Of a stretch of DNA of 64,000 bases, positions 1 through 64,000 are shown in pieces (position 1 is the stretch's first letter; every line of letters starts with the position of its first letter). The notes under the pieces are model-generated. The model did no database searches. It was not told the DNA's origin and worked only from the letters and a program-made list of their open reading frames with translations. This stretch comes from Ginglymostoma cirratum (Eukaryota). The DNA is taken from positions 31,109,996 through 31,173,995 of the forward strand of contig JAHRHZ010000222.1 of assembly GCA_024137785.1 (NCBI GenBank), read 5' to 3'. A program made the position numbers and the translations under genes.

Positions 1-1099
1 ATGATTATAAGCAGCATTACTTTGGGATTAAAATACATTCTTCAGGTAAAAGCAACACCGCGTGGTACCAGAACAACACTTCCAACAGGGCTGAAAGACA
101 CAGTAATGGCCTTGGAGAGTATCTCTTCTTTCTTGCGCACTGAAGGGGAGGGGGGAAAACACATCTCACCTTGTACAGGGATCTCCTCACAGGAGAGCAA
201 TCCTCCATGCACCCACGCTTCTTCCCCATGGTGCTTAGTTTAATGTTGAAATTAATACTGTGTTATTTTTCCCTTTAGTAGTAGAAATAGGCTTGTGACA
301 TACCAGTCTATGCTAAAGTCAGCGTTTTCCAATTTGAACTCAGCAGAATTTAGAACAGTTTGTCATAATTAAAAGAGCAATTTGCAGGAACACAACAGTT
401 CAGGAAGCATGGTACTGTAATGTGATATTTCTACTTCTTTTGCCACTTTTATTTGGAGCTTCTGAGCATGATTCCTTGATTAGCTTTGAATTATGAGAAG
501 TCATGGACAGCATTCAAAATCCTTAAGGCTTTCAACAGCTGTCAGGCAGAAGTGATTTTTAAACCTATCAAACTAAGTTAAGTTAAATTCAAGCTCAGAG
601 CTGACTGCTACTAAATTAATGCTGTCAAATCTCTCTTTCATACCCTTTAACTTCTTTAGAATTATTCACCCCGAAATACTAAAATTTAGCTTTCCTTATT
701 CTGTCAATAGGTTGGTTTTTGAAGATCTTTCATTTTCAGACAGTTCTTTTGTTTGATCTTTAGAGCTACCTATTTTTAGTCATTGTTGATCATTTCCCAC
801 TCTCCCATCCAGAATTGATCTATTTTGATGTTTAGCTTTTACTTTGTTTCACATAAATTGCATCCTCTATCAACTTATTTGGACAGGTGGCTCCCCACAC
901 ATTACAAGTTTACTTTCCATAAACCAACCTTGCTCACTCAGGTTAAATTTCATTTTTCAGGTTCACTGCACTAAAGTGTGAAAGCTATTCCACTCCAGTC
1001 ACTCACTAATCTTCAATTCTTTACCTACTTTTCCACAATGTATAATTTTAACTGGCAATTACCAGTCAGCACATTGTAGTTAAGTCTAGTTTCCAACTT

Positions 1100-1590
1100 G
1101 AATGTTTCCCATATTAGAGGTTTACATGAATGATCCTGGGAATGAAGGGCTTGTCATATGTGAAGCAATTGAGGACTGTACTCAATGGAGTTTAGAAAGA
1201 TAAGGGAGGATCTCATTGAAATTTACACAATGTGGAGAGACCTGGATAGATTGGACACGGAGAAGCTGTTTCCACTAATAGGAGAGACCAGAACCCGAGG
1301 GCCCCAGACTCAGCAAAGAGATGACCCTTTAGAACAGAGATGGGGAGGAAATGCTTCAGCCAGAGGGTGGTGAATCTGTGGCACTCATTGCTACAGAGGG
1401 CTCTGGCAACCAAGTCATTGAGTGTATTTTAGACAGAGATTGATAGGTTCTTGATTAGTAAGGGGATCAAACTTTATGGAGAGAAGGCAGGAGGATGGGA
1501 TTGAGAAATATATTAACAATGATTGAATGGCAGTGTAGACTCGATGGGCTAAATGGCCTAATTTTCAGATCATATATCTTACGGCCTTAC
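1100..1590 (+). mobile_element. CR1-clade LINE 3' fragment (decayed)
   Basis: ORF 1185-1373 EFRKIREDLIEIY resembles the CR1 RT C-terminal RRxRGDLIExYK motif. It is followed by the CR1 3'UTR seen at 32040-32490. Boundaries approximate. Confidence 0.75.
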
Positions 1591-1964
1591 GGAACCCCTG
1601 CTGGTGGATATTTTGAGATCCAGAAATGTACCTTTTCCTCTAAGGTAACTTAAAGTGTTTTCAATGTAAATTTCATCACTTCTTATCAATGGTTACATTA
1701 CAAATGTGAATGGGTCTCAAAGAAATCATATACAGTATCTTTAAGCTAAATCAGGTGATGTCAAATTTTTTTGCCACTTTACACCAACCTGCATCTAATT
1801 GACAAATTCACATCTTTATAATTGTATGATCCTAACATTTTACACTTCTCACAATCAATCAGAATTCTTATCGGCACCATTAACATTTCCAGAGAATACA
1901 GTAAATAAAGGAAAACCTCCAGAGGTCCTAAAGGTTTATACATTAGGCATCATTTTTCACTCAC

Positions 1965-2303
1965 CTGTTACCGATAGAGAGACTTTCCCCGTTGCTTTAT
2001 CGGAGAATACTGTCACTGTGCAGGAGTATAACCCAATGTCGTGGATTGTAACATTTTTTAGGAGTAAAGAAGCATTCGCTTTGCTTATTTCATTTATAGA
2101 GAGACTTGATCCTGGTCTATAGCTTTCATATTCTCCAAAGTCGAACAAGCAAACAGCTTTTTCCTCATTTTGCACTCTATGGTTCCACTCAATGACAATG
2201 TATCGCAAATCAAGCGCAACTGTGTGTGAAAACGTGCAACCAAGGAGCACATCATCTCCAACGGTGGCGCTGATAGCCGGCATGAGCACCACCTCCAGAG
2301 AAA
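1965..2303 (-). CDS. Exon 2 (V-set Ig domain) of a B7-family, NCR3LG1/B7-H6-like gene; the gene continues beyond the left edge
   Basis: aaatgcag|TT acceptor and ACAG|gtgagt donor; 339 nt, phase 1-1. Encodes (V)SLEVVLMPAISATVGDDVLLGC...IVIEW...ESYRPGSSLSINEISKANASLLLKNVTIHDIGLYSCTVTVFSDKATGKVSLSVT, with the B-strand Cys, C-strand Trp and DxGxYxC motif. The RPG...ASL.L...G.Y.C.V.V...KA.G.V.L.V pattern resembles B7-H6. Confidence 0.85.
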
Positions 2304-2371
2304 CTGCATTTTAAAAAAATTACACACGTTAAAAACAGGTAGGGTCCAAACATGGTTTATGAATCATTAAC

Positions 2372-2540
2372 GTTCAGTAATGCCCTTTAGGGAAGGAAAC
2401 TGCCATCCTTACCTGGTCTGGCCTACATGTGACTCCAGACCCACAGCAATGTGGTTGACTCTGAGCTACCCTCTAGACAATTAGGGATGGACAATAAATG
2501 CTGCCTGGCCAGCAACGCCCTCATCCCATTAATGAATAAA
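2372..2540 (+). mobile_element. SINE 3' part with LINE-derived tail (same family at ~7740-8045 minus and ~45255-45530 plus)
   Basis: Shared block ccttacctggtctggcctacatgtgactccagacccacagcaatgtggttga...attagggatgg..aataaatgct recurs in the window. Confidence 0.65.
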
Positions 2541-2596
2541 GAATTTTATTTATCAGGATTCCATGGAGGGACAAATGGCTAGCAGTTGCAAGACCC

Positions 2597-2714
2597 AGGA
2601 GCTGGGAAACTCGACGCATTTCTGAAGAAGGGTCCCGACCCGAAACGTCAGCTTTCCTGCTCCTCTGATGCTGCCTGGCCTGCTGTGTTCATCCAGCTCT
2701 ACACCGTGTTACCT
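2597..2714 (+). mobile_element. Short PLE terminal-repeat fragment with hammerhead core (2622-2649) and 20-nt inverted arm
   Basis: CTGAAGA-A-GGGT-CCCG-ACCC-GAAAC-GTC, followed by the same tail as the PLE at 4621-4743. Confidence 0.75.
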
Positions 2715-3138
2715 ATTTGGTGGAAGTCACTTGCTACACTTGAAAGTGGCAAAATGACACTGTACCTCAAACAATTGTATTAAAATTATTATTTTGCAGG
2801 GGTCTGGATCTAGGCGAGTTTGCAGTGAGCTGTACGGACAGTACAGGCCAGGCCAAATTTCAACCATTTGTTGCTGTAATAGTTCTACGATTATAGGTTA
2901 CTTTAATACACTCAGTTCACGATATCCACAAGGGATTGGGGCACGACCTTCCTGCATATAATGTGAAACACACTACCACTCCTACGTACCTCAAAGGACC
3001 ATGATGTTTACTGAGGCAAACTGGGCGAGACAATGAGATAAAAAGGGGTCTGGGGCGACTTCGTGAGTACAAGGGTAGCAGATAGCAAGGAGTGACTGCA
3101 CAATACGTAGTTTTGAAGACCTCAAATATATATTCGAA

Positions 3139-4743
3139 TAGTGATAACACAGTGTGAAACTGGAGGAACACGGCAGGCCAGGCAGCATCAGAGGAGCAGG
3201 AAAACTACCGTTTCTGGGTGGGAGAGATGGGGGAGGGGGAAGGGAGCTCTGAAATGAATAGAGAGATGAGGGGTGGGGCTGGGGAAGGTAGGTGGGATGG
3301 TGATAGATGAGTGCAGGTAGGCAGCAGTGGGAATTGGTCAGTAGGGTGGGAGGAGCGGATAGGTGGGAGAGAAGACGGACAGGTCAAGGAGGTAGGGATG
3401 TGAGGAAGGGTTGGTTATGGGATGAGGTTGGGGGTGGGGAGATTTTGAAACTAGTAATGTCCACATTGAGGCCATTGGGTTGTAGGGTTCCAAGGCGGAA
3501 TGTGAGGTGCTGCTCCTCCAGTTTCCGGGTGGCATCGTTGTGAGACTGGAGGAGGCCCAGGATGGACATGTTGTCCAAGGAGTGGGAGGGGGAGTTGAAA
3601 TGGTTCGTGACTGGAAGGTGTTGTCGTTTGTGGCGAACAGAGCACAGGTACCCTACAAAACGGTCTCCGATGTCCTCTTATTTCAAGGACCGCAACATCC
3701 CCCCTTCAAATGATCAAAAACGCTCTTGACTGCATCTCTTGCATTTCCCGTACCTCTGCCCTCACACCCCCTCCCTGCAACAAAAACAAAGACAGAATCC
3801 CCCTGTCCTCACGTATCATCCCACTAACCTCCGGATTCAACGTATCATTCTCCACCACTCCCACCACCTGCAGTCTGAGTCCACAACCAAAGATATATTT
3901 CCCTCCCCACCCCATCTGCCTTTCATAGGGACTGCTCTCTCCATGACTCCCTCATCCGCTCCACACTCCCCACCAGCCCCACCACTCCCAGCATCTTTCC
4001 CTGCAACCGCAAGAAAGTGCTACACCTGCCCCTACACCTACCCCCTCATCTCCATCCAAGGACCCAAAAAAACCTTCCACATCAGACAGATGTTCACTAG
4101 AGGTTCCGCTAATGTGGTCTACTGCATCTGCTGCTCCCAATGTGGCCTCCTCTACTTCTGTGAGACCAGCAGAGGCTCGGAGACCGCTTTGTAGAGCACC
4201 TACACACTGTTCGCGACAAATTATAACACCTCCTAGTTGCGAGCCACTTCAACTCCCCCTCCCACTCCCTGAACAACATGTCCATCCTGGGCCTCCTCCA
4301 GTCTCACAACGATGCCACCTGGAAACTGAAGGAACAGCACCTCATATTCTGCCCTGGAACCCTACAATCCAAAGATCTCAATGTGGACTTTACTTGCTTC
4401 AAAATCTCCCCACCCCCAACCTCATCCCATGACCAACCCTTCCTCTCATCCCCTCCTCCTTGACCTGTCCGTCTTCTCTCCCACCTATCTGCTCTTCCCA
4501 CCTCACTAATCAATCCCCACTACTGCCTACCTCCACTCACCTATCACCATCCCACCTACCTTCCCCAGCACCACCCCTTCCTCTATTTATTTTAGAGCTC
4601 CCTTCTCCCTTCCCCCATTTCTGAAGAAGGGTCTCAACCTGAAACGTCAACTTTCCTGCTCCTCTGATGCTGCCTGGCCTGCTGTGTTCCTCCAGCTCCA
4701 CACTGTTATCTCTGACTCCAGCATCAGCTGTTCTTACTATCTC
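3139..4743. mobile_element. Penelope-like element, fold-back insertion: minus arm ~3139-3665, plus arm ~3666-4743; GIY-YIG remnant
   Basis: Plus arm encodes decayed PLE C-terminus (PPVLTYHPTNLRIQRII; CYTCPY; NVVYCICCSQCGLLY; EQHLIF..GTL...LNVD). Minus arm is its inverted 3' copy. 10-bp TSD TATATTCGAA at 3129-3138 and 4744-4753. Confidence 0.9.
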
Positions 4744-4972
4744 TATATTCGAAGTGACTCTTTTGGATTTTAATTGACAATTACTTAAATTGACTTGGTA
4801 TTGTCACTTCTGGGTAATACGTCTTGCCTGGTTCATAACAGAGACAGTTTGAAGCTTGCACAAAAAAGAAATCAATTCAAGGCAGAAAAGTCTTAAGGAC
4901 GATGGGGAAAACCGAAACTGACAAATGATATTGCATAAATTACAGCAGAGTAATCACAACTCTTTCTCTTGT

Positions 4973-5631
4973 TTAGAGTTAACAACGTGTAGAGCTGGAT
5001 GAACACCGCAGGCCAAGCAGCATCAGAGGAGCAGGAAGGCTGACGTTTCAGGTCTAGATCCTTCTTCAGAAATGGGGGAGGGGAANNNNNNNNNNNNNNN
5101 NNNNNNNNNNNNNNNNNNNNNNNNNNNNNNNNNNNNNNNNNNNNNNNNNNNNNNNNNNNNNNNNNNNNNNNNNNNNNNNNNNNNNNNNNNNNNNNNNNNN
5201 NNNNNNNNNNNNNNNNNNNNNNNNNNNNNNNNNNNNNNNNNNNNNNNNNNNNNNNNNNNNNNNNNNNNNNNNNNNNNNNNNNNNNNNNNNNNNNNNNNNN
5301 NNNNNNNNNNNNNNNNNNNNNNNNNNNNNNNNNNNNNNNNNNNNNNNNNNNNNNNNNNNNNNNNNNNNNNNNNNNNNNNNNNNNNNNNNNNNNNNNNNNN
5401 NNNNNNNNNNNNNNNNNNNNNNNNNNNNNNNNNNNNNNNNNNNNNNNNNNNNNNNNNNNNNNNNNNNNNNNNNNNNNNNNNNNNNTTCCCCTCCCCCATT
5501 TCTGAAGAAGGATCTAGACCTGAAACGTCAGCCTTCCTGCTCCTCTGATGCTGCTTGGCCTGCGGTGTTCATCCAGCTCTACACCTTGTTATCTCAGATT
5601 CTCCAGCATCTGCAGTTCCTACTATCTCTGA
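4973..5631. mobile_element. Young PLE fold-back insertion spanning an assembly gap
   Basis: Near-identical inverted arms (~4976-5085 minus, 5486-5631 plus). 15-bp TSD AACTCTTTCTCTTGT at 4958-4972 and 5632-5646. Hammerhead cores at 5042-5069 (-) and 5502-5529 (+). Confidence 0.9.
5086..5485. other. Assembly gap (400 N)
   Basis: Run of N. Confidence 1.
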
Positions 5632-6167
5632 AACTCTTTCTCTTGTCTGTTCACAGCACAGGAGTCACTCTGTAGGTCAGCCTGGGAGGGACTGGCGTAC
5701 TTCATTATTGATGAATCAGATGGATTTTTACACCAAACAACAATAGTTACATTGTCACTGTTTGGCTAGCTGTTATTCCAGATTTTTACGAAATTCAAAC
5801 TTCACCACTTGCTCTAGCAATACTTATAGCAATGTCCTCGTCTCAGAAGGGTGTTTTTCTACATTACTTGTCCAAAGACCCTGTGACTATGCCACCCTTC
5901 CTCTTATTTTCATTCCGCAAGAAGACAGTATAACTTCAGAAAACGCTGCAGTCTTTAGATATATAGTTGTTTCGTGTAATGTGTAACATACCAAATATCA
6001 TATTTATTGTTTCACTAAAAGAACTTTCACCAGGACAAGATATATTTCCACCTCCGAAAGTTGACATAAAAGCCTATACTTTACATCATCCCTATTATAT
6101 CCGTAAAGTTGCAAACAAATTGACTCCCTTGATTATAGCAACGGAGATAAAGAAATTCTCCACTCAC

Positions 6168-6237
6168 CTGCTGAAGAGATTGAACAAAATATAATCAGTT
6201 CTACTAAAAAGCAATTTGTTGTTCCATACGTCTCCAT
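6168..6237 (-). CDS. Exon 1 (signal peptide) of the B7-H6-like gene
   Basis: taaATGG start; encodes METYGTTNCFLVELIIFCSISSA, then G|gtgagt strong donor. 70 nt, phase 1, splices in frame to the V exon (G+TT=Val). Confidence 0.8.
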
Positions 6238-6307
6238 TTAAAGCCGAATTGTAATAAAATTACATAATTGATGAACAAACAACATCCCACCGTCTTAACA
6301 GAAAAAT

Positions 6308-6335
6308 GAAAGCGAAAGTAAATAGCACCGGAAGT
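6308..6335. promoter_or_regulatory. IRF element (ISRE-like) plus ETS site, 70-100 bp upstream of the B7-H6-like ATG
   Basis: GAAAGCGAAAGT (6308-6319) fits the IRF-E consensus GAAA(G/C)(T/C)GAAA(G/C)(T/C). ACCGGAAGT (6327-6335) is a consensus ETS site. Confidence 0.6.
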
Positions 6336-7019
6336 TACAGGCGTGAGGTAAAATAATTAAAGTAAACGCATTTATTTATGAAGACCCAAGATACACCTCA
6401 ACAGTAACTTGTGTCATCGCCCTGAGCATTTGTAAACAAGTTAAAAAAAAACCGGTTTGCCAAAATCTTCATTAAGATTGTGCTGTTTTAAAAGGGACCA
6501 TTACCACGTGGGAACGAAGAAGATTTGAAAGAAAGGACTCCTTTTGTTCAGAACAAAGCAAATACTAAATGGCGAAAATCTGAGATAAAAACTGAAAACG
6601 CCAGAACTATTGAGCAGACTGAGTAAACTCAGAGGTTAATGCTTCAACCTGAAATTCTGTAGAAATGATTTAAAAAGGCACATATGACACTTTAAAAATG
6701 ATTAAAACAAATGTCTGGAGCACAGACAATGTCGTGATAAGGAGCAACAAAGTTGCAGAAGAGTCTGAGGAATGTTGTGATATAACTTGGATTTCAAGAG
6801 TCACGTATCAGCGACTGTGCTGGAGGACTGTAACTACAGCAGCTGTACGGCATAAATGTCTGTTCTGAGATTCTCGTGTGTGTGGTCCAAACATAGTTTG
6901 AACAAACATTTTCAGGTGTTGTTGGAGCATATCAAAACAGAAGAGCCCTATTAAACCAGATATGCTGTATTAAAAGCCAGCTGATTCAGCTAAGGCTGTA
7001 AAAATATAAATGATACATA

Positions 7020-7720
7020 AAAAAAGTACTGTGGCTACAAGAGCAGGTTAGGGACTGGGAATTCTGCTGAGATTGGAAACTCATCACCTGACTCGTTAAA
7101 GCATGTCCACCAACTGAAAGGCACAAATCAGGACTGATGTAATAATCTTCACTTGCCAAGTTGGGTGCAGCTCCAACAACGCTCAAGTAGCTTGACACCA
7201 TCCAGGACAAAGCAGCACACTTGACTGGCATCCTGTCTAACACCTCCAACATTTACTCCCTTCACCACCAGAGTGACAGCAAAGCGTGCTATTTACAAGA
7301 TGTGCTGTAGTAACTCACAAAGGCTCCTGTTGACTGGACCACAACATTTTGCTTACCTCACCCTATCAATGCCAGTGTTAAGGTCAAGGTGGCAAAGTGG
7401 TTACTATGCAGTGGCAAACCTAGCTCTGTCAACCCTGCAAAAGCCTCCTCACCAACATCTGGAGACATGTTCTGCACCTCAATACCAGGCAAGACCATCA
7501 CTAAGCTCAACACCATCCAGGGACCCCATTCACCACCTTAAATAATCACCTCTACCCATATGTATCATATACAAGGTGCACCATCCATGGCATAAATGAC
7601 AATAATCCAATAAGCATCCTACGACAGTAAGATAGCACCTGCCAAATGTGTTACCTTTACCATCTAATTGGACAGGACAGGATGCATGTAAACACTGACT
7701 ACAGGTTCTCCTCAAAGTCA
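7020..7720 (+). mobile_element. Decayed L2/Crack-like LINE fragments (related pieces at ~16845-17210 and ~19160-20570)
   Basis: Recurrent block gcagctccaacaac.ctcaag.agcttgacaccatccaggacaaagcagc and a shared 3' tail. Clade assignment is by recognition only. Confidence 0.55.
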
Positions 7721-9294
7721 CACCACGCTTTCAGAGGATGAGGATGTCGCTGACTAGGCTAGCATTTATTGCCCATCCCTAATTACCCAGAGGGCAGTTG
7801 AGAGTCAATCACATTGCTGTGGGCCTGGAGTTACAGATAGGCCAGAATAGGTAAGGATTTCCTTTGCCTGAAGGCATTAATGAACCAGACAGGTTTTTCC
7901 CAACAATGGATTCATAACTGGACTCTTAGTTCCAAACTTTTATTGATTTATTTTGTTCTACCGTCTGCCGTGGCAGGATTCAAATCCAAGTCCCCATAAC
8001 GTTACCTGAGTCTTTGGACTAACTGTCCAGTGATAATACCACTATGCTGTCACATCGTCTTACAACCATATTGCTATTCCTTCAATTTTACTGGGGCAAA
8101 ACCTTAGAACTCCCTTCCTATCAGTACTGTGGGCACCCCATACCCCCAAGGACTGCAGCAGTTCGAGAAGTCAGCTCATCACTACCTTCTGTAGAGCAAT
8201 TAGGGAGATAAGTCCATATTCCATGGATTAAAAAAAAACACATTGGACAGACTCTAATCTTCCTGTTAGGTTGTGGTTGAAGTCACAGATTAGCCCACTG
8301 TGTTACTGAGCACAGAAAGAACATAACTTTACACAAAATATCGGTGCTGACCTCCCCCAGTAATCTGGATTGAGTGCTGACAGTTTATTCAGCAACAGGA
8401 ATTGCCAAAGTTAAGTCTCATCTTGCTCTTACCAACACAAGTATACACACATTGTTCTCACTTAGCAACCTTTATTTTATTTTGGTGCTTTCTTTATTTC
8501 AATAATGTTAAGCCATACTACAGTTTCAATCATGACCCTGCCCACGAGCCTGTAGACCTACATTCAAGTCCCACCTGTTTCAGAGGTTTGTCATAGCACA
8601 TCTGAACGAACGGCTTGATTGATTAAAAAGTATCTTCAGTGACAAGTGCTCTGTCTTTTGTTTCCTCTTCAACACTGAACAAATCACCCACAGGATCATT
8701 AAATGCACTCCTCCCGCTCAGCCTCTTATCCTCTAGGCTGTCAACTGCAGTTCATTGTTTTTGCACCCATGTCCACGATCTAACTTGCACCAAGTTCAAC
8801 TTGTTTAGCACTCCTGACTTCACTAATCTGCATGGATTTCCACTCCCCCCCATGTCTTGATCTTAAAAGTTTAAGTTGCAAATTCTTTCTTGTCCTTCTT
8901 CTCAACTCTCCACCCAGCTGCTGTGCAGTTCCTTTTATTCCATCTCATTATTATGTCACGTCATCAGCCCTGTAAGACTTATACTCTGGAAGTTCTTCTG
9001 CTCCTGTGCCCATCTACTTCCCTGGTTTTTCTTTAAGCCAACCATAAAACTCACTTATTTGACTCTCCATCTTCTTTGTTAACTTATTTCCTTGCGTCTC
9101 TGAAGTGCACTGGAACACATTTCTACGCTAAAAATGTATGAAATGAAAGTTGTTGGTTCTTGTAATATCAATCAATAATGTTTTTCACTTTAACATTTTA
9201 ATAAACGAAGAAAATCAAACATTTGATAAACAAATTATAACAATAACCACTTACTGAAAGTAATTTACATTGAGATACATTAACAGAATGTTGG

Positions 9295-9640
9295 GGTGGT
9301 GTGTTGGCTTGGTAGTTAACACTGCTGTCTGATGGCGCCAGGAACCCAGATTCGATTCCATCCTTGTGACTGTCTGTGTGGAGTTTTCACATTCTCCCGG
9401 TGTCTGCGTGGGTTTCCTCCAGGTGTTCCAGTATCCTCCCTCCGTCCAGTAATGTGTGGATTAGGTGAATTGACCATGATAAATCGCACATAGTGTCCAG
9501 AGATGTGTAAGCTAGGTGGATTAGCCTTTGGAAATGTGAGGTTACAGGGATAGATCTGGGTGAGATGCTCTTTGGAGGGTCAGCATAAATTTGATAGAGT
9601 GAATGGTCTGCTCCCACATTTTAGGGATTCTATGATTCTA
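9295..9640 (+). mobile_element. tRNA-derived V-SINE (HE1-like)
   Basis: tRNA-like head, then the V-domain gtgtggagttt.cacattctccc.gtgtctgcgtgggtttcctcc and a ...tctatgattcta tail. Confidence 0.8.
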
Positions 9641-9731
9641 ATATTGCTCAGAAATCTGAGAGGAAAGTGCACTGCAAGTTTTATTTTGAAAGAAAAAGAA
9701 GTTTTACAAGGCAAGATAATCAATTCATGTT

Positions 9732-9737
9732 TTTATT
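9732..9737 (-). terminator. POP4: Candidate POP4 polyadenylation signal AATAAA (second one at 9680-9685)
   Basis: tttatt on plus strand ~93 nt after the POP4 stop. Confidence 0.55.
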
Positions 9738-9829
9738 GATACAGTTAAACATACAGGGCCACATCTCTTCCAATGAAGCCAAGCTAGATAGTCAATGTCT
9801 ACAGTTACACCAGCTGCACAGCTCTGGAT

Positions 9830-9966
9830 TTAAAGGTCTATACTTCCTTTTCCTTTAAACTTTTTGGCAGAACGTTCACTTGATCTCAGCTGAAACTTGC
9901 TTCCATAGATATACGAAACAAAGCCGTCGATTTCAACACCGAAGATACTATTTTGCTTGGGAATAA
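9830..9966 (-). CDS. POP4: POP4 exon 7 (last coding exon)
   Basis: ccag|TT acceptor; 137 nt; (V)IPKQNSIFGVEIDGFVSYIYGSKFQLRSSERSAKKFKGKGSIDL*, matching the vertebrate Rpp29 C-terminus. Confidence 0.97.
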
Positions 9967-11029
9967 CTGGGTTGCGGGGGGGGGGGGGGGGGAAAGAAAT
10001 AAAGTAAAGTAATTAGAACAATGTATGAAGTCTAGTTGCTTCAATTCTTTTGTAGTTATTTCAATACATGACGACAAAAAAGTTAGTGTAATAAAAATAT
10101 GCAGGAGCCACAGCTAGTGATGTTGCTACCACAACACAGTCAATAATTTTACCGAAAAACATTTACAGTTTATATGTAAAACAGGGAATAATTGCTATCT
10201 GGGAGTGATTATAAACCGTTAATACAAGGAATTGAACAAGCCAGAACCAACCATTAATTTATGCTTTGCAACCCACCATTGCAGCCAATTTCAGTCAAAA
10301 GCCAAAGTTCAAAGTTCAAAGTTCAATTGGAGTTTAGCCCATAGAGCTCACACTGCACTAAGTACAGATAATGGAATGGGACAAGCTAAACAGAACTTTA
10401 TCTTGCTCAGCTGTACCTTACTTCGCTCTGCCAGAAACAGACTGACCACATGAGGACAATATGTTGCATAACCCTGTCAGTTTTGATACCTATCTATCTA
10501 TTTTGTCACAGGGGAAGAATAGTTGAGTTTCAATAATACACGCATTTAGAGTTACCTTTCACTCAGTCAGGTCTAGGTCCCTTTATAGCTCAGAGGAAGG
10601 AGGAAAACAGTCGATAAATAAAGTTGTGGACTGTTCCTATCACATACCGTTTCAGACTGCAACAGTGTTCTTAACCTATCCTTCAGGTGGGCTTATTTAT
10701 TTGGTAAGCAGTGAGAGATAATTGCTAGGATACTTACATCCAAAAGGGAACAGTTAATTTATTTGGCCAACCCAACACAGGAAGTAGATCAGCAATCAAA
10801 CTACTGATATTTTTTGAAAAGGTCACTGGACTCGAAACATTAACTTTGTTTCACTCTCCAGTTTCTGCCAGACGTGTTAAGTTTTTCCAGCAATTTCTGT
10901 TTCAGATTTACAGTTTTTTTTTATACAGTTAGGAATGAAGACAAAGTAACCCAAGCCAGTTAAGCTTTGTAAAAAAGCCAGAAATAGCAAGAGAAAGTAG
11001 TTGCATTTACACTCATAACTGGCTAAAAA

Positions 11030-11400
11030 CCTTCCAGCTGCCGCTCAGTTGTGAATCACAAAGTTCTGATTCAAGTCCCACTCCAGGAACTAAGAAGAAT
11101 AAAAAAAGTCAAGGCTTTCACTCTACTGCAGTGCTAAGAGTCTGAGCTGTAGAAGGTGGTCTCTTTTGGAAGATATTGTAAACCAAGGCCCTGTTTGCCG
11201 TACCGGGTAGTTGCAATAGATTTGTTGGTACTAGTTTGAAGTGGCAGAGACATCACCCCCAGAGCGCCAGCTAATTCCTATTCCTTAAAAGAGACAGAAT
11301 AAACATTTTCTACTCCTTGTTGTATGTGGGAGCTTGCTGTAAATTTTATGCTATGTTTCCGACATTAACACAGCATTGTTCCAAATATCTTCACAAAAAG
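11030..11400 (+). mobile_element. Deu-domain SINE (SacSINE1/AmnSINE-like), decayed; second copy at ~58850-59180
   Basis: ttcaagtcccactccag head and tgtgggagcttgctgt...gtttcc.acatt motif. The second copy has attggctgctgcgtttc...gtacttcatt.g.tgtaaa...gtctttctt. Confidence 0.6.
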
Positions 11401-11631
11401 AAGAATTTAGTGCTTATGAAAAATACAATATAAATCCAAGTTTAAGAATCAGAGATAATATACCACAATAAGAAACGTGGACATAAGCAAGAGTTATCTT
11501 GTTCTGTTATCCTAGGGTTTTTTTCGAACCATGTAACACCAGAGCTAGATATCGAGCTGCAAATGTAAAGTTTCCATTATAAAAGGATGTGGAATAGACT
11601 TGTGGGACAGATCCAAAATTTGCAATAGTAC

Positions 11632-11733
11632 CTTTAAGCTTATTTTCCTTGGTGATAATCTTGAATATATGCTTCATTTCCTGCAAAATAATACCTGTAG
11701 CCCCTACATAGGAGGGACATTTGGATTTCACCA
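11632..11733 (-). CDS. POP4: POP4 exon 6
   Basis: ttccag|TG ... AAAG|gtacta; 102 nt; (V)VKSKCPSYVGATGIILQEMKHIFKIITKENKLK. Confidence 0.97.
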
Positions 11734-13359
11734 CTGGAATGCAAACAGATTTACAATATAAAAATTCAATCACATCAAAATATTTAGCTATAGTCCTCTT
11801 TATGCAGATAGACTGATACTTTAGAATTATTTCTTGCACACATGCACTTTTCAAAAACAAATCAATTTCGCATTTCAGAAACTTGCTGGACCTAATGATT
11901 TATCTAGAAAAAGTAAAATTCAAATCCTTGAGGTCAAGTGTTTGCTGGTAGCTGATGCACCCATTGCACCCTCTCACATGGACAAACTTTAAATTCCATG
12001 AAATTGATATAAAAATCATAAGTTCCTATTTCTGTAAACAAACCAAGATAGAATGAAATTGGCCTATTAAGCTCAATGGCAACATTCATTCAGAACAGGT
12101 CAAAACATTTTACAAAAAAAAAAAAAAAACTGCATCTGAAAATGGTTTACAAGACGACTTGACAATTTCTACCTGATATCCCCACGCTTGTTAGAAAAAG
12201 GATCTGCACTTCCACAGGAGTGCAGTTATGGCACAGAAGATGGTCATGCGGCTGATAAAAATCTTTAACGCGGTCATTTATTCACAAGTTAAACTTGGAC
12301 ACTGATTGCATGATAGGCCAAAATTAAAGTTCAAGGACTTCTTAAAGGAGTACCTCAGGAAAAGTCTCCTGTTCACCACTGACATATACATCTACATCTA
12401 CATCTGATAGACTTAAAGAACATGACTACATGAGCTAGGAAACAATCTTAAGCAGTGGCATTGTTTCCTTAAAGCAGTAAAGAATATGGGCAGAAGAGGA
12501 CAAAAGGCAGTTAGAAAGACTGCCAGTCCCAACAAAACTCTGCCAATTCATACCGACACTGGAAAACCATGCAGGTTTGCGGAGACTTCACAGCCATGTT
12601 AGAATGTACAATAGATGTTATGCAAGCACAAAAAAAAAGGTGAATAGTCGAACTATTTACTCAATCTTACTTATGTGCTCTTTACCTACACACTGTCTTG
12701 AAATTTTTCTCTTTACTTATTTATTCAATTCCCTTTTCAGGATTACCACTGAATCTGCTTTCACCATCATTTCAGGAAATAAGATTCCAGATCCTCGTGA
12801 TAATTCATGTTGAGAAATGGATGGAAGGAAATGCTGATAGGATCAGATGAAATAAGACAGAAGGTAGTTTCTGGGTTTAATGGAATTATAATTCAGAAAT
12901 GTGGAATACAAGTTAGCTATCTGCTTATAGCTTCCCAAAATAAATTGAAGGATTATTTTCCATGACACACACATTCCGTATTCAACATATCTTTTGCATA
13001 GCACACAGGAGAACTAACTTCCTGAAAAAAAACTGCATCAATGGGAGAGGCCGCAATATTTCCTCCATCCCTTTAGCTTTCTTTTAAAGAAGATGAGGTA
13101 ACGTTGGTTCTTTATAATATATTGTCTTCTGCACCCTCAAAAACTTGCAAGAACTGTACTTTTGATCATTATGGTAATCTGCATTTAATGACTCTTAACA
13201 AGAAGTCAGAAAAACACAGTTTGCAGTTTAAATCCACATCAGAAACAGTACAGCACAGGAACAGGCTAGAACACCATTCACAACTACCTTGGCTCTAACA
13301 GTCTCATTCCTCTAATTTTTCCAATACCCACAACATTTTCCTCTTTCAGGTATTTGCAA

Positions 13360-15900
13360 TTTACAATGATTTAACGGACAGCAACGGAGGCAGAGTTGCT
13401 AACTTGGTGGACAACACAAAGTGGAATAGGAAAATATGCCATGAAAGAGACATAAGGAAGTTGGAGACAGCAACAGATAGATGGAGTGAGTGGGCAAAAA
13501 ATTGAGGGATGGATTTTAATGTGGGAAAGTGTTCACTTTGGCAGAAGGAAAGACGACGCACAGTGTTACTTAAATGGAGAATGGCTTCAGAATTCTGAGA
13601 TACAGAGGCATCTTGCTGTTCAAGTGCACGAGTCACAAAAACCTAGCATGCTGAGACAGCATATAAATCAAGAAAGCTAATGGGATGCTATAATTTACTA
13701 CAATTACAGAGATGGTGGTGCTGGATGGTTTAAAACACAAAGGTGGATAAATCTCTGGGACCTGCTCAGGCATATCCTAGATTTCCGAGAAGCTTGGGAT
13801 GATTGCTGGGCCCCTTGCTGAGATATTTGTATCATCGATAGCCACAAGTGAGGTGTTGGAAGACCGAAGGGATGCCAACGTGCTGCCAATATTTAAGGAA
13901 AGGGGCAAGGAAAAGCCAGGGAACTATTGACTGGTAAGCCTTACATTGGTGGTGGGCAGGATTTACATGTACTTGGAAAGGCAAGGACAGATTAGGGATA
14001 GTCAACATGGCTTTGTGCGTGAGAAATCATGTCTCACTAACTTGATTGAGTTTCTTGAAGTAGTAACGAACAGGATGAATGACGGCAGAGCGGTATGCAT
14101 GATCAATATGGACTTCAGAAAGTCAATATGGACAAGCTTCTTCACGGTTGATTGATTAGCACGGTTAGATCACATGGAATACAGGGAGAATTAGCCATTT
14201 GGATACAGAACTGGTTTGAAGGTTGAACACAGGAGGGTGGTGGAGGGTTGCTTTTCAGACTGGTGACCTGTGAAGAGATATGCCACAAAGGTTGGTGCTG
14301 GGTCCACTGCTTTTCATCATTTATATAAATGACTTGGATGTGAACATAGAGGTATGGTTAGTAAGTTTGCATATGACACCAAAATTGGAGGTGGAGAGGA
14401 CAGCAAAGAAGGTTACCTCAGAGTACAATGGGATCTTGATCAGATGGGCCAATGGGCTGAAGAGTGGCAGATGGAGTTCAATTTAGATAAATGTGAAGTG
14501 CTGCATTTTGGAAAGGCAAATCAGAGCAGGACTTATACACTGAATGGTAAGGTGCTGGGGAGCGTGACCTTGGAGTGCAGGTTCATAGTTCCTTAAAAGT
14601 AGAGTTGTGCGTAGATACTGAAGAAGGCGTTTTGTTTGGAGACAGTAAGGACTGCAGATGCTGGAAGCTAGAGTCAATAAACGTGGAGCTGGAAAAGCAC
14701 AGTAGATCAGACAGCATCCGAGGAGCAGGAAAAAGCAATATTTCAGGCCGAAACCCTTTGTTCAGTGCAATGAGTTTAGGAGTTGGGAGGCTGTACAGGT
14801 CATTGGTTAGGCCACTTTTGGAATACTGCTTGCAATTCTGCCAAAGGATGTTGTGAAACAAGAAAGGGTTCAGAGAAGATTTACAAGGATGTTGCCAAGT
14901 TTGGAGGGTTTGAGCTACAGAGAGAAGCTGAGGGGTGACATCATAAAGATTTATAAAATCATGAAGGGCACGGATAGGGTGAATAGACAAGGACTTTTCT
15001 GGATGGGGTGGGGGAGTCCAAAACTAGACGGAATAGGTTTAAGGTGAGAGGGGTAAGACATAAAAGTGACCTAAAGGGTAACTTTTTCCACACAGAGGGT
15101 GGTGCGTATATGGAATGAGCTGCCAGAAGAAGTGGGGGAGGCTGGTACAATTACAACATTTAAAAGGCATCTGGATGGGTATATGAATAGGAAGGTTTAG
15201 AGGGATAGAGGACAAATGGGACTAGATTTATTCAGGATATTTGGACAGCATGGACGAGTTGGACTGAAAGGTCTATTTTAATGCTGTACATCTTTATGAC
15301 TCTTGAGAAAAATCAAACATAAAAGTATGGATGTTACGCTTTAGATATACAGGTCATTGTTGAGACCATGTCTCAAACACTGTGTCCAGTTTTGGTCTCC
15401 TAATTGAGGAAGGATGTAAGTGGGTTGGTGGAGATTCAGGAGGTTTACTAGATGGACACCTGGAATGACTAGGTTGTCTTATGAGAATAGGTCAGGCTGG
15501 GCTTGTTTCCAGTGGAGCTTTAAGGGTGAGGGGTGATTTGACTGAAGTGGATAGGATCCTAAAAGATGCTGACAAGGTAGATGTGGAAAAGATGCATTTC
15601 TTTGTGGGTCAGTCCAGAACGAGAGGGCACCCTTTGTAGTCACCTCTTCTGGAAAAAATTAAGAAATTTATTTTTCTTTGAGAGCTTTGCTATTTTAGAA
15701 CTCTGCCTCAGAAGAGGGTGGAAGCAGGAACATTGCTTACTGTTAAAACAGACCTAGATAAATTTTTGCTTGGCTAGGGAATCAAAAGATCATTGGGGAT
15801 AGAAGGGAATATGGAATTTGAAACACTTAGATCAGCTATAATCTTAATAAATGGCAGAGCAGGCCTGAGGGCCCAAATACACTATTTCTGCCAGTATTTT
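13360..15900 (+). mobile_element. Cluster of CR1/HER1-type LINE fragments in POP4 intron 5; main copy ~13705-15300 with a nested PLE tail at ~14640-14765
   Basis: RT motifs in ORFs: SQHGFVREKSCLTNLIEF, PQ..VLGPLLFIIYINDLD, SKFAYDTKIGG, WQMEFNLDKCEVLHFG. Confidence 0.9.
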
Positions 15901-16320
15901 GTAAATTCATATTACCCAGTTCCCTTTTGGAGGGCAATATTGAACAGATCCCCATTAAATTATCTGGTAGTGCATCCCAAACCCCAACTATTTGCTGTGT
16001 AAGTTTTTTTTCACTCCTCAAGCCACCTTTGTTTCTGTTGCTACAATAACCTCAAAATTGTGCCCTCTGGTTGCTGGCTATCTACTGGAAGCAGTTATTT
16101 ATATCTACTCATTCTAAACCTGTTCTGAATATTTGAATGAAATTTCCTCTTAGCTTTTTTGACTCTAAGGAGAGCAGTCTCAGCTTATCCAGTTTTTTTG
16201 AACAATTTAGATGGGTCAAACATGTTATCTGAGAACATTCAGCAATTCTGTGTAAGTCTTGAGAGTTATCTTCCTTGCTGTAGATTCTTCATAGTTTACC
16301 AAATTTAACTATATATGCAC

Positions 16321-16382
16321 CTGTCACAATGGCTCCGTGAAAATCTGCCTTGAGCAATTTGGTCTGGATCATCTGTGTCTGC
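16321..16382 (-). CDS. POP4: POP4 exon 5
   Basis: ttttag|G ... ACAG|gtgcat; 62 nt; (T)QTQMIQTKLLKADFHGAIVT. Confidence 0.96.
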
Positions 16383-17712
16383 CTAAAAATATTAGAAGAA
16401 AGGATAGCAATAAAGCAATCAGTTATTCTGTGGGATTTATCAGCAATCTGAAGTGCAATAAAAAGCATTTCTTTCAATACTAAGCTTAGCCAAAAATAAA
16501 TGAAACCTTTAAAAAAGTTATTTTTGGAAGGATTTCAGTATGGAGGCAATACAAATATGATTATTAATTTTTCTCTAATTCTCTTCCATATTTGTATAAA
16601 CCCCCACAGAGAGTGACCATTTTTAATTAATCAAAATTAATTGCTGCTTTATTAATGCATGATTTTGTTGTGACAAACGTTACAACCCACTTTGGAAATG
16701 GCACTGATTTTCAAGTCCCGCTACTCCCAGGGTTGGCACATAAGTTAATGATTCAATCAAAGCACACCAGGTCCCTTATTTACATGTCTGTTGGAATCAA
16801 ATTATCAGAAAACGCTGACCACATCTCTGCACTTATCAAGAACTAGTCTCCACTACCGATGCTCAGTAACAGCAGTGTGGACTATCTACAAAATGCACTG
16901 CAAAAATTTGCCAAAGATCCTCAGCCAACACCTCCCAAACTTGCCATCTGGAAGCATAAGGCCAGCCGATACATGGGAACACTACCACCTGCAAGTTCCC
17001 CAAGCCACTCATCCTGACTTGAAAATATAATGCCATTCCTTAACTGTTACTGGGTCAAAATCCTGGAATTCCTTCTTAAATGGCATTGTGAGTCAACCCA
17101 CAGCAGGAGGGCTGCAGTGGTTCAAGGAGGCAGCTTCTCAAGGGCAACTAGGGATGGGCAAGAAATGCTGACCAGTCAGCAACACTCACATCCCATGAAT
17201 GAATAATAAGAATCTTTAAATAAACTAATTACTTTATCTGCAATTTAATAGAGAGGTGTCCTTCCTGATTCAAGACCCATTCAAATTAAAATGGACATCT
17301 TGCCTCCTAAACTGGTAGGCAGAAGAAAACAAGGCTTCTTTATCACATAAATAAAGTGAGCAATATATCTGGGGCAAGTGGACATTAAATTTAAAATATT
17401 ATCAAAGTGTTGGCAGTAGGCTTTCACAGTTGAGAAGCAACAGTTAAAGACTGAACAAAATTAATCTTGTGTTTGATGAGAAAACCTTTGTATTTTTATC
17501 CCAAAATAATCAAGTCATTTTAATAAGCAGTGTTCTTAATACTAACCAAACTCTGATGGATTATTGTGAAATCACTTAGACTTCCAAACAGCCCCATTAT
17601 CATTTACATTGAGATCAAGGAATCTTTCCAATTTCACACAAGTATAACAGAAACTTTCAGTAGCCGGTGACTGTAAAATGTGCCCATTCTACACTGCAAC
17701 TACTTTACTTAC

Positions 17713-17790
17713 GTATCAGGTTTCAAGCCATTACATAAGTCACGAATGTATTGCTTCCATAACTCATGCAAAGGGAGAAACAATTCATAT
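17713..17790 (-). CDS. POP4: POP4 exon 4
   Basis: tttttccag|A ... AC|gtaagt; 78 nt; (R)YELFLPLHELWKQYIRDLCNGLKPD. Confidence 0.97.
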
Positions 17791-18643
17791 CTGGAAAAAA
17801 AAAGTTTAGTTTAGCATTTTAACATCTATAAATTAAAAATGTCTGAATCATACCTATCTAACAGGCAATAATTAACATTTCACTGAAATCTTCTTGAACA
17901 GAAAAGATGTATCTGATGTGTAGAATTCAGAGTACAGAACAAGGCCCATGACAACGTTACAAAGAATTAAACTTATGTTTAAAAAACTGAAAAGATTTTA
18001 CTCAAAACAGAAATACTAATGTATTTTCTCCTAGACAATGACAAAGTTAATGCAGAGAGCATGTTATATCTGCCCAGCATTTGATTAAAATAACCTCAGA
18101 CACCAAATTCATATGAAATCAAAAAGAAATGCTATTGTTCACATACTTAATGCAAGGGATCAATAAGAATTTTCAAAGCTCCAAGTTACAAATGAATGCC
18201 ACTATCATGAGTTTGAACACATTTTATGTCTGTATAAATACCAATTTCGAATCAAAGTTTTTTTAATTTTTAATTCTGAGTTATTAAAAATGAAGTTTTC
18301 TACTTTCTCAACAATATATGATCCTCAGTGTGGAACAGCGGATGCCATTGTAGATTTCACTATATGCATCAATTCAAATTATCAACAGACATAAAGCACA
18401 TGTCCAGCATGGGACATGTACTTCAAGAATCTCTGAGATGGTGTTCCTCAGTAATCAGAGGCATTGTATCTTCTTAAATCAGTTAAAGTTCTACAAAACT
18501 CAAAGAAACAATGTAGAAACTAGAAGTTAATGCATGCCTTGTGCAACATGAGCCAATATTGCAGATTTCACTTTGTAACTGTACCAATTTGGAAACCAAA
18601 ACTAGCAGGGAAAAATATCTTAGCATCAACACAACCATCTTAC

Positions 18644-18867
18644 CTTTGTTCTTCTGGTTTAAGTTCAAATATTCTCAACTCCCGCCTCTCTTTGGCAGAA
18701 AGACATTTTGTTTTCTTCCTCTTCTTTTTCTTACGCTTCTTTAAGATATGCTCAAGAATAACAGCTTTTCTGTTTAAATGTGTCTGAATCTGCTCAGCAC
18801 CCAACCGTGGCAAACTATTCTTGAGAAAAGCATTTACAAATGCTTCAGCCTGTTTGGATCCCTGGGG
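18644..18867 (-). CDS. POP4: POP4 exon 3
   Basis: gacag|CCC ... AAAG|gtaaga; 224 nt; PQGSKQAEAFVNAFLKNSLPRLGAEQIQTHLNRKAVILEHILKKRKKKKRKKTKCLSAKERRELRIFELKPEEQ, including the basic nuclear/nucleolar targeting stretch. Confidence 0.97.
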
Positions 18868-19711
18868 CTGTCAGAAGGAATTCAAGAATTATCTGAAAGC
18901 TATAAACAGCTTTTCCTGAGGGTTGGTAATTGCAGCTCCAACAAATGATGTTAGACTTTACCAAATATTAACATTGTCCTAAAAACATAATATTTTATAC
19001 TTTAAATCCATGAATGTAAACACATTATGAAATTATACAATTCCCACTTACTGTGCATATTTACACAAAATTACAGGATATAAAGCATGAAGCATAAATC
19101 AACAACAAAAAGAAACAAAACCAGGTACACCACCCACCTTCGACCAACACATCAGAACTGATAAAGGCAAACAAACAGTCTTGTTGACCCTGCAAAATCC
19201 TCCTTACTAACATCTGGGGATTTGTGCCAAAATTGGGAGAGCAGTCTCACAGACTAGTCAAACAACAATTTGATATAATCATACTCACCAGTCATAAAAA
19301 TTACAGACAACATCTCAGACAAGATCATTCTCCTCTCTGGGTATGTCCTGTTGCACACTCATGACAAACCCACTGGAAGTGGCAGCACAGTGGAATACAG
19401 TTGTGAGGAAGTTGTCTACAGTGAATCTGGACCCTTACAGTCTCATGGCATCAAGTCTGACCATGGATAAGGAAGGCTCCTGCAGTTTCCCCCCATCCGT
19501 CAACTGATTAATCAGTAGTGGTGAAAACTAATTGACAGAAGCACAGAGGTAGGCAATGGCATCGAATGTATTCTGGGAGGGAGAACCTCAACATCGATCA
19601 CAAGGAATAAAGGACATAGCTGCTTTAAATATTATGGCTAAGAGCAGGTGAAATGCTGAGAATTTTGGAGGAAGTAATTCTCTTTGATTGGCCTGTTCAC
19701 CCAGGAATATT

Positions 19712-20281
19712 GAGATAACAAGGCATGGGGCTGGATGAACACAGCAGGCCAAGCAGCATCACAGGAGCAGGAAAACTCGACGTTTCGGGCCTAGACCCTT
19801 CATCAGAAAAGGCCCGAAACGTCAAGTTTTCCTNNNNNNNNNNNNNNNNNNNNNNNNNNNNNNNNNNNNNNNNNNNNNNNNNNNNNNNNNNNNNNNNNNN
19901 NNNNNNNNNNNNNNNNNNNNNNNNNNNNNNNNNNNNNNNNNNNNNNNNNNNNNNNNNNNNNNNNNNNNNNNNNNNNNNNNNNNNNNNNNNNNNNNNNNNN
20001 NNNNNNNNNNNNNNNNNNNNNNNNNNNNNNNNNNNNNNNNNNNNNNNNNNNNNNNNNNNNNNNNNNNNNNNNNNNNNNNNNNNNNNNNNNNNNNNNNNNN
20101 NNNNNNNNNNNNNNNNNNNNNNNNNNNNNNNNNNNNNNNNNNNNNNNNNNNNNNNNNNNNNNNNNNNNNNNNNNNNNNNNNNNNNNNNNNNNNNNNNNNN
20201 NNNNNNNNNNNNNNNNNNNNNNNNNNNNNNNNNGCCTTGTTATCTCGGATTCTCCAGCATCTGCAGTACCTTTTATCTCTC
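19712..20281. mobile_element. PLE fold-back insertion in POP4 intron 2, nested in an older LINE, spanning a gap
   Basis: 15-bp TSD TCACCCAGGAATATT at 19697-19711 and 20282-20296. Hammerhead core CTGATGA-A-GGGTCTAGGCCC-GAAAC-GTC on minus at 19779-19806. Confidence 0.9.
19834..20233. other. Assembly gap (400 N)
   Basis: Run of N. Confidence 1.
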
Positions 20282-20647
20282 TCACCCAGGAATATTCTCC
20301 ATTTGGCTGTATGAGTGCAGCTCCAACAATACTTAAGGCATTTGACACCATTAAGGATAAGGTAACCTACTTTCCTGAACCTCATTCACCATCTTTAAAA
20401 TTCTTTCCCTCCCGCACCAATGCACAGTGGCAGCAGTGTATACCTGCTACAAGAAGCACTGCTGCAACTCTACAAGGCTCCTTTAACATTAGCTTTCAAA
20501 CCTGAAACTACACCACCTAAAAGAACAAGGGCAGGAACCACTTGCAAGTTCCTTGCTGAGCCACACACCATCCCATGGATGTCAGACAATCCGGATTTCT
20601 GTAGATTCCCGAATGTGCATTTTGGGTCATGCATATGCTTTCTGACT

Positions 20648-20729
20648 ATGACACCAGGTTATAGTCCAACTGGTTTATTTGAAAACGCAAGCTTTCCAAT
20701 AAACCTGTTGGACTATAACCTGGTGTCAT
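20648..20729. repeat. 32-bp inverted repeat (1 mismatch, 18-nt spacer), probably a fold-back of another PLE family terminus
   Basis: atgacaccaggttatagtccaactggtttatt (20648-20679) pairs with aataaacctgttggactataacctggtgtcat (20698-20729). Confidence 0.8.
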
Positions 20730-20891
20730 GTGATTTCTGACCTTGTTCACCCAGTCTTAAGCCAGCACCTCCACATCATATTGTGAAATTGGAACATCAT
20801 GACCATTGTGCTCAAGCTCTAATCATGTTGTTCTCAGCACTGACAACACAGAAACACCAGAGGGCAGCAGTGACTGTAATGTGGCACGTAC

Positions 20892-20944
20892 CTGAATGTC
20901 CAAGTGAGATGTTCCTTTCGCAGAAATCGCGCTGTAAATGATAT
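20892..20944 (-). CDS. POP4: POP4 exon 2
   Basis: ttgaag|AT ... TCAG|gtacgt; 53 nt; (N)IIYSAISAKGTSHLDIQ. Confidence 0.93.
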
Positions 20945-21219
20945 CTTCAACAGGGAAACAAACTTCAGTTAAAATGGGTACAAAGATGGCAGCAAGAATA
21001 AACAATATAGCTGTCATTTCATTAAATCATACTAAAGCACAAGTTATTTAAAATGTTATTTCAAACAGAAATGTAAATTTAGATTTACTCTGCTAATCAA
21101 AGATATTCTGCTGGGATCTTTGACAACTGTGACATGCCATGCAGAAACCTATAAAACAAAAAGACAACTTAAAGAAGCCACAAAGTAAAACCTTACTTCC
21201 TAAGATGAGAGGCAGAACA

Positions 21220-22295
21220 ACTTGGCTCTGACCTCTATAATCATGAAGTGATTTGAGAGGCTGGTCATGGCCCACATCAACTCCAGTTTCCCAGCCTGCC
21301 TTGAACCCCACTACAGTTTGCCTACCAACATAATAGGTCCAGAGGATGCCATATCTCTAGCCCTGCACTCATCCCTAGAGCATCTGGATGACAAAGACAC
21401 CCATGTCAGACTCATGCTCATGGACTACAGCTCCGCCTTCAACACCATTATCCCCTCCAAAATGATCTCAAACCTCCATGACCTTAGTCTCTGCTCCGCC
21501 CTCTGCAAATGGATCCTCAGACCGCAGTGAAGATTGGTAACTGCACCTCCTCCACAATAACACTCAACACTGGAGTCCTCTACTGTACTTCCTGTACACC
21601 CACGACTGTGTTGCCAAATTCCGAATGAACATCATCTACAAGTTCACTTATGACATCACCACAGTAGGACAGGTATCTAACAATGACAAGTCAAAATACA
21701 CAAGGGAGATAGAGGGCTTGGTGACGTGGTGCAATGAGAACAATATCTCTCAACATTGGCAAAACTGAAGAACTGATCGTTGTCTTCAGAAAGAAAGGAG
21801 AACATGCCCCCCAACTACATCAATGGAAGAGAGGTTCAGAGGGTGGACAGCGTCAAGTTTCTCGGAGCGATGATAACCAACAACCTGTCCCACGTAAATG
21901 CGACAGTCAAGAAGGCACAACACCTCTTCTTCCTCAGGCGGCTCAGGAAATTTGGCATGTCTGTAAGGTCCCTCACCAACTTCTACAGGTGCACCATGGA
22001 AAGTTTACTGTCCAGGTGCATAACGGCTGAGTATAGCAACTGCTCTGCCCAGTATTGTAAGAAACTATAAAAAGAAGTGTTCATAGCCCAGACCATCACG
22101 GAAGTCAACCTTCCATTCATGGACTCCATGCTGCCAACAAAGACCTATTGCACCCCAGTAATGGTCTCCTACAACCTCTTCAGTCAGGCAGAAGATATAG
22201 AAGCCTGAACACACGCACCAGCAGGTTCGGGAACAGCTGTTTCCGTGCTGTTATTAGACTGATGAATGGATTCTCTAGCCTCAAATAATGCTGAG
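21220..22295 (+). mobile_element. Rex1/Babar-like LINE 3' fragment
   Basis: DAISLALHSSLEHLD.KDTHVRL..DYSSAFNTIIP and VDSVKFLG..I...VKKAQ.LFFLRRLRKFG...LTNFYRCT.ES.L motifs. Confidence 0.85.
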
Positions 22296-24589
22296 GCATA
22301 CAGGTTACATTGCACAGTGTGTGTGTGTGTTAGGCGAGATCAAAGTCTTTTTACAACCTCTGATCTGACACCCTTGCCTACTATGATCTATTTTCCACTG
22401 TACTTTGGTACATGTGAGAAATTAAAAAAAAAACAAACCTAAGGAAATTCATGGATAAAACAAAAAATCTGTTGGCCATGAATGAATATTTCCATTCTTT
22501 CCACCCCCGAGATTCTTCCAAGCTAAGATGCTTAACTTCAGGCTGAACCCTGAACCTGCTTTGACTATTTGACTTGGTGATTCAGTGGGCTCTAAACACA
22601 CCAGTTATCAGGAATCTTTTGTGGTACTTCTAAGAAGGATTTGTGACATTTTCTGTGATTGAGGCTGGATAAAATAAACTAAATTATTTGTCTGCTCTCG
22701 ACCATAGGGTCTGTTTCCATACTCTGACTCTAAGGAACCCTTTTTGTAGATGGGGCAGGGAAAGAAAAGGAGGAGAAAATAAACCATGATTAAATGCCAT
22801 GGTAACATCTTCGCCAAGTTTAAAAATGTATACATATTTTCTTCCAAAATGGATTTGAAATATTAAAAGAAATATCCAGAGAATTTAGATGATACTTGAT
22901 TTACATGGTAGGCCGTGCATTTGACAGCTGCTTGTACAAGTCTCTTCAAAGTTTTCATTTTAGTCAACTGTCAAATAGGCCATGTACTTATTTTGCTGAA
23001 ATCGAACAATTTGCACAACACATCAAGTCCAGTGACTCTCCAAGCATGACAAACAACTTCTTTAATGCTCTGATGGACACTGAGCAAGTCAAAAATCAAT
23101 TCAAAGCTAAGCAGAGTAATTTACAGCCTAATTTTATTGCCTAACGAGTTTGAACAAAAAGTGTAAAGCACTAATTACAAAAATAATTCCAGAGTTAGTT
23201 GGTGTTTTATCAGGATTCCATTTACATTGATCCTTGACTGGACAGAGCTGACTCCCACATCAGTTATTCCCACATCAGCACATTTTCTGGCTTTGTTTCT
23301 CAAATGTAAAAGCAAGCATTTTAGGGACTTGAGGTTTTCTTTAGAAGTTTTAGACCAGTCAGATCTATGCAGCTCATTTAGAACACCATGAAACAATAAG
23401 TGGTACACTTATAGAACTAAACAATAGTTAGTGTGGGATGCAGCTGTCAACTATAGCAGCCAATTTCAGAGAATTCTAAGAGGCAAAAAAAAAGTACATT
23501 TGACACATTCGTGGGGTTAAGTATTGATATTTACAAATCTCAATCAAAATCACAAAATCTGTTTAGAAAGGGCACAGAAACAACAGACAAAATGGACAGT
23601 TTATGCAAAATTAAAGATGTATCATGAAAAAAACAGTGGCTTTTTCCACATTAAATCACATGAATATGCAGCCTACAGAAAATACCTCAAGCCCAATATC
23701 CCTTTACGAATGAGCTCCTAGGAATCACCATCACATTGCTACGGAAGAAAACTTCAAACTTTTATTCTTCTATTCAACAAGAGCTTTCTGGCAGAATGAT
23801 AGAAGTCTTCACAGAACTGTTTACTTGATATATTAAGTACTGGAAATGAGGACCATGTCTATTTGATTAATTTGCTAAATGTTTTCCCTTCATTTTGATT
23901 AAAAAGACAGTTTTTAAGCTGATTATTCACTTTAATTTCATTCCAAGATTAAAGTTCTCACCAACTGCTGATGTCTGAAGTTTGGGCGATACAATACGAG
24001 TTGACTGTTTTCTAAATGAACTATGAAGCAACATGCTGAAAGTGCTGAAACTTCATTAACATTTGCTTTTACTGGTAACTTAAAACAAATATATCAGCTT
24101 GCCCCAAATGTACAAAATAGTAGTGAACTCCTCTACCTGCACAATCCAATGAGAATAAGGTAAATGCCTCATTACTTCTTCCTGCTGCGTAACCTTAATT
24201 AGCCATTCTTTACTGGATTATTGAATCGTAGTATTTCCAATTGTTGTGAAAGTATACATTGTTGTTAAATGAGAACCTTCACTTTACAACAGAGTTAATA
24301 GTTCAGTCAACACCTGCCCACTTACAGCATGATTCTTTCCTGTAGAGAAGAGCTAAGTGTAGATCAGTGATTTCTTCGCATAACAGCTCAGAACAATCTC
24401 GCATGAATTTATTAGCGCAAGAATGATTCAGTCACAACTTCAAAGCTCCAAGATGGAGAAGGCTTATTTATGGAGTGAGAATACTTCAAAGATATATACA
24501 TAAATGCTTGAAAGTAAATTACTGGGTGATTTGTGGCTCTGGCTGTTATGTGGAATCTTTGTTCTAAACGTTATTCTATTTATAAGCAT

Positions 24590-25205
24590 GACTCAGAGTC
24601 AGAGTTACAGCATGGAAACAGACTATTCAGTCCAACTCATCCTTGCTGACCAGATATCCTAAACTGATCTAGTTCCATTTGCCAACATTTGGCCCATATC
24701 CGTCTAAACCTTCTTATTCATGTAGCTGTCCAGATGCCTTATGTTGTAATTGTACCTGCTTCGCTCGCTCCTGACATGCACCATTCTCTGCACAAGAACA
24801 TTGCCTCTCACGTCTCTTTTAAATGTTTCCTCTCTCACCTTAAATCTATGCCCTCTGGTTTTGCACTCCCCTATCCTGAGGGAAAGACGTTGGGTATTCA
24901 TCCTACCCATGCCCTTCATGATTTTATAAACCTCTATAAGGTCACCCCTCAGCTTCTGAGCCTCCAGGGATATTAGCCCCAGCCTATTCAGCCTCTCCCT
25001 ATAGCTCAACCCTCCAATTCTGGAAACATCCTTGTAAATCTTTTTGGAATCCTTTCAAGTTTAAACAACATTTCTCATTTTGTAGGCAGACCAGACCTGA
25101 ACGCAGTGTTCCAAACATGGCTTCACCGATGTCCTGTACAATCACAACATGACATCCCAACTCCTATACTCAATGCACTGACCAATAAAGGCAAGCATGC
25201 CAAAC
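24590..25205 (-). mobile_element. CR1/HER1 LINE 3' end
   Basis: ORF 24704-25009 SYRERLNRLGL.SLE..KLRGDLIEVYKIMKG...TRGHRFKV. Confidence 0.88.
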
Positions 25206-25723
25206 CAACAATATAGAGATTTTGTAAAGAGAAATCATTGCTTTGCTAAATGAAGTTGTGGAGAGTGTCAGCTTTAAGATTAACCTTCAAGGTAAAAGGA
25301 ATTTCAGGGTTTCAGTAGGGGAAAGTATAAAGAATGAGACAAACAGATGTTATGGAGATAATAGAAAACAACAGATCAGAAAGGAGAATGAAGCTTAAAA
25401 TCAGGGTTGTAAAATTCACCACTTTTCGACTTGGTGTCAGATCATACCCAGGAAAATTCCAAAGCCATTGACAGGTATTACAGTAGCTGGTTGGAACTGA
25501 ACATGGCTTTGAATACTAATTATTCAGGAGGAAATATTTATCTCATGCACCTTTAATTGAGACAAGCAGCATGAGGTTATCGAAACAACCCCCAAAGAAT
25601 CTGAAGCCAGAACAAGCTGGCTGCTAAGCAGTGTGTATGAGAAATGAAGCTGTGCCTGCGAAGTCCGTCAATAACGATGAGAAAGGCTTTGCTAACTGAA
25701 ACGCGGTCTATATGAATCTTGGA

Positions 25724-25814
25724 TAACAAGGTGTAGAGCTGGATGAACACAGCAGGCCAAGCAGCATCTGAGGAGCAGGAAGGCTGACGTTTCGGGCCTA
25801 GACCCTTCTTCAGA
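25724..25814 (-). mobile_element. Solo ~100-bp PLE terminal unit with intact hammerhead core in POP4 intron 1
   Basis: Flanked by AATCTTGGA at 25715-25723 and 25815-25823. Core CTGAAGA-A-GGGTCTAGGCCC-GAAAC-GTC at 25786-25813 (minus). Confidence 0.85.
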
Positions 25815-25839
25815 AATCTTGGACATGTTAACTGAAGCT

Positions 25840-26200
25840 GCGACGAGCCTGTTCACCATTTCCATGGTAACACTGGGATAAATGGGGCACTGAAGAGGAG
25901 CCTCTTTGTGGAGCTCAGTAACTCTTCCGTCTTTCCGACCGCGAGGGAATTCCGATACCCGAAAGGGCGGCGGCGGCGGCGACTCCTACAACTGACCGGC
26001 TCGAAGGGCTGGTGTTGGTGTACTGCAGGCCCCGAACTTTCCGCAGCCCCCTGCCCTCCCCGAAACTCCAACTCCAACTCCAACTCCTCAATAAACGCGG
26101 CGGAGTGTGAACTACTTACTGTCCATGGCGCGGCGTGATGACGTCGAGCCGACCTCATTAAAATGTCGTCATTTCCGCCTCTTGGCAACCCTCACCTCCC
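25840..26200 (-). promoter_or_regulatory. POP4: CpG-rich POP4 promoter/exon 1 region
   Basis: Most CpG-dense stretch in the window. Contains a TGACGTC CRE-like site (26139-26145), GGCGGAAATG ETS-like site (26170-26179, minus), (AACTCC)4 at 26064-26087 and a short (GGC)n run. Confidence 0.75.
26120..26126 (-). CDS. POP4: POP4 exon 1 coding part (ATG GAC A)
   Basis: Kozak gccgcgccATGG, then A|gtaagt donor. The 7 nt complete a 663-nt ORF with exons 2-7. Confidence 0.9.
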
Positions 26201-26559
26201 CTGACCATAGATGGAAAGTTAAAAAGCTTTAAACCAACCTTTTCTTACTTTGAACCTATCCTTTTGTCCTATTAATAGTTTAATCACAAAGTAACTTTTT
26301 GATCTTAGCTTCTCTTGAGAGTTTAAGTTGTCTCATTGAAGTTTGCAAATTATCATCTCGGTATAAACCCATAATGTCAATCATTGTATATAACATCAGG
26401 GATCAACGTCATTGGTCTTGACTTGCGATCAGATACTGCGAGCTGATTTTAACTCAAAGTAAGTGAATGGATTTTAAATAGGTTAGAATCTTTGCTGGAA
26501 CATTCCTCTGGAATTTGGTGATCAGAACTGGGCACAGAAGTAAAGTAATAATATAAAGG

Positions 26560-27750
26560 CTTGACGAGGGCAGAGTGGTGGATGTGATCTATATGGACTT
26601 CAGTAAGGCTTTCAATAAAGGTTCCTCATGGTAGGCTGGTTAGCAAGATTAGATCACATGGAATAGAGGGAGAACTAGTCATTTGGACACAGAAGTGGCT
26701 CGAAGGTAGAAGCCGGAGGGTGGTGGTGCAGGGTTGCTTTTCACACTGGAGGCCTGTGGCCAGTGGTGTGCCACAAGGACTGTTGTTGGGTCCACTGCTT
26801 TTTGTCATTTGTATAAATGATTTGGATGTGAATGTAGGAGGTATGGTTAGTAAGTTTGCAGAGGACACCAAAATTGGAGGTGGAGTCGACAGTGAAGGTT
26901 ACCTCGGAGTACAACAGGATTTTGATCAGATGGGCCTATGGGCTGAGGAGTGGCAGATGGAGTTTAATTTAGATAAATGTGAGGTGCTGCATTTTGGAAA
27001 GGCAAATCAGTGCAGGGCTTATACACTGAATGTTACGGTGCTGGGGGGTGTTGCTGATCAAATAGGCCTTGGAGTTCAGGTTCATTGCGGATTCGTAGGT
27101 AGCTAGGATAGTGAAGGAGGCATTTGGTATGCTTCCCCTTATTGGTCAGTGTGTTGAATATAGGAGTTGGGAGGTCATGTTGCAGCTGTACAGGACATTA
27201 GTTAGGCCACTTTTGGAATACTGCGGGCAATTCTAGTCTTCCTGCTATAGGATGGATGTTGCGAAACTTGAAAGGGTTTCAGAAAAGATTTATGAGGAGG
27301 TTCCCAGAATTGGAGGGTTTGAGTTATAGGGAGAGGCTGAATAGACTGGGGATATTTTCCCTGAAGCATTGGAGGCTGAGGGATGATCTTATAGAGGTTT
27401 ATAAAAGCATGAGGGACATGGATAGGTAAATAGATAAGGTCTTTTCCTAGGGTGGCGGAGCCCAAAACTAGAAGGCACAGATTTAAGGTGAGAGGGGAAA
27501 CATTTAAAAGGGACCCAAGGGGAACTTTTTCACAAAGAGGGTGGTGCATGTCTGGAATAAGCTGCCTGAGGAAGTGCTGGAGGCTGGTACAATTAGAACA
27601 TTTAAAAGGGATCTGGATGGGTATATGAATAGGAAGTGTTAAGAATATGGGCCAAATGCTGGCAAATGGAACTGGATTTATTTCGGATATCTGATCGGCA
27701 TGGACAAGTTGGTTCAAAGGGTCTGTTTCCATGCTGTACCTCTGACTCTG
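26560..27750 (+). mobile_element. CR1/HER1 LINE 3' ~1.2 kb
   Basis: SGVPQG.LLGPLLFVI.INDLD, SKFA.DTKIGG, WQMEFNLDKCEVLHFG and the 3' UTR. Confidence 0.9.
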
Positions 27751-28264
27751 TAGCTTAATCAGCAATTTACAGAAAATTCATAGTTCTTATATACCAGTTA
27801 ATTTACACAATCACTCCTTTATCTCTTTTTTGGCACAACTACCATAAATGCTAAATACTGATTTTGATTGTTTTCACACATCTTATTTTCTGCTTCCTAT
27901 TGAAAGGCCATTTTCAACCAACCTAACCAATTTCACATAAATGCTAACATCTTTAACTTACTTGGAAAAATGCTTTTTGATGATTTAAGTAGGTCATATG
28001 CCTGAGACAACTGTTATCTACTAGTTTAAATACCTGCTCAAAGAATACAAGACATGATATACTCCTACATACAACCTTACGGCTGCTCATTTTATCTGCA
28101 CTCTGAATAAATATACATAGAATTCTCTATAATGGTGTCAAGTATTAGTCCCACGGTGAAAGTTACATCAGTTTCTGTTTTATTTTTTGTGTTCCTCCTG
28201 TTTCTGTTTTGAATATTAAGATAGCAGGTGATTTACAATTTCTTGTCATTAGTTAATTACTGAG

Positions 28265-31000
28265 CCTATAGGAACAGGAGTTGGCCATTCAGCCTTTCAA
28301 TTCTTGTCCACCATTCAATGAGCCCATGGCGAATCTATGGTCTAACTCCACATATCTGCCTTTGGCCCACATTCCTTAAAATGTTTGCTTAACAAAGATT
28401 TTTCTATCTCAGGTTTAAAACTAACAACTGATCTAGCATCAGCTGCCATTTGTGGAAGAGAGTTCCAAGCCACCATCCTTTGTGTGTAGAAATGCTTCCT
28501 AAATACTCTCCTGAACATATTGGCCCTAATCTTAAGGCTATGCCCCGAGTTCTACAATCCCCAATCTGAGGAAGTAATTTATTTTTATCTACCCTTCTTG
28601 TTAATATGTTGAAAGCTTTGGTCAGATAGCCTTCTAAATCTTCTAAATTCCAGATAACATGGGTCAAATATGTATAATCCTTCCTCAAAACTTAATCCCT
28701 GAAGTCTAGGTACCATAGTTGTAAATCTACATTGTGCTCCATCCAAGGCCACTATAACCTTCTTAAAATGTTGCCCAGATCTGCTGACATGACTCCAAGT
28801 GGGGTCTAACCAGGAACAAAAACAGAAATTGCTGGAAAAGCTCAGCAGGTCTGGCAGTATCAGTGAAGAAAAGGTCAGAGTTAGTGTTTCGTGTCTAGTG
28901 ACGCTTCCTCAGAACTGATGGTAGCTGGGAAACATCGGTTTGTATGCAGAAAATAGGGAGGGGGATGGGGTAGGGAGTAAATGATAGGATAAAGCCCAAA
29001 AGGAGACAAGAGCAGTTGGATAAACAAAGGAGTTGAAAATAATCTGACTAAGAGGGTGAATAGTTGTTAATAGGGACTGTTAGTGACTAACAATAGGTAG
29101 TATGTAATGGCAGGCTATGTGATAACAAGGCCTGGTGTGTGGGGTAGGTGGCTAGGACATGGAAGAGTTTAGGCCCTAAAATTATTGAACTCAATATTGA
29201 GTCCGAAGGGCTTCAAGGTCCCCAGGTGGAAAATGAGGTGTTGTTCTTCAAACTTGCGTTGAGCTTCGCTGGAACACTGCAGCAAGCCGGAGACAAAGAT
29301 GTTGGTCAGGGAACAGGGTGGTGTATTAAAGTGGCAGGCAACAGGTAGTTCAGGGTCTTTTTTGCGAACAGAATGTAGATGTTCTGTGAAGCGGTCACCC
29401 AGTTTACACTTTGTTTCCCCAGTGTAGAGGAGATCACATTGTGAGCAGTGAATGCAGTAGACTAGTCTGGGAAGTGCAGGTGAAGTGTAAATGGGCAGAT
29501 GTTGCACCTACACCGGTTGCAGGGAAAGGTGCTGTGGGGCGAAGGAAGAGTGGACCAGGGTTTCCCAAAGGGAATGGTCCCTACAGAAGGCGGACAAGAG
29601 AGGGGAAGAAAATATGTGTTTGTTGGTGGCACCATGCTGGAGGTAGCAGAAATGGTGTCTGATGATCTTCTGGATGTGGATGCTGGTGGAATGGTAGGTA
29701 AGGACAAGGGGAACATTATCGCTGTTGCAGGAGGGAAGAGAAGAGGTGAGGGCGGAAGTGTGGGAGATGGGTTGGACCCAGTTGAGGGCCTTGTCAACAA
29801 CAGTGTTGGGGAGTCCTCAGTTGAGGAAGAAGGTGGATATTTTCGAGGCTCCCTTGTTGAAGTTGGCCTCATCTGAACATACACGATGGACACCCAAGAA
29901 CTGAGAGAATGGGGTGGAGTCTTTACAGGAAGTGGGTGTGAAGATGTATCGTCCAGGTAGCTGTGGGAGTCAGTGGGTTTATAGTGAATATTAGTGGCCA
30001 GTCTACCCCCAGAAATGGAAACAGATGTTGAGGAAGGGAAGGGAGGAGTCAGAGATAGACCAGGTGAAAGGGAGGGCAGGGTGGAAATTGGAAGTGAAAT
30101 CGATGAACTTTGCCAATTCTGGATGAGAGAGAGGGAAGCAGCACCGATGATATCATTGATATATTGGAGAAAGGGTTGTGGGTGGGGGTCGGAATAGCAT
30201 TGGAACAATGGATGTTCCATGTACCCCACAAAGAGACAGGCATAACTGGGGCACATGCGGGTACCCATGGCAACCCATCTTACCTGAAGAAGATGGGAGG
30301 AGTTAAAAGAGAAGTTGTTGAGGGTGTGGATGAGCTGGGCCATGCGGAGGAGGGTGGTGGAGGGTGGGGACAGCTCAGGCCTTTGCTCCAGGAAGGAGTG
30401 GAGAGCCCTAAGACCCTCCTGGTGGGGAATAGATGTGTAAAGGGATTGCACATCCATGGTAAAGGGGAGGTGGCTGGAGACTGCAAACTGGATATTTTGA
30501 AACTGGCATCAAATATCAGAGAAATCACGGATGTACGTGGGCAGGGATTGGACCGGGGAGAGAAGATTGAGTCAAGGTAGGTAGAGGTGAGTTCTGTGGG
30601 GCAGGAGCAGGCTGACACAATGGGTCTGCACAGGCCGTCCTGTTTGTGGATTTTTGAGAGGAGGTTGAGAGCCAGCTCTCAGATACCTCCTCCTATCTGC
30701 CCCTGGACCATGACTCCACCGTGACGCATCAGGCCATTGTATCTACTATGGTAACTGATCTCATTTCATCTGGTGAGCTCCCCCGACTACTTCCAAGCAG
30801 ATAGTTCCCCAGCTCTGCACAGCTTGCTTCTACCTCCTTCCAAAAATCAAGATGCTGCCAGACCTGCTGAGCTTTTCCAGCAACTTCTGTTTTTGCTCCT
30901 GATTTACAGCATCTGCAGTTCTTTCAGTTTTTAATAGGGTCTAAGCAGGGTTTTGTACAGCTGGAGCGTAACTTCTGCATTCTTATACTTCAGTCCTGTA
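28265..31000 (-). mobile_element. CR1-type LINE fragment split by a PLE insertion (28265-28814 and 30937-31000)
   Basis: CR1-like 3' sequence on minus that resumes after the duplicated gggtctaa(c/g)cagg. Confidence 0.65.
28815..30936 (-). mobile_element. Penelope-like element with RT and GIY-YIG (frameshifted), with an inverted plus-strand piece and tail at ~30660-30935
   Basis: MDVQSLYTSIPH, NNFSFN, AMGTRM.PSYACLFVGY.E, YINDI (RT); LVYCIHCSQC.LLYTGETK..LGDRFTEHL...PVACHFN (GIY-YIG). 13-bp TSD with 1 mismatch at 28802-28814 and 30937-30949. Confidence 0.92.
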
Positions 31001-31369
31001 TGTAGAAATGCCAGATTCCATTAGATTTGATTGCAGAAAACAATCTGGCATTTTAAATATCTATGCACTTTATTTCCCAAGTGTCTTTGGACATCCACTG
31101 TGTTTAAATTCTTACTCTGATCTATCCTTTGCCTTCTATCATTTTCTTGATGCTTCATGGACAAACTTCAGATGCATTATAAACACTGAAAGGTAAAGGT
31201 CACAAAACTTGGCTCTAATTCCTGCAGTTTGAGCTACCAGTGCTGTTTTCAAACATGCTTCCTATGTTGTGCACACACAATGCCAATGTGACTCCTGCAG
31301 GATCCTATTTTGATGGGGCATTTTTGTAGGAGTTAGAAGCATACATCTGGAGTATGCAGCGTAAGCTAT

Positions 31370-32490
31370 GTCACGATTTGGATTTCCAAAAGGCCTTTGA
31401 CAAGATGCTGCACAGGAGGCTGCTAAATAATAGAAGAGCCCATGGTGATAGGAGCAAGGTATTGGCATGGATAAAAATTGGCTGACTGGCAGATGGCAAC
31501 TGGTGACTACTGGAGTTCTGTAGGGGTAAGTGTTGGGACCACAACTAATCTCTTTATACATTAACGATTTGGACAAAGGAACCAAGGGCATTGTTGCTTA
31601 GCTTGCAACTGACAAAGATAGATGGAGGGACAGGTAGTGTTGAGGAGACAAGGAGGCTGCAGTAAGACTTGGATAGTTTAGAAGAGCAGGCGAAGATGTG
31701 GCAGATAATATAACATAGGAATGTGTAAGGTTGTACAACTTGATAGGAAAAATAGTGACATAGACTATTTTCTAAATGGGAAAAGGCTTCAGAAATCTGG
31801 CACAAGAGGGACTTAAGAGTCCTAGGTCAGCATTCTTTTAAGATTAACATACAGGGTCAGTAGATAGTTAGGAAGGCAGATGCAGTGTTAGCATTCATTT
31901 CAAATGCCAGAATACGAGAGCTGAGATATTCTGTTGAGGTTGTATAAGGCTTCGGTCAGACTGAATTAGGAATATTGTGAGCAATGTAGTGCCTTGTATC
32001 TAAGGAAGAATGTGTTAGCCTTGGAGGGGTTTCAGAAGAGGATTACAAGAATGACCCTTGGGAAGAAAGGCTTGCCATATGAGGAGCTCTCTGGGTTTGT
32101 ATTTAGAGTTTAGAAGGATGAGGATCTCATTGAATCTTAGAGAATACAGAGGAGCCTGGAGAAAGTGGATGTGGAGAAGATGTTGCCGTCAGTAGAAGAG
32201 ACTAAGACCTGAGGGCACAACCTCAGAAGGGAGGACCCTTATAACTGAGATGAGGAGGGATTGCTTCAGCCAGAGGATTGAGAATCTGTGGCACTCATTC
32301 CCACAGAAGACTGTGGAGGGCAAGTCATTAAGCGGACAGAGATAGATAGGTTCCTGATTAGTAAGGGAACAAAGATGACAGGAAGAAAGCAGAAAAACGA
32401 GGTTGAGAAACCTTTCAGTCATAATCAAATATGGAGTAGATTCAATGGGCTGAATGGCCTAATTCTGTTTCTACACCTAATGGTCTTGTG
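31370..32490 (+). mobile_element. Older CR1 LINE 3' fragment
   Basis: ttggatttccaaaaggcctttgacaag (LDFQKAFDK), gtgttgggaccacaacta...tacattaacgatttgga (VLGP.L..YINDL) and the CR1 3'UTR. Confidence 0.8.
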
Positions 32491-32729
32491 ATGACAGGCG
32501 GTGTGTAATTTCTTTGCTTTAATACTAGCATGGCTATTTCTTATTAGACACACATCTAAACGTGCTGAGCAGCGAAGAAATCCTTCACAAGCACTATTGA
32601 AAGACAGCATCAAGTGATGTTACTTGCTGATTGATTTTTAGTTGTGCTGAATTTGTAGAAGTGTTAGTTTACTGCTGTTTAAAATTAGTGAAATCATACA
32701 GTATTTGTATTTAAAGATGCATTCACTCA

Positions 32730-33137
32730 CCTTGACTATTCAAGTGTGTGGTCATTGAGTTTCTTACGGCACTACACCCAGGCTCAGTGTTGCACTGCCG
32801 GCATTGATGGCAATTTGCATCCACTACCTTCTCACTGTCTTTCTGGAAGATCCCTTAGTTACCTGTGGATGGCAGACACTTCTGTCTCCTGCAGCATGGA
32901 CTCCTATGTTGCATTAGTGTACCTTGGAGCATGTTCTCTGGCCTGTTGTGTCTTATTCACAACCCCTCTTGCACATCATACACTATCACAGCCACAAAAC
33001 TGGTATGGTCAGGTTGCGTGTGCCTTTTCAGAATTACAGGTTTTTTTAAGTATTGCAGGCAAGCTTTAAACGACTCTGACCATCTTGGCCCACTTTTGAG
33101 ATGTGCACCGAACTGCAGCACATATAGCGCTGGCTGG
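32730..33137 (-). pseudogene. Decayed Myb/SANT-like ORF remnant, probably from a Harbinger-type DNA transposon
   Basis: Minus-strand pieces read REHAPRYTNA ... W.QIA ... CRKKLND, then GTCAAG|gtgagt; frameshifted. Confidence 0.4.
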
Positions 33138-34609
33138 TGAAATAACTCCACAGACGCTGGTATCCTGTCACCAAGTCACCTTTTATTTGCATGTGGATAG
33201 TCCTTGACACAGAGCCAGCTCTCAGTGAGCAGAACCACTGACACTGTTTATATCTGTGAGCCAGGGCTCCCTGAATGGGCCAGATTAACAGCATTAATCA
33301 GTGAGCTCATTCACCTGCACTTGGTGTGCCTGGAGCACCTTGTTTCTATTTTAAGGTGTATACTTGCGTAGGAGAAACATCTAAGGACTTTGTTCAAGTT
33401 CTGAGTGCTCCTCTTCCCTGTTATTAGCACATCATCTAGATAAACAGTGTCCTGGGTAGACCTGTAAAATGGTCTCCATCATCCACGGAAAAATTGCACA
33501 GGCTAATGATACCCCAAATGGTAGTCTCATATTGGTACAAACCCTTAAGGGTATTAATTGTAGCATATTTCTGGGAATCCTCATCTAGCTACAATTGCAA
33601 GTAAGCATTGCTCATGTCCAGCTTAGTGAAGAACAGCCCCCCTGCCAGCTTTGCGGATGTGGGGGATTGGGTATTTATCCAGTTACAAAAAGTGGTTTTC
33701 CGTTTGTTTAAAATCCCTGCAAAAGGTGAACCGACCTGTAGGTCTTCATGATCGGTACAACTGGTGCTGCCCATTCTTCAAACTGGACAGGTTTGATGGT
33801 TCCTTCGCTTTTGAGCCTTTTGATTTCTGCCTCTACTTTTGGCCGAAGGCAAGTCTCACTGGGTGAGCCTTGCAGAATCGTGGAATTGTTTCCTGGTCAA
33901 TATGCGAGGTGGTCTTGGGTCCTTTGATAGTCCCTAGACCTTCCTGAAAATTATCTGGGTATTTAATTAGGACTGCCATTTTCTAATTGAAAAATATTGA
34001 ACCAATCAAGGTGTATCTTTCTCAACCAATTTTTCCCATCAGGCTTGGGCCTGAGCCTTTTATTACAATCAGTTTCATAAGAGACCTGAACTGAAATTGT
34101 CCCCTTAATCTGTAAAGGTTCCCCTGTATAGGTTCTCAATCTAATCAAAGTCTTGCACGAACTTAAACATTGGAGGCCAAACTGAATATTATTAAAGACT
34201 GATTCAGTGATGACTGAAACAACCGTGCCAGTATTGACCTCCATTAGAAATGGGTGATTATTTGACCAGGTATTTATTTTGATTGATTCTGATTTAGACG
34301 TTGCTAAGCACTTTAACTATTCCAAACCAGATGTAGGTTGACTTTCCAGGGTGTACAGTTTCCTGGATACCAGCCTGTGAGTTCTCTTACTCAATTTAGG
34401 CCTAATGGGACTCTTTTGCTGTCTTGAGTGTGCATACTGGCAGCAACTACAATGATTTACTGGCATGGATCCTGAAGAAGATTTTAACCATTTGGTCAGG
34501 GTTGGCTTTGGGGTTTTGCCATGGGCTGAGCTAGAGTCCCTCTGTTCAGGATATGTCCTGAGTGAGGTTATGCATTGCCTTCACTCAAGTGGTGTTCTCC
34601 AAGCTCAGT

Positions 34610-35235
34610 TGGCTGGAGGTTGTTGATTTGCCCGCTGAGCTGGCTGTTAATAGTTCAGACACTTCATCACCATGTTGGGTAACATCATCAGTGCGGCCTC
34701 CAATGAAGCGATGTTGTTCTACTCCACTCAGTATTTACATGATCTGGTCTGTTGAGGTGTTTTGTCTCATTTCCGGTTCTTTTTTGCAAGGGTTTGTATG
34801 TGGGGTCTAATTCCACATGTTTATTAATTGCATTATGGATAAAGACCCAGACCTCTAGGAAGTCCCATGCATGTCTATGGTTGGCTTGAGCTAAGATGGT
34901 GATATCGTTCCCAGTTAAACTGTTGGCCTTAGTTGTCTAAGTGTATGGAAATGAGGGAAAGTTTGTTGTATCATTTTGCTGCTAGCTGGTGTTTGTGTAT
35001 TCTGATGGCTAGTTTCCTTCCTGTCTGGCTGATGTAATGTTTTTGGCAGCCCTTGCATGGTATTTTGTACACTGCGTTGGCCCTGCATCTTGTGAGTATG
35101 GAGTCTTTGATCCTTGTAAGTGTTTGCTGTAGTGGGTTTGTATGCTATCCTGATTTCTAGTGGTCGTAGGAATCTTGTCAGCTCTGATATGTTCTTGATA
35201 TACGGTAGTGTCGCCAACGTATTAGGTCATATTGT
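34610..35235 (-). mobile_element. PLE 3' fragment (same family as 54-57 kb) nested in the Gypsy gag region
   Basis: ATLPYIKNISELTR.LRPL.IRIAYKPT; degenerate hammerhead core at 34658-34691. Confidence 0.8.
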
Positions 35236-36021
35236 ATCCTCTGTCTAGTAGTTGGACTGGCGAGGGTGTCTACTTCAATTGGAATACCCTGCAACTCGAA
35301 TTCTCCACTTGCCACATTTTTCAATGATGTGGCATATTATAGTGCTTGTTAGGCACTAGTCCAGTTGGGCTTCAACTAGTAGATACTTTTGCACAGTTAC
35401 ACCATTAATCCCACATACCAAACATACAGTCTCGCAGTATCTCATTAAGGGTTAAACCAAAGTCATATGCCTCCACCAGTCATCCTAACCTCGTCAAAAA
35501 TCTCAATAAGGGATACCTGCTTCTTGAATTGCCAAATAAAAGTGATAGCATCTCAGAATTAGGGGAGACTTGGGGCCATAGTATTCTTTACCTAAAGGAA
35601 AGACTTTCATATCTAGTGCCTCAGGGAAAGTAAGGCTGCAAATAGCCAAAAAAGCTGAGGGTCCACAAGATGTCAGGAAAATTATTTCTTGCTTTACATC
35701 TACTCCAACGTCATTTACCCAGGAAAAAAAAACATGTTCTTTCCACATACTGCCCAGTCTTTGACAGCAGGATTGAATAAGCCAAGCTTCCCCAATAATG
35801 GCATGAATGCCAGAAATGCTTACCCCAATTCAAAGACAACTGTTCGAGCAAATTTCTTTAGGAATGTGCTTTTCTCTTGTTGCTACTGAAATAACTTCAC
35901 ACAGGCCAATATCCTGTTACCAAGTCACCCTTTATTTACACATGGCGAGTCCTTACACTGATCCAGCTCTCAGAGTGAACGAGATGTCTCACACTCCTGT
36001 TCTTATCTATTAGCCAGGGCT

Positions 36022-36668
36022 AACAAGCATGGGGCTGGATGAACACAGCAGGTCAAGCAGCATCATAGGAGCAGGAAAACTTGACGTTTCGGGCCTAAAC
36101 CCTTCAACAGAANNNNNNNNNNNNNNNNNNNNNNNNNNNNNNNNNNNNNNNNNNNNNNNNNNNNNNNNNNNNNNNNNNNNNNNNNNNNNNNNNNNNNNNN
36201 NNNNNNNNNNNNNNNNNNNNNNNNNNNNNNNNNNNNNNNNNNNNNNNNNNNNNNNNNNNNNNNNNNNNNNNNNNNNNNNNNNNNNNNNNNNNNNNNNNNN
36301 NNNNNNNNNNNNNNNNNNNNNNNNNNNNNNNNNNNNNNNNNNNNNNNNNNNNNNNNNNNNNNNNNNNNNNNNNNNNNNNNNNNNNNNNNNNNNNNNNNNN
36401 NNNNNNNNNNNNNNNNNNNNNNNNNNNNNNNNNNNNNNNNNNNNNNNNNNNNNNNNNNNNNNNNNNNNNNNNNNNNNNNNNNNNNNNNNNNNNNNNNNNN
36501 NNNNNNNNNNNNTTCAGAACCCTCTTCCCCTCCCCCATTTCTGATGAAGGGTTTAGGCCTGAAACGTCAAGTTTTCCTGCTCCTATGATGCTGCTTGACC
36601 TGCTGTGTTCATCCAGCCCCATGCTTGTTATCTCGGATTCTCCAGCATCTGCAGTACCTTTTATCTCT
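36022..36668. mobile_element. Young PLE fold-back inserted in the Gypsy 5' LTR, spanning a gap
   Basis: TSD (tct)ATTAGCCAGGGCT at 36006-36021 and 36666-36681. Cores at 36083-36110 (-, CTGTTGA variant) and 36541-36568 (+, CTGATGA). Confidence 0.9.
36113..36512. other. Assembly gap (400 N)
   Basis: Run of N. Confidence 1.
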
Positions 36669-39600
36669 ATTAGCCAGGGCTCCCTGATTGGGGCTGTTAA
36701 TCTGGTCCAAGCAGGGAACTTATATTCTATGAAGTCCACCTGGCTGACCTCGTTACAATCACTACAGATGCCATGCTTTAATGATTTAATTCAGAAGACA
36801 GCATGGAATTTGCATGCTCTCTGTGGTATAACAAATGATGTCTGCTCATCTTGAATTGGAGTCCTTGTGCCCCATTTGTGGGCCTCTGACAATTTTTCTG
36901 CCAACTTGACTCCATCTATCTTCCCAGAAGTACATTGATTTACTCTAATTCTTTGAGATCCTTGATAACACTTGGTTTTCTGGTGCTAACATGTGTTTAG
37001 ATTTTTGTGCAAAATGCATTTACTTCCTAACTGTATGTGAAAAGAACATAGAAATCACTGGGATGGGGATCAGCACAATGCAGTGATTATTCTTTCAGGG
37101 CTTACTATTGACAACTACAAAAAATAGACATAATTGTTCATCAGATTTGTTGAATTCTCAGAGGTTCGTTTCATTATCCACAAGACAGGGGGTCATTTTT
37201 AATTAACCTTCTTGTAACCAACTGAGGGATGAGGTGAAAAGGGAGTTGAGCAGTTCATTCCCCCCTCAGCCAGGAGCTTGACAATTTGGCGAATCCTTTC
37301 TGGAACGGTAATAATTTGGGGAACTTCACCCGCAAACTGGTCAAATCACATGGAATCTTTCTTGCTGTTACAGCCTGGTGTTGCTGTGTAAAATTCAAAG
37401 GAAATTCAAGATTACTGAAACGTTCTCCTCTCCCATTTTGAATATTGGTATTATACAGACCAGCAAGCAGATAAAGTTTAATTTAGTGATTTCCAAAATT
37501 TCACCAAAGAGTTTGCTCATCCAGAAAGAAGAACCAGTAAACCTGCTAAATGAGAACTACTGGTCTGACACATCTTGTATATTTCAAATGGAGCTCCATT
37601 ATGACCATTTACAAATAATATTGTTTACTTACTAGCTTTCTCCCTCCAGTCAGGGAATCAACTGTTAAAATCCAGCCTTTTCCTGTGGGCCTCAAAGACA
37701 TTATATGTGGACCACTGCCTGATGACTTGTGGTCAAAGATGTTTTCCAACGTAAACTTTTCACTAAGAGGTGAATGATGTGGCACATCCCACTGAATGGC
37801 GTGCTTTGCAGCAATGGCACAGAGACGTCATTCACAGTACTGGACACAGAGAGAATCTCAGCTTAAAGCAATACTGTGTTTGTGAACTGAAGGTCTGCCA
37901 TTGTTTAAAGCAGCCACTATTGAAGCCATCATGATTGAGGCCAAGGCCAGCAGTAGCACTTCAACAATTAGAGGTGGTGTCATGTATATCCCTAATCCTC
38001 CTCACATCTGCTTCTCTCTTAATCTTTAATCCACAAGCTTTTTTTTTAATTTCAAAGCTACAGTTGGTCTAAGCATCATCTCTTATATTATCCCTATCCT
38101 CATCACAAATTTTGTCCTTTCAGGTACCATGAAATTCAACCTGAGCAGGCAGTGGAGGAACAGACGTAGATGGAAGCCAAAGAAGGAAGATAATTATCAA
38201 GCAGAAACGCAATCATGCAGCCCAGAGGAAACCAATGATCAACTAACCTGAAAGTGGTTGATGATACCTTGAAACAGCAGCAGTGGGGGTTCAGGTTCAT
38301 CTTCCTGCTGCTGAATATGTGTATAGCTGTGTGAAGTTATTTATGAGAGGGAGTTCGTTGGAGCCTTCAGAAAATAGCACTGCAAGAGACATAGCAATAC
38401 TATATTGTGCCAAGCTCTGCCTACTCTACATAACCACTGGTCAATGCTTACTGCTCCTGTGCCATTGCCCTTGCCAAATTGGCACCTGGCAATGACATGT
38501 CTGAGAAGCATGAACACCTGGCACTAATACCCTTTTGTTTCAAAAACACGTCCATAATGTCATAGGTACAGACATCATGCAACTGCATTTTGCAAACAGT
38601 GCGATATTCAACAGTTAACACTAGCAATAAGTGAGTCTAACATTTGAATATTAAGGGCTTTGTGGAGGACATTGCCTTTACTTAGACATGGAACAGAGGT
38701 GGTCTCCTTTCTTCTCAGGACCAATGTTGCTTGGGGCTCCTGCAGCAGTTGCAAGTTGAGAGGAAAACAAAAGCAGCTTAAGGGATTTTAAAGTCATTCA
38801 TTACCACGCCATCTGGTATCACAGGAGAAAAATGGCATTTAATGCTACAGCCAACTATTTATCAAATATCTTCTGCCAAGAAGTGGTAAAAAATGTCATG
38901 GTCAGCTTGCTGACTTTCTCGAATGAAATGGAATACAGTCACTTTAATAAAGTGTGGAAAATACATTGATCGATTGTAACAGCAAATTGTGAGTGCTATT
39001 AATTTTCTTCTTATCTAAACCAGTCAAATGATTTTGGACTGGGCTGGACTAACAGACAGCCTCATTCACACCTTTATTAATAGCTAAATACAGATTGGCA
39101 ACCTGTATAATTCTTGTGGCATTAGTTAGAAGAGCTTCAAAATTACATTTGTATTTCTGAATTTCAGAAACCACGGATAAGCAAGTCTGCATTTAACAAA
39201 AACATTCTCTTTAATATGACAGTTAATGGACTCTATATTTTCATGTTCATGTTTATATAATCATTCATACTTTATATTGACTGACATTTTAAATATTATT
39301 AATTATTCCGCCAACTAACTATCGTCTTGAAGAGGATTTCATCCGACATTCTTATTGTCTAATCATCTTCGATGTAATTCCCCATGGGGATATATTTGGG
39401 GCATTTGAGTTCACACAATGTATTTTTATCACTTAATTAAAATAAGACAAATGGGTTTTTTTTCTTTAGTTTTTATTCCATCATTCATTTTTAAATGTGC
39501 CATTTATTTTGGCAGAAGGTAACGAATCCCAGTACAGCCTGCACCCTATTACAACAGTGCAAGATGTGAAATTGAATTCTGTGATATTGTGTGTGAAGTC

Positions 39601-39739
39601 GACAACAAAAAACAGAGAGACATCTGCATTCAGTTGGGATCATATATCCTCAGGCAGATTGGCTCATCTGATTAATAGGATAATGTGAGTCATCCACAGA
39701 GATCTCCAGAAATCATTGACTAACCACACAGCAAAGCTC

Positions 39740-39828
39740 TTAGCAGTGTACTGCAAGGAAAACAACAGATCCAGAGGCAATATGATTGTAACCAACTGGA
39801 ACACAAGGGTAATATGCTGTGCCAAATG
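39740..39828 (-). CDS. Candidate terminal coding exon of an upstream gene (VSTM2B-like by synteny); speculative
   Basis: Strong acceptor ttttcctctttccag; phase-1 reading (A)FGTAYYPCVPVGYNHIASGSVVFLAVHC*. Followed by repeat-free AT-rich sequence and AATAAA at ~39073-39078. Confidence 0.25.
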
Positions 39829-40687
39829 CTGGAAAGAGGAAAAATTATTTTCACATACAGGAAAGATTATATAGACCTCAAACTGTACAATCAAGCCCAG
39901 TCACTTACAGTAAAGATTCCACAATACAGATAACAAAGCTAAAGTATAATCCTGAAGAAAAATCATACTAGGGAAAATGAAGATATGTATACAAATGTAC
40001 AAAAATGTCATCTACTGAATTTAGCCTCAGCACTTTTGTGACTTTGTCTGATTAGTTACCAACAAAGTGTAGTAAGGATGTCCAAAGCAGCTACAGTTTT
40101 CTCAGTTTATTAAAGGACAAATACAACATTTTTACATTTGGGCCAGATTTTAGATGATATCACAGATGCTGCTGGAACTTGTACTACAAACTTTGAATAC
40201 ATCAACGACACAGGTCTCACCTCAATGATAGAACATATTATATATTGGGTCCCTAGATGAAAGGCAGCTTATTCATGGACAAGCTATCTGTTACAGTTAT
40301 GCACACTGCAAGGGGCAGGCCTAATTTCTTATTCATATGCATTTTTACGACACACTTTTGTTTATAGTTGAAGCTATAATTCAACAAATGAAATAGAAAA
40401 GTTCCACCTGAGCAACCATGGTGGCTAATTTTCATGCAGTCAAATTGACATTAACAGAGCAGTAACAGCCTCAAAGTGAGCACATGAGAATTATTATCCC
40501 CTAATGCTGAGATCTGGCTACCTTTATTGTTAAAAGGACCTTTTCCCATGGAGCATTGACCAGTTATATCAGTTTGTAAGGATCTTGGCTATGCAAAGCA
40601 GAGCTTTTGTTAGAATTCCAATTGTTATGTGCCATATTCATGAACTGTACCTTATACTTATTATACTGTGTGTCCTGATAACTGTCT

Positions 40688-41007
40688 CATAGAATTCCCA
40701 CAGTGTGGAAACAGGCCCTTCAGCCCAAAAGGTCCACACCGTTCCTCAGAGCATCCCACCCAGACCCATCCCTATAATCCACCTAATCTACACATCCCTG
40801 GACACTATGGGCAATTTAGCATGGCCAATCCACCTAACCTGCACATCTTTGGACTGTTGGAAGAAACCGGAGCACCCGGAGGAAACCCCCGCAGACACAG
40901 AGAGAATGTGCAAACACCACACAGACAGTCGCCCGAGGCTGGAATCAAACCCGGGTCCCTGGTGCTGTGAGGCAGCAGTGCTAACCACTGAGCCACCATG
41001 CCGCCCA
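40688..41007 (-). mobile_element. Well-preserved HE1-like V-SINE
   Basis: gggcggcatggtggctcagtggttagcactgctgcctcacagcaccagggacccgggtttgattcc head (A/B boxes) followed by the V-domain. Confidence 0.9.
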
Positions 41008-41086
41008 CATATCTGTCGCTCTTACTATATTATATCTTGTTGAGTTAGTAGGAACAGAAATGCCTCTTTTATATTTGGAATAATGT

Positions 41087-43740
41087 CATAGAGTCATAGA
41101 GTTGTACAGCATGTAAACAGACCCTTCTGTCCAACTCATCCATGTCGACCAGATATCCTAAATAAATATAGCCCCATTTGACCCATATACCTCTAAACCC
41201 TTCCTAGTTATATACCCATCCAGATGCCTTTTAAATGTTGTAATTGTACCAGCCTCCCCCACTTCTTCTGGCAGCTTGTTCCATACACGCACCACCCTCT
41301 GTGAAAAATTTGCCCCATAGCAGCGTTTTAAATCTTTCCCCTCTCACCTTAAATCTATGCTTTCGAGTTTTGGCCTCCTCCACCTTGGGGAAAAGACCTT
41401 GGCTATTCACTCTATCCATGCCATTTTATAAACTTCTACAAGGTCACTCCTCAGCCTCCGATACTCCAGGGAAAATAGCCCCAGTCTATTCAGCCTCTCC
41501 CTACAGCTCAGAACCTGCAACCCTGGCAACACCCTTGTAAATCTTTTCTGAACCCTTTTAAGTTTCACAACATCCTTCCTATAGCAGGGAGACTAGAATT
41601 GAATGCAATATTCCAGATATGGCCTAACCAATGTCTTGTACAGCCATGACATGACATCCCAACTCATATACTCAATGCACTGATCAATAAAGGCAAACAT
41701 ATCAAACACCTTCTTCACTATTGTCAGAGACAAAAAAGCTGCAGATGCTGGAATCCAGGTAGATAAACAGGAGGCTGGAAGAACACAGCAAGCAGGCAGG
41801 ATCTGGAGGAAAGGAGCAGTCAACGTTTCAGGTATTACCCTTCTTCAGTTGACTGCTCCTTTGCCTGAGATACAGCCTGGCTTTCTGTGTTCTTCTAGCC
41901 TCCTGTTTGTCTACCAAACCTTCTTCACTATCTTGTTTACCTGGGACTCCACTTTCAAGGGACTATGAACTGCACTCCAAGGTCTCTTTGTTCAGCAATA
42001 CACCCCAACACCTTACCATTAAGTGTATAAGTCCTGCCCTGATTTGCCTTTCCATAAGGCAGCACCTCACATTTATCTAAATTAAACTCCATTTGCCATT
42101 CCTCCAACAATTGGCCCAATTGATCAAAATCCCGTTGTACCCTGAGGTAACCTTCTTCGCTGTCCACTACAGCAACAATTTTGGTGTCATATGCAAACTT
42201 ACAAATCATATCTCCTGTGTTCACATCCAAATCATTTACGCAAATGATGAAATGCAGTGGACCCAACACCAAACATCACAGCGCATCACTGGTCACATGC
42301 CTCCAGTCTGAAAAAAAATTCTCCACCACCACCCTTTACCAGTGAGTTAGTTCTGTATCCAAATGGCTAATTCACCCTCTATTCCATGTGATCTAACCTT
42401 GCTAACCAGTCTACCATGAGGAAGTTTGTTGAATGCCTTACTGATGTCCGTATAGATCAGATCCAACCCTCTGCCTTCATTAATCCTCCTCATTATTACT
42501 TCAAAAAACTCAGTCAAATTTTCACCCCCAATCAACTTTTGAAAGTTTTTGCCTAATACCGTCCAAATTGGCCTTCTTCCAATTTAGAACTTTAACTTTT
42601 AGATCTGAGCTATCCTTTTCCATCACTATTTTAAAACTAATAGAATTATGATCACTGGCCCCAAAGTGGTCCTGACACCTCAGTCAGCTGCCCTGCCTTA
42701 TTTCCCAAGAGTAGGTCAAATTTTGCTCCTTCTCTAGTAGGTACATCCATATGCTGAATCAGAAAATATTTTTCTACACACTGAACACATTCCTCTCCAT
42801 CCAAGCCCTTAACACTATGGCAGTCCCAGTCTATGTTTGGAAAGTTAAAATCCCCTACCATAACCATCCTATTATTCTTGCAGATAACTGTGATCTCCTT
42901 ACAAAGTTGTTTTTCAATATCCCGCTGACTATAGTACAATTCCAATAAGGTGATCATCCCTTTCGTATTTCTCAGTTCCACCAAAGTAACTTTCCTGGAC
43001 GTACTCCCAGGAATATCCTCCCTAATGCAACTGTAATGTTATTGCTAATCAAAAATGCCACTCCCCCTCCTCTCTTACCCCCACTTTGTATCCTTCCTAT
43101 AGCTTCTATACCCTAGAACGTTAAGCTGCTGGTCCTGTCTATTCCTGAGCCATATCTCTGTAATTGCTATGATATCCGAATCCCATGTTCTCAATGGCTT
43201 GAGTTCATCTGCCTTATCTGTTAGGCCTCTTACGTTGAAGTAAATGCAATTTAACTTATCAGTTCTACCTCGTTCTTTGCTTTGTTCCTGCCTGCCCTGA
43301 CTATTTGAATTACTCCTTTTCCCAACTGCACTAGTCCCAGACTGATGTATTTTCTCATTATCCCCCTGGGTCCCACCCCTCCTTACTAGTTTAAATCCTC
43401 CCATGCAGCTCTAACAAATCTCCCCATCAGTAAATTAGTCCCCTTCCAATTCAGCTGCAATCCATGCATCTTATACAGGTCAATTCTACCCCAAAAGAGA
43501 TTCCAATGAACCAAAATGTGAATCCTTCTCCCCTGCACCAGCTCCTCAGCCATGCATTCATCTGCTCTATTCTCCTATTCCTACCCTCACTAACTTGTGG
43601 CACCAGAAGTAATCCAGATATTACTACCATCGAGGGCCTGCTTTTTAAAGTCCTGCCTGACTTCCCATATTCTTGCCTCAGAATCTCAACCTTTTCTCTT
43701 CGTATGTCGTTAGTTCCATTATGTACAATGACCTCCTGCT
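41087..43740 (-). mobile_element. CR1/HER1 LINE with endonuclease and RT remnants, internally deleted
   Basis: APE motifs CIYFNVRGLTDKADEL, DIIAITEIWL, VGDFNFPNIDW, DLLLGN; RT motifs KAFNKLPHGRLVSK, VLGP...NDLD, KFAYDTKI. Confidence 0.92.
41722..41917. mobile_element. Mini PLE fold-back nested in CR1
   Basis: 14-bp TSD ACCTTCTTCACTAT at 41708-41721 and 41918-41931. Core CTGAAGA-A-GGGT-AAT-ACCT-GAAAC-GTT on minus at 41822-41848. Confidence 0.85.
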
Positions 43741-44715
43741 GCCCTTTGCTTGCCCCTGTCTGTTCTTAATTGTCTGATATTATATGAGCTGGTAGGCAGC
43801 AGCATGATGCCCATTTAAAGTTTACATCTCACCAGCATGATTTAGATGTAATCCGATCTAAAATGGCTGGAGCTTTCTCAGACAGATGGGTAGCTAAACT
43901 GCTCTACATTCATAAATGAAAATCACCCACCATTTTAGATATCTCTCTCTTCACAGTTGAGGTGTGCCTGTACCCCTTTGAATAATAAGTGTGGATAATA
44001 CCATTCAGAACTTGGCTAATGGAAATTACACGTCTAACACAACAAAGATTGCAACAGCACATACAGTTGACTTGTTCAGCTCATTGAACCTCATTGTGAA
44101 GATGACTACATCGCTGAGGTTAGTTCAATTCCATCACACAATTATGCATAGTAATTCTTCCAGTCAGTTCCCTTGGTGACATTTATCACTTATTGTTTGA
44201 CCACAAATATTCCAAAATATCAACAGAAATAAATACAAAATAAATAACAAAACTTTATAACTATGTGAATTGACTGCAAAACTTGTTCATAAATGAGCTT
44301 CAGAAAGTACATGCCCAATCCCATCGACTGCTCCATTAATTTGTTCCCCACTTTCCACATTAATAGCTATAGGACAATAAATGAGCATAAAGATGTTTAG
44401 TGTTGATGACTAGGTCCATCCAACATTGGGCAACAAGGAACAAATAATACCCTTTCTTCACTGCAACAATTCAGCTACTCCACCACTTCATAATAAAGGG
44501 ACAACAAATTCTTTTAAGTCAGATTAAAAGATCTCCAGCAAAAATCAAAATTGTTTGAGGGAATCATATCGATCCATTGTTGAGCATGATTACTTAGTTC
44601 AAAACAAATAAGCTTCCATTATTCAAAGTCATTTCTGAGCCTTAATTGAGCAATTTCGGTTCAATTTGCAGAACCCGACTTCACCTGATTTGAATAGACT
44701 GCAAGACAACAAATG

Positions 44716-44934
44716 CTACAAAAACAAATTTGCTGGAAAAGCTCAGCAGGTCTGGCTGCATCTGTGCAGGAAAAAAAAAGAGTTAATGTTTTGGGTCTGG
44801 TGACCCTTCCTCAGAACCCCAGTTCTGAGGAGTTCTGTTTTTTCTTCACAGATGCTGCCAGACCTGCTGAGCTTTTCCAGCAACCTTGTTTTTGTTCCTG
44901 ATTTACAGCATCCTCAGTTCTTTTGGTTTTTAGG
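44716..44934. mobile_element. Mini PLE fold-back (same terminal family as 28815)
   Basis: Inverted arms gctggaaaagctcagcaggtctgg / ccagacctgctgagcttttccagc. TSD CAACAAATG at 44707-44715 and 44935-44943. Confidence 0.85.
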
Positions 44935-44954
44935 CAACAAATGATGTTTTGAGG

Positions 44955-45068
44955 GGTGATTTAAGTGCAGTGGTTGTGTTCCTATCTCTGAGCTAGGAGG
45001 CCTGGATTCAAGTCCCAGTTGTTCCAGTGGTGTGCCATAACATCTCTGAACAAGTTGATTAAAAAATA
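44955..45068 (+). mobile_element. Short tRNA-like SINE (related copies at ~45570-45670 and ~61565-61670)
   Basis: gtgcagtggt...ctctgagc..gaggcctggattcaagtccc A/B-box-like head and a shared ctgaaca.gttgatt tail. Confidence 0.55.
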
Positions 45069-48000
45069 CCCAAATGCTGTTTTGCATCCTCCCTGTCTCC
45101 CTAACCTTCCCTCACCTTTGGTGGTCTGTGTTGCTTTTGCCAGGTTTTGCATGTAAATTGATATATTGAAACAGCGACGATTTAGTGGTAGTAGATTAGA
45201 GATGAAAAGTACCCAGATGATGTGTAATGGGAAAAAAAATGCCATTCAGTTGGGGAAGTGATGCCCTAGTGATATTATTGATAGACTATTAATCTAGGCA
45301 CCCAGGCAATGTTCTGAGGACCCGGGTTTGAATCCCATTGTGGTAGATGGTGAAATTTGAATTCATTTAAACTCTGGAATGAAGAGTCTAATGAAGACCT
45401 TGAAAGTGTTGTTGAATGTCCAGGGTGGGGAACAATCTGTTTTGTAATGCCCTTTATGGAAAGAAATCTGGCATCCTTACCTGGGGTCTAGCCTACATGT
45501 GACTCCAAGCCCACAGCAAGGTGGTTGATGCCCACATTACATCAAAACAAATGTTGATTTGGAGCATTCTTGTGGTGAGGTACTTCTCAGCCACAAGGGT
45601 GTGGGTTTATGTCCTGCCTGCTCCAGAGATGTGTTATAACAAGCTGGAACAGGTTGATTCAAAAGATATAAATGCTGAGTTTAGGTAATACAGCAATGGG
45701 GACTGATATATGAGCTAATGGTTTTGGAAGGGTTAATGGTGAAGTTGCATTAGCTTTATCCAACCTGATGAGATCACATAATCTTTGGGTGGAGACAATT
45801 GAAGTCTACACTGGCCTTAGCAGGGAACAGATGTATTTTGTACAACTTCTGAGAGTATTTGGTAATTATGCATGGCTGTTAATAGAAGTTGTATTTGTTG
45901 TAATTTCCTGGCTGTACACTCACTGTCATGCCCTTGCAGCATCTTCATCTTGCATTCTGTTGTCCTGTCTTTTTGCACTTTTTCCTTTCAGCCAGAGATA
46001 CCAGGCTGATTACTATAATGCCATGCTGTTTAGTGTAGATACAATGGAAGTAAGCTTGTCCTGGTTGTTAGCAGGTCTTAGTCAATTGAAAGCTTTTGAT
46101 TAGGGGCTCTCAGTACAGTAAGTCAAGGGCAGCTTCCGATTCCAGTTATGGTCCTGGAAGAAGTCAGTCATTCATTCAGAATGATCAGAGGCAGGATGCT
46201 CTCCACATGAGTGGTGATGAGTTGAATATCAGATGCCCACCATTTGTCTTGAGTCTTTCTGCCTTACTGGGGGCTATTTTCCTCCAAGAATGAGAGAGGC
46301 AGATTTGCAGAGGAATAAAAGTGAATGGCATAGCTATTACTTTTGGTACAGATGGGAGATGTCCTGAGCGAGTGAACAGGCAGCTCAGAGGGCAGGTAAG
46401 GTTAGTGTCAGTGTGGGTAACACCTCCCTGGTTACACTTCTCATAATGCACATTGCCACAATTGAGGTTAGGCTCCACGAGGCATAGTTGCAGAGAACAG
46501 CAAAGAAATTTATATTGGGACTGCAGAATTAGGAAGGTCACAGAATTTATGAGCTGGAAAAGATCAAGTTTGAAAAGTTCTAGTACAAGAGTTTAACAGA
46601 AGAAGAAAGTCAGGAGAAAGTAATGATTTAAACAAATTAGGACTTGGTTTCACAATTTCAGTGGAAGATTTATGAGGATTACAACCAGAGAACTTTATTT
46701 TAAAAAAAAAACTTCAGTGCCAGAAAACGTTCGGTGCGTTAGACTGGAAAGATGGGAAAACAGTATACTTACGAAGGGGGAAGAAAACTCCATCTCAGCT
46801 GCAGGAGCTGGGAAAACCCTGAAAAATTAGGGAAAAGCTGTTCTGCAGGAGGCGATTAATCCCTGTTGTTGTTGGGCTTCTGAATGGGCCTCTCAAATTT
46901 CAAATTTAATGTTGATCTCCCTCTTTGTGTACCTTCCCTGCAGCTTTAACATTGTATTTCTCGCTCTGTTCTATTACCCTTATGTGTTTTGCGTAGCATG
47001 ATCTGCCTGTAATGCACACAAGACAAAATTTTCATTGTACCTAGGTAGGTGTGACAAAAATAAATCAAACCAAAAGGAGACAGCATTACAAAGAAGCAGA
47101 AATTTGAAAGTGGTAAGTCACTACAATACAGCCAATAATACAATGTTAAGCTTTATTGAAGAACTTAAAACATCATTATAACAAAGTCTCGCACAGTTAA
47201 CAAAATTTTAAAAGCTTGAGCACAGGAACACAAACTTAAAGAACAGCAGATTACAAATAGTGTTAAAATGATGCAGATTCTATAAAACTTTACATTAGTA
47301 AGAATTCTTAACCACATTAAGAAGGAATGGAAAGAGAAATGAGTCAGTGTCATCACTGGAACAGCAAAGTTTCACAGATACAGATGATGCCTAGCCATGA
47401 CAAAAGACAGCTACAAGTTTGTAGGTTTAATTCCAGAAGAAAGAATCATGGAACTGCCAAAAAGAGAGAAGAATAACAGGCACAATGTTCAACATAGTAA
47501 AGTAATCTCCTTTCGAGCAAATAACTGAGGCATTTATTGAAAGAATTTGTGATTCCCTCAACTCAAGTTTCACTGAACATGTTTATGTGAATAGAAACCC
47601 TGTTGTTTTTAAGCTTCATATTAGTGCTGAGGTCAATATCCTACCAGACGAGTTAACGCAGCTGAAGAAATAGAATTGATAGCTTTGAGAAACAAAACTA
47701 TATGACATAAGTGTAATAACCATCAAGAGTATATGTATGCTACAATTTGCACTGCAACACACAGCATAAAGTGTTGAAAATGTAGTGTAGTTTATGACCA
47801 ACACTCCTCACTTTGGATCATTTTGCATATTTGGGTCTCACTGTCCTTAACAGGACTGAAAGAGTCTGACTGTTTCCAAGAGAACAACCAGTTAAGGAGC
47901 AACCTGTGGAAAATTTCATGGAGCTTTTTATACTTGTGGAACCCTAGAAAGAGGAAAAAACCATTGAGATGACTTAAGATGGCAGATAAGAAATGTTCAT

Positions 48001-48399
48001 ATGGCCGAGAAGAAACAGTGGTCAGCAAGCCAAGCGAAGCTCAACCAAAGTTGATAGAACACAAGAGTGACCAGGAATGTACCACTATTCACTAACATTA
48101 TGTTGAAGGATGGCCAACTAAGAATTCAGTGAGTTGGCTGAGAACACTTCCTTTATGCACAAACAGCATTTCACAATCATAGATGACTTGCTAGTGTATG
48201 GCAAAGTCAAACTATACCAATTTTTGGACTCACTTTGGCATTGGCAGGTAGCCTCAGTTAGTAGAGTGGTGGCCAGAGATTTCAAAACAGATTGAAGATC
48301 TTATAACTCAATGTGAAACCTATGATTATACAGGATTGTCAGATCCGAAAAACATTCCTATCACCACCAAAGACAGATCAGAAAATCAGAAGATAAAAT

Positions 48400-49148
48400 A
48401 AAGTATAATTAACAGCCACATGTGAAACCAGAAAAATGTGAAAATTCTGAAAGGTGAATGACATAATGAGAACCAAATTTTAAAATATTAAACAAATACA
48501 GGTTGCATGAAGGAGCAAATACTGAGAACAAGGATGAGCAGCTCAATTTATTAGAGCTCATTCAGAAATCCTTATGTTGTTCAGACAGCAGAATCAACCC
48601 TCCAGTGGAGAAATTATCCATGAATAAGAACCAAGGTCAACAGTGCTTAAGCAGAGGACTGATCATTATTCCAACTCCAAAGAGAGTGCACTCTGGGGAA
48701 GTTATGAAACATCCAGGCGACCTGTCTTTTGAAGTCAGAGATTTGGGCAGAACTGGAGTGATGGTAAACATAATATAGTAATATCCATACAGGTTTCTGC
48801 AGTGCATTGAGCCCACCGTTGGAAAACTGGCCAGAGATGGAAATACGTTAGTGAATCGGTTGTATGCCTGTTTTTCAGATTTTCCTGGTTGGTTTGCCAC
48901 CTCCGAACCCCTATCCAAGATACTAGGAAATGTTTCCCTGAGATTAGAAGAGCAAATAGATCTCAGTCTCATAGTATCTAGGTGTTTTCAAAATTAGAAA
49001 AGTTGTAGGCACACTGAAGGACAAAATAGAATTTTCATTAGAATCAATCATATGAAAGTACAGTTAACAGCTGTATGTGAAACCAGAAAAATGTGAAAAT
49101 TCTGAAAGGTAAATGACATAATGAGAACAAAATTTTAAAATGTTAAAC
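48400..49148 (+). repeat. ~94-bp direct repeat pair (48400-48493 and 49055-49148)
   Basis: atgtgaaaccagaaaaatgtgaaaattctgaaaggt.aatgacataatgagaac.aaattttaaaat.ttaaac occurs twice. Confidence 0.85.
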
Positions 49149-52100
49149 TTATAAGAAAAATAAACTGTATAACCTTAATATTCTATTGTACAACCAAGTT
49201 TTGTATTGGGATAGACACTTATAAATATAAACTGTTCATTACTTAGTTTAGGACTTGACTTTTTGTAAGAAATTAGAAACTTGTCTTCATATGCCCTGAA
49301 GAATATTACATTTAGCATTTCATGAATGCAAACTTGCTGGTATACCATGGCATTTCTGTATCTTAGTTTTCTCGCAAAAGCCAATGCAACTTTTATAAAT
49401 ATCATCATCTTTGCTTTCCAGTTGGCTGACTTCATTGTTCTATCTAAACAGCCACAAACCGGAATGTGCTGGTTTCTAAAGTTAAATGTCTGAATCTTAA
49501 AGGCCATGCATGAAGTCTAATTCACATGTCACTGGTTACATTTCTCTGGGATATTAACCTACAGGTGGACTTGACCTTTCTCCTCTCAATCTCAAAGGCC
49601 ATGAATTGACTGATACATAGCCAAAATATGGATAGCTGACAAAACATTGATCTTTATTAGTGTCTTTCAAAATCCAATAACCTTAAAGCATATTTTGAAT
49701 CATGACATGTGTATGGATTGAAGTAACTTTGACATTACCATCTGACAGAAAACATTATTGTAAAAGACTACTTTTGTGCTTCTCAACCTAATAGTGCACT
49801 GAAGGGTCAGTATCACTTATGACTCTGACTTTCCTCATCAACAGTTACTCCGTTGTTAGTCTATAAGGTTGACTGACACGGAGAGTTTCCTGGAATGATA
49901 AACATTTTTGTTTATCGTTCTGGGCTAACTTGAGTGCAGCAGTTGTTGGTTTAATTGTTTAAAAATGCTCTCTATACCCTTGCAGCAAAGAAAGCAATGA
50001 ATGGCTTTGTGGCATTTTGCACCAAATCACTTGATGGAATTTCTCATCAAAAGCAAGAATTCAGATTGATATCCTTGTAACCCTACTGATGACTGGAAAA
50101 TGGTAAGAGTTAATGTGAAGGCTTAAAATCATGTTATTAAAGCAACATTGGGAGACAAAAACCTTTCTCAACTTAGCCTGGTAGACTTCAGGTTAGAAAT
50201 ATGTTTTGTGTGCCATTTGTATATAAAGCAGGTTTCACGAGAGTAAGGAAAATGAGGTGAGATTCTAATCAAAGTATAGCTACCAATGTGTCAGCTGTAT
50301 GTATTGAGGAGAAGCAGAATTCAGGATATCCTATCTATGAATGAATGTCCACTGTACTGACATCGCAGGAAGTCAGCACCACTATCCAAGTAAGAGGCAA
50401 AACTATTAACCTTGTTGAAAAAATAATGTTGTTTGAGATCCAAGGATCATAGCAACACCATCATGGATGTTCCTACACCTCAAAGACTGCAATGGTTTAA
50501 GAAGGCAGCTCATAACCATCTTCTCTGGGGCAATTAGGGGTGGGAAATTAAGACTAGCCTATCAAGTGCCATCCACATCCTATTTTCAAATAAAAATAAA
50601 TCTGTCAGAAATGTGTTGGACTAACCAGAATTATAAAACAGCTGAAAGAATTTTAGTGTTGAAGTCAACACTTTGTAATATGGTATATGGTCAGCTTCTG
50701 ACATATGGAAATTCTAGGTAGTCTTATCTTGCCAGATACCTTAAAATCTGATATATTCTTACTCATCTCTTGCCAGGTAGTCTAGGCGTATTAAGTTTAC
50801 CTTCAAATCTTTCCAGGAATGATGGAGTATTGTTTTCCCTGGGAAGAGTGCAAACTCAGTTACCCTGGTTATATTTATCTCATATTGCAGTACACTTGCC
50901 TTACCAACCATCAGAAATGAACTGGGACCAACAGCACTGCGGCATTTTCCAAAATACTTTATTGTGAGTTCTCCATATTGCAAACTCTGTCCTTATATTC
51001 TCTCTGAAGTTCCTTACCCATAAGGCATGTGTAGGGAGTGATATATTGTGGGTATTACTTCTGAGCTTTTTAAAATATCCTAGTAGTTCTTGTTCTTGTG
51101 CTTAGCTGCTGAATCTGAAATGATCCAATCTGTTTAAATTTAAGGACATTACGATCATGAGATTTGAGGTCCTTTCTTTAGTGATGCAGACAACAAGTGC
51201 TCCAACAAGGTAGGGATTTTATTTAAATATGTTTCATAATCCTTGCAGCCTGTCACGGTTTACATGGAACATAGAACTGTACAGCACAGTGCATTCATCT
51301 CAGACCATTCATAATGATTCAAGAGAAACTCTTGCCAGGCTGATTGACTCAGTCTTTATATTTTCCAACCATTTCTATGCTGACTGTAGAAAGATAACAT
51401 GGTGTTGTCTGAAAGTTGTCTGCAGCTATTGGTTATAAAATGTTGTAGTTGTCACTGCTGCTGTTTCTGGTTCCTCACATGGGCTGCTGTTTAGACAGTC
51501 CTCATGTCACCCTGTCTAAAAACAAGTCACAAAACCAGAACATACTTTACATATTCATGACAGTTGAAATTTCAACATTTTTGGATTTTGAATTTTAATA
51601 AATTTGGAGATTTCCAACAATCACCAATGATTCTAAAGCTCTTAGCAAAATATATGGATAAAACAATATATATTTTACACATTTTGTTAGAGCAATGGTC
51701 CAACTCTGTGACATTTACATAGGTAGAGTCTAAATGTTTCTCTGCCTAAAGTGAACCCCAGAAAGGTTGACAAACTATTTTGCATTGTGACTGAAGGAAC
51801 TCAACTGCGTTGTCAGACCTAATATGTCAATGCATTCTTCTATAAACAGCGTGCAACAAAATAGTACAGCGACTTCATAAGATACATGTATAAATTCTCT
51901 TTCCTGAATATAAAAATCTCCCGTTACACTATAATGACTAGATGTAAGTGTAAATACTTGAAGAGCTGGACCAGGAGCTGAAACCATCGAAGCCTTCCAC
52001 CAGAGTGTGCAATAACACAAGATATTAATGTATAGTGAAGGTGAAATTGCCAAATACCTAAGATAGATTTCTGTATTTTGGATTATTACATACTCTGCTT

Positions 52101-53477
52101 GTAATTGGAAACAAGATAAATGTTCTCGGCACCAAAAAGTTCTGATGAATAATTTTAACCCATGTTATTAGTATCTTATATATACATTTGTATTGCAACA
52201 TAATACAACTAACTGCATTATTTTTCAGAGCCACAGCTTTGCATCATAGTTTAGTTTGAAATAAATACTGAATTTAAAAAGTCCCCGTCTGAAAAATCTT
52301 GTCCAGATTTCAGTTAATGTTTTAGGACAGAATCTAAAATGGCTGAGTTAATGCTCATAGGTGCATTTGTTGGCTGGACATGTGAATTAGAGTCAGAGAC
52401 CCACAGATCACAGACGATCACTCAGCCTGTCATATCCATGCTGGCACTTGGAAAGAGCTTCTCTGGCAGGAGTCCAGCTTCAGAGAGGTCTGCATGTGTA
52501 TGTGAGAGATTCAAATTGCAGGGAGAGAGAGTGAGGTCTGGAGATTGTGCGAGCAAAGGAAAGTGTGGTGGCCTGCTTTAGGGAGCAACCATGGGGGCAG
52601 ACCTTGGGGATACAGGATTAAGTTTATTTTTCAAAAATTTGTTTTTGTGTCATTATGTGTAATGACCAAGCGAGGGAATGATTAATATAAAAATCTGCTT
52701 AATTATGGGGCAAATTTAAGACACTTTCTGCAAAGCCAGTTTGGAGTGAACCAAATTTAGTGTGAAGAAACACAACTCTCTTAGTTTAGCTTTGTAACTT
52801 AAAGTGCATATTGCTGAAAAATGATATTTGACGAAACTTTTCACTTTGTACTCATCAAGACATTTGGCAAAAATGAGCAAAGGGAAAACAATTCATAGAT
52901 ATAAGGAAGTTTGTATATTTGTAATTGAAAGGGCACAACCTAAACTAAAATATCTATTTGATCCAATTTTTTATTCACGAAATGCATCCTCTAATTTTAG
53001 TAAAAGCAAAATACTGCAGCTGGAAATCTGAAACAAGCACAGAGAATGCTGGAGAAACGCAGCAGATTTGGCATCAGCTGTGAGAACAGAATTAATGCTT
53101 CGAGTCCAGAATGACTCTTCAGAGCTTTAATGTTTCGCTTTATTGCTCCTTTTATACTTGGTTCTTTGATTAGAGGTGGAAATTAGAAATGGCCATTTTC
53201 CAAATTCAGATGACCAGCATGCTGCCTTGCCCACCAGCTGTGTATATCTGAAAAATACAATTAATTGCCAATGAATTTCCAACCATTAATTTATTATGCA
53301 TAACCAGTGCGAAAATGCTCCCTGCTGTTCAGACAAATTCATAAAAACAACTTTATATTGCTTGAGTACAAACAATACTAGTTAAAGTTCCTTTCAAATA
53401 CAATTCTCACTTAAAGTAAGAAACAGGCTTACCCTCCTATTTAAGGTATGAGCTTTACAAAGCAAGCTAGAAAGAGA

Positions 53478-56400
53478 ATCAAGTCAGCGAAACGAAGGGG
53501 ATGGTCATTGACTTCAGGAAGTGGAGTGACGGTATGCCCCTATCTGCATCAATGGTGTTGAACTGGAAATGGTCGAAAGCTTTAAATTCTTGGGAGTGAC
53601 GATCACCTACAAACTGGCCTGGCCCATCCATGTTGACACAGTTGTCAAGAAAGCATAGCAACGTCACTACTTCAGGAGGCAAAGGCATTTCGGCATGTCC
53701 ATAAAGACTCTTACAAATTTTTCATGGATGCACCATCTGGATGCATCGCAGCATGGTACGGCAATTGCTCTTCCCAAGATCGCAAGAAACTACAGAGAGT
53801 GAACATAGCCCAGTCCATCACACAAACCAGCCTCCCATCCATTGACTTCATCCAAACTTCCCGCTGCCTTGAGAGAGCAACCAACATAATCAAAGACCCT
53901 TCCCGCCCCAGCTATACTCTGTTCAACCCTCTTCTGTTCAGGCAGAAGATATAAAAGTTTGTGTACACATTCAAACAGATTCAAGCACAGCTTCTTCCCC
54001 GCTGTTATTAGTCTTTTGAATGGACCTCTTTAATGTTAGTGTTGATCCCTCTGAGCACCTTATCGGCAGCTGTAACATTGTATCTTGCACTCTGTTTGGT
54101 CTGTAAAGCACATAAGACAACACTTTTCACTAAGGTTTTGGAGTAGATTTGTAGCTTGGGTTGTGTGTGTTGAGGCTGGTTGGCTCGCTGAGCTGGTTTC
54201 TTGTTTCGTAGATGTTTCATTACCCTGCTGGGTAACATCATCAGCGCAGCCTCCGTTGAAACATCGGTGTGTTTTCCTGCCTGGTTTTTAAACTCTGGAT
54301 TCCATTGAGATTGATCGCCTCACTTCCAGTTTTCCTTCGTAGTGGAGTGTATATGGGGTCAAGTTCAATGTGTTTATTAATAGCATGCTTTGTGGAATGC
54401 CAGGCTTCTAGGAATTCTCGTGCCTTTCTCTGCCTAGTCTGTCCCAGGATCTTGGTGTTGTCCCAGTCGAAGTGGTGGTTCTCCCTGTCCATGTGGATTG
54501 AGATGAGTGAGTATTGGTCGTGTCTTTTTGTAGCCAGTTGGTGTTCATGTACTCTTGTTGTTAGTTTCCTTCCTGTTTGTCCAATGTAGTGTTTCTCGCA
54601 GTCTCTGCAGGGATTCTTGTAGATGACATTGGTCCTGTCCATGGCGGGGAGTGGGTTTTTAGTTCGGGTGAGCAGTTGTCGAAGGGTTGACGTGGGCTTG
54701 TGTGCCACTCTGATGCCCAGAGGTCGTAGGAGTCTTGTGGTGAATTCTGACGTGTTCCTGATGTAGGGTAGTGTGATGAGTGTGTCGAGGCATGTAGAAT
54801 TTTTCTGATGCTGTTCGTGTAGGCATCTTCTGACCCAGTTCTTTGGATGTCCATTATCCTTGAAAACCTGGAAGAGGTATTCCTCCTCCTCTTGGCGTAG
54901 TTCCGTGTTGCTGCAGTGTGTTGTTGCCCTTTTAAATAGTGTTTGCACGCAGCTTCGTTTGTGTGTGCTGGGATAGTTACTGTTGAAGTTCAGTACCTGG
55001 TCTGTGTGTGTGGCTTTTCAGTGTACCTTCATTTGCAGTTCCCCACTTGTCTTGCGCTCTACCATGACGTCCAGGAATGGGAGCTGTTTGTTCTTCTCCT
55101 CCTCTCTGGTGAATTTTATTCCTGTGAGGGTGTTGTTTATAAGTTTATGTGTCTCCTCTAATTTAGTCCGTTTAAGGATGACAAAGGTGTTGTCTATGTA
55201 GCGTACCCACAGTTTTGTTTGGATTTGCGGAAGGGCAGTCCTTTCTAGTCTTTGCATCACTGCTTCTGCAATGAGTCCGGCCAGTGCAAACTGACCCGAC
55301 ACCGCAACTAGGCAACAAAATCCTCTGCACGCTGCAAAGACTTAAACAAACAGGACAGATCAACAAAACAGACTTCTTAAGAATGAAACCCAAAGGAACC
55401 AACACACCCTGATTCTACGGCCTCCCTAAAGTTCACAAGCTGGAAGAACCCTCAGACCCATAGTCTCCCTACCAGGCACTCCATCGCACAGTTTAGCCAA
55501 AGAACTACAAAGGAGACTCAGGCACCAAGTCAACAAGTCACCCCATTCTATCCATGCAGCCCCAGAATTCTTCAACACCATCAAAGACATAAAGATAGAT
55601 GACAAAGAGACCATGATATCGTTTGATGTCACTGCCCCATTCACATCAATAGACATACCACTAGCAAGGGAAACAACGACAATACTACTGGAACAAGAGC
55701 ACGACCCCAGTGAAACCATTTCCAAGGACAACATGCTCAAACTATTGGACCTATGCCTCATCACCCACTTCACTTTCAACAGCCATACATACAAGCAAAT
55801 CAACGGGACACCCATGGGATTATCTATCTCGGGACTCATAGCAGAAGCAGTGATGCAAAGACTAGAAAGGACTGCCCTTCCGCAAATCCAAACAAAACTG
55901 TGGGTACGCTACATAGACAACACCTTTGTCATCATTAAACAGACTAAATTAGAGGAGACACACAAACTTATAAACAACACCCTCACAGGAATAAAATTCA
56001 CCAGAGAGGAGGAGAAGAACAAACAGCTCCCATTCCTGGACATCATGGTAGAGCGCAGGACAAATGGGGAACAGCAAACGAAGGTACACTGAAAAGCCAC
56101 ACACACAGACCAGGTACTGAACTTCAACAGTAACTATCCCAGCACACACAAACGAAGCTGTGTGTGAACACTATTTAAAAGGGCAACAACACACTGCAGC
56201 AACACGGAACTACGCCAAGAGGAGGAGGAATACCTCTTCCAAGTGTTGAAGGATAATGGACATCCAAAGAACTGGGTCAGAAGATGCCTACATGAACAGC
56301 ATCAGAAAAATTCTACATGCCTCGACACACTCATCACACTACCCTACATCAGGAACACGTCAGAATTCACCACAAGACTCCTACGACCTCTGGGCATCAG

Positions 56401-56980
56401 AGTGGCACACAAGCCCACGTCAACCCTTCGACAACTGCTCACCCGAACTAAAAACCCACTCCCCGCCATGGACAGGACCAATGTCATCTACAAGAATCCC
56501 TGCAGAGACTGCGAGAAACACTACATTGGACAAACAGGAAGGAAACTAACAACAAGAGTACATGAACACCAACTGGCTACAAAAAGACACGACCAATACT
56601 CACTCATCTCAATCCACATGGACAGGGAGAACCACCACTTCGACTGGGACAACACCAAGATCCTGGGACAGACTAGGCAGAGAAAGGCACGAGAATTCCT
56701 AGAAGCCTGGCATTCCACGAAGCATGCTATTAATAAACACATTGAACTTGACCCTATATACATTCCACTACGAAGGGAAGCCGGAAGTGAGGCAATCCAT
56801 CTCAACGGACTCCAGAGTTTAAAAACCAGGCGGTAAAACACACAGCCGCTTCATCGGAGGCTGCACTGAGGATGTTACCCAGCATGGCAATGAAACATCT
56901 GCAAAACAAGAAACCAGCTCGGCAAGCCAACCAACCTCAACACTTTTCACTGTACACATGACAATAATAAATCAAATCAA
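53478..56980 (+). mobile_element. Rex1/Babar-like LINE 3' end (53478-54131), resuming at 56941-56980 after a PLE insertion
   Basis: SGCIAAWYGNCSSQDRKKLQRV...IIKDPS.P motif. The tail ...caacacttttcact|gtacacatgacaataataaatcaaatcaa matches the uninterrupted tail at ~46930-47070. Confidence 0.85.
54132..56940. mobile_element. Large PLE fold-back: minus arm ~54132-55283, plus arm ~55284-56940 with RT and GIY-YIG
   Basis: MISFDVT..FTSI, HFTFN..TYKQINGTPMG..ISG.IAE, WVRYIDNTF, LPFLD (RT); NVIYKNPCRDCEKHYIGQTGRKLTTRVHEH...REFLEAWHS (GIY-YIG). TSD (caa)CACTTTTCACT at 54118-54131 and 56938-56951. Hammerhead cores at 54211-54244 (-) and 56866-56899 (+). Confidence 0.95.
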
Positions 56981-59900
56981 AAAACATAATTATTGTTATG
57001 ATTAATTTCCTAGCAAAGTACTTTCTGCTACTAAAAAGTATCTAGATATAATTAAAAAGAGTTGTCAGATGATTACAAGATTTCCACTGTGCTATTTGTA
57101 ACATGATAGATTGATGGGATGATGACAAAAACAAGAACACAAGATGAATGGGCTGTTTTGAAAGGTTGTAGATTTAGTTTGTGTGGCACATCTTGGTTAT
57201 TATAGATGTTATACAACTGTCATATAAACAGACATTTCTGAAAATCCCTAATGAATTCACCTTGTAGCTCTGTCCCAGTAGCTATCTATGATTTTGCTTT
57301 GTTTTCCAAGTTACTTTGTCTTGAGGAATAAATTTTGGCTCAGTTTCCTTATGGAACTACAATACTTATGCATATTAGAATCCTGAAATTATGGACGATG
57401 AGCAGAGCACACAACTTGCCATACATCAGGAGCAAATTAGAGGGAGTACCGAGACCTCTCTAAGCACGTGGCTTATTCTAAGATTCCTTTTTCTGGGTGG
57501 CCCTTCTCAATGATGCTAGAAGATAAAACAGTATTGTATGTCCCTCTCTTTAAGAAGGCAGTTAGCAGTTTGCTGTCTCAGAAAATGGAATAGGAGGATG
57601 ACTGATCTGTGGTACCTCCTGCATTTTGCCTTTGATGTGCAAAAGATCTATGCCTAATTGGACAGTCAAGGAATAGAATATCTTTTAGCTCAAATTGTGT
57701 TGTGGATTTAGACTAGGAGCTTAAATCTATAGCCTCAAGCATCCACAGAAACTCTGCGGCTTGATAACAATTAATAACCCAGTCAACCATTTGTCCTGAT
57801 CCTGCATTAAATGTATCAATTTGCATTACCCTGGTCAATAAAGCACTATTTACTTTTTACAAAAATATACAGCAAATAAATTTGCTTGGTAGAAGCCATC
57901 TGTTACTCCTGGAATGATCCAATAAGCGAAAAAATTAAGGAATAAAATGCTTTTCTGAGCCACACTAAGTAGGGTCCTGAATCTTGCTCAATGCTGATGA
58001 TGTCATACTGTTCACTCTCATTGGAAGTCAGCTACAAAGACCAATAGATTGTCTTTCCCATGATTGTAATCTCTTATCCTTGACTATAAGCTTCAAGAAA
58101 GCATGCTCAAGGAGCAGGATGTCACAGCTCCATTCAAAATCCCACTAAATAACATACCACTGGGAGCAGGAAGCAGGTATTGGACCCAATTGTTAATCTG
58201 TCTCTTGATGCAGAACTTGGTATAAATAAAGGCAATGCAGTGACCACACCTGGATGACTCAGGAAACATGAGCTGAATTTAAGACCAAGATATTTGGCCA
58301 CAGGGTGGTACCTGCCACAGGGAGGTTAACGCACATGACAGGAGGAGTGGCGCATTATGGCTTGGGGCATCCTGCTGCTGGTGAACTGTCTGCATCTCAG
58401 CAGCATGTTATGTGTCTATAACTTACAGCTATCAAAAAGCAAGTGTAGCCATTTACATCTTTGCTGTTTGCCATACAATTTAGTCATCTCATTGAAGAAC
58501 AATATCACCTACATCGGGGATTGGGCTCTTCAGCTATCAGCGAATATGCACCATTTGAGGCTACCCTGTCGTGAATGGATTTGATTTATTGCATGTTCAT
58601 CATACACAGATGAAAGGAGGATGACAGAATTCATTGTTACAGTTTTGGTGCTAGACTCGGGTCTTATCATCAAATTAAACGAGGTGTAAAATTGAAGGAT
58701 TTTCTCTCCTCTCCAGAATCCAAGACCTCGAGAAGAGTAGATCCAGTGGAATTATACACGTCCCAATCAAACAGAATTTCAGGATTTAAATTTTCCTTGC
58801 ATTTTAAATTCATACTTTATCCTCTGGATTAAAGTGTCTTTCATTATTGAATTAATACTGAGGGAGCACTGATGAGACACCCTCATCAGTCTGTTCATGT
58901 GGATGTAAAAGATGTAAAAGAACAACGTTATTATGTTGGAGAAGAGCAGGGGAGTTACCCATTGGTTCTGGGAGCAACAGTTACCCTCAATGAACCTCAG
59001 AAAACAGATAATCTATTAATTATCACTCTGATTTTTGTGGAATTTTGCTGAGCACCATATTGGCTGCTGCGTTTCAGACATAATGACAGTGGTTACACTC
59101 TAAGAGGTACTTCATTTGTTGTAAACCTCCTTGAGAAGTTCAGCGGTCATGAAAAGTGTGACATAAGTGTAAGTCTTTCTTCTGAATGTCAATTTTTAAT
59201 TATTTACATATTTAGTGAACCTGCTTGCTGTTTCATGCAGGCACTCCAATTCAACAGTTGTACCTCTGAGAGGATGTAGTGCACAAAGCATTATGACCCA
59301 AAGTTTGCTGCTCCAGCCTCAATTTATCAACCTAAAATGTGTGAAACAAGATTAAATTCCCCTTGATGTTTACAGCTACTTTAGCGAGATAGAGCAGGCT
59401 TCTAGCTATCAACAACTGTGACTAGACAATTGCTAATATGTTTCCCAGAGTAAAGGATGGCTGATTCTGGTACCAGAAAAAAATACATTTTGAAACATGT
59501 TTACTGTATAAAGATGGGAAGCAAAATATTTGAAAAATATCAATCAACTACAGTTTGCTAGAAACTTAGGTTACCTTTAAGTATTGACATTATAATTTAT
59601 CAGTCCTTGTATTCTTTTAAGAGAATAACTCAGTCTGTCACTTGACCTTTATAAGTGTTAGCAAGAACACAATAGAAGAATGATTAGATAGAAAATCAAG
59701 GACAGCTAAGGTGAATGATTCTTAATATTTCATCTGATGGTTGTTTTTGAGCTTTTGAAATTTTTCTTAAGCACTATTACTTAAAAGGAATAGGTGACCT
59801 ACATTTATCATACTCAAAGCTGAAAGGTGTTTACTACAAACTTAATGTAACTTTGTAACACAGTATTGTTTATTTAATGGATTAATTAGTTACACCTCAC

Positions 59901-60429
59901 CTACTTCTCTGCAATTATAAATCCATTTGAAAACAAAACAGACCATAATGATAACTTAGGTTCAAAGGATAGGCTTGTTATAAAATTAGATTGAATGCAG
60001 TGAAGTGGATTTATAAATCTAAACTAATGTCATTAAACATCTCATTAGATCCTGCAAATGATTTTTCACAACACCTCTACCTGTCTATTGGAATTATTTA
60101 AAGAGGCAATGTAAGATTTGAGTGGGGTGGCTACTATGTCTTGATTTTGATTTTAGTTCATCAAAACCAATTAATAAATGATACAAGTAAATAAAAATGA
60201 ATTTGCAACATTCTGCCGGCATTATTTTTCTCCTTTCCTGTATCAATTACGGCAGTGCACAATACAATATTGTGAAAAAAGAGGAAGTATTTGTACTTAT
60301 ATAGCATCATTCTCATTTTCAGGACAACTTAAAACACATTAAAGCCAATGAGTTATTTCTAAATGGTTTACACCACATATTTTGAAAGAATACGTGGAGG
60401 AAAATCATTATCACACATCATTTAAAAAC

Positions 60430-60830
60430 AAAGTTGGTGAAATGTGTAGTGCTAGAAAACAGGGAAATAACTAAAGTAATTTCTATATTTAAGAAGAGGG
60501 ACAGAACATATCCAGGGAATCACGTGGGAGGGTCTGAAACCAGAGGGCATATTCTCAGAATAAGGGGCTGCACATTTAAGACAGATATAAGGAGAATTTC
60601 TTCTCTCAGACTGTAATACAGTTTTTACCACAAAGAGCTATTGAGGCTGGGTCATTTTTTTATACAAGGCTGAGGTGTTAGATTTTTAATCAGTAAAGAA
60701 ATCAAGGTTATGGGGAATAGTCAGGAAAGTAGAGTTGAAGATTATCAGATCAGCCATGATCTCATTGAATGGTGGAGCATCGATGGGCTAAATGGCCCAC
60801 TTCTGTTCCTAATTCTTGAGGTCCTCTGGA
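60430..60830 (+). mobile_element. CR1 LINE fragments
   Basis: IFKKRDRTYPGN and ETRGH.LRIRG..FKTD.RR motifs plus the CR1 3'UTR. Confidence 0.7.
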
Positions 60831-63800
60831 CCTCAGTTTGGGTGGGTCACGTCCTCAAGGGATGTGGGAGGTGCCCATGCATGCTGACAGAGACATCAGA
60901 GGATTGTCATCTCAGGACACTACAGAGGTGTTCTGCCACATCAACTCCCTTCTACCAGGGCCCAAATACCTCTATCTGCTTAGACTGAGAGGAGATTTCA
61001 CTAAGGCATGTGCAGGATACTCCAGCAGACTGGGACCCTCTCGGCCCAGGACGACCAGAGGATGACTGCCAAAGCAATCTGTAACCAGGCATCAAAACAG
61101 TCAATAGGCTTCGTTAGCTTACCTGAAGCTGTGGAGGTACCAGCCAGATGGGAAGCAAATACAAAAAAAATTAAATTCACTTTGGCTGCATAGGTGTGAA
61201 AATTTTATAAAGCACAGACATGTAAATAAATGCACCATAAGTTTCCACAATCCTTTTGTCTGGTGCACGCTGGTTCTACCTCAGTGGTTTTGTATTGCCA
61301 CCTGGAGTGCAATGGGACAGAATGGAGCATTGTGAGTTTGGTGTGTAAGGGAGTGCATCTTTTGACTGTAGTCTCTTTTTATAAAATCTAATGCTGCTCA
61401 CCCGCACGAGCATCTTATTTAAGTTTGTTGCTTTCTTCCAAGCAAAGGTGGGACAAATTAAACTCTCTGCTGGAGAGAAGGTGAGAGCAGTTGATTAAAT
61501 AACTGGCCTAAACTGGTTCTGTAACTGCCAGATAGCAAACTCATCTGAATCTAGAGAGAGAGGTCTTTTGGCGTAGTGGTAATGTCCCTACTTCTGGGGT
61601 AAAGGATCCAGATTCACCTCCCAATGCCAGAGGTATATCACCATATGTCTGAATAGGTTCCGTAAACATAGCTCTCAATAAGGGTGGTTAACTGCAATGG
61701 GACAGAATGCATTATTGCACTCAAATAAAGTTGAATGGAGTGAGATATTTTCTTTATTTTCTTTTCCTATCATTGCCAGCCTTCAGCTGACCAGGATTTT
61801 GAAAGCTACATGAGCTCACTGAGTTTGAAAAACAATATTAAAGAGAGGCATTACAGGAAAGCTGTGAATTTATTGGTCTCTAATCTTCAATTCATAATAA
61901 TTAATACAGAAGTATGCTTAGGTTATGGCAGAGCAGCTTGGCCATGTGGAATGCCCATCTTGTGGTACATGGGGAGTCATAGACACTTCACTTGACCTAT
62001 ACGAACATAAGTGCAGGGAATATCCAACTGCAGAAACTTGAGCTGTAGACTTCAGAACTTGAGCAATAGCTAAATTACTAATAGCTGAGTCAAACAAGAA
62101 GAAAGGCACCACCAAACCTGTTTCCTGAGAGCGAGGTGGACCAAGTAGATTAATGAGGGTGTATTTAGGGGTCAGTGATCATTGAAGAATAGAACGGCAG
62201 TGGAAAAGGACACTGAACAATTTATAGTAAAAAATAACTAATGGGGGAGAGCTGACTTCACTGGGGTACAGAGTTTGGCTAAATAAAGTGAAGCCAAAGG
62301 TTGGCAAGAGACAGTCCGGCCTTTTCTTTAGCTACTTATGTTGTCATATGGTACTTCTACATGGCAAACTGCAACCATAACTCCCATATTTACTATAATC
62401 TGTACATTCATATGCATCCACAGTAATCCTGATTTAAACTTTATTACTTTCTCCATAATTCCAACTTCATCTATGGATTTTCTATGCTCTGTACAAGTGC
62501 CTTCTAAATCTCCAGGTATTTGGTGCATCTTGTTTCTCCTGTTTAATACTCTCTCATGGTTTCCACATGCTTGCTGAACAACATTCCCTCTAAGCTGCAT
62601 GGATGCCTGGTTCCTAAAGTCACTGCTGCACATGGACTTCAAAGGTCTGTGCAGAAGAAAAACAACTTAGCAGAACTGCTGAGTTAGATTAAAGTCCTAA
62701 AAAGGTTGTTATGCATTGCCAGGAGCTCAAACTTGAACTCAGAATGTGTGGCAGGTGAAAATTCTACCACTGCACTGATTCAATTTCAAAGTTAGCAGGT
62801 TGTAATGAGCTTCCACCATCATGTGAAGGTGTTAAGGGAGGGCACTAATCGGGAAGCTCAAGAAGCTATGCCAGATCTTCAGCAGCATGTCATGATGACA
62901 AGGGAGGGCAGTCAGAGAAGTCAGATGGAATTTCTCTGGAAGAAAGGCTCTAGAACAAAAACACTGAGAACATCTCACTAAGTCATATGGGTCCCTCATC
63001 AGTTTGAGATGGCAATAAGTGATTTCTGAAGTGGTTTCCTCAAGGGAGGAAGGAAGATGGGAGCTGGTTTAATTAATGGCTCAACTGGTAAATAATTGAA
63101 CAGGAAAGATATCAGAGAAGCAGTTTTCCATGATCCTGTCCCAAATCAGAGTGGATAATTGCAGAAAGTAAGGGGAATTCAGGCTTGCTCCCAGTTCCAG
63201 CTGTGAAGGCTGCTTTTACCCTCTTCATTGCCCATTAGAAGGTAACGTCAGAGGAAAATCAAATTCAGCTTAGTCATTTCCTGGGGGCTATTTCACCCTG
63301 CTCCATGAGAATAATGTTGATTGATGGGTTCTGACAACCTTAAGCCCTGCCTTCAATTGTTAATTTCAAAAATGAGATCAATAGATATTTGTTATCAAAA
63401 GGCATCAAAGGATATAGGGCAAGGATGGTTACATGGAATTGGCCACAGATCAGCCATGATCTCATTGAATGGAAGAACTTGTTCAAAGGACTAATGACAT
63501 TCTTCTGATTCCTCCAATTAATGCTAATTTTCTGTTAGTCGCAGTAGTACTATATAAAACAACTTTGTTCCAAATTTGTCTTTGCTAAATCTCCCTATTA
63601 ATCATTGAAAAAAAACAGTTAAAATGTTGCTTGCAGTATCAGTAATTTACAAACTGAATTGTTTTCAGAGTGGTGTTTGCTTTCTTCCAAATATTCAAAC
63701 TATGAGTAGTTAATCCAGTTGGATATGTTCTTCTCAGCCTGGGGGAATTGATTGTGAAATATTGAACATCCTGAAAAACTGAAATATTCCTTTATTCACT

Positions 63801-64000
63801 CTCATGATATGAGCATCACTAGCAGGACCAGCATTTATTGACCCTCTCTAATTGCCCTGAGACTAAAATTGATTAAAAAAACTGAAATAAAATAATGAAA
63901 TTAAATGAAAAATATATTTCTATTATGGTCCGTTACACCTCCAGGTTACAGAATGTTTTGAACTTAGCACTGGCTCTATACTTAGTTGCAAGCAATTTAA

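What the first reader, a model, noticed from the sequence alone, without database searches (positions are those of the whole stretch)
3129..56951. Recurrent TSD-flanked fold-back PLE architecture with an asymmetric ~35-nt tail
Eight insertions (3139, 4973, 19712, 28815, 36022, 41722, 44716, 54132) each have two outward-facing 3' ends inside a single 9-16 bp TSD, so each pair is one event. In each, one arm stops about 35 nt short (e.g. at ...ttgttatc) and the other carries the extra tail (e.g. agattctccagcatctgcagttcctactatctct). This holds across unrelated terminal families and from 0.2 to 2.8 kb. Known: Penelope has inverted forms and a short 3' tail. Unusual here: the inverted form dominates. 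It points to a two-ended priming mechanism using two defined RNA 3' positions.
Basis: partly seen in the sequence, partly recalled or inferred. Interest (0 to 1): 0.7.

Follow-up and report, generated by a model that had tools for sequence, protein, structure and literature searches.

The report
Two-site-primed mirror-image Penelope insertions
These are real mirror-image insertions of a known kind of jumping gene (Penelope-like retrotransposons); the layout is already described, but their always lopsided ends suggest that the element likely copies its RNA from both cut DNA strands, using each of two start points exactly once.

Summary
Observation real: all 8 insertions have two outward-facing Penelope-like-element (PLE) 3' ends inside one 10-16 bp TSD, with the ~35-nt tail on one arm. 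Three contain 400-N gaps, so their lengths are unknown. Seven are related Neptune-type copies, one is Poseidon-type. This layout is published as the 'typical Penelope structure', and two RT start sites bracketing the tail, with extension on both strands, were shown in vitro. 'Inverted dominates' is overstated: about half of young insertions in a 1.23-Mb sample, single arms about 40%. What the sample adds: 68 of 68 TSD-bounded pairs carry one tailed and one tail-less end; either arm can be longer (27:26); single arms are tail-less or tailed equally (31:33); both ends show ~1.5-nt target microhomology and mirrored target bias; arm lengths correlate; short arms stop at the hammerhead's 5' edge. 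Best model (inferred): two staggered nicks each prime reverse transcription, one per start site, probably on one RNA. The scan has noted this before on other DNA (111 notes, 13 or more genomes). New members of a known kind; modest mechanistic value.

The parts
3129..4753 (.). Unit 3139 (family A, Neptune type): TSD 3129-3138/4744-4753; tail-less arm 3139-3663 (-), tailed arm 3664-4743 (+) with broken linker/GIY-YIG coding sequence; arms 86% alike
4958..5646 (.). Unit 4973 (A): TSD 4958-4972/5632-5646; tail-less arm 4973-5085 (-), 400-N gap 5086-5485, tailed arm 5486-5631 (+); hammerhead-like cores at 5042-5069 (-) and 5502-5529 (+)
19697..20296 (.). Unit 19712 (A): TSD 19697-19711/20282-20296; tail-less arm 19712-19812 (-), start of the other arm 19813-19833, 400-N gap 19834-20233, tailed end 20234-20281 (+)
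28802..30949 (.). Unit 28815 (family B, Neptune type): TSD 28802-28814/30937-30949; long tail-less arm 28815-30848 (-) with broken RT, Cys linker and GIY-YIG; short tailed arm 30850-30936 (+); paralogous empty sites found
36006..36681 (.). Unit 36022 (A): TSD 36006-36021/36666-36681; tail-less arm 36022-36112 (-), 400-N gap 36113-36512, tailed arm 36513-36665 (+); paralogous empty sites found
41708..41931 (.). Unit 41722 (diverged A-like): TSD 41708-41721/41918-41931; tailed arm 41722-41848 (-), tail-less arm to 41917 (+); inserted in another RT-encoding repeat whose copy at 26543-27749 is uninterrupted and holds the target once
44704..44943 (.). Unit 44716 (B): TSD 44704-44715/44932-44943; tail-less arm 44716-44817 (-), tailed arm 44820-44931 (+)
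54118..56951 (.). Unit 54132 (family D, Penelope/Poseidon type): TSD 54118-54131/56938-56951; tailed arm 54132-55278 (-), longer tail-less arm 55279-56937 (+) with broken RT and GIY-YIG; inner parts of the arms nearly identical
2617..2714 (+).
25714..25817 (-).
14634..14761 (-).

Best explanation
These are insertions of endonuclease-bearing Penelope-like retrotransposons, each made of two head-to-head partial copies inside one target duplication, and they were likely made by two-ended priming in which each cut target strand starts reverse transcription at a different one of two RNA start sites. Shown: head-to-head arms, a TSD of mostly 14-15 bp, one end at the short site (S) and one about 36 nt further 3' (T), never S+S or T+T, either arm longer, single arms of either kind, about 1.5 nt of target-RNA microhomology at both ends. 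Inferred: the RT-endonuclease works as a dimer and nicks both strands about 14-15 nt apart; one nick primes at S, the other at T, probably on the same RNA (S first leaves T free downstream; the T-primed RT would then displace the first cDNA, as these ORFs show no RNase H domain); the two cDNAs stop, most often at the 5' edge of the hammerhead motif, and are joined at their inner ends; if one side fails a single arm remains. The small 130-240 bp hairpins would be made anew at each landing, not moved as units.
For: Coupling: among 218 same-family head-to-head candidates, 79 of 164 with one tailed and one shorter end have a TSD, 0 of 54 other combinations do (Fisher p 3e-13; null 6 of 2000). Class-free rescan: 68 of 68 TSD-bounded pairs have one end at +22..+50 and one at +6 or less (2 further hits were element-internal repeats and were dropped; null 4 of 400). 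Poseidon family: 17 of 17 pairs among 28 non-window loci are one-tailed, 14 with TSD score 9 or more. Polarity: S arm longer 27, T arm longer 26, equal 16, unclear 2 of 71 gap-free units. Single arms: 31 S and 33 T of 64, TSD found for 13 S and 9 T. Microhomology: T ends 1.5 nt vs 0.48 shuffled (n=50, family A), S ends 1.63 vs 0.46 (n=71), 0 of 2000 shuffles reach either. Mirrored A-over-T bias outside both nicks (140:66 and 166:62, n=63). One-RNA hints: arms share the subfamily motif in 27 of 30 vs 10.6 shuffled; arm lengths correlate (both long 8, one long 8, both short 50; p 3e-5). In vitro: an anole Poseidon protein cuts and extends both strands, starts at two internal sites that bracket the tail, and is predicted to be a dimer (PMC11167929).
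Against: All mechanism steps are inferred from old genomic copies. In 8 of 66 units one arm is long while the other is short, and 5 of these short arms (6 if an early-starting arm is corrected for its start) stop near the same hammerhead edge, which a linear single RNA explains only by pausing or a template jump. Own-partner arms are nearest neighbours in only 17 of 35 (A) and 5 of 22 (B) units, and rare shared variants are few outside 2 of 16 homogenised D pairs, so one RNA versus two is not settled. The in vitro paper reports no difference in start-site use between strands and no target-RNA homology, whereas strict coupling and short microhomology are seen here. Asymmetric deletion at a palindrome's centre after insertion could blur the polarity test (recalled, not tested). 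141 of 392 ends have neither partner nor TSD.
Confidence: 0.68

Rival explanations
1. Dual priming on two RNAs: an asymmetric dimer holds two RNA molecules, one set at S and one at T, and each nick copies its own RNA.
For: Fits coupling, polarity, single arms and microhomology equally; explains long/short units whose short arm stops at the hammerhead edge; described as a possibility for L1 (PMC2837659).
Against: Needs an extra rule to forbid S+S and T+T; arm-length correlation (p 3e-5) and subfamily match in 27 of 30 are simpler with one RNA, though two RNAs from one source locus would also match.
Confidence: 0.2
2. Fold-back or self-priming: one strand is primed at the tail, the cDNA folds back and copies itself, and the endonuclease resolves the intermediate about 35 nt short (the self-priming and 'EN-mediated resolution' ideas in PMC3846280 and PMC8557442).
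For: Also predicts strict one-tail pairs and arms of one subfamily; 36 of 71 junctions abut or overlap directly; published proposals.
Against: Predicts that the tailed arm is never the shorter one, but the tail-less arm is longer in 27 of 71 units, by up to 2 kb; it does not yield tail-less single arms with intact TSDs (13 found); S ends show the same microhomology as T ends; RT starts at both sites in vitro.
Confidence: 0.09
3. The pairs are two independent insertions next to each other, or assembly artefacts at hairpins.
For: 13 of 84 units hold N gaps; 2 of 16 D pairs have near-identical inner arms that could be assembler collapse; no long reads were seen.
Against: One TSD encloses both arms far above the null; paralogous empty sites fit one target copy in 180 of 195 alignments; most arms differ by 4-12% or more, which collapse would erase; contigs of a diverged relative run from the tail of 3139 through the spacer into the left arm of 4973, though by under 31 letters a side.
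Confidence: 0.02
4. The 130-240 bp hairpins are a non-autonomous MITE-like family that moves as a unit.
For: 50 of 71 gap-free units are 300 bp or shorter.
Against: Arm lengths and junctions differ from copy to copy (shorter arm 6-103 nt) and form one series with 0.4-6 kb units that hold coding sequence.
Confidence: 0.03

Closest known systems
Inverted-pLTR insertions of EN+ Penelope-like elements (Pen2a_Av of Adineta vaga, PMC3846280; Fig. 2 legend of PMC8557442)
   Same: Head-to-head inverted pLTR, whole unit inside one TSD, 30-40 bp tail at one end only, assembly trouble at these structures.
   Different: TSD here peaks at 14-15 bp (8-10 bp in the rotifer examples); most units are ORF-less 130-240 bp stubs; strict one-tail coupling and arm polarity are counted here, and the passages read give no such counts.
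PAc (Poseidon of Anolis carolinensis) in vitro, PMC11167929
   Same: Two internal RT start sites bracketing the tail, both strands cut and extended, hammerhead in the pLTR, predicted dimer.
   Different: The text read does not link the two sites to inverted insertions or test coupling; it reports no strand difference in start sites and no target homology, whereas 1-4 nt microhomology is seen here.
L1 twin priming and dual priming (PMC2837659)
   Same: Both target nicks prime RT and give a TSD-bounded inversion.
   Different: L1 twin priming joins two different parts of the RNA and uses variable internal sites; here both arms repeat the same terminal sequence from two fixed sites about 36 nt apart.
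Opposite-strand minimal hammerhead pairs of Schistosoma PLEs (PMC4209133); animal non-LTR retrozymes (bioRxiv 10.64898/2026.07.22.740005)
   Same: Dual minimal hammerheads 100-700 bp apart on opposite strands were noted; short hammerhead-bearing PLE-derived tandem units occur in family A.
   Different: The passages read do not describe TSDs or tails of the opposite-strand pairs.

Membership tests
EN+ Penelope-like elements | RT followed by a C-terminal GIY-YIG endonuclease with the CxxC of the CCHH motif | tested here: met
   Translations of long arms show RT motifs, then VVYCICCARCGLLYIG (family A, sample copy), VYCIHCSQCDLLYTG (28815) and VIYKNPCRDCEKHYIG (54132), all in broken frames; Pfam RVT_1 for 54132 (E 2e-10), no Pfam hit for the decayed 28815 RT or for the EN pieces.
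EN+ Penelope-like elements | pLTR with minimal hammerhead motif | tested here: met
   10 matches to a CUGANGA-stem-GAAA pattern in the window, all in element ends; pattern after PMC4209133 and recall. Rfam found none; self-cleavage not tested.
EN+ Penelope-like elements | Direct or inverted pLTRs, optional 30-40 bp tail, TSD | tested here: met
   (median end difference 36 nt; TSD 14-15 bp in 41 of 84).
EN+ Penelope-like elements | RT groups with PLE/telomerase RTs in a tree | not tested
   No reference PLE proteins were fetched; no tree built.
Neptune clade (families A, B) | CX2-5CxxC motif in the RT-EN linker | tested here: met
   CNRRKCYTC (A) and CNRCRCNIC (28815); definition in PMC8557442. 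Nematis shares the motif and was not excluded.
Penelope/Poseidon clade (family D) | No Cys linker between RT and EN | tested here: met
   Continuous translation from RT into GIY-YIG without the motif.
MITE-like non-autonomous element | Copies of uniform length and fixed inner junction | tested here: not met
L1-type twin priming | Inverted and direct parts come from different, non-overlapping parts of the RNA | tested here: not met
   Both arms carry the same terminal sequence; it works like twin priming but is not the L1 product.

The most novel reading that the evidence does not exclude
Penelope-like elements integrate by obligatory two-site twin priming: one RT-endonuclease dimer copies one RNA twice, using each of its two start sites exactly once, one on each target strand, and both copies run to a fixed boundary at the 5' edge of the hammerhead. 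This one rule, shared by Neptune and Poseidon clades, would explain the inverted repeats, the one-sided tail and the solo pLTRs of the whole class.
Probability: 0.35. Interest if true: 0.6.

Novelty: new member of a known kind. Interest (0 to 1): 0.38.

Why it matters
How PLEs make their tandem/inverted structures is named as an open question in PMC8557442, and an in vitro system now exists (PMC11167929). The counts here turn a descriptive signature into sharp predictions for that system: double-primed products should always pair one S with one T end, either arm may be longer, and both arms may come from one RNA. The architecture itself is known, so the finding as written is not a new system.

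Tried and rejected
Rfam scan of the window: no hammerhead hit, 3 chance hits. Orthologous empty sites: none seen; only bases 2000-9300 were laid, on contigs of 4 of 16 listed runs, and repeats swamped the joint tables, so units beyond that stretch are untested. Loose-end counts at the two 3' sites in those runs were not used as a ratio, because an indel in the window copy confounds them. First end-calling by HMM end position overshot into flanks and misclassed some short ends; it was replaced by a class-free scan. One cross-family tail+tail pair passed the TSD threshold but shared an end with a same-family pair and was dropped; 3 of 142 cross-family candidates passed. A 6-kb upstream TSD search had too high a null to use below score 13. 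Arm-identity tests did not separate one RNA from two. The idea that the outer-to-inner identity gradient of 54132 records a template jump was rejected: 14 of 16 D pairs diverge as expected from independent decay, and 2 look homogenised after insertion or in assembly. Hammerhead cleavage as the source of the 5' boundary was rejected: ends peak 93-101 nt upstream of S, at the motif's start, not at the predicted cut 65-67 nt upstream. A left/right excess of tail-less arms (42:24) was not followed. Two of eight 200-kb stretches read N throughout and were left out of all counts. No structure or complex prediction was run: the ORFs are broken and a dimer is already predicted in print.
Full report
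Setting. The window is G000:C222:31109996-31173995 of a 4.36-Gb genome. It holds an exon of RNase P/MRP subunit p29 at about 11633-11740 on the minus strand. Earlier notes of the scan call such genomes shark; I did not test the taxon.

Observation. All eight sites have a minus-strand element end on the left and a plus-strand end on the right, enclosed by a direct repeat of 10-16 bp; scores were 10-16 against at most 9 for 56 mismatched flank pairs. In each, one arm stops about 35 nt before the other. Three units have a 400-N gap inside.

Identity. Long arms translate, in broken frames, to RT followed by a GIY-YIG domain with the CxxC typical of PLE endonucleases (definition in PMC8557442). Families A and B have the CX2-5CxxC linker of the Neptune/Nematis type and align with each other at 65-72%; family D (54132) lacks the linker, as Penelope/Poseidon does, and hits Pfam RVT_1. 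Element ends carry a minimal hammerhead-like motif, 10 matches in the window, which Rfam did not detect. No RT tree was built.

Sample. I fetched eight arbitrary 200-kb stretches of the genome; two read N throughout and were left out, which leaves 1,227,400 non-N bases with the window. Profiles built from the sample's own copies found 406 element ends. The union of two searches gave 84 TSD-bounded inverted units (A 52, B 27, D 5; 8 in the window). TSDs are 14-15 bp in 41 of 84, and the two ends differ by a median of 36 nt. For 17 of 84 units the flanks belong to a repeat with other copies in hand; in 16 of 17 those copies mostly fit one target copy, 180 of 195 alignments in all. The clearest case is 41722, whose host repeat is intact at 26543-27749. 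Each pair is therefore one event.

Does the inverted form dominate? Among copies at least 85% like their consensus there are 71 inverted units and 94 other ends: 64 single arms, 20 ends next to inverted family sequence without a recognised TSD, 10 at N gaps. That is about 52% inverted if all are counted (taking the 20 as about 10 units) and 71 of 93 (76%) among TSD-proven insertions. Over all ages 141 of 392 ends are unresolved. It is the commonest class, not an overwhelming one, and PMC3846280 already calls this layout typical.

Coupling. Of 218 same-family head-to-head candidates within 7 kb, 79 of 164 with one tailed and one shorter end have a TSD, and 0 of 54 with two tailed or two tail-less ends do (p 3e-13). 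A scan that ignores end classes found 70 pairs; 2 were repeats inside elements and were dropped; 68 of 68 have one end at +22 to +50 and the other at +6 or less, 9 of them starting 14-43 nt further upstream. Free choice between two sites would give at most half such pairs. The Poseidon family obeys the same rule in 17 of 17 pairs among 28 loci picked by likeness to the 54132 arm.

Which mechanism? Fold-back from a tailed first strand predicts that the tailed arm is never the shorter. In 71 gap-free units the tail-less arm is longer in 27, the tailed arm in 26, 16 are equal and 2 unclear. Single arms are tail-less in 31 and tailed in 33 cases, with TSDs for 13 and 9, so either site can start an insertion alone. 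Both kinds of end show about 1.5 nt of match between the target and the RNA sequence that follows the end, three times the shuffled value, and the bases outside both nicks have the same A-over-T bias on opposite strands. These points fit two nicks, each priming at its own site. In vitro, an anole Poseidon protein cuts and extends both strands and starts at two internal sites that bracket the tail, and a dimer is predicted (PMC11167929). One RNA copied twice is my preferred reading because it explains the ban on S+S and T+T; the arms match in subfamily in 27 of 30 and their lengths correlate. Against it, 8 of 66 units pair a long arm with a short one that often stops at the usual boundary, and sequence identity between arms does not decide. 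The absence of RNase H in PLEs is recalled, and is consistent.

Boundary. In 47 of 49 gap-free units of 240 bp or less, the longer arm reaches 80-112 nt upstream of S; ends peak at 96 (A) and 99-101 (B), where the hammerhead motif begins (93 and 97), not at its predicted cut (65 and 67). Either the RNA begins there, so that most stubs are primed on the 5' pLTR, or RT pauses there; this was not tested.

Literature seen. PMC11167929: parts 1-2 of 4 of the text (abstract, main text, start of methods). PMC3846280, PMC8557442, PMC4209133, PMC2837659 and bioRxiv 10.64898/2026.07.22.740005: passages around search terms only. No supplements were read; Fig. S2 of PMC11167929 may bear on end counts. Searches listed no paper whose title or abstract start reports strict one-tail coupling or two-site twin priming for PLEs; the library lacks most subscription papers, so this is not proof of absence. 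The scan's own notes hold 111 similar findings in at least 13 genomes, several with the same twin-priming reading and the hammerhead boundary; I read them after the main tests and do not count them as support.

Verdict. Real, single-event insertions with a known PLE layout, in new Neptune-type and Poseidon-type members. The strict coupling and the symmetric behaviour of the two ends are the useful addition. Interest 0.38.

Noticed in passing
window 11633-11740 (-): Exon of RNase P/MRP subunit p29 (Pfam PF01868, E 2e-10); nearby insertions probably lie in or around this gene.
   Followed up: no
window 54132-56937; L211: Inner parts of the two arms are nearly identical while each is 4-5% from the family majority, with 14 rare shared variants each: arm-to-arm conversion or assembler collapse.
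   Followed up: partly
sample stretches on C12 (105344-106656 of the 200-kb piece), C248 (135691-136538), C222 (146041-146514): Family A has a short internally deleted derivative, units of about 370-440 bp with one hammerhead each, in tandem inside inverted TSD-bounded units; retrozyme-like.
   Followed up: partly
window 14634-14761 and 41722-41917: Two separate PLE insertions lie within about 10 nt of the same position in two copies of one RT-encoding repeat; may be chance or a target hot spot.
   Followed up: no
sample, 9 of 68 pairs: The tail-less arm starts 14-43 nt upstream of the usual short site, always with a normally tailed partner.
   Followed up: partly
window 2000-2303: Contigs of about 4 kb in runs X13 and X15 match this stretch without differences and then leave it; possibly a transcribed exon.
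   Followed up: no
window 20648-20729; 48400-48493/49055-49148; 1116-1563/32037-32464: An 82-bp hairpin, a 94-bp direct repeat pair and a 448-bp dispersed repeat that do not belong to the PLE families.
   Followed up: no
sample stretch on C18 (125608-126146 of the 200-kb piece); on C222 (100531-101751): PLE units inserted into, or directly beside, other PLE units, one of them at the short site of its host.
   Followed up: no
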